From: Octopus sinensis
Lineage: Eukaryota
DNA: 33,724 nt
NCBI RefSeq assembly: GCF_006345805.1
Contig: NW_021831971.1
Coordinates: forward strand, 1 to 33,724
Direction: 5' to 3'
Both the position numbers and the translations under genes were made by a program. The notes beneath the pieces were generated by a model that was given only the letters and a program-made list of their open reading frames with translations, did no database searches and had not been told where the DNA came from. Shown one piece after another: positions 1 to 33,724 of this stretch; positions within the stretch are counted from its first letter, which is position 1; each line of letters opens with the position of its first letter.

Positions 1-49
1 GTCTATATATATATATATATTAATTATAATATATATATATATATATTAT

Positions 50-117
<68 letters not shown>
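1..117. repeat. (TA)n microsatellite
   Basis: Near-pure TA dinucleotide run. Confidence 0.95.
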
Positions 118-123
<6 letters not shown>

Positions 124-215
124 TATTAGAGACAAAACCACTATTTTTGCAAAACAAACAGGAAAGACTTAATCAATACATAAAATTTTAATAAATAGTC
201 AAAAAAAAAAAACCG

Positions 216-258
216 CCACTACAATCGTTTCTTGTCTTGATCGACAATCTTCAGGTGG
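216..258 (-). ncRNA. Minimal type I hammerhead ribozyme
   Basis: Minus strand: ccac-CTGAAGA-ttgtc(gatcaa)gacaa-GAAAC-gatt-GTA-gtgg. Helix I ccac/gtgg, helix II 5 bp, GUA cleavage triplet. Confidence 0.85.
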
Positions 259-303
259 ACTTCCATAATTCAGTGTATAATTTGACACTGAATTATTGGA
301 AGT

Positions 304-346
304 CCACCTGAAGATTGTCGATCAAGACAAGAAACGATTATAGTGC
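304..346 (+). ncRNA. Mutated mirror copy of the hammerhead
   Basis: ccac-CTGAAGA-ttgtc..gacaa-GAAAC-gatt-ATA-gtgc; GTA>ATA and helix I shortened. Confidence 0.65.
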
Positions 347-528
347 GGTTTTTTTGACTATTTATTAAAATTTTATGTACTGATTAAGTCTTTCCTTGTT
401 TGTTTTGCAAAATAGTGGTTTTGTCTCTAATAATATTTATCTAATATTTTACTATATATCGATTTAATCCTAAATCTGATTTTTTCCCTGTAAATTTGGA
501 TTTATTCCCTAATATTTATTATAGATTA

Positions 529-560
529 TATATATATATATGTATTTATTATATATATAT

Positions 561-591
<31 letters not shown>

Positions 592-705
592 AAATTACAT
601 ATATATATATATATATATACATATATATATAATATAATATATATATATATATGTATTTATATATATATATATATATATTATATAATATATGTATTTATAT
701 ATATA

Positions 706-737
<32 letters not shown>

Positions 738-738
738 G

Positions 739-792
<54 letters not shown>

Positions 793-804
793 TATATATA
801 TATG

Positions 805-843
<39 letters not shown>

Positions 844-863
844 TTATATATATATAATATATA

Positions 864-909
<46 letters not shown>

Positions 910-920
910 CATATATACAT
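529..920. repeat. Interrupted (TA)n microsatellite
   Basis: TA run with scattered interruptions. Confidence 0.95.
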
Positions 921-924
921 ATTC

Positions 925-1112
925 GTGTGTGTGTGTGCTTGAAACCGGTGTTGGTGTGTTTACGTCCCCGTAATCTAGCGTTTCCGCAAAGCGACCGATA
1001 GAATAAGTATTAGGCTTACAAAGAATAGGTTCTGGGATAGATTTTTTTCGAATAAAGGCGGTGCTCCAGCATGACCGCATTCAAATGACTGAAACATGTA
1101 AAAGAATAAAAG
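925..1112 (+). mobile_element. 3' part of SINE family A
   Basis: Matches 1445-1625 (ggtgtgtttacgtcccc...ggcggtgctccagcatg...ctgaaaca). Confidence 0.85.
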
Positions 1113-1139
1113 AATATATATATTTGTAATCACCACAAT

Positions 1140-2095
1140 ATAAAAAATCCACAGCGGAGCTCGAAGCAATCCAACGAAGCTACATTAAGAAAATCGTCTC
1201 AATGTAACGTATCATAGGCGCAGGAGTGGCTGCGTGGTAAGTAGCTTGCTAACCAACCACATGGTTCCGGGTTCAGTCCCACTGCGTGGCATCTTGGGCA
1301 AGTGTCTTTCTGCTATAGCCTCGGGCGACCAATGCCTTGTGAGTGGATTTGGTTGACGGAAACTGAAAGAAGCCTGTCGTATATATGTATATATATATAT
1401 ATGTATGTGTGTGTGTTTGTGTGTCTGTGTTTGTTCCCCTAGCATTGCTTGACAACCGATGCTGGTGTGTTTACGTCCCCGTCACCCAGCGGTTCGGCAA
1501 AAAGAGACCGATAGAATAAGTACTGGGCTTACAAAAAGAATAAGTCCCGGGGTCGAGTTACTCGACTAAAGGCGGTGCTCCAGCATGGCCGCAGTCAAAT
1601 GACTGAAACAAGTAAAAGAGTAAAGAGAGTATCAGCTACTGGAAAAGAGTGAAAGAATTAAAACTCTTCTCCCTAGAACGAAAGCGGGAAAGATATGCAG
1701 TGATATACATCTGGAAAATCCTTGAAGGTCTTGTACCAAACTTTGGCATTGAAAGGTACTCAAAGATTCCAGCATCACCATCAAAATACAGGACCAGATA
1801 CTGCAACAGCTTTTAGTTTTAGGAATCACAGCTCTTTAATATCCTTCCAAAATGCCTGAGAGACCTGCGTGGTTTGGATGTCTTTAAAACAAAGCTAGAT
1901 CTTTTCCTGTCAATGGTTCCAGACGAGCCTACCCCACGGCAGGAAACACAGATGAGGGCAGAGGCATCAAACTTCCTCATTGACCAAATGCCACCTATCA
2001 GAGGAGGTTCCAAATAATGGTGTAGCTCAGTCATGGGTGGTGCTCCAACATGACCGCAGCTTTGAAGCTGAAACATTTTTAAAGAATTTAAAGAA
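1140..2095 (+). mobile_element. 5'-truncated CR1/L2-type LINE 3' end, interrupted by a SINE
   Basis: Translates ELEAIQRSYIKKIVSM*RI|SYWKRVKELKLFSLER across the SINE. Similar to the C-terminus at 11870-12040 (EIERLQRRFASKI...NYWERLKALRLYSLE). Confidence 0.8.
1217..1628 (+). mobile_element. Full-length tRNA-derived SINE family A (CORE-like)
   Basis: A-box-like tggctgcgtgg, B-box-like ggttcagtccc, CORE-like cttgggcaagt. TSD gtatca at 1209-1214 and 1629-1634. Other copies at 27705 and 33225. Confidence 0.9.
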
Positions 2096-2106
2096 GTAAG
2101 TATTTA

Positions 2107-2139
<33 letters not shown>

Positions 2140-2151
2140 ATATATATATAC

Positions 2152-2212
2152 ATGGCGGTGCCCCAGCATGGCCACAGCTCATGAGACTGAAAAGAAACTA
2201 AATCATTCAATC
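2152..2212 (+). mobile_element. Isolated LINE/SINE 3' tail in (TA)n
   Basis: ggcggtgccccagcatggccacagctcatgagactgaaa matches the tail at 1571-1610 and 2036-2075. Confidence 0.7.
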
Positions 2213-2260
2213 ATATATTATATATATATTATATATCTATATATATATATATATTATATA

Positions 2261-2453
2261 GGGAGAGTATCACGAAAAAAACAAAAGACGAAGACAGGTG
2301 GTGTAAAAACAAAATAAACAGATGTATTAGATACGCTCAGGAATAGAAAAAGTATTTTATGTTTCGAGCCTACGCTCTTCTACAGAAAGGGACACAGAAA
2401 AAAACAAGGAGAGAAAAAATGTGATAGTGGCTAACGACCTATCATGGCGACTG
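2261..2453 (-). mobile_element. Short element in (TA)n with a degenerate HHR-like motif (2353-2391); probable PLE terminal fragment
   Basis: Minus strand: cttt-CTGTAGA-a-gagc(gtag)gctc-GAAAC-ATA-aaat. Flanked by TA tracts on both sides. Confidence 0.55.
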
Positions 2454-2630
2454 ATAATATATTATATATATATATAATATATATATATATATAATATATA
2501 TATATATATATAACAAATGTGAGGATAAAATTCTTTTCGAAAAAAAATATCGGCATATTTGCATTAGAATTTTTTTCCTTGCCCTCATTTATGAATTATA
2601 TATATATATATATATAATATATATAATATA

Positions 2631-2670
<40 letters not shown>

Positions 2671-2904
2671 TATGTATATATAAATGTATGTAGAACATTG
2701 TTGTAAGTACACATGCACGTGTGTATGCGTGTGTGCTAAAAAAAATCACTCTTCATTTGGGTGTAGACTTAATAGTCCTCAAACAAGGATTGGCAGCCGC
2801 TCTCAACTCCAGTTCTTAAACTCCACTCAGAGAACAATAGACAACGTGTCCGTCTTCCTCTGACTGAATTTTCTCTTTTCTCTGTCAATGCTTTCTATAG
2901 AGAC

Positions 2905-5034
2905 ATAATACATACACACGTCGCAGCTGCACCCTCCTACAACGAGAAAAGCCTTTGCCAAGAAGCTTCCTGTACTGATTCATTATTGTTGTCATGTGAT
3001 GCCCTCATGTGTCTTTTAAGCCCGGCCAAGCTTTTACACATTTCATTACATACTTAGACAACTGTGCTGGCTGGCAGGAGAAACAGGTGTCACCATATTC
3101 ACTCTCTTAACATGTCTTTTTAGACCTCCAACTAAGAAGCATACTTTTCCACAGGCTCCCCCCTTCTAAGCACCCCCCCCATAATTCTCTCATTCTTCAC
3201 TCTCTCTCTCTCTCAAACCTTGAACAACCATCATGCACAATCTTCCTCCATCCACCACGGTCTTGTGCCTCCCTCTCCCAATTACCAACTGCAATTCCTG
3301 TCTTTATTAGAGCATTTTTAACGCAATCCGTAAACCTTAGTTTAGGCTTATGTGCCGGTCTCCAGCCATCTTCCAGCTCACCATACAATAGCTGCTTGGG
3401 CAGTCGCTCATCACTCATCCTAACCAAATGTACCCACCCCCACCTCAAACGTCTTTGCAAAATCATTGACTCTATACTTCCACTGCCACTCCTCTCAAGC
3501 ACCTCCACATTACTAATGGCCATTTTCCAGTTATCTCCCAAATTTTTCTTAGATAGTATTGATGAAATCGTTCCAATTGCTTTCCCTGCTTTCGGTAAGT
3601 AACCCATGCCCCACTTCCATATAACAAAGATGGGAGGACGCATGTATCATATACCTTAACTTTAATTTGTGAAGATATATTATGTTGTTTCCACAGACGC
3701 CTATCAAACCTACCAAAAGCACTACTAGCCCTGCTGATTCCGTATGAAATTTCATCATCAAGTCCAGCAGTGCTCAAGGTACTTCCTAAATAAATAAATT
3801 TAGGTACAGTCTCCAACCTTTGACCATTCACAGTTATAAAAAGGTTCCACATACCTCTTGGAGGGAGCGGGCTGGTACATTATAACAGGTTTTTTTTTAG
3901 ATTGATCGTTGGACCCAATGCTGCACATGCTGCAGAAACCGCATTCACCATGCGCTGCATATCTTTCTGAGAATGTGCCAACAGGTCACAATCATCTGCA
4001 TAGAGAAACTCAACAAGGTGAGAATGCAGAACTTTCATTTTGTCACAGTCTTTTGAGATTGAATAGTTTTCCTGTTGTCCTATAGCTTATATAGACCCCT
4101 TCAGGGCAATCTTTAAAAAGCTATTTGAAAGACTATTGCAAAATATATAGCAAAGAGTGTAGGAGCAGGAATATCACCTTGCTTTACACCATTTTCTACA
4201 AAAATTGGATCTGATAAGGTACCTTAAACATTAACTCTCACTTCCAACTTGTCATGAAATTGTCTTAGCATTCTCACAAAATTTTCAAGGCATCCTAGCT
4301 TTTTCAGGATTTCCCAAAATGCAATTCTATTGATAGAATCAAACGCCTTTGTTAGGTCAATGAAAACCTGGTATAAGTCCATATCCTATTCGATGCACTT
4401 CTCTTGCAACTGCCTAGCCGAAAATGTCATATCCATATTACTCCTACCATCCCAAAACCCACATTGCAATTCTGGTAGAACCTCAGCAGCAATCTATCCA
4501 GTAGGCCTATTGAGCAACTCATCAAAATGTTCTCCCAAAAATATCTTTAGGATTTGTTAATAATTCTATGCCATCTTTGCTCTGAAGCAACACAACCGTT
4601 AATGAAGCTGGTCCATAAACTTTTTTTCAAGAGAGAGTAAAACAGTTTGGAATTGTTAAGCATTTGGATTTCATCGATATCTATCACTCCACCAATTTTC
4701 CTGCATCATCCGTCGCTTCCTCTGCACTGTTGCTTTTACTGCCTTGAAACATGTAGCCACTGTCCTATTCGTTGATATGTCAACATTTTGCAACATGTTA
4801 AATGCCTTTCGCTTTTCCTCTAAGATAAGACCAATTTCTTCATCATCATCGTCAAACCAATCTTGGTGTTTTTTGTTTTTACAACAGATCCAAGAATGTT
4901 ACTACAGATTTCGTACACTCTTTCTTTGAATGACTTCCAGCTTCCATCACAGGACAAATTATTTATTTCACTCACAGACTCACTGCGTACTGACGGAATC
5001 TTAAGTTTATTGACATCAAAAGGTAATTTGTCAT
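2905..5034 (-). mobile_element. RTE-clade LINE 3' portion (RT domain and C-terminus), decayed
   Basis: FIDLTKAFDSI, LYADDCDL, FIYLGSTLS, RASSAFGR, RMSDERLPKQLLYGEL..RPAHKPKLRFTDCVK, terminal KSLAGLKRHMRASH. Frameshifts and stops present. Confidence 0.92.
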
Positions 5035-5141
5035 TTTAAATTGTATATATTGTATGTCAATCTTATTTTTAATTTTACACAGTTTTATCTCAATTTTTAA
5101 TTTGTATTTATTTCTCTTATTTTAATTTTTTGTATAATAAA

Positions 5142-5634
5142 CTAGCAGTATCGCCCGGCGTTGCTCGGGTTTGTAAGGGAAATAACTATATAAGCATTTT
5201 TAGAGAGTTATAACCAAAAAATAGCAAAAAAATGCATTAAAAATGGAAAAAAAATTATGGTAAATTTTTTTTTAAATCGTTGACTCATCGTAGACATTTT
5301 TAGAGAGTTACTTCCCTTATATAATAGCGAAAAAATGCATTAGAATGGAAAAAATGATGGTAATTTTTTTTTAAATCGTTGACTCATCGTAGACATTTTT
5401 AGAGAGTTACTTCCCTTATATAATAGCGAAAAAATGCATTAGAATGGAAAAAATGATGGTAATTTTTTTTTTAAATCGTAGACTCATCGTAGACGCGCGC
5501 TAATACCCAGAAGGGCTCGATATGAATCACAACTATAAGATATTTGGTTAAACTGCACCGCAAAATGTGGGAGTAGTTAGGAATCTAAATCGTAGGAGAC
5601 AGACAGCTCACAACCTCTCTTTTATATATAAAGA
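5142..5634 (-). mobile_element. Non-autonomous Helitron
   Basis: Minus strand begins a|TCtttatatataaaag and ends with hairpin cccgagcaacgccggg followed by gCTAG|t (A/T insertion site). Three ~100-bp internal tandem units at 5195-5493. Confidence 0.85.
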
Positions 5635-5635
5635 T

Positions 5636-6985
5636 AGATGAGGGGTGGACAGAGTTCCTCTATTTACCCAAGTCATTGCGAAGGAATCTGTCTTGGAGAA
5701 AGTTACTCTGGATTTAAATACTCTACTGCTGTCTTGTAGTTAGCCTTTGGCTTTTCAAAGACTGGGAGAAGGACACTCGGATATAAAACCCGCGACTGTA
5801 AATGCACTCAATGATGTCGACTTGGTCTTCTTTTTGGATCATGCTTTGTAGTTTAGAGAGTGGGAATGGTTGCTGTGCAAAACTCTTCCTCACTTTAAAA
5901 AGTGTCAAGCAAGGAATAAGAAATGGACATCTTGTATGTAAATGACTGGCCGAAGCTTAAAAAGGCACATGTAAACAATGAGAGTTCATACTGATAATGA
6001 AGCAAATGGCAAAAAGGACTCTGGAACATTTTGTTCTGTGGTCTGGTCCGGCAGGTGTCCCAGGACACCACAGCGTGGATCCGGTCGTCATCCTACAACT
6101 GTGAGTAAATTTAAGTTAAGATGCAAGCCTATGAATATAGGATGTTGGAATGTTCGAACGTTATGAGACAATGATTGTCTGAAATCTCGTCCGGAGAGAA
6201 GATCCGCGCTTGTTTCAAAAGAGTTACAGCGATATGATGTGGAAGTTGTAGCGTTATCCGAAACAAGAATTCATGGAAAGGAGAATTTCGTAGAGAAATC
6301 TGCTGGGTATCATTTATTTTGGAACAGTAGAGTGGAGACCTATAAGAGAGAATCAGGAGTGGGATTTGCTATCAAAACCACTCTGGCTTAAAAACTTGAG
6401 GAACTAACGTGTGGTCAATCGGACTGTTTAATGTTTTTAAGAATTCCATTAAGAAAAGGTCGTTGTGCAACACTCATAAGTGCATATGCTCCAACTATGA
6501 ATTCATCAGAGGATGATAGACTTGCCTTCTATCTATCACTTACAGAGATTATGCGCAATATCCCCCATGATGACTAAGTTGTCATTTTGGTTGATTTTAA
6601 TGCGTGTGTTGGTACAGATTTGAGTTGGGGTGTCCTAGGAAAGCACGGGGTTGAGACTTGCAACAGTAATGGTTTGCAACCATTACAAACGTGCGTAGAA
6701 ATGGATTTGTGTGCCATGAATACAATGTTTCGACTAAAGAATAAGTATAAAACGACATGGATGCACCCAGGTTCTAAGAAATGGCATCTTATAGATTACA
6801 TCCTCACCAGGAAACGAGATACTAGGGACTTTGCTATTGTACGAGTAATGCGTGGGGCAGAGTGCTGGACTGATCACAGGCTTTTTCGTGCCAAGGTGAA
6901 TTTTGTTGCCAAGCCTAAGGTTAGAGCAAATAATGACAAGTTACCTAAACGGATTGATGTCAATAAAGTTAAGATTCCGTCAGTA
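5636..6985 (+). mobile_element. RTE-clade LINE 5' portion (5'UTR and apurinic endonuclease), decayed
   Basis: IGCWNVRTL, VVALSETR, ESGVGFAIK, LISAYAPT, DFNA.VG, TWMHPGSKKWHLIDYILTR, CWTDHRL. The 5' boundary is approximate. Confidence 0.92.
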
Positions 6986-6989
6986 CATA

Positions 6990-7012
6990 CTATATATATA
7001 TATAATATATAT

Positions 7013-7058
<46 letters not shown>

Positions 7059-7243
7059 TATATATATATATAGATATATACATACATATGTATATATATA
7101 CACATACATATATATATATACACATACATATATATATAACCATTTAAGTATGTGAGCATGCATGCTTGTATGTATGTATGTATGTATGTATGTATGTATG
7201 TATGTGTGTGTGTGTGTGTGTGGTGTGTGTGTGTGTGTGTGTA
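6990..7243. repeat. Compound (TA)n/(CA)n/(TATG)n/(TG)n microsatellite
   Basis: Direct reading. Confidence 0.95.
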
Positions 7244-7604
7244 TAGAATAATACAGAAACATGTGGTCAGAAAATGTTTCTAATTTTTCCTTTCCACAAA
7301 CTACACGACACAAGTGAGATTGAAAGAAAGTTGAAATAAAAATGGTTTATTAAAATGTTCGAACCTGTTCTGAATGGAAAGACATTTAAAAATAATATGA
7401 CAACCAGTTAATGATGTGGATTAAAAAAATATCTGTAACATATGAATATAAGCAAATTACAGAATATCGGTACACCTGGCAAACCGTGCTGTTTAAGTTG
7501 CATGCAGATTGGTCAAAACCATATTCCATAAATTCAGTTTGTTGGAGCGTTGTAAGAGATACTACAGTTGTCAAGAACTCAACTGTCAGTTAAATACATT
7601 TTGA

Positions 7605-7642
7605 AATCTGATGATTACTACGGACGTATGAAAGCGCTAATT
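7605..7642 (+). ncRNA. Minimal type I hammerhead ribozyme candidate
   Basis: aat-CTGATGA-ttactacggacgtat-GAAA-gcgc-TA-att. Helix III is the palindrome AGCGCT; helices I and II are weak (3 bp). Lies ~90 bp upstream of a (TA)n tract. Confidence 0.6.
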
Positions 7643-7750
7643 GAACTTTATGAACATTGCAAAATATTTTTTTAATGTTAACATACTATAATAAAAAAGT
7701 GAAAACCTGACCGTGTTTTTACTTTATCCTATCATATATATATATATATA

Positions 7751-8626
7751 AGTCAGTAAATGGTGGGGTTGTGTTAACCGCACGTGGAAAAATGATAGGA
7801 GAGGAAAAATTATAAGGCAGAATGCTAAATTGAAAGTAAATTTTAATAAAAACGGATGTATGGAAAATTAAAAAAGAAAAAATAATAAATCAAAGCGGTT
7901 TTCATTGTAAGGCAAATTTTCAAGATTTGGAAGAGGAAAAGAATTTTTTTTTTTAAATTGAGGAAGGGGAGAAAAGAAATTTACAATGTTTTTTCAAAAA
8001 AATAATAATACATATATACAAAAATTAATAAATAAGTATACCAATCCATTGTAGAGTCTTTATGCTTTTAGAGTTCAATAATAGTCCTTCGAAAAATTTC
8101 TTTGGAGGATTAGGATGCATGTGCTTAAATGTAGTATTTAGTTTAAAGGGTTGGGTGAATGTGTGTCAAAACAGGAAATGGGGTGGGAGTTATCCAGATC
8201 CTGTGAGTAAGGGGAGACAATTCTGTGGATTTTATACTCTTTAATTGGAATGATGGATTTTTTTGTCAAACAGGATGCTTATAAATTTTGAATATATATG
8301 TATATTAAAAATTTGGAATATTTTCCAAGGACTATTATTGAACTCTAAAATCATAAAGACACTACAATGTATTGGTATGCTTATTTATTAATTTTTGTAT
8401 ATGTGTATTGTTATTTTTTTGAAAAAACGAAAAAAACATTGTAAATTTCTTTTCTCCCCTTCCTCAATTTAAAAACAAAAATTTCTTTTCCTCTTCCAAA
8501 TCTTGAAAATTTGCCTTACAATGAAAACCGCTTTGATTTATTATTTTTTCTTTTTTAATTTTCCATACACCCATTTTTATTAAAATTTACTTTCAATTTA
8601 GCATTCTGCCTTATAATTTTTCCTCT

Positions 8627-8631
<5 letters not shown>
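7751..8631 (-). mobile_element. Fold-back element in (TA)n with ~300-bp inverted arms, probably Penelope-like
   Basis: 7795-8095 is an imperfect reverse complement of 8321-8631, with a 225-bp spacer and an unpaired tail at 7751-7794. HHR-like motif in each arm (7887-7928 minus, 8498-8539 plus). Confidence 0.7.
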
Positions 8632-8663
<32 letters not shown>

Positions 8664-10303
8664 GAGATTCAGTTGAATTAGATATTTAAGTTGAAGTACC
8701 AAGTCAGTCCGGTATTATCCGCACAGCTCGAAGTAAGGTGAATAAAATCAAAATAAGCAGCAGGATATCAAGTTGTAATGCAGTACGACCGTTGCGGCTC
8801 CATTTAATTGAACAATGCAATCATTACATTAATTTAAATGCAGTGTTATCTTTAGCTGCACAAATAAATAAATGGAATTTTAACAAGTAGGACACACTAA
8901 TATGATTTTTCTTAAATATTTTAACTGAGCAAGATGATGGAAGAAATTCCTGTTGTCGCTATTGTAGCTAAGAATAGCCTACAACTTCTACGAATAGCAT
9001 GGAGAATAGTGGGGTCATGGGGTTTTAAGGATTGTAATTAATTTCTAATTCATTTATCTCTTTATCAACTACTAAAACTAAGACTAGAAGTCTATGTCTA
9101 TTTTTAATAAAGGATAAGAGTGAGTTGACTGTTCAATGTTGACGAAGGAATAAAGTTTCTGTACGACCAGATAACCATGATCTATCAAAAGCATGCTCCA
9201 TACAAACATCCCTATTTCCGCAAAAATCTGATTCCACAAGATAGACGGATACCAATACGTAACAGAAACAAGGGGACAAAACAATTAATGAACTTAATTC
9301 TCTCTATAAACCAGACTGCAAAGAAAAAATAAGAAAATAAGGAACATTGAACTAGACCTCAAAATTTATTATGAAAAAGAAACTTCGCTAAGGGAACACC
9401 GAACAGTGGAAAATATAACAAAAAAAAAAACTAATTTGAAGCTCTTTTTCCACTTTGCTAAACAAAAATCTTCAACACATAACCAGATCGACCCACTAAT
9501 GGACCATAATGGATCAGATGCTAAGGATTCGTCACAGATATGGACACCCTTGAGTCAACACTACAACAATGCTTTCTCTCAACCTATGATTGGCAACAGA
9601 GTGCATAATCCAAGGGAATTCTTCGATCCCCAGAATTCAACTACGCAGACACATCTAGAGATTCTAGATATTAGGAAAGAAGACGTAGTTACGGCTATTA
9701 AAGACCTAGATTCAAATTCAGCACCAGGGCCAGATGGTTTCCCGGCCATACTATTGAAAACTTGTAAAAACAAGCTCGCCAAGCCATTGAAGTAACTATT
9801 TCAAAAGTCGCTTGAAACCGGCATATTTCCAGAACTATTGAAAGAAGCAACAGTAAGACCTACCCATGACGGAGGTAGCAGGGCTGAAGCTAAAAATCCC
9901 AGACCCGTTTCTCTCACATCTCACACATCTAAAACTGTAGAACACGTTTTCCAAAACAGAATAGCTGCATATCTTGAGGAAAACAACCTCTTAGATAATA
10001 CACAGCATGGTTTTCGGACTGGACGAGGTTGTCTGACACAACTATTACAACACCATAACACTATCCTCAATAATTTCCTGAATGGAAAAGGGCACTCACT
10101 GTATATACCTTGATTTTGCTAAAGCGTTTGACAAGATTGATCATGGAATCATCTGTCATAGGATAAGGGATCCTGGTATCATGGGAAAACTCAGAGAATG
10201 GCTCTTTGACTTCCTACAGGATAGGAATCAATCTGCTGCTGAAAACGGTTATCTCTCAGCAAAGTCATTCGTAATAAGTGGTATACCTCAGTGTGGTATA
10301 TAA

Positions 10304-10717
10304 GGCGGTGAGTTGGCAGACACGTTAGCGCGCCGGGCGAAATGCTTAGCGGTATTTCGTCTGCCGCTACGTTCTGAGTTCAAATTCCGCCGAGGTCGAC
10401 TTTGCCTTTCATCCTTTCGGGGTCGATAAATTAAGTACCAGTTATGCACTGGGGTCGATGTAATCGACTTAATACCTATGTCTGTCCTTGTTTGTCCCCT
10501 CTGTGTTTAGCCCCTTGTGGGTAATAAAGAAATAGGTATTTCGTCTACCGCTACGTTCTGAGTTTAAATTCCGCCAAGGTCGACTTTGCCTTTCATCCTT
10601 TCAAGTCGATTAAATAAGTACCAGTTACGCACTGGGGTCGATGTAATCGACTTAATCCGTTTGTCTGTCCTTGTTTGTTCCCTCTGTGTTTAGCCCCTTG
10701 TGGGTAGTAAAGAAATA
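10304..10717 (+). mobile_element. tRNA-derived SINE family B (Meta/MESC-like central domain), partial tandem dimer
   Basis: B-box gagttcaaattcc; domain gcctttcatcctttcggggtcgataaa. 15-bp TSD ggtatacctcagtgt at 10280-10294 and 10718-10732. Confidence 0.9.
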
Positions 10718-11101
10718 GGTATACCTCAGTGTACGGTTCTGGGACCATTATTATTTACCTTGACCCTATCAGGCATAAGCTCACAAGTGCAGTCGTCCAA
10801 CCTAATGAGTTACGCCGACGACACAAAAATATCAATGGCCATCCAGACTCCAGAAGATGCCATCACACTCCAAAATGACCTAAACACCATTTATCAATGG
10901 ACGGATAAAAATAATATGAAATTTGATACATCAAAATTTCAGGCCCTTCATTATGGAGGCAACTGACACAAATCCCAATATCCGGCCCCAGATAATATAA
11001 TGAACCAGGGCACTGACGATATACAGTTTTTAGGAACAACCATGCCAAATGATGCATCTTTTATCAGTCACATCAACAAACTGACCTCTAAATGCAGCTG
11101 C

Positions 11102-11740
11102 GGTTTTATATCTATCTGCGGCTTTATATAGCTATGGTAAGACCTCACCTGGAATTTGCATCACCGGTCTGGAACCCCTATCTTGCCCAGGATATTAATC
11201 GTCTGGAAGCCGTTCAGCGACGTGCAACCAAGAGAATACCCTCCATCAGGCATTTGCCATATCCTGAACGCCTTACTTCCCTGGGCATGGATACATTGAA
11301 ACTCCGACGTTTGGCAGCTGACTTGGCAAACACCCATAAAATTAATAACCATCGTACAAACAATAACTCTGAGCACCTTTTCAAACTCCACCCATCTAAC
11401 ACCCGTGGACATATTTACAAAGTCAGAAAACAGCACAGCTCCCATGACTTCAGGAAACATTTTTTCACGCTGAGAGTTGCTGAAGCATGGAACAAACTGC
11501 CGGCATCATTGTTAGTTGTCGGAGCACTGCATCCTTCAAAACTTCCATGCTTTCTGAGATTCTCCAACACTACACCTGATTTTCTCCCCTCCATACACAC
11601 GCAAGCATGTATCTGACTCATACATTGTTCGCTTTCCAGACATTTCTACATTACTGCATGTACTTTATATGCACTTTCTGACAAGTTGTGGTGCACCTGA
11701 GCACTGTATACAATAATTTCATTATCATATTATTATTTAT
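11102..11740 (+). mobile_element. 5'-truncated CR1-type LINE nested in the older LINE
   Basis: LYIAMVRPHLEFASPVWNPY..LEAVQRRATK..TRGH..FFTLRVAEAWNKLP and an (ATT)-like tail. The host frame resumes KCSC|LIGWTLRTF. Confidence 0.9.
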
Positions 11741-12660
11741 CTCATAGGATGGACCCTACGAACCTTCACGACAAGGGGACCGGTAGTTATGCTAACTCTA
11801 TGGAAAACCTTAGTTCTCAGCAGATTAGGTTACTGCTCACAGCTTTGGTCTCCAAATTCACCCGGTCTCATAGCAGAAATTGAAAGGTTACAAAGAAGAT
11901 TCGCCAGTAAAATAACTTCGGTTAATGGTCTTAATTACTGGGAACGCCTGAAAGCTTTGCGTCTCTACTCTCTTGAACACCGAAGAGAGAAATAGACTGT
12001 TATATCGGTATGGAAGATCCTGGAGGGGCAAGTTCCAAACATCGGCATTAAAGCGCATTTTAATGCTCGAACTGGTAGGTACTGCCAGCTTCCAGAGATA
12101 CCATCTTCAAATTCACGAGCAAAAACGCTCTACTGTACCAGTTTAATATTCAGAGATCCTCATGTATTCAACTGCTTACCCAAAGGAATTAGAAATATAA
12201 AGGGACCTCTACTGAAACTTCCCCCCCCCCAAAAAAAACAAACGAAAAAACTGATGCCGGAAAAACTGGGTTCTGCCCGTTACTGCCCCCTACACATCAC
12301 TTAAGGACCACTTCGTTGCAGGAGATTGAATTTAGTATAATATATACGCTATATTTGATGGTATAAAGTATTCACCGACGTATCAGACGCGCCCCAATTT
12401 CAGCGAATTTTCTCGAAAATGTTCAGTGCATCAAAGCATGTAATGTAAGTTTCACTTTGCATATAAGGCTTCCGGTCATTTTGTTTTATTTTGTTTTGTT
12501 TTGAAATACTTATTTAGGAAAAAATGCGAATTGATATAAAAATGTTATATAGACTTTACCAACAGTCCATGGGAAGTAACTCTAGAAAATAAATGCTATT
12601 ACCTGCGAGTTATTTCTCCTGAATACTTTATCAGATTAAAACGTGATTAAAATATATACC

Positions 12661-12835
12661 GTTGTGTCTGGGGAGAGTCATTTTCTTTTTGTGCCTTATA
12701 ATTTAACACACTCACCGGTAAAATTTCCACTTTTTTTCTTATTTTTATTGTCCTAAAATTTTCGTTGCGTCTTGCAACCTTTTCAATAGTTTTGAGTTAA
12801 GGCACAAAAAGAAACTGACTCTCCCCAGACACAAC
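12661..12835 (-). mobile_element. Small fold-back element (38-bp inverted ends) containing a U3-A8 hammerhead-like motif
   Basis: 12661-12698 pairs with 12798-12835. Minus strand 12753-12789: cta-TTGAAAA-g-gttgc(aagac)gcaac-GAA-AATT-T-tag. Confidence 0.65.
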
Positions 12836-13154
12836 AGAATATGCTTCAATACACGAACTCATATAAAGAATCTTGCAAACCAAATCCAAAAACAAAATGT
12901 ATACCGTTTCTTTTGCAAAGAGTATGGTGTAGATGCTGAGACAAACATGCCCCACTGAGTCTCAGTCGTGGATTATAATCCATGTAAATGCTTCTAAAGG
13001 TCATGCTGTACACATGGCGTCTTGGTTTGACTTGTAAAAACCTCTCTATTTCCCCGCAATTTGACTCAATCCCGGTCACAGTGAAGGCCCTCAACGTTTT
13101 TATAGAGTGAACGGAGACCGGCTGAGACGAACTCGAATAATGACAAGGTATTCT

Positions 13155-13381
13155 GGCGAGCTGGCAGAAACGTTAGCACGCCTGGCGAAATGCGTAGCCG
13201 TATTTCGTCTGTCGTTACGTTCTGAGTTCAAATTCCGCCGAGGTCGACTTTGCCTTTCATCCTTTCGGGGTCGATAAATTAAGTACCAGTTATGCACTGG
13301 GGTAGATGTAATCGACTTAATCCGTTTGTCTGTCCTTGTTTGTCCCCTCTGTGTTTAGCCCCTTGTGGGTAGTAAAGAAAT
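13155..13381 (+). mobile_element. SINE family B
   Basis: Near-identical to the 10304 monomer. TSD aggtattct at 13146-13154 and 13382-13390. Confidence 0.92.
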
Positions 13382-13803
13382 AGGTATTCTATAATGGCGA
13401 TATGACGCTGTTGTTATTGTGTGGTTGTTGTTGTTGTTATTATTGCTGTCGGCCTTTACTGAGCAAAACCATTTATCAAAAATAAGATGGCCGTTCCAAC
13501 CATAACCACCACGTCGATTGAAATGCGTTTATTACACTCGACATTATTCAACGTCTCTTTTAAAAAGACAACAACACGTAGTCCGTTAGGAATTTGGTTG
13601 CTATTTCTAGCTGGTCAATCATTCACAGACAGTTTGTTAGGTTGGTCTATGATGCTTATTACTTCATCTGTTCTGTGATGACAACATTTTATCCCAGTGA
13701 TTCGACTCATTGATGAGATGATTTGCATAAGAGAGGCGTAGCGTACCTCTCTATGGTACCTATTTGCTGCTAGGTAGATTGTACCTCATTGTGGTATCTG
13801 CTG

Positions 13804-14187
13804 TTGCTGTTGCTGTTGAGCGAAGCGCTCTTCGTCCCAGAGCTCGCAAGATCGCACCTCTGTAGTGGGAGAAGTCCGAAACGTGGTCCTTTGCTATTCG
13901 TAAGACTCGCAGAAGAAGAGAAAGCAGGTCAACCCCCGACTCCGAGAGCATCGACGGATGGATGAATGCGCATCCAGAGGAAGTCGGGGGATAAGAAACA
14001 GGAAGAAAGAGTGAGAGAAAGTTGGAGCGAAAGAGTACAACAGGGGTCGCCACCACTCCCTGCCGGAGCCTTGTCGAGCTTTAGGTGTTTTCGCTCAATA
14101 AACACACACAACGCCCGGTCTGGGAATCGAAACCGCGATCCTCCGACCGACAGTCCGCTGCCCTAACCATTGGGCCATTGCGCCTCC
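13804..14187 (-). mobile_element. Full-length tRNA-derived SINE family C with (ACAGCA)n tail
   Basis: Head ggaggcgcaatggcccaatggttagggc...ggtttcgattccc (A and B boxes). 15-bp TSD ttgtggtatctgctg at 13789-13803 and 14190-14204. Confidence 0.88.
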
Positions 14188-14871
14188 GCTTGTGGTATCT
14201 GCTGACAGTGAGATGGCCTGTGTCTTTTGTATTAATACATGCCGTTAGGTTGGCAGTATTTTACTGCAGCACCCACTTACAGCTACGTAGACTGCGCTCT
14301 TATGTAAGCTCTGCTTCACTGTGGTATCAGCAAACGGCTTGGAGAACTTTGCCGCCTTGTTTGGTCGTGAGGTTTTCGACTGGGTACGAAACGATAGAAC
14401 ATCCACTTTGTTGCTTTAATAATAGACGTATACCTGGCCAACCTCGACCCTCTCTCATCAACCACTGATTAAAGCATGGTTGTTGAATCGGTTAGAACCA
14501 GTAACCAAATCTCCATCAAATCACACGCCGCCGTTTTGAAAATATGAAGAGCACACTAGATGACGAAATTCTAGAGGTTCATAAATATACAGGAATGCCG
14601 TGGTTGGATTGTCTTTAGTAATAGGTCGAGATGTCACTAATAAAGTGAGCTGCATGGCCATTGTTAAGTGTGATGTGTGAACTGATGTTAAAAATATCGC
14701 GAATGTTGTTACTCCAATGGTCTCCATGACTGTCTCCCGCCAGTCTGCAGAGAAAACAAAGACAGATTTGACTCTTTTACACTATTCTGAACCGAGAATA
14801 ATCTGATTGTAGGGTCTGCACATTTCTTTCTTGTATAATTTTAGCTTCTGTAATAGCAGCAGCAGCCGCAC

Positions 14872-14915
14872 TAGTATTATTATTATTATTTTTATCATCA
14901 TCATTATTATTTTTA

Positions 14916-14978
<63 letters not shown>

Positions 14979-14996
14979 TATTATTATTATTATTAT

Positions 14997-15030
<34 letters not shown>

Positions 15031-15052
15031 CGTCGTAGCAGCAGCAGCAGTA
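14872..15052. repeat. Compound trinucleotide microsatellite (ATT)n/(GTA)n/(GCA)n
   Basis: Direct reading. Confidence 0.95.
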
Positions 15053-15185
15053 AAGAAATGTTCAACAAAGAACAAGGAAGGTTCTGTGAACAAAGAACAG
15101 CTGTTTTCTAACCAGGAACTTTATTCTAAACAATTACCTTCGCTGCCTCCAAACCAGTCACAAGTTCGAATCGCCACAAACATAG

Positions 15186-15606
15186 TTTTTTTCTTTTCTT
15201 TTCTTATAGTAATAATTCTCTTTATCTGCAAAGTAATAGATTTTGTCTTCATCACGGAGTTCTGTACATGTTATTCCTTTTCTTGGACTAAGTTTCAACA
15301 ATTTGTTAAGAAAAGTATTGTCAATGAACTTACCTATTTCTCTACTACCCACAAGGGGCTAAACAGAGAGGACAAACAAGGACAGACAACCGGATTAAGT
15401 CGATTATATCGACCCCAGTGCGTATCTGGTACTTATTTAGTCGACCCCAAAAGGATGAAAGGCAAAGCCGACCTCGGTGGAATTTGAACTCAGAACGTAG
15501 CGGCAGACGAAATATCGCTAAGCATTTCTCCCGGCGTGCTTAACGATTCTGCCAGCTCGCCGTCTTTAATGAAGTTATATCTACCACTTAATATCACTGA
15601 TAACTT

Positions 15607-15660
<54 letters not shown>

Positions 15661-16086
15661 CCCTCTCTCTCTCTCTCTCTCTCTCCCTCTCCCTCCCTTC
15701 TTTTAGTTTTCGTTTAAGAGACTTTGGTCTTCCATCTCTTAGACACAACACGGGGGCAAACTGGTTAAACTTCTTGCACACAAACAATCATCTTCCTTCT
15801 CTCTCAAACTCTCCTTTGTTCTTCTCTCAACTTTTACTTTCCAGTCGAATCATTACTTAAAATACAGACATTATACTGAATGACTTGGTTTCTGGTTCTT
15901 CAATTGTCTCTGAGAACAATTCAAGCATGTGACTGAAGCCGAATTCACAGGCCAAGCATTTCCTTTATCTCAACGAACCGCCCCGGTTATCGCTGGACAT
16001 TCGTTCTCATCAAAATTGTGAAAATAACTTCATAAACATCATTGTGTTTTCCATAGTGTTTACTCTTGAAATCCCCAAGGACATAC
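15186..16086. repeat. Inverted duplicate of 25992-26909 (includes SINE B at 15335-15562 and (CT)n)
   Basis: Near-identical reverse complement, extending through non-SINE sequence. Confidence 0.92.
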
Positions 16087-16366
16087 AAACTCACACACAC
16101 ATAAATAGACAGACACACACATATGCATATGTAGCGAAGACTGTTCCTGGCTGGTTGTAATGCCATAGTTTCTTGTTGACGTCTTTTCTTGTCTTTCCAT
16201 TTCTCCCCTCTCTCTCTGTCACTCCTTTGTGTTCCCTCTTTTACGGTACGTCGCCATTCTCCGCGGTTGCCGGCAACTGCCTCTCAACCGCTAATATTGA
16301 TGTTACAGGCCTTCGCTACATATGCATATGTGTGTGTCTGTCTATTTATGTGTGTGTGAGTTTGTA

Positions 16367-16369
<3 letters not shown>
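16081..16369. repeat. 59-bp perfect inverted repeats flanking a locally inverted RTE fragment
   Basis: 16081-16139 is the reverse complement of 16311-16369. 16129-16314 is a direct copy of 25727-25912. Confidence 0.9.
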
Positions 16370-16436
<67 letters not shown>

Positions 16437-16739
16437 CACATATATATACACAGAGAGAGAATGAGCGAGAGAGAATCACGAAGCAGAGCTCTAAATAATA
16501 GGATGTAAATACTGGGTGGAAAAACGCTTTTTCATAGAAAAGTCGAGAGCCGTTTTCGATTTCTGTCAATGGCTGACGGATTGACGCCGCTGATCAAAGG
16601 GAAACAACTCATATCTCCCTTCTTTCGAAGCTTTTTAACACACTACGCACTAATTTTGATATCTTTCTTTCGTGGTCTGTTGCCCCTTAAACGAATTAAT
16701 TTGCATACTTCGAAATCTATATAAAATCCTTTGACGGGT

Positions 16740-16796
<57 letters not shown>

Positions 16797-16826
16797 GCGA
16801 GAAAGAAGCAACAAGAATGGATAGGT

Positions 16827-16917
16827 TTTTAGTACAATCGTTTCATACAAGGACAGGCTTTATTAAAAGTTGTAAAAATTACAGCATATAAACGTGTCCC
16901 GTACTCATCAGCTAAAA
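16827..16917 (-). ncRNA. Type I hammerhead ribozyme with extended helix II (mirror copy)
   Basis: Reverse complement of 19974-20064. Confidence 0.88.
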
Positions 16918-19900
16918 TACATGTGAGTTCTCTAGACATCCTAGTGGTTGAGGCTATACTCATGAAGTAATGTAGATAATTAAGTAACATAAACAGATTT
17001 CCAAAATTCATTAAAATTCTTTAAAGATGATGTACAGTCTTATCACAGAATTTTAAAAAGGTTCTAATAGCATCACAGAGAAGTGACCTAATCCATAGAG
17101 CACATATGAATTTCCAGAGATATGATGAGGGATTACATACTCACAGAAGACAAATTTATCCATTGTTAATCACAACGAGGTGGGTCTCAATTCCTGCTTA
17201 TTAGCATTACAGAGAGGGTGAATTAATCCTTGTATAGATGCACAATTTCCAATGGTGTAGATGTAAGTTTCCAGAGAAATGAAGAGGAATTTCATATTCA
17301 CAGGCGATAAGTTTATCAATGGTTGAACACAATGAGGTAGGTATCAGTTCTTGTTATATGATTAGGTATTTGCCACATTAATCACATTACTGCTATTTAC
17401 AAGAGGCTGTAGCTATTTAACTTATAAAGGCTGAAGGGCCTTCTGGAGAGGCCAAGAATAGAAAGGGAAGGGAATAGAAGAAAAGAGAGGAAATAAGGGA
17501 GGAGGGAGCAAAAAAAAGGGGGGAGGAAGGGGACTAAAAGAGAAGAGAGAAAAGGAAAAAGAGAATAAGAAGAAGAAACAGAAAAAAGAGAAGAGAGAAA
17601 GAATAGGGAAAGAAGGGAAAAAAATAAAAATAAAAAAGAGGGTTCTAGTTATCCAGAAGAATTAGTAGACGGCAAGTCTGGTTTTAATTTACAGGCATCT
17701 AGGAACTAGAGGAGAATATTATTCTTTGGCCAGTAAAACAGTTAATTTATTGCTGTTGAAATCAGCTATGAATTTAAAGAGAATCTAAAGAGATAACACA
17801 GTCAGGGGTTTAGGGGTCAGATGCTAAAATCAAAAGAAAATACATTATGAAAATCTAAGTATAATCTTATCAAAAAGTCAATAAAACTTACTTATTTAAT
17901 TTATTCATTTTATTGTCTTAAGGAGTTGCCATTATTATTCATACATTGACGGACTACAGGTCAAATCTTAGAAGATCATTTATAAGGTGTTAGGGGATTG
18001 TCTATCATAATGAAGATAATCATATTATCACCGAGGGGGTAGCCTTATTTATTTAATTTTGAAATAGAATTATGGGGCTATAGTATCTCATTTTATTTTA
18101 TTAGAGTTATGCTACTTAAATTAGATTAAGTTAGGAATTAAAATTAAGTTAGGAATTAAAATTAAAAATTACAATTAAGATTTAAAATTAAGAATTTAAA
18201 AGATTATGAGTTTGAAATTAGATAAAGCCTAAATTAAGCAGCGTATAAGTACTATTCATTTCCCTGTTCTCAAAAAACTGATGCAGATATAAGGAAAAAG
18301 ATAACTGTGGTGTGAGAACTCTTAGTTATCTACTTAAAGCAGTGCTATACTAGTAGAAGTCAAGTTATATCTATCTATCTAGTTACGGATGTTCTAATCA
18401 TTTAAAATATTTTAAAGTCTTCAATTTAGCGTGGACACAAACTTGACCTAGTTCGATATGATTATTCAATAAGTTGAATATTTTAAATGATTAGAACATC
18501 CGTAACTAGATAGATAGATATAACTTGACTTCTACTAGTATAGCACTGCTTTAAGTAGATAACTAAGAGTTCTCACACCACAGTTATCTTTTTCCTTATA
18601 TCTGCATCAGTTTTTTGAGAACAGGGAAATGAATAGTACTTATACGCTGCTTAATTTAGGCTTTATCTAATTTCAAACTCATAATCTTTTAAATTCTTAA
18701 TTTTAAATCTTAATTGTAATTTTTAATTTTAATTCCTAACTTAATTTTAATTCCTAACTTAATCTAATTTAAGTAGCATAACTCTAATAAAATAAAATGA
18801 GATACTATAGCCCCATAATTCTATTTCAAAATTAAATAAATAAGGCTACCCCCTCGGTGATAATATGATTATCTTCATTATGATAGACAATCCCCTAACA
18901 CCTTATAAATGATCTTCTAAGATTTGACCTGTAGTCCGTCAATGTATGAATAATAATGGCAACTCCTTAAGACAATAAAATGAATAAATTAAATAAGTAA
19001 GTTTTATTGACTTTTTGATAAGATTATACTTAGATTTTCATAATGTATTTTCTTTTGATTTTAGCATCTGACCCCTAAACCCCTGACTGTGTTATCTCTT
19101 TAGATTCTCTTTAAATTCATAGCTGATTTCAACAGCAATAAATTAACTGTTTTACTGGCCAAAGAATAATATTCTCCTCTAGTTCCTAGATGCCTGTAAA
19201 TTAAAACCAGACTTGCCGTCTACTAATTCTTCTGGATAACTAGAACCCTCTTTTTTATTTTTATTTTTTTCCCTTCTTTCCCTATTTCTTTCTCTCTTCT
19301 CTTTTTTCTGTTTCTTCTTCTTATTCTCTTTTTCCTTTTCTCTCTTCTCTTTTAGTCCCCTTCCTCCCCCCTTTTTTTTGCTCCCTCCTCCCTTATTTCC
19401 TCTCTTTTCTTCTATTCCCTTCCCTTTCTATTCTTGGCCTCTCCAGAAGGCCCTTCAGCCTTTATAAGTTAAATAGCTACAGCCTCTTGTAAATAGCAGT
19501 AATGTGATTAATGTGGCAAATACCTAATCATATAACAAGAACTGATACCTACCTCATTGTGTTCAACCATTGATAAACTTATCGCCTGTGAATATGAAAT
19601 TCCTCTTCATTTCTCTGGAAACTTACATCTACACCATTGGAAATTGTGCATCTATACAAAGGATTAATTCACCCTCTCTGTAATGCTAATAAGCAGGAAT
19701 TGAGACCCACCTCGTTGTGATTAACAATGGATAAATTTGTCTTCTGTGAGTATGTAATCCCTCATCATATCTCTGGAAATTCATATGTGCTCTATGGATT
19801 AGGTCACCTTCTCTGTGATGCTATTAGAACCTTTTTAAAATTCTGTGATAAGACTGTACATCATCTTTAAAGAATTTTAATGAATTTTGGAAATCTGTTT

Positions 19901-19973
19901 ATGTTACTTAATTATCTACATTACTTCATGAGTATAGCCTCAACCACTAGGATGTCTAGAGAACTCACATGTA

Positions 19974-20064
19974 TTTTAGCTGATGAGTACGGGACACGTT
20001 TATATGCTGTAATTTTTACAACTTTTAATAAAGCCTGTCCTTGTATGAAACGATTGTACTAAAA
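19974..20064 (+). ncRNA. Type I hammerhead ribozyme with extended helix II
   Basis: ttttag-CTGATGA-gtacgggaca...tgtccttgtat-GAAAC-gatt-GTA-ctaaaa. Perfect 6-bp helix I, intact core, predicted cut after 20058. Confidence 0.88.
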
Positions 20065-20207
20065 ACCTATCCATTCTTGTTGCTTCTTCTCGCTTATAAT
20101 CACCCCACATTACTGTATTGTTAAAACAGTATAGTTTGTTTTTGGTGCATCTAAGTTAGGTACCATATTCAAGTAAATTCATTTAAATTAACTTGAATCT
20201 TTATTGC

Positions 20208-20246
<39 letters not shown>

Positions 20247-20313
20247 TTTATAAGTGGATAAATCAGTGTATTGGCTTTAGAATAACCCTCTTTAGCCCTT
20301 AATTATATGATAT

Positions 20314-20410
<97 letters not shown>

Positions 20411-20693
20411 GTATGATGTATGTATGTATGTATGTATGTATGTATATATAATTATAACAATAATTTACAAATATTGTTGTCTGTGGAGACATATTTTTGT
20501 AGAAAAAGGAAATAGTAGTCTTTTGGCTGCTATTTCTAAAATTTTCGGTATGTGGTGAAGCAACTTGTTGCTAAACCCTTATTGTTATAATTATATATAA
20601 TAAAAAAAACTTTTTGTATAAGTTTTTACCGAAAAAATTCTAGGTGAAATTTGTTGATTTTATTAAATTAATTATCTTTCACCCTATATCTGT

Positions 20694-20763
<70 letters not shown>

Positions 20764-20770
20764 TATATAT

Positions 20771-21745
20771 AAAGAAGTAAATATATGGCACAACGAAGTA
20801 CCGATATTTACTGGAAATAGCGAACGTAATAATACGACGCTAATGTATAGCTTCACCGCGTATGTACTAGCAAAAATGCGTGAGTGCAACAAACTAGAAA
20901 AAATTGTCTTACCTCCAGGGAGAACATCTGAAAGATGAAATACCTAGAAAAGGATAATGTGGGACCGGAGCCGGTTTCAGATTTTTCAAGATATGTCTGC
21001 ACCCATAAAATTAATCTATCTTCATCAGCCAAACATATACCACGACAACATTTCAGATGTTACCACATTAATGCCAATACACTCGACTGAAACGCCGAAA
21101 CGCTAACAGCACGAGAACGGTGAAGAAGTTTCAATAAATTAGTAATGCAATACTAGAGTATTGGTTTCCAGTAAAGAATAGCCCGTGAGGGAAAAATATA
21201 CAAAGAAGTAAATATATGGCACAACGAAGTACCGATATTTACTGGAAATAACGAACGATATGTAAATGTAAAAAAATACAAACTGGGACAAGAACGTGAA
21301 ACATTTAGAAGACGATACAAAAAACACGGACGGGACATTCGAAGCCTTCAATCTTCAGTCAAGAACCGGATCATCTTCGCAATTTCGGCTGATTAATCTT
21401 GAGATTGCTCCGATCTGGCCAGCCCCAAAGGAAAATCTAAGCCAAGCGCATTAGATTCCTTGGAAGAAAGCCTCGTATGTATACAAAACAAGGACGGAAA
21501 AACGGACGATGTTACGCGAATAAGAATACAAAAAATACGTAAAAACAATAATGATAGCACGAATAAGAATACAAAAATACATAAAAACAATAATGATAAT
21601 AATAATAACAACAAAAACAGGACGTCACAGACAAGTGTCTTTTCGACAGGACGAGTAAATTTTTGAGCTGGCGTTAGAAGAAAGCCTTAGGGCTACAGAG
21701 AGACAAAAAAGTGTGTCTTGCCGCAACGGCTGCTGGCCACGAAGA
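20771..21745 (-). mobile_element. Non-coding repeat ending at (TA)n; 56-bp direct repeats (period 431) enclose a hammerhead
   Basis: 20771-20826 and 21202-21257 differ at one base. The upstream boundary is approximate. Confidence 0.55.
20957..21036 (-). ncRNA. Type I hammerhead ribozyme with full helix III
   Basis: atgtttgg-CTGATGA-agat...atct-GAA-accg(gctc)cggt-C-ccacat; canonical GUC triplet. Confidence 0.82.
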
Positions 21746-21749
21746 GGTT

Positions 21750-22375
21750 AGCAATCGAGGGTCTTCTTCAAACCGGCATACATCCCACAGGTGTCGCCAC
21801 TGTCAGCAGCTGACTTGATACTTTGACAGATTTCCTGCCAATACCTATTTGCACAGCGTCTGGCAGTCAGTTGGGTTTTATTTCTTGCCTTTCTGAGTTC
21901 TTCGAGTGACTTTGTAGAAGAATCACTCTTGTATTGCATCAGAGCTGCACACTTTGCTTCGATAACTGTTTCCAGCTCTGAGAGCCCAGCACTGAACAAA
22001 ATCTGGGTTTTGCCTTTCTCTCATGCCGAAAGTATCTATTGATGTGGTATACAAAGCTTCCCTTATATAATTCCACCTACTTTCAGCAGAGGAGGTTGGG
22101 CAGCTACTGAGGGCAACCTTGATGCAGGGCGGGTTCTGGGGGAGAGAGCAGATGCACGGTCCACAGAACGTGCCCTGGCAAGGGCGGTGTGGATAGTGGT
22201 GAGGGGATATCCATTTAGGATGAAGTGGTGAGCCAAGAGTTGAGACTCAGTCTCAAAGTCATGGTCGTCACTAAGCTAAGCTCCCTGTAATAGTGGAAGC
22301 AATGCCGTAGCGCTCACTGTGGGGCTGGTAGCTGTGGACAGTGAGCCCAACGGTGCCCAGAGCTTTGCCCATGAC
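21750..22375 (-). mobile_element. RTE LINE fragment (endonuclease-RT linker)
   Basis: LETVIEAK..LRKARNKTQLTARRCANRYWQEICQSIKSAADSGDTCGMYAGLKK. Paralogue at ~30340-30970 (+). Confidence 0.8.
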
Positions 22376-22377
22376 AC

Positions 22378-22479
22378 TCCATGAACCCTAAGTAAGGAAT
22401 TTGTAAAATTTGAATGAAATCGGTTCTCAAGTTTTAGGGTTTCACACAGACAGACAGACTCACATTCTCAGTTTTATAT
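22378..22479 (-). mobile_element. Helitron-like 5' fragment
   Basis: atataaaactgagaatgtgagtctgtctgtctgtg resembles the 5' end of the 5142-5634 element. No 3' hairpin or CTAG. Confidence 0.5.
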
Positions 22480-23585
22480 TGTTACGGAATCACCCGTCGT
22501 CGCCCGTCCCGAACGGCTCACACAAGTTCCGCCACGGAACCCAAAGAGGCGGAGAGAGGAGAGGAGAGATACAACAACAACCACAACCTCAGCACAGAGA
22601 TACAGAGGCACAACCCGAGACACAACCCAAAGAGGCAAGGCAACAACTGGCAACGCTGGCTTATATTCAAACAACAGTTTATACGACAATTACAATTGTT
22701 ACAACATCAAAGCATTTAAGGCAAACAACAAATCAATACATCATACGGTATACCACAGATCAAAGCATTTAACAACATGCATGTAACAATATAACAGTGT
22801 TCAGTAACGACACAACAAGTCCAGATCAAATAATGTTCACGATACGTCACAGTCCAATCAGAACACTTCGATACATTATACAATGTTCGTATCACAACAA
22901 TTCACGTTACAATTCAACAAGTCCTTTACTCAATTCACAATGTTCTTTATCGACTACATCGACAGAGTCCTTCTTTTTCTCTCTTCTTTCTCTTCTTTTC
23001 TTTTACATCGTGACACGTATCAATACACAATCACATACCTTAATTCCTAACTGAATCGCCAGTGTCCCATTCTGCACTCATCTCTCAATACTGCTAAATC
23101 CAGCCTGCCAAACTCCTGCATCCCAACTTGCTTGCTCCTAAGTTTCCACCTACTCGCTCTGATTTCCAGAATCCGACTGTCCTTCTTCGACGACCGACTC
23201 CAACTCCAAGATCCGTCTGTGTTCCTCGACGACCGCTCAACGACTGCCAAGACCTCACTTCGTCTCTGTCCTTCTTCCACTCCCCCATCTCCCTCTGTCT
23301 ATATCGCTCTTACCCTTTCTAACTGCCCTGGTCCTTATACCCTATCTATATCGCCTGCTGTCTCTTAGCCTTTCTATTTGCTATCTGATTCCTTACTCTA
23401 TCTATATCGCCTGCTGTCTCTTAGCCTCTCCATCCGTCCCCTACCGCTTATACCCTATCTCTATTTGCTCTCAGCCCTTAATCTGTCCCTTTTCTCTCAC
23501 ATTCTCCTGACCCTTTTCTCAACCGCACGAGGTCACAGGTCCTTCCAAAACCCATCAGTCCTCCATTAGACAAAAGACTGTCACA
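22480..23585. mobile_element. Probable solo LTR (~1.1 kb)
   Basis: Termini TGTTAC...GTCACA, non-coding, internal ~60-bp repeats (tctatatcgcctgctgtctcttagcc). No TSD found. Paralogue at ~29136-30237. Confidence 0.55.
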
Positions 23586-23750
23586 TTTTCACCAGACATG
23601 ATGGTGCCATAATTCCTAAGTGGGTCACCAGAAATGCACCTAGCCAACCGTAACAATATAAATAAAACAAGTAAAGGAATAAAAGAATAATTGTTTGGAC
23701 CGTGGGTGTACGGTGAGTAGCACGCATACAGAAACGTAGGTACATGTATG

Positions 23751-23751
<1 letters not shown>

Positions 23752-23819
<68 letters not shown>

Positions 23820-24190
23820 CATACATACATACATACATACATACATACATACATACATACATACGTACGTACGTGCGTATGTATGTACATACATGCATAC
23901 ATACGTACGTAAGTACGTAAGTACATGCATGTATACATACATACATACATACATACGTACGTACGTGCGTATGTATGTACATACATGCATACATACGTAC
24001 GTAAGTACATGCATGTATACATACATACATACATACATACATACATACATACATACATACATACATACATACATACAAGCACATATATAAATACATACGT
24101 ACGTACATACATACACACTTGCACACAAGCATATGTCCATTCTTACATACATACATATAAATACATACGTGTGTGTGTGTGCGCGCGCAC
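23752..24190. repeat. (TA)n/(TACA)n/(TACG)n compound microsatellite
   Basis: Direct reading; paralogue at 28630-28968. Confidence 0.95.
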
Positions 24191-24217
24191 ACTGCCACTT
24201 TCTTCCGAATCTTTCTG

Positions 24218-24340
24218 TTCAAAGTTCAAATAGCGCGGGAGTCAATTTCGTTTTTCATTCTTTAGAGGTCGACCAAATAAAGGATCGGTCGGCCAGTGTT
24301 GTCGACGGCGTCGGTGAATCCACTCGCCTCAAATTTGCCT
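24218..24340 (+). mobile_element. Old degenerate SINE B-related fragment
   Basis: aagttcaaatagcgcgggagtcaatttcgtttttcattctttagaggtcgacc aligns by eye with the family B core. Confidence 0.5.
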
Positions 24341-25198
24341 GAATCTAAATCAGAACCATTCAAAATATTATTACATCATATTGGCATTTGTTATTTGTTT
24401 TGTTTCAACCGACGTCTGAAGTGGGAATCCACGGTTGATAGGACAGGAAAATTTGCAGAAGATTGTCTGCTGGTTTCGTATTTCTGTTTCGTGTCCTTAA
24501 AGAACTGCTGAAAAGAATGACTCCATGGACGCTGCCTGGAATGGATTTATTGCCGAAAGCAAAACGGACAGCTTTTATGTATTCGTCCACTCTGCTGCCT
24601 CTTTAATGCTGAGATTGGCAACAGAGAGATGTCATCAGAAATAAAATTTACTTTTTATTGTTAGTCTATCATAATCGACATCGTTCTTCTCCCCAGCTCA
24701 GTCGACTAAAGACGACAAAACTATAGCTGTATAATCGTATGGAGTGTATCCTGAAGAATAATCAGTCGTAGAGAACTGTTGATTAATGAGTAAAGATTGG
24801 CAAGGCAATATACTGTGATTTATTGATAAGGAAACGGATCTTTTCATTTTGAAGGCCAGATTTTCCTAGTTAACTAAACAATTTGAAACTTCGTATACTG
24901 GTAGAATGTGTCAAAAGAAAACATAATTGTAAACCAAAATGAAAACGGAATTGTAATTTCTAAGTTTAACGTTGTTTAATAATTCGAATTTTAACCAATG
25001 GTATTCTTTCTTTCGACTTCATATCATTTACTGCCTCTCAAAATATTGTTACTGTGACGTTAACATGCAACATGGCTGTACGGTAATATTCTAGCGCCAT
25101 ATTTTAAAGAATATATTGAAGAACCTTGTAAGCTTCCTTCAGTGGCAAATGTTTCCTCAAATTTACAAGTAAATGTTTTCCAATATTTCTGGAATGCA

Positions 25199-25415
25199 AG
25201 GCGGTGAACTGGCAAAAAGGATTGGCCCGCTAGGCAACACGCTTGGCGGCATTTCTTTCGTCTTTACGCTTTGAGTTCAAATTCCGCCGAGGTCGACTTT
25301 GCCTTTCATTCTTTTGGGATCGATAAAATAAGTACTATTTGAGCACTGGGGGTCGGTGCAATCAACTTAACCGTCTCCCATGAAATTGTTGGCTTTGAGT
25401 CAAAATTTGAAACCA
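25199..25415 (+). mobile_element. Divergent SINE B-related copy
   Basis: ggcggtgaactggcaaaa...gagttcaaattccgccgaggtcgactttgcctttcat, with a different 3' part. Confidence 0.8.
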
Positions 25416-25578
25416 ATAATTCTGAGATATGCTTTATTCTGAGAAGGAAGCACATCCAGTCTTGGTTGAATTTTAAAGTGATAGCAATGGCTGATGAGAG
25501 GAAACAATAAATCACGTTCTGAAGACGTCTGCTTTCTGTCTACATGAAGTCTTTCAGTACACAGTAATCATTTCAAGA

Positions 25579-26009
25579 GTTGTTGGCATCCTTCTTGTCT
25601 CGGGAGACAATGGAGTTGCGCATAAAATAGTCTAGTTCGGCTTTTACATTTCATGTCCTGATACATTTCCTGCTGTGGATGTGTAGTCCTATCCTGGACA
25701 AACACTCCCTCTGGCAGGTACCGCAAATGTAGCGAAGACTGTTCCTGGCTGGTTGTAATGCCATAGTTTCTTGTTGACGTCTTTTCTTGTCTTTCCATTT
25801 CTCCCCTCTCTCTCTGTCACTCCTTTGTGTTCCCTCTTTTACGGTACGTCGCCATTCTCCGCGGTTGCCGGCAACTGCCTCTCAACCGCTAATATTGATG
25901 TTGCAGGCCTTCATGTCTCTTTTGCAAACATCCTTTTATCGTAAGAACGGTCTACCCACAGACCTAGTACCCCTAGCAAGCTCTCCGTAGAGTATGTCCT
26001 TGGGGATTT
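25579..26009 (-). mobile_element. RTE LINE 3' end
   Basis: IPKDILYGELARGTRSVGRP..KDVCKRDMKAC..CGTCQRECLSRIGLHIHSRKC*; 3'UTR ccattgtctcccgagac...ccaacaac. Confidence 0.9.
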
Positions 26010-26411
26010 CAAGAGTAAACACTATGGAAAACACAATGATGTTTATGAAGTTATTTTCACAATTTTGATGAGAACGAATGTCCAGCGATAACCGGGGCGG
26101 TTCGTTGAGATAAAGGAAATGCTTGGCCTGTGAATTCGGCTTCAGTCACATGCTTGAATTGTTCTCAGAGACAATTGAAGAACCAGAAACCAAGTCATTC
26201 AGTATAATGTCTGTATTTTAAGTAATGATTCGACTGGAAAGTAAAAGTTGAGAGAAGAACAAAGGAGAGTTTGAGAGAGAAGGAAGATGATTGTTTGTGT
26301 GCAAGAAGTTTAACCCGTTGCCCCCGTGTGTGTCTAAGAGATGGAAGACCAAAGTCTCTTAAATAAAAACTAAAAGAGGGAGGGAGAGGGAGAGGGAGAG
26401 AGAGAGAAGAG

Positions 26412-26484
<73 letters not shown>

Positions 26485-26530
26485 AAGTTATCAGTGATAT
26501 TAAGTGGTAGATATAACTTCATTAAAAGAC

Positions 26531-26760
26531 GGCGAGCTGGCAGAATCGTTAAGCACGCCGGGAAATGCTTAGCGATATTTCGTCTGCCGCTACGTTCTGA
26601 GTTCAAATTCCACCGAGGTCGGCTTTGCCTTTCATCCTTTTTGGGGTCGACTAAATAAGTACCAGATACGCACTGGGGGTCGATATAATCGACTTAATTA
26701 TCCGGTTGTCTGTCCTTGTTTGTCCTCTCTGTTTAGCCCCTTGTGGGTAGTAGAGAAATA
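26531..26760 (+). mobile_element. SINE family B (paralogue of 15335-15562)
   Basis: Sequence match. Confidence 0.9.
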
Positions 26761-26910
26761 GGTAAGTTCATTGACAATACTTTTCTTAACAAATTGTTGA
26801 AACTTAGTCCAAGAAAAGGAATAACATGTACAGAACTCCGTGATGAAGACAAAATCTATTACTTTGCAGATAAAGAGAATTATTACTATAAGAAAAGAAA
26901 AGAAAAAAAG

Positions 26911-27316
26911 GGCGGCGAGCTGGCAGAAACGTTAGCGCGCCGGGCTGAATGCTTAGCGGTATTTCGTCTGTCTGAGTTCAAATTCCGGCGAGGTCGACTT
27001 TGCCTTTCATCCTTTCGGGGTCGATAAATAAAGTACCAGTTTCGCACTGGGGTCGATGTAATCGACTTAATCTGTTTGTCTGTCCTTGTTTGTCCTCTCT
27101 GTGTTTAGCCCCTTGTGGGTAGTAAAGAAATAGGTATTTCGTCTGCCGTTACGTTCTGAGTTCAAATTCCGCCGAGGTCGACTTTGCCTTTCATCCTTTC
27201 AGGGTCGATAAATAAAGTACCAGTTTCGCACTGGGGTCGATGTAATCGACTTAATCCGTTTGTCTGTCCTTGTTTGTCCCCTCTATGTTTAGCCCCTTGT
27301 GGGCAATTAAGAAATA
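26911..27316 (+). mobile_element. SINE family B, partial tandem dimer
   Basis: Second unit restarts at the internal ggtatttcgtc site, as at ~10536. Confidence 0.9.
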
Positions 27317-27590
27317 TATATATGGATGGATGGATAAATGGATGGATGTGTGCTTACGTTTAAACGTATGTACTTATATGTAATTATAGATGTATACAGG
27401 CTCATAAGGTGATTATGAATGAAGAGGCAAACGTTGCTAAACAATAACAACAACAACAAACAACCATTGACATCTTGTAGATATCCGGTTCATACACTCT
27501 TAAATTCGTTGTAGTAAGAAGTCCTCACAGGACAATCCTCTGTTCTCAAATATCCTCTCAATTGGTTCCACTTCCTACAACGAAAAACAG

Positions 27591-28101
27591 GATGTCATCG
27601 GATTAACTAATCGCTCGCCTTCCGTCTTGTCATTGTTGTCATGTCATCCGAATACAAAGAAACCCCCCAAACACCCTCACACACGCATGCATGATTATGT
27701 CTATACTTTTTACTCTTTTACTTGTTTCAGTCATTTGACTGGCGGCCATGCTGGATCACCGCCTTTAATCGAGTAACTCGACCCGGGACTTATTCTTTGT
27801 AAGCCCAGGACTTATTCTATCGGTCTCTTTGCCGAACCGCTAAGTGACAGGGACGTAAACACACCAGCCTCGGTTGTCAAGCAATGCTAGGGGGACAAAC
27901 ACAGACACAAACACACACACACACACACACATAATATTATACATATATACCAGGCTTCTTTCAGTTTCCGTCTACCAAATCCACTCACAAGGCTTGGTCG
28001 GCCCGGGGCTATAGCAGAAGACACTTGCCCAAGATGCCACGCAGTGGGACTGAACCCGGAACCATGTGGTTGGTTAGCAAGCTACTTACCACACAGCCAC
28101 T
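27591..28101 (-). repeat. Inverted duplicate of 33233-33724, including SINE A (27705-28101) clipped at its 5' end
   Basis: Match extends past the SINE into its flank, up to the window end. Confidence 0.88.
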
Positions 28102-31100
28102 GTGGATGTGTAGTCCTATCCTGGACAAACACTCCCTCTGGCAGGTACCGCAACAATAAAAAGTAAATTTTATTCTGATGACATCTCTCTGTTGCCAATC
28201 TCAGCATTAAAGAGGCAGCAGAGTGGACGAATACATAAAAGCTGTCCGTTTTTGCTTTCGGCAATAAATCCATTCCAGGCAGCGTCCATGGAGTCATTCT
28301 TTTTTCAGCAGTTCTTTAAAGGACACGAAACAGAAATACGAAACCAGCAGACAATCTTCTGCAAATTTTCCTGTCCTATCAACCGTGGATTCCCACTTCA
28401 GACGTCGGTTGAAACAAAACAATAACAAATGCCAATATGATGTAATAATATTTTGAATGGTTCTGATTTAGATTCAGGCAAATTTGAGGCGAGTGGATTC
28501 ACCGACGCCGTCGACAACACTGGCCGACCGATCCTTTATTTGGTCGACCTCTAAAGAATGAAAAACGAAATTGACTCCCGCGCTATTTGAACTTTGACCA
28601 GAAAGATTCGGAAGAAAGTGGCAGTGGTGCGCGCGCACACACACACACGTATGATTTATTTTTATGTATGTATGTAAGAATGGACATATGCTTGTGTGCA
28701 AGTGTGTATGTATGTACGTACGTATGTATTTATATATGTGCTTGTATGTATGTATGTATGTATGTATGTATGTATGTATGTATGTATGTATGTATGTATA
28801 CATGCATGTACTTACGTACTTACGTACGTATGTATGCATGTATGTACATACATACGCACGTACGTACGTACGTATGTATGTATGTATGTAGTGTAATGTA
28901 TGTATGTATGTATGTATGTATGTATGTACGTACGTATGTATGTATATATATATATATATATATATATTGCATACATGTACCTACGTTTCTGTATGCGTGC
29001 TACTCACCGTACACCCACGGTCCAAACAATTATTCTTTTATTCCTTTACTTGTTTTATTTATATTGTTACGGTTGGCTAGGTGCATTTCTGGTGACCCAC
29101 TTAGGAATTATGGCACCATCATGTCTGGTGAAAAATGTGACAGTCTTTTGTCTAATGGAGGACTGATGGGTTTTTGGAAGGACCTGTGACCTCGTGCGGT
29201 TGAGAAAGGGTCAGGAGAATGTGAGAGAAAAGGGACAGATTAGGGCTGAGAGCAAATAGAGATAGGGTATAAGCGGTAGGGGGACGGATGGAGAGGCTAA
29301 GAGACAGCAGGCGATATAGATAGAGTAAGGAATCAGATAGCAAATAGAAAGGCTAAGAGACAGCAGGCGATATAGATAGGGTATAAGGACCAGGGCAGTT
29401 AGAAAGGGTAAGAGCGATATAGACAGAGGGAGATGGGGAGTGGAAGAAGGACAGAGACGAAGTGAGGGTCTTGGCAGTCGTTGAGCGCGTTCGTCGAGGA
29501 ACACAACGGATCTTGGAGTTGGAGTCGGTCGTCTAAGAAGGACGTCGGATTTCTGGAAATCAGAGCGAGTAGGTGGAAACTTAGGAGCAAGCAAGTTGGA
29601 TGCAGGAGTTTGGCAGGCTGGATTTAGCAGTATTGAGAGATGAGTGCAGAATGGGACACTGGCGATTCAGTTAGGAATAAGGTATGTGATTGTGTATTGA
29701 TACGTGTCACGATGTAAAAGAAAAGAAGAGAAAAGAGAGAGAAAAGAAGGACTCTGTCGATGTAGTCGATAAAGAACATTGTGAATTGAGTAAAGGACTT
29801 GTTGAATTGTAACGTGAATTGTTGTGATACGAACATTGTATAATGTATCGAAGTGTTCTGATTGGACTGTGACGTATCGTGAACATTATTTGATCTGGAC
29901 TTGTTGTGTCGTTACTGAACACTGTTATATTGTTACATGCATGTTGTTAAATGCTTTGATCTGTGGTATACCGTATGATGTATTGATTTGTTGTTTGCCT
30001 TAAATGCTTTGATGTTGTAACAATTGTAATTGTCGTATAAACTGTTGTTTGAATATAAGCCCAGCGTTGCCAGTTGTTGCTTGCCTCTTTGGGTTGTGTC
30101 TCGGGTTGTGCTCTGTATCTCTGTGTTCTGAGGTTTGTGGTTGTTGTTGTATCTCTCCTCTCCTCTCTCCGCCTCTTTGGGTTCCGTGCGGAACTTGTGT
30201 GAGCCGTTCGGGACGGGCGACGACGGATTCCGTAACAATATAAAACTGAGAATGTGAGTCTGTCTGTCTGTGTGAAACCCTAAAACTTGAGAACCGATTT
30301 CATTCAAATTTTACAAATTCCTTACTTAGGGTCATGGAGTGTCATGGGCAAAGCTCTGGGCACCGTTGGGCTCACTGTCACAGCTAACCCGCCCCACAGT
30401 GAGCGCTACGGGGGATTGCTTCCACTATTACAGGGAGCTTAGCTTAGTGACGACCATGACTTTGAGACTGAGTCTCAACTCTTGGCTCACCACTTCCATC
30501 CTAAATGGATATCCCTCACCACTATCCACACCGCCCTTGCCAGGGCACGTTCCGTGGACCGTGCATCTGCTCTCTCCCCCAGAACCCGCCCTGCATTCAA
30601 GGTTGCCCTCAGTAGCTGCCCAACCTCCTCTGCTGAAAGTAGGTGGAATTATATAAGGGAAGCTTTGTATACCACATCAATGATAATTCGGCATGAGAGA
30701 AAGGCAAAAACCCAGATTTTGTTTCAGTGCTGGCTCTCAGAGCTGGAAACAGTTATCGAAGCAAAGTGTGCAGCTCTGATGCAATACAAGAGTGATTCTT
30801 CTACAAAGTCACTCGAAGACTCAGAAAGGCAAGAAATAAACCCAACTGACTGCCAGACGCTGTGGCAAATAGGTATTGGGCAGGAAATCTGTCAGAGTAT
30901 CAAGTCAGCTGCTGACAGTGGCGACACCTGTGGGATGTATGCCGTTTTGAAGAAGACCCTCGATTGCTAACCTCTTCTTCTCGTGGCCAGCAGCCGTTGC
31001 GGCAAGACCACTTTTTTTGTCTCTCTGTAGCCCTAAGGCTTTCTTCTAACGTCAGCTCAAAAATTTACTCGTCCTGTCGAAAAGACACTTGTCTGTGACG

Positions 31101-31687
31101 TCCTGTTTTTGTTGTTATTATTATTATCATTATTGTTTTTACGTAGTTTTTGTATTCTTATTCGTGCTATCATTATTGTTTTTACGTATTTTTTGTATTC
31201 TTATTCGCGTAACATCGTCCGTTTTCCGTCCTTGTTTTGTTACATACGAGGCTTTCTTCCCGGAATCTAATGCGCTTTGCTTAGATTTTCCTTTGGGGCT
31301 GGCCAGATCGGAGCAATCTCAAGATTAATCAGCCGAAATTGCGAAGATGATCCGGTTCTTGACTGAAGATTGAAGGCTTCGAATGTCCCCGTCCGTGTTT
31401 TTTGTATCGTCTTCTAAATGTTTCACGTTCTTGTCCCAGTTTGTATTTTTTAACATTTACATATCGTTCGTTTTCTTTCCATAAATATCGGTACTTTTTC
31501 GTTGTGCCATATATTTACTTCTCTTTGTATATTTTTCCCTCACGGGCTATTCTTACTGGAACCAATACTCTAGTATTGCAATTACTAATTATTGAAACTT
31601 CTCACCGTTCTCGTGCTGTTAGCGTTTCGGCGTTTCAGTCGAGTGTATTGGCATTAATTGGTAACATCTGAAATGTTGTCGTGGTAT

Positions 31688-31765
31688 ATTTTGGCTGATG
31701 AAGATAGATTAATTTTATGGGTGCAGACATATCTTGAAAAATCTGAAACCGGCTCGGTCCCACAT
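31688..31765 (+). ncRNA. Paralogous copy of the 20957-21036 hammerhead
   Basis: tgg-CTGATGA-agat...atct-GAA-accg(gct)cggt-C-cca. Confidence 0.78.
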
Positions 31766-31944
31766 TATCCTTTTCTAGTATTTCATCTTTCAGATTTCTC
31801 CCTGGAGTAAGACAATTTTTTCTAGTTTGTTGCACTCACGCATTTTTGCTAGTACATACGCGAATGAAGCTATACATTAGCGTCGTATTATTACGTTCGC
31901 TATTTCCAGTAAATATCGTACTTCGTTGTGCCATATATTTACTT

Positions 31945-32000
<56 letters not shown>

Positions 32001-32275
32001 TATAATTTATACAGATATAGGGTGAAAGATAATTAATTTAATAAAAAAAACAATTTCACCTAGATTTTTTCGGTAAAAACTTATACAAAAGTTTTTTTTA
32101 TTATATATAATTATAACAATAAGGTTTAGCAAGAAGTTGCTTGACCACATACCGAAAATCTTAGAAATAGCAGCCAAAAGACTACTATTTCCTTTTTCTC
32201 ACAAAATATGTCTCCACAGACAACAATATTTGTAAATTATTGTTATAATTATATATACATACATACATACATACA

Positions 32276-32344
<69 letters not shown>

Positions 32345-32440
32345 TATAATTAAGGGCTAAAGAAGGTTATTCTAAAGCCAATACACTGATTTATCCACTT
32401 ATAATCCGCATATATATATATATAATATATATATAATATA

Positions 32441-32487
<47 letters not shown>

Positions 32488-32913
32488 CCCGTCAAAGGAT
32501 TTTATATAGATTTCGAAGTATGCAAATTAATTCGTTTAAGGGGCAACAGACCACGAAAGAAGATATCAAAATTAGTGCGTAGTGTGTTAAAAAGCTTCGA
32601 AAGAAGGGAGATATGAGTTGTTTCCTTTTGATCAGCGGCGTCAATCCGTCAGCCATTGACAGAAATCGAAAACGGCTCTCGACTTTCTATGAAAAAGCGT
32701 TTTTCCACCAAGTATTTACATCCTATTATTAGAGCTCTGCTTCGTGATTCTCTCTCTCGCTCATTCTCTCTCTCTGTGTATATATATGTGCACACACACA
32801 CACACACCACCACACACACAACACACACACACCACACACACACACGCACATACAAACTCACACACACATAAATAGACAGACACACACATATGCATATATA
32901 TATATATACATAC

Positions 32914-33098
32914 AGAGGGAACCACTATGTGGACACCCATATGCCAGAAATAGATCTGTTACGATCTCACCACTAAGAAATGTTCTCAACAAAAATTTAG
33001 CAAAACAACCAAAACGTAATCGAGCAAGACAAAAAAAAAAAAAAGACCTTAGCAGATCTATTTCTAGCATAAGGGTGTCCACATAGTGGTTTCCCTCT
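32914..33098. repeat. Small fold-back element with ~54-bp imperfect inverted arms next to (TA)n
   Basis: 32914-32967 pairs with 33044-33098. Confidence 0.75.
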
Positions 33099-33224
33099 CA
33101 TATAAATATAATACAATTTTACTGAACCTTCAGTTTTTTTTTATGCTACACCACTGGTGTGAAATCGATGTTAATTAAATTAATATCTAATTTCTCACCC
33201 TCATTATAATTTTTTATATATATA

Positions 33225-33615
33225 GGCGCAGGAGTGGCTGTGTGATAAGTAGCTTGCTAACCAACCACATGGTTCCGGGTTCAGTCCCACTGCGTGGCAT
33301 CTTGGGCAAGTGTCTTCTGCTATAGCCCCGGGCCGACCAAAGCCTTGTGAGTGGATTTTGTAGACGGAAACTGAAAGAAGCCTGTCGTATATATGTATAT
33401 ATATATGTGTGTGTCTGTGTTTTGTCCCCCTAGCATTGCTTGACAACCGATGCTGGTGTGTTTACGTCTCCCGTCACTTAGCGGTTCGGCAAAAGAGACC
33501 GATAGAATAAGTCCTGGGCTTACAAAGAATAAGTCCCGGGGTCGATTTGCTCGACCAAAGGCGGTGCTCCAGCATGGCCGCAGTCAAATGACTGAAACAA
33601 GTAAAAGAGTAAAAA
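33225..33615 (+). mobile_element. Full-length SINE family A
   Basis: Matches 1217-1628. Confidence 0.92.
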
Positions 33616-33724
33616 GTATAGACATAATCATGCATGCGTGTGTGAGGGTTTTTGGGGTTTCTTTCTTTGTATTCGGATGACAACAATGACAAGACGGAAG
33701 GCGATTAGTTAATCCGATGACATC

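What the first reader, a model, noticed from the sequence alone, without database searches (positions are those of the whole stretch)
118..33098. Diverse guild of (TA)n-targeting, hammerhead-bearing fold-back elements
Seen: at least 7 sequence-unrelated non-coding inserts (0.2, 2.4, 7.6, 7.9/8.5, 12.8, 16.8/20.0 and 21.0/31.7 kb) each contain a type I HHR or HHR-like motif pointing toward a nearby TA tract. Four have an inverted copy of their own 3' region; in the three larger ones this copy lacks the terminal tail. Established: Penelope-like retroelements carry minimal HHRs in their pseudo-LTRs, form inverted 5' duplications, and some target microsatellites. Inference: several distinct, possibly uncatalogued cephalopod PLE or retrozyme families, at roughly one ribozyme motif per 4-5 kb here.
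Basis: partly seen in the sequence, partly recalled or inferred. Interest (0 to 1): 0.85.

Follow-up and report, generated by a model that had tools for sequence, protein, structure and literature searches.

The report
Penelope-like retroelement ends in octopus DNA
This stretch of probably octopus DNA holds the ends of seven unrelated insertions that carry small hammerhead-ribozyme motifs (six intact, none tested for cutting) beside TA repeats, most likely truncated Penelope-like retroelements, a known kind of jumping gene, plus one 431-base unit that may be a circular-RNA "retrozyme".

Summary
The motifs are real. Six of seven inserts pass a type I / minimal hammerhead descriptor (7 hits in the non-redundant window against 0.03 in shuffles); the 2.4 kb one has a broken core. 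In five inserts the core lies 117-138 nt upstream of a (TA)n tract. Three inserts (0.2, 7.9/8.5, 16.8/20.0 kb) are inverted pairs with a one-sided tail. The 21.0/31.7 pair is not a fold-back but part of a larger inverted duplication, whose second copy is an empty site for the 3.4 kb insertion. Public contigs show that the 16.8/20.0 family is high-copy, rises in depth towards the ribozyme, and ends in TA both with and without its tail. All of this is published Penelope-like element (PLE) anatomy, and a (TA)n-targeting, hammerhead-bearing octopus PLE is already catalogued (Hydra-1_Obim). No RT or GIY-YIG ORF could be linked, so membership and clade are inferred. The most novel part is a 431-nt, strongly self-paired unit with a canonical GUC hammerhead and a 62-nt terminal repeat, a candidate cephalopod retrozyme. 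Verdict: new members of a known kind; modest interest.

The parts
118..285 (-). 0.2 kb insertion, tailless arm ending in (TA)n 4-117; hammerhead 216-258 (CUGAAGA, helix II 5 bp, loop III CGAUUG, triplet GUA, helix I 4 bp)
   Evidence: arms differ by 2 substitutions
286..526 (+). 0.2 kb insertion, opposite arm; hammerhead copy at 304-346 has lost the 15.2-16.2 pair; about 445-526 is a probable tail (boundary uncertain)
2261..2456 (-). 196-nt insert between two TA tracts; decayed minimal hammerhead 2355-2388 (core A6>U), predicted dead
7605..7733 (+). 3' end of an insert; hammerhead 7605-7642 (CUGAUGA, U...U flanking helix II, palindromic GCGC, triplet CUA); ends at the TA tract 7734-7750; 5' boundary not defined
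7751..8095 (-). 7.9 kb arm with 44-nt tail (7751-7794); U3-A8 hammerhead-like motif 7887-7928 (helix II only 3 bp)
8096..8320 (.). 225-nt spacer, presumably the 5' extension of one arm (which arm not determined)
8321..8630 (+). 8.5 kb tailless arm joined to (TA)15; motif copy 8498-8539; 3.3% substitutions against the other arm
12657..12855 (-). 12.8 kb insert; U3-A8 minimal hammerhead 12753-12789 without loop III (extra base after A9, G10.1-C11.1 pair, A-U at 15.2-16.2); 58-nt inverted copy of its 3' end at 12798-12855
16796..18476 (-). tailless arm of the 3.4 kb insertion, 65 nt longer at its 5' end (18412-18476); hammerhead 16827-16917; its first 25 codons (18401-18475) are open and may be the end of an ORF
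18477..20092 (+). second arm, 0 substitutions against the first over 1613 aligned nt; hammerhead 19974-20064 (helix I 6 bp, long helix II, loop III CGAUUG, triplet GUA)
20093..20211 (+). 119-nt tail present on this arm only, joined to (TA)n; summed contig depth halves at this boundary in two large runs
20765..21257 (-). 431-nt unit (20765-21195) plus 62-nt terminal direct repeat (21196-21257); canonical type I hammerhead 20960-21031 (GUC, helix III 3-4 bp); candidate retrozyme or non-autonomous PLE
28152..32900 (-). inverted segmental copy of 16317-24662 lacking the 3.4 kb insertion; holds the second copy of the 431-nt unit (hammerhead core 31695+)
32410..32487 (.). empty site: a plain TA tract between the same flanks that enclose the 16796-20211 insertion

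Best explanation
These inserts are most likely the 5'-truncated 3' ends (pseudo-LTR regions) of several unrelated Penelope-like retroelement families, which carry minimal type I hammerhead motifs and were probably inserted at TA microsatellites by a PLE reverse transcriptase-endonuclease. SHOWN: the motifs, their orientation, the inverted pairs, the one-sided tails, an empty site, and for one family high copy number with both end types joined to TA. INFERRED, from the Anolis PLE studied in vitro: the GIY-YIG endonuclease nicks AT-rich DNA on both strands; reverse transcription starts inside the RNA at either of two sites a little over 100 nt past the ribozyme, giving ends with and without the tail; two truncated cDNAs primed from opposite strands join 5' to 5', giving the inverted pair. 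INFERRED: five motifs have a short, self-complementary helix III and would cut only as dimers or with protein help, to process tandem precursor RNA. In an inverted pair the second motif is antisense and would lock the first in a hairpin.
For: Motif excess over shuffles. Features not required by the descriptor recur: self-complementary loop III words (6/6, 6/6, 4/4, 2/2, 8/10, 4/6 pairs; 0/2 for the dead motif). The U...U bases flanking helix II at 7608 and 8503 are the pattern tabulated for Hydra-clade PLE hammerheads (PMC8557442 File S2). Core-to-TA distances are 117, 126, 126, 132 and 138 nt, and 129 nt to a (TA)3; in the Anolis PLE reverse transcription starts 111-118 nt past helix II (PMC11167929). 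Contigs on 18412-20211: 4756 and 2406 laid in two large runs; summed depth rises 30-fold and 12-fold from the 5' end to the ribozyme; it falls to 53% and 53% at the tail boundary (36% and 46% in two small runs); loose ends run into TA at 20088 (14 contigs in X1, 2 in X17) and at the tail end (1 contig in X1, 1 in X15). Empty site in the duplicated segment. The arms have 0 substitutions where the duplication's rate of 0.48% predicts 7.7, so the insertion is likely younger than the duplication.
Against: No RT or GIY-YIG sequence is linked to any insert. Pfam finds nothing in six frames of 18412-20211, and the 25-codon candidate ORF end found no relative. A 1.7 kb non-coding 3' region is too long for Hydra-clade elements (<3 kb in all). 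The 119-nt tail is longer than the usual 30-40 bp. Only 1 of 7 families was tested against outside data. None of 10 window words matched the Craig et al. supplement. No cleavage was tested, and published minimal PLE hammerheads cut poorly in vitro. Summed contig depth is not a copy number. No displayed contig bridges the fold-back junction at 18476/18477.
Confidence: 0.85

Rival explanations
1. Some inserts, above all the 431-nt unit, are non-autonomous non-LTR retrozymes: self-cleaved monomers circularise and are copied by PLE enzymes as more-than-unit-length cDNA. The confidence given is for that unit; for the whole set it is about 0.1.
For: 431-nt unit with a 62-nt terminal direct repeat, a 1.14-mer. 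Canonical GUC hammerhead with a stable helix III. 38% GC. Folding z -6.2 (0 of 100 shuffles); 0 of 30 control stretches reached -4, lowest -3.96. Published animal retrozymes are about 170-400 nt, <45% GC and highly self-paired (PMC7229834).
Against: No dimer or array in the window. A partial tandem is also the normal PLE pseudo-LTR arrangement. The unit is slightly over the published size range. The hammerhead fold lies 10.6 kcal/mol above the predicted minimum. Copy number and expression of this unit were not tested.
Confidence: 0.35
2. The palindromes and the large inverted duplication are long-read or assembly artefacts built around genuine repeats.
For: The 16.8/20.0 arms have 0 substitutions. 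The segmental copies differ by 66 small gaps in 3 kb, typical of unpolished or allelic sequence. No displayed contig crosses 18476/18477 collinearly. The 'opposite strands' joint 18412-18477, seen in all 4 runs, only shows that the spacer is the natural 5' continuation of the left arm.
Against: The arms differ in 5' truncation point and in the tail, and both end types occur in independent runs. The 7.9/8.5 and 0.2 kb arms have diverged by 3.3% and 1.3%. An artefact would not touch the motifs or their TA polarity. The segmental duplication itself may well be two haplotypes joined in error.
Confidence: 0.08
3. The motifs are chance matches of a relaxed pattern in AT-rich repeat DNA.
For: Rfam has no hammerhead hit. 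The descriptor was adjusted after inspection. The 2.4 kb motif passes only at a laxity where shuffles give 2.2 hits, and the 7.6 and 7.9/8.5 motifs have 3-bp helices II.
Against: 4 hits against 0.02 under the strict descriptor, fixed distance to TA tracts, palindromic loop III.
Confidence: 0.02

Closest known systems
Hydra-clade PLEs, including Hydra-1_Obim of Octopus bimaculoides and Penelope-13_HM (Craig et al. 2021, PMC8557442)
   Same: (TA)n targets; hammerhead about 100-200 nt from the 3' end; U...U flanking helix II; Penelope-13_HM has a 5'-truncated inverted copy with the motif on both strands.
   Different: No motif here matches the Hydra-1_Obim hammerhead; the 16.8 kb family has a 1.7 kb non-coding 3' region; no ORF to place any family in a clade.
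Minimal hammerheads of metazoan PLEs (Cervera and de la Pena 2014, PMC4209133)
   Same: No or tiny helix III, palindromic 15.2-16.2 and loop 3, extra base after A9, G10.1-C11.1 pair, U3-A8 core variant, pairs of motifs 100-700 bp apart on opposite strands, many families and thousands of copies per genome.
   Different: No octopus entry in the one supplement file searched (the other file could not be searched); helix II of the 16.8 kb motif is unusually long.
Poseidon element PAc of Anolis carolinensis (Frangieh et al. 2024, PMC11167929)
   Same: AT-rich target, two internal start sites defining the tail, start 111-118 nt past helix II, both strands cut and extended.
   Different: In PAc the ORF starts at helix II; no such intact ORF start is seen here. 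One tail here is 119 nt.
Non-LTR retrozymes of animals (PMC7229834; bioRxiv 10.64898/2026.07.22.740005)
   Same: For the 431-nt unit: type I hammerhead, no ORF, low GC, strong self-pairing, terminal redundancy.
   Different: No tandem array here; circular RNA and cleavage not shown; slightly longer than published monomers.

Membership tests
EN+ Penelope-like elements | ORF with telomerase-like RT and GIY-YIG endonuclease | tested here: inconclusive
   Not in the six frames of 18412-20211 nor among 15 longer ORFs scanned, as expected of truncated copies. The 25-codon candidate end had no hit. No genome held.
EN+ Penelope-like elements | Type I or minimal hammerhead near the 3' end, in sense orientation | tested here: met
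   6 of 7 inserts intact, 1 decayed.
EN+ Penelope-like elements | Inverted 5'-truncated copy joined at the 5' end | tested here: met
   0.2, 7.9/8.5, 16.8/20.0 and (58 nt) 12.8 kb; absent at 2.4, 7.6 and 21.0 kb.
EN+ Penelope-like elements | Optional 3' tail, two classes of ends | tested here: met
   44 nt and 119 nt tails, one uncertain tail; depth step and loose ends in other runs for 16.8/20.0.
EN+ Penelope-like elements | Dispersed copies with 5' truncation | tested here: met
   Tested for 1 of 7 families: 12- and 30-fold depth gradient.
Hydra clade | (TA)n insertion preference | tested here: met
   6 of 7 inserts; empty site. Naiads share this preference, so it does not identify the clade.
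Hydra clade | RWK and DKT motifs, CxCX5C linker, no CCHH, length under 3 kb | not testable with these tools
   No ORF available; the 1.7 kb 3' region of the 16.8 kb family argues against that family being Hydra.
Hammerhead ribozyme | Self-cleavage at NUH | not testable with these tools
   Contigs cannot show RNA ends.
Non-LTR retrozyme (431-nt unit) | Short non-coding, self-paired unit with canonical type I hammerhead | tested here: met
Non-LTR retrozyme (431-nt unit) | Tandem dimers or arrays | tested here: inconclusive
Non-LTR retrozyme (431-nt unit) | Expressed as circular RNA | not tested

The most novel reading that the evidence does not exclude
The 431-nt unit at 20765-21257 is the first cephalopod non-LTR retrozyme: a rod-folding circular RNA with a monomer-competent GUC hammerhead, copied into TA tracts by the enzymes of a still-active, high-copy octopus PLE family whose newest insertion (16796-20211) is polymorphic.
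Probability: 0.3. Interest if true: 0.55.

Novelty: new member of a known kind. Interest (0 to 1): 0.3.

Why it matters
The architecture is known, so the value is in cataloguing and in test material. If this density is typical, octopus genomes hold a very large set of minimal hammerheads that Rfam does not see. One window gives a filled and an empty site of a very young family and two end classes, which suits tests of how PLEs form tails and inverted pairs. A 1.6 kb near-perfect palindrome would yield long double-stranded RNA if transcribed, relevant in animals known (recalled, not checked here) for heavy A-to-I editing. A cephalopod retrozyme was not found in my literature searches.

Tried and rejected
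Rfam scan: no hammerhead. No own genome held. Pfam on 18412-20211: only two sub-threshold DUF hits; on 15 ORFs: RVT_1 only in LINE fragments at 9796 and 10694. Candidate ORF end 18401-18475: none of 68 candidates scored; the single hit among 1.84 billion representatives is a tandem-repeat protein scoring by summed weak matches, rejected; no Atlas hit. Exact family words in GTDB and IMG/VR: 0 hits. Protein search with the LINE piece at 11996: nothing. Run search: no holder on record as RNA; two guessed-RNA runs cover 28 of 30 bins, not counted as expression. I first read the 18412-18477 opposite-strand joint as proof of the fold-back and rejected that: it is the natural continuation of the left arm. 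The 21.0/31.7 pair as a fold-back: rejected. The motif-like stretch at 21358(-) and the 32901-33110 inverted repeat pass no descriptor. An ORF start at helix II as in PAc: no long open frame after any of 8 cores. Earlier findings by place and by sequence: nothing. One search was badly posed (it matched on cephalopod words alone) and was replaced.
Full report
Setting. No genome is held for the window. It is repeat-rich animal DNA with TA tracts, SINE-like repeats and decayed LINE fragments. An RTE fragment at 6578-6964 has an Octopus bimaculoides protein as best hit (84% identity, E 5.8e-68; next 62%), so an octopus source is likely.

The motifs. Rfam lists no hammerhead among 125 matches at E<=5. 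My own descriptor finds intact-core type I or minimal hammerheads at 254(-), 7608(+), 7923(-)/8503(+), 12786(-), 16911(-)/19980(+) and 21028(-)/31695(+). On a non-redundant 27.3 kb version this is 7 hits in 6 families against 0.03 in 500-nt block shuffles (0 of 60); the stricter form gives 4 against 0.02. The descriptor was refined after inspection, but the first version already gave 8 against 0.2-0.4 (0 of 150). The 2.4 kb motif has A6>U and has lost the 15.2-16.2 pair; it passes only where shuffles give 2.2 hits. Two motifs use the U3-A8 core, which Cervera and de la Pena report in about 1,300 Schistosoma copies. Loop III words are self-complementary in the intact motifs, the mark of dimer-type hammerheads. 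The inserts share no sequence.

Geometry. Six of seven cores have (TA)5+ within 270 nt downstream (background 17%). For tailless ends the distance is 117-138 nt in five inserts, and 129 nt to a (TA)3 at 12.8 kb; the 21.0 kb unit differs at 258 nt. Three inserts are inverted pairs in which one arm runs straight into TA and the other has extra sequence first: 44 nt at 7751-7794, 119 nt at 20093-20211, and about 80 nt with an uncertain boundary at 0.2 kb. The 12.8 kb insert has a 58-nt inverted copy without the ribozyme.

The duplication. 16317-24662 recurs inverted at 28152-32900 with 0.2-0.7% substitutions and many small gaps. The 21.0/31.7 pair is simply part of it. The second copy lacks 16796-20211 and has a plain TA tract there. 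The two arms of the insertion differ by 0 substitutions in 1613 nt where 7.7 are expected at the duplication's rate (P 4e-4), so insertion after the two copies split is more likely than later deletion. Gene conversion or assembly polishing could also erase arm differences. The two segments may be alleles joined in error, in which case the insertion is polymorphic.

Outside data for one family. 20 of the 24 listed runs, in 7 studies and under 3 coded organism labels, hold part of 16796-21600. On 18412-20211, two large runs lay 4756 and 2406 contigs. Summed depth climbs from 44,504 to 1,333,473 and from 58,997 to 717,385 between the first bin and the ribozyme bin, and drops to 53% in both at the tail boundary. 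Loose ends go into TA at 20088 (14 contigs in X1, 2 in X17) and at the tail end (X1, X15); these tables are cut, with 227 loose ends and 7458 pieces not shown. This is a high-copy, 5'-truncated family with two end classes at TA tracts. The opposite-strand joint at 18412-18477 and loose ends at 18475 show that the 65-nt spacer is the natural upstream part of the left arm and that the family continues at least 255 nt further. They do not prove the fold-back junction, which no displayed piece bridges. The left arm begins with 25 open codons and a stop; read by eye, the 30 loose letters keep that frame open for 10 more codons and place a Glu 12 residues before an Asn, which recalls the conserved E and N at the end of PLE endonucleases (named; the spacing comparison is my recall). 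Searches found no relative, so this is a hint only.

Mechanism. The Anolis PLE protein cuts AT-rich DNA on both strands and starts reverse transcription inside the RNA at two sites that bound the tail, 111-118 nt past helix II; its hammerhead cuts only with protein and is not needed for insertion in vitro. Applied here by inference, this accounts for the TA targets, the fixed distance, the optional tail and, with priming from both strands, the inverted pairs. Cleavage of these motifs is untested.

The 431-nt unit. 20765-21195 is followed by a 62-nt repeat of its own end. It has a canonical GUC hammerhead with a 3-4 bp helix III, 38% GC, and folds at z -6.2, beyond all 30 control stretches. The hammerhead fold lies 10.6 kcal/mol above the minimum. 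This fits a non-LTR retrozyme monomer with terminal redundancy, but equally a short non-autonomous PLE in partial tandem; a 2026 preprint argues that the two are one lineage.

What is known. Craig et al. describe inverted 5'-truncated copies, one-sided 30-40 bp tails and (TA)n bias as standard for PLEs. Their supplement lists Hydra-1_Obim from O. bimaculoides with (TA)n targets and a tabulated hammerhead, three Octopus Naiads with (TA)n targets, and Penelope-13_HM with an inverted copy. An O. vulgaris annotation counts 31 recently active Penelope-like families; its main text does not mention hammerheads. Ten window words did not match the Craig supplement (long runs are cut there). Searches for 'retrozyme' + 'octopus' (3 papers) and 'hammerhead ribozyme' + 'octopus' (5 papers) showed no study of octopus retrozymes in the listings; most subscription papers are outside this library.

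What I read. PMC4209133: parts 1-2 of 4, passages of one of two supplements. PMC8557442: passages, section 11, supplement rows and part 2 of 59. PMC11167929: parts 1-2 of 4. bioRxiv 10.64898/2026.07.22.740005: parts 1 and 3 of 5, supplements closed. PMC13282606: part 1 of 3 and passages; its supplement was listed but not read, and its consensus library is off-site and could hold these families. PMC7229834: passages and section 14.

Verdict. Real and more than chance, best read as truncated ends of several PLE families. New members of a known kind, with one retrozyme candidate. Interest 0.3.

Noticed in passing
window 15186-16369, 25673-26909, 28100-28153: The inverted duplication is complex: further inverted (15186-16086 vs 25992-26909) and direct (16125-16314 vs 25723-25912; 25673-25726 vs 28100-28153) pieces suggest template switching or joined haplotypes.
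   Followed up: partly
window 7754-7769(-) and 20102-20115(+): The tails of two unrelated families share a 14-16 nt AC-rich word; the pattern was built from these two sites, so the shuffle result is not a test. The Anolis PLE starts reverse transcription in an AC-rich stem-loop.
   Followed up: partly
window 7795, 20093, 21190-21195: The tails, and the junction inside the 431-nt unit, begin with 3-6 TA-like bases, a possible microhomology for priming on (TA)n; chance is high in AT-rich sequence.
   Followed up: no
window 22479-23654: A 1.17 kb stretch bounded by TGTTACGG...CCGTAACA, like a solo LTR, interrupts an RTE fragment; also present in the duplicated copy.
   Followed up: no
window 21258-21610(-): A separate insert directly upstream of the 431-nt unit, with a decayed hammerhead-like stretch at 21358 that passes no descriptor.
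   Followed up: partly
window 32901-33110: 68-nt inverted repeat (85%) next to TA with no passing hammerhead; possibly an old, very short PLE inversion.
   Followed up: partly
window 19553-19800: Two diverged tandem copies of a roughly 130-nt stretch inside the 3' region of the 16.8/20.0 family, seen by eye.
   Followed up: no
window 7734-7750: One TA tract received two different elements (7.6 and 7.9 kb) from opposite sides, 3' ends facing.
   Followed up: no
window 1214-1627, 10294-10723, 13155-13388, 26523-27322, 27591-28101, 33222-33616: Two SINE-like repeat families in several copies; ARAGORN finds no intact tRNA. Decayed RTE (3100-6990, 21620-22380) and CR1/L2-like LINE pieces (9300-12300).
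   Followed up: no

Follow-up and report, generated by a model that had tools for sequence, protein, structure and literature searches.

A palindromic insert of 3416 nt in Octopus sinensis (contig NW_021831971.1) is probably the product of one recent retrotransposition of a Penelope-like element (PLE), in which both strands of a cut (TA)n target were primed and two 5′-truncated copies were left head to head. The geometry of the insert, its empty site, a hammerhead motif, the repeated family to which the arms belong and two 3′ end points shared with other copies were observed directly, and the assignment to PLEs rests on the RNA motif, the layout and the target. The window mentioned throughout is the whole stretch of 33,724 nt that was analysed.

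Geometry of the palindrome and its empty site

The features of the locus are given below by their positions in the window, with X1, X2, X3 and X5 standing for public sequencing runs.

16743..16795, no strand: left (TA)n target tract, from a scan for TA tracts
16797..18411, minus strand: left arm, a 5′-truncated family copy with its 3′ end at 16797 directly abutting TA, from self-alignment; the same end point followed by TA is present in contigs of X1 (at least 14), X3 (at least 2) and X5 (at least 2)
16827..16917, minus strand: type I hammerhead motif of the left arm, identical to the right-arm copy, from a descriptor match
18412..18476, minus strand: spacer of 65 nt, further 5′ family sequence of the left copy, from contigs of X2 and X3
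18477..20093, plus strand: right arm, the second 5′-truncated copy, head to head with the left one, from self-alignment
19241..19435, plus strand: pyrimidine tract in the arm, 92% C+T, from composition; the summed depth steps up just 3′ of it in X1 and X2
19536..19780, plus strand: diverged internal direct repeat with a period of about 157 nt, 79% over 91 nt, without significant codon-position bias
19974..20064, plus strand: type I hammerhead motif of the right arm, from a descriptor match and a comparison by eye with File S2 of PMC8557442
20094..20212, plus strand: one-sided tail, 119 nt of family sequence with a hairpin near the tail end, from self-alignment and contigs
20212..20242, no strand: right (TA)n target tract, from a scan for TA tracts
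32410..32484, minus strand: empty site, a bare imperfect TA tract with flanks as at the filled site, within an inverted duplicate (28152-32900)

When the region 16740-18411 was globally aligned with the reverse complement of 18477-20250, no internal substitution was found between the arms, and each of the four one-base indels (16802/20088, 17083/19808, 17230/19660 and 17602/19287) fell in a homopolymer run, with two bases in one arm and three in the other. The left arm measures 1615 nt and the right arm 1617 nt. This alignment confirmed the near-perfect 3.3-kb palindrome with 1.6-kb arms reported in the preliminary description of the sequence, and the 65-nt spacer and the 119-nt tail on one side only were also recovered (18412-18476 and 20094-20212). 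At the central joint (18476/18477) one base fits neither side, and neither microhomology nor a palindrome was visible. Two smaller palindromes with the same layout were found elsewhere in the window (117 to about 510, and 7760-8628), one of them with diverged arms that differ by 10 substitutions in about 305 nt. Part of the identity between the long arms may come from polishing or gene conversion.

The flanks of the insert were found again, in inverted orientation, around the empty site. The left flank (16450-16745) and the reverse complement of 32484-32790 match at 286 positions, with 4 substitutions and 6 gaps, and the right flank (20240-20300) matches 32345-32412 at 59 of 61 positions; between these flanks there is an imperfect TA tract alone. 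Both versions of the site belong to an inverted duplicate of about 5 kb (16317-16795 plus 20212-24662 against 32900-28152), the copies of which differ, over 2.9 kb outside microsatellites, by 14 substitutions and 65 gaps. Such a predominance of indels resembles the consensus errors of long reads on two almost identical sequences, and the duplicate may be either genuine and young or a second haplotype that was joined on during assembly. In either case, to judge from these alignments, filled and empty versions of one site exist at a substitution divergence of about 0.5% or less. The empty site reported earlier within the window holds as a bare TA tract with the same flanks, but it may belong to a second haplotype instead of a paralogous locus. 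Of the two histories first offered for it, recent insertion is supported by the substitution-free arms and by the absence of a scar at the empty site, and excision is retained as a minor rival.

Hammerhead motif and coding content

The motif consists of a stem I of 6 bp, the core CUGAUGA, a 10-bp stem II that has a single bulge and a loop of 39 nt, the GAAA element and a stem III of 2 bp, the latter placed inside a nearly self-complementary 8-mer for which an intermolecular duplex of -5.8 kcal/mol was calculated. Cleavage is predicted after position 20058. Short palindromic stems III and weak, dimer-dependent cleavage are described for the hammerheads of metazoan PLEs (PMC4209133).

The search was carried out with a generic type I descriptor, composed after the motif had been seen. 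It matched at +19980 and -16911, in both cases with 7 consecutive pairs in stem II and 6 pairs in stem I, and at one further position in the window (-254), and gave no match in 2000 first-order Markov random sequences with the length and composition of the arm. In contrast, the Rfam models gave no match over the whole window at the gathering threshold. At E<=10, the 18 matches over 16700-20300 were far under gathering and mostly corresponded to miRNA models on TA tracts, with no hammerhead among them. Free folding of 19965-20075 did not form the hammerhead either (z 0.17). Thus, the terminal hammerheads proposed at the outset were located by the descriptor in both arms, as a motif that Rfam misses.

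No RT or GIY-YIG sequence was found in this copy, and the family continues 5′ of it, where an ORF could still lie. The longest stop-free frames in spacer, arm and tail span 63-82 aa, and three of these four are of low complexity. Protein searches covered part of the six frames, namely a 160-residue frame, with stops read as X, and one adjoining 47-residue piece. The 160-residue frame gave a single, sub-threshold match to Pfam and nothing among 39 candidate longer proteins, which is a weak test. Its one match among 1.84 billion representatives (E 6.6e-5) was a repetitive plant ARID-domain protein, matched through four repeats, and was discarded. The 157-nt internal repeat was also considered as a 45-aa coding repeat and rejected, as its substitutions were distributed over the three codon positions as 12, 13 and 16 (p 0.27).

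These results bear out the preliminary statement that no RT or GIY-YIG coding is recognisable in the 1.6 kb upstream of the hammerhead. No coding was detected over at least 1.5 kb on the 5′ side of the motif, and the family is therefore either non-autonomous or provided with a very long 3′ untranslated region, the two options that had been foreseen. We lean slightly towards a non-autonomous family over an autonomous one with a very long 3′ UTR. With no ORF and no 5′ end, this particular copy was likely dead on arrival.

The repeated family in public sequencing runs

Words from the arm were present at a fraction of 0.30-0.55 in 20 of the 24 public runs listed, which belong to four organisms and seven studies. 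None of these 24 is on record as an RNA run with the arm, which is evidence neither for nor against its transcription. Contigs of four of these runs were placed on 18380-20211 at 85% likeness, yielding 4769 (X1), 2414 (X2), 1055 (X3) and 161 (X5) contig records that covered all 30 bins in each run. The arm is not single-copy, as might have been feared, but belongs to a multi-copy family.

Summed contig depth, which is not copy number, was higher at the hammerhead than at the median of the 5′ plateau by 19.7-fold in X1, 6.1-fold in X2 and 9.0-fold in X3, and the ratio of tail to hammerhead depth was 0.46, 0.40 and 0.53, respectively. This gradient hints at 5′ truncation and at roughly one tail for every two arms; a similar one would be expected of a foldback DNA transposon family with internal deletions. 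The dip in X5 depth at the pyrimidine tract was considered as possible splicing across the tract and rejected, as no joint skips the tract and one contig spans its 3′ end.

The ends of the family were followed in the 24 loose contig ends listed out of 317. At 20088, at least 14 contigs of X1, at least 2 of X3 and at least 2 of X5 carry the end bases of the left arm and then enter TA, with a variable base at the join, and at least one contig of X1 enters TA at 20210. At the other extreme, at least one contig each in X2 and X3 has, before 18477, the reverse complement of the first 14 bases of the spacer, and at least 5 contigs of X2 and at least 3 of X3 leave for different sequence after 18475. 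Therefore, the spacer extends the left, minus-strand copy in the 5′ direction, the family reaches further 5′ than either copy, and the joint 18476/18477 is specific to this locus. In the same way, the tail continues the right copy. A search in the window for the 5′ continuation of the family gave one match with 2 mismatches, at chance level, and one 271-nt contig of X5 seemingly extends 133 nt beyond the tail end, according to its record coordinates.

No contig bridging the central joint was found among the 32 of 8447 pieces listed, so the joint is without independent support. Opposite-strand joints were detected at other positions, 18699/19110 in X3 and 19471/19624 in X5, in one contig each, and suggest other inverted copies.

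At 22 sites, chosen from the 40 of 120 window-versus-family difference rows listed, the window base is present in both arms but differs from that of most or all contigs. As the arms are identical to each other yet unlike the family majority at many sites, both come from the same source, which is a variant, at the level of a sub-family or a species, distinct from the majority in these runs. Neither the bias of transitions at these sites towards G/C (12, versus 5 towards A/T; p 0.14) nor that of T>C over A>G (9 versus 3; p 0.15) was significant.

Exact-pattern scans of metagenome contigs gave no match. The supplement of PMC8557442 contained no exact match to 17 short motifs (12 taken from the insert or derived from its hammerhead core, the other 5 belonging to further elements of the window), a search made weak by line breaks and divergence. 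No paper on the arm family was found in a literature search, and the family is called uncatalogued below in the sense of these literature and supplement searches.

Origin, relatives and possible transcripts of the insert

Each arm holds family sequence that is missing from the other, the left one having 65 nt more at its 5′ side and the right one 119 nt more at its 3′ side. Therefore, neither arm is a plain copy of the other, which argues against both a fold-back read chimera and a simple snap-back. In the sequence of events that we favour, a PLE RT-endonuclease supplied from elsewhere in the genome would nick both (TA)n strands. To give the left copy, one strand would prime at a start site about 35 nt past the hammerhead cut; the other would prime at a second start site, 119 nt further 3′, and give the right copy, which would bear the tail because of this more 3′ start. 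Both cDNAs would halt at a length of about 1.7 kb, with their end points 65 nt apart, and would then be joined end to end without visible microhomology.

Several observations stand against this account, namely that no RT or GIY-YIG was found, that Rfam does not score the hammerhead, that the tail is 119 nt long versus the 30-40 nt published for PLE tails in the sources cited here, and that at least 1.5 kb is non-coding.

It is unlikely that the second arm of the same PLE arose by snap-back, that is, by copying of a folded-back cDNA or by self-priming of an antisense RNA, with the spacer inverted later. Such a process would account directly for arm identity. Spacers between long inverted repeats can invert, and a flip of the spacer, by arm recombination or in assembly, weakens the argument for two primers. 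In its simple form, however, snap-back would leave both spacer and tail on the arm made first, whereas here the spacer lies on the left and the tail on the right. Self-priming has been proposed for head-to-head PLE repeats (PMC3846280), but the joint of the present insert holds no palindrome, unlike the cases cited for it in the relevant part of that paper.

The chance is small that both duplicates once carried the element and that one of them lost the palindrome cleanly between the two TA tracts, leaving the empty site. Long palindromes tend to be deleted, and a deletion between direct repeats on either side would produce a bare stretch of TA, which measures 75 nt at the empty site versus 53+31 at the filled one. 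Nevertheless, the absence of substitutions between the arms indicates a young insertion, and the empty site shows no scar. Such a deletion would leave the identity of the element unchanged.

An artefact of reads or assembly, in which a chimeric long read folded one copy back on itself or two repeat copies were mis-joined, is very improbable. It could be invoked because the region is repeat-rich with indel-dominated errors, because the locus sits in a larger inverted duplication of uncertain reality, and because no contig over the joint was found among the pieces listed. However, both outer flanks are correct by the empty site, each arm has family sequence absent from the other, both ends are family end points in other runs, and the layout recurs in two smaller palindromes of the window, of which one has diverged arms. 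A fold-back chimera had been judged unlikely from the start, and the arguments from the tail and the outer flanks stand; the spacer, then taken as unique, belongs to the family as the 5′ extension of the left copy.

Least credible of all is a DNA transposon of foldback type that inserts at TA, the arms being its very long terminal inverted repeats. It would fit the long near-perfect arms, the TA target, the lack of coding and the greatest depth at the outer end, but not a family-encoded tail outside one arm (so that the element is not bounded exactly by terminal inverted repeats), a spacer that simply prolongs the linear family sequence, a hammerhead motif of PLE format near each outer end, or inversion joints of other copies at other positions.

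Retrotransposition with priming of both strands can be compared with what is described for known elements. The insertion unit of EN+ PLEs consists of a pLTR, an adjacent inverted 5′-truncated copy and a one-sided tail (Arkhipova et al. 2013, PMC3846280; Craig et al. 2021, PMC8557442 Fig. 2), and the combination of (TA)n targeting, an inverted 5′-truncated copy and a tail at one end is typical of these elements (PMC8557442). The present insert likewise has a head-to-head inverted copy at its 5′ end (in arms and contigs), a tail confined to one end, a type I hammerhead motif close to its 3′ end, an interspersed multi-copy family with 5′ truncation (by summed contig depth) and an AT-rich or microsatellite target (TA on both sides, the empty site and the loose ends into TA). 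Every structural hallmark of EN+ PLEs examined was thus found in it. It differs in that its 1.6-kb arms hold no ORF remnant and a target-site duplication is unreadable inside (TA)n; unlike autonomous PLEs, this copy has no ORF for a telomerase-like RT and GIY-YIG endonuclease. The inverted-copy layout is already known, and what is unusual is the arm length, the non-coding body and the long tail.

Among PLEs, the Hydra clade is defined by an RT with DKT and RWK motifs, a CxCX5C linker and an EN without CCHH (Craig et al. 2021, PMC8557442). The (TA)n target and the type I hammerhead with a near-palindromic stem III close to the 3′ end are shared with its members Hydra-1_Obim and Penelope-13_HM, the latter of which has a 966-nt inverted 5′-truncated copy (PMC8557442), and the hammerhead layout fits the Hydra-clade table by eye (File S2 of the same paper). 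By contrast, Hydra elements are mostly shorter than 3 kb, and by eye their consensus ORF stops a few hundred nt before the hammerhead (PMC8557442), unlike the at least 1.5 kb of non-coding sequence upstream of it here; the 3′ end and hammerhead also differ by eye from those of Hydra-1_Obim.

Cleavage and extension of both target strands have been described in vitro for PAc, the Poseidon of Anolis carolinensis, where two internal RT start sites bound the tail downstream of the hammerhead (Frangieh et al. 2024, PMC11167929). In PAc these sites lie within the ORF start, whereas the tail described here has no ATG-led ORF. A non-coding stretch of 0.9-1.5 kb directly upstream of the 3′ pLTR is also reported for Pen1_Av of Adineta vaga (PMC3846280); there, as far as that source describes it, this spacer is copy-specific captured host DNA, unlike the stretch found here, which is common to many copies in three organisms. 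Animal non-LTR retrozymes, proposed as non-autonomous PLE derivatives (bioRxiv 10.64898/2026.07.22.740005; PMC7229834), are similarly non-coding with a type I hammerhead, but in the accounts cited they form head-to-tail tandem arrays with a hammerhead in each unit, whereas here two copies of a unit of at least 1.8 kb face each other head to head, and no tandem repetition of this unit was found at the locus.

A long dsRNA hairpin would be produced only if host transcription read through the insert. In such a transcript the antisense arm comes first and would pair with the hammerhead, for which the calculated energies were -5.5 kcal/mol for the fold of the putative ribozyme versus -152 kcal/mol for the duplex with its own antisense, and the ribozyme is therefore predicted to be silent. 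Thus, in the 1.6-kb dsRNA hairpin with a 3′ ribozyme first envisaged, the ribozyme would most likely be silenced.

Of the differences listed for X5, which is another sample and RNA by guess, 45 of 105 were A>G or T>C, versus 16/73, 18/78 and 18/82 in X1-X3 (Fisher p 0.003-0.007), with the other change types about level. This weak, family-level excess would fit A-to-I editing of family transcripts, could be mimicked by alleles and is not tied to this locus. As siRNAs from long inverted Penelope copies in Drosophila (PMC3681739) and repeat-directed editing in cephalopods (PMC9068888) have been described, by analogy a role for dsRNA is plausible, though not new. Penelope expansions are described in octopus and squid (PMC8967140).

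As a broader and rather doubtful proposal, the arms may represent an uncatalogued, high-copy and fully non-coding Penelope-like family with a unit of at least 2 kb, much longer than that of retrozymes, which would routinely insert as kilobase-scale perfect hairpins by priming both (TA)n strands, with RT starting at two fixed sites of two template RNAs. If so, its polymorphic insertions would create new sources of long dsRNA and new targets for ADAR hyper-editing genome-wide, and the spacer and tail geometry of many copies would provide a genomic test of two-primer versus snap-back integration of PLEs. How PLEs build inverted repeats is named as an open question in PMC8557442. The insert offers a large and clean test case, in which a spacer and a tail on opposite arms fit two priming events better than a simple snap-back, and a long non-coding mobile unit of this type would extend the size range of non-autonomous PLE derivatives.

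Palindromes between TA tracts

Besides the palindromic Penelope-like (PLE) insertion at 16797-20212, here called the main element, the following features were located in the window:

117 to ~510, small palindrome bounded by TA tracts
7245-7735, AT-rich stretch containing a hammerhead-like core, at 7608 (+)
7760-8628, inverted pair with a TA tract on either side

The arms of the small palindrome, of ~155 nt each, differ by 2 substitutions around a centre of 8 nt, and additional sequence is present on the right side only. Each arm carries a hammerhead motif; the one at 254 (-) matches the descriptor, a generic type I hammerhead pattern written after the motif of the main element had been seen, and the one at 308 (+) has one base changed. 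Their stem III 8-mer is identical to that of the main element. This palindrome represents a second PLE-like family, unrelated to the main element and sharing its layout.

The inverted pair has arms of ~305 nt with 10 substitutions, a centre of 225 nt and an extension of ~35 nt on the left side only. Motif scans revealed no hammerhead core in it, and no exact match to its motifs was found in the PMC8557442 supplement; by layout, the pair is Naiad-like. The core at 7608 (+), with a stem III that is palindromic by eye, lies ~90 nt ahead of a TA tract and does not satisfy the descriptor; the AT-rich stretch is possibly a further 5'-truncated PLE end.

The large inverted duplication

15186-32900, complex inverted duplication

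With the main insert excluded, 16317-24662 matches 32900-28152 in inverted orientation, a second inverted match relates 15186-16086 to 26909-25992, and 16125-16314 recurs as a direct repeat at 25723-25912. Most differences between the copies are indels. The duplication arose by template-switch rearrangement, or else the assembly has incorporated a haplotype here. Within 16076-16360, the 190-nt unit at 16125-16314 is flanked by inverted copies of a ~58-nt CA-rich segment, and unit and flanks fall exactly on the boundary of the large duplicate, the inverted copy of the main-element flanks; this arrangement looks like a template-switch scar. The duplicated block also holds a further pair of hammerhead-like cores, at 21028 (-) and 31695 (+), adjoining a TA tract, neither of which satisfies the descriptor.

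Other repeats and base bias of the right arm

3197-3879, 6578-7024, 9310-12304 and 21748-22246, open frames
10300-10720, 13155-13388, 15331-15566, 25190-25374 and 26523-27322, first abundant short interspersed repeat family
886-1627, 27591-28101 and 33222-33724, second such family

By eye, the open frames look like putative LINE reverse transcriptase and endonuclease fragments. One of the two short interspersed families has a tandem unit of 183-184 nt, and both are presumably typical octopus repeats.

Where the right arm of the main element (18477-20093, +) shows a near-fixed departure from the family majority, the base carried by most contigs of this family in four public runs, the window copy tilts to G/C (transitions 12 versus 5, not significant, counted on 22 near-fixed differences picked by hand among 40 of 120 difference rows). 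Of the 12, nine are sense-strand T-to-C changes. Such a tilt would be consistent with an antisense template that had undergone editing, or with GC-biased conversion from arm to arm.
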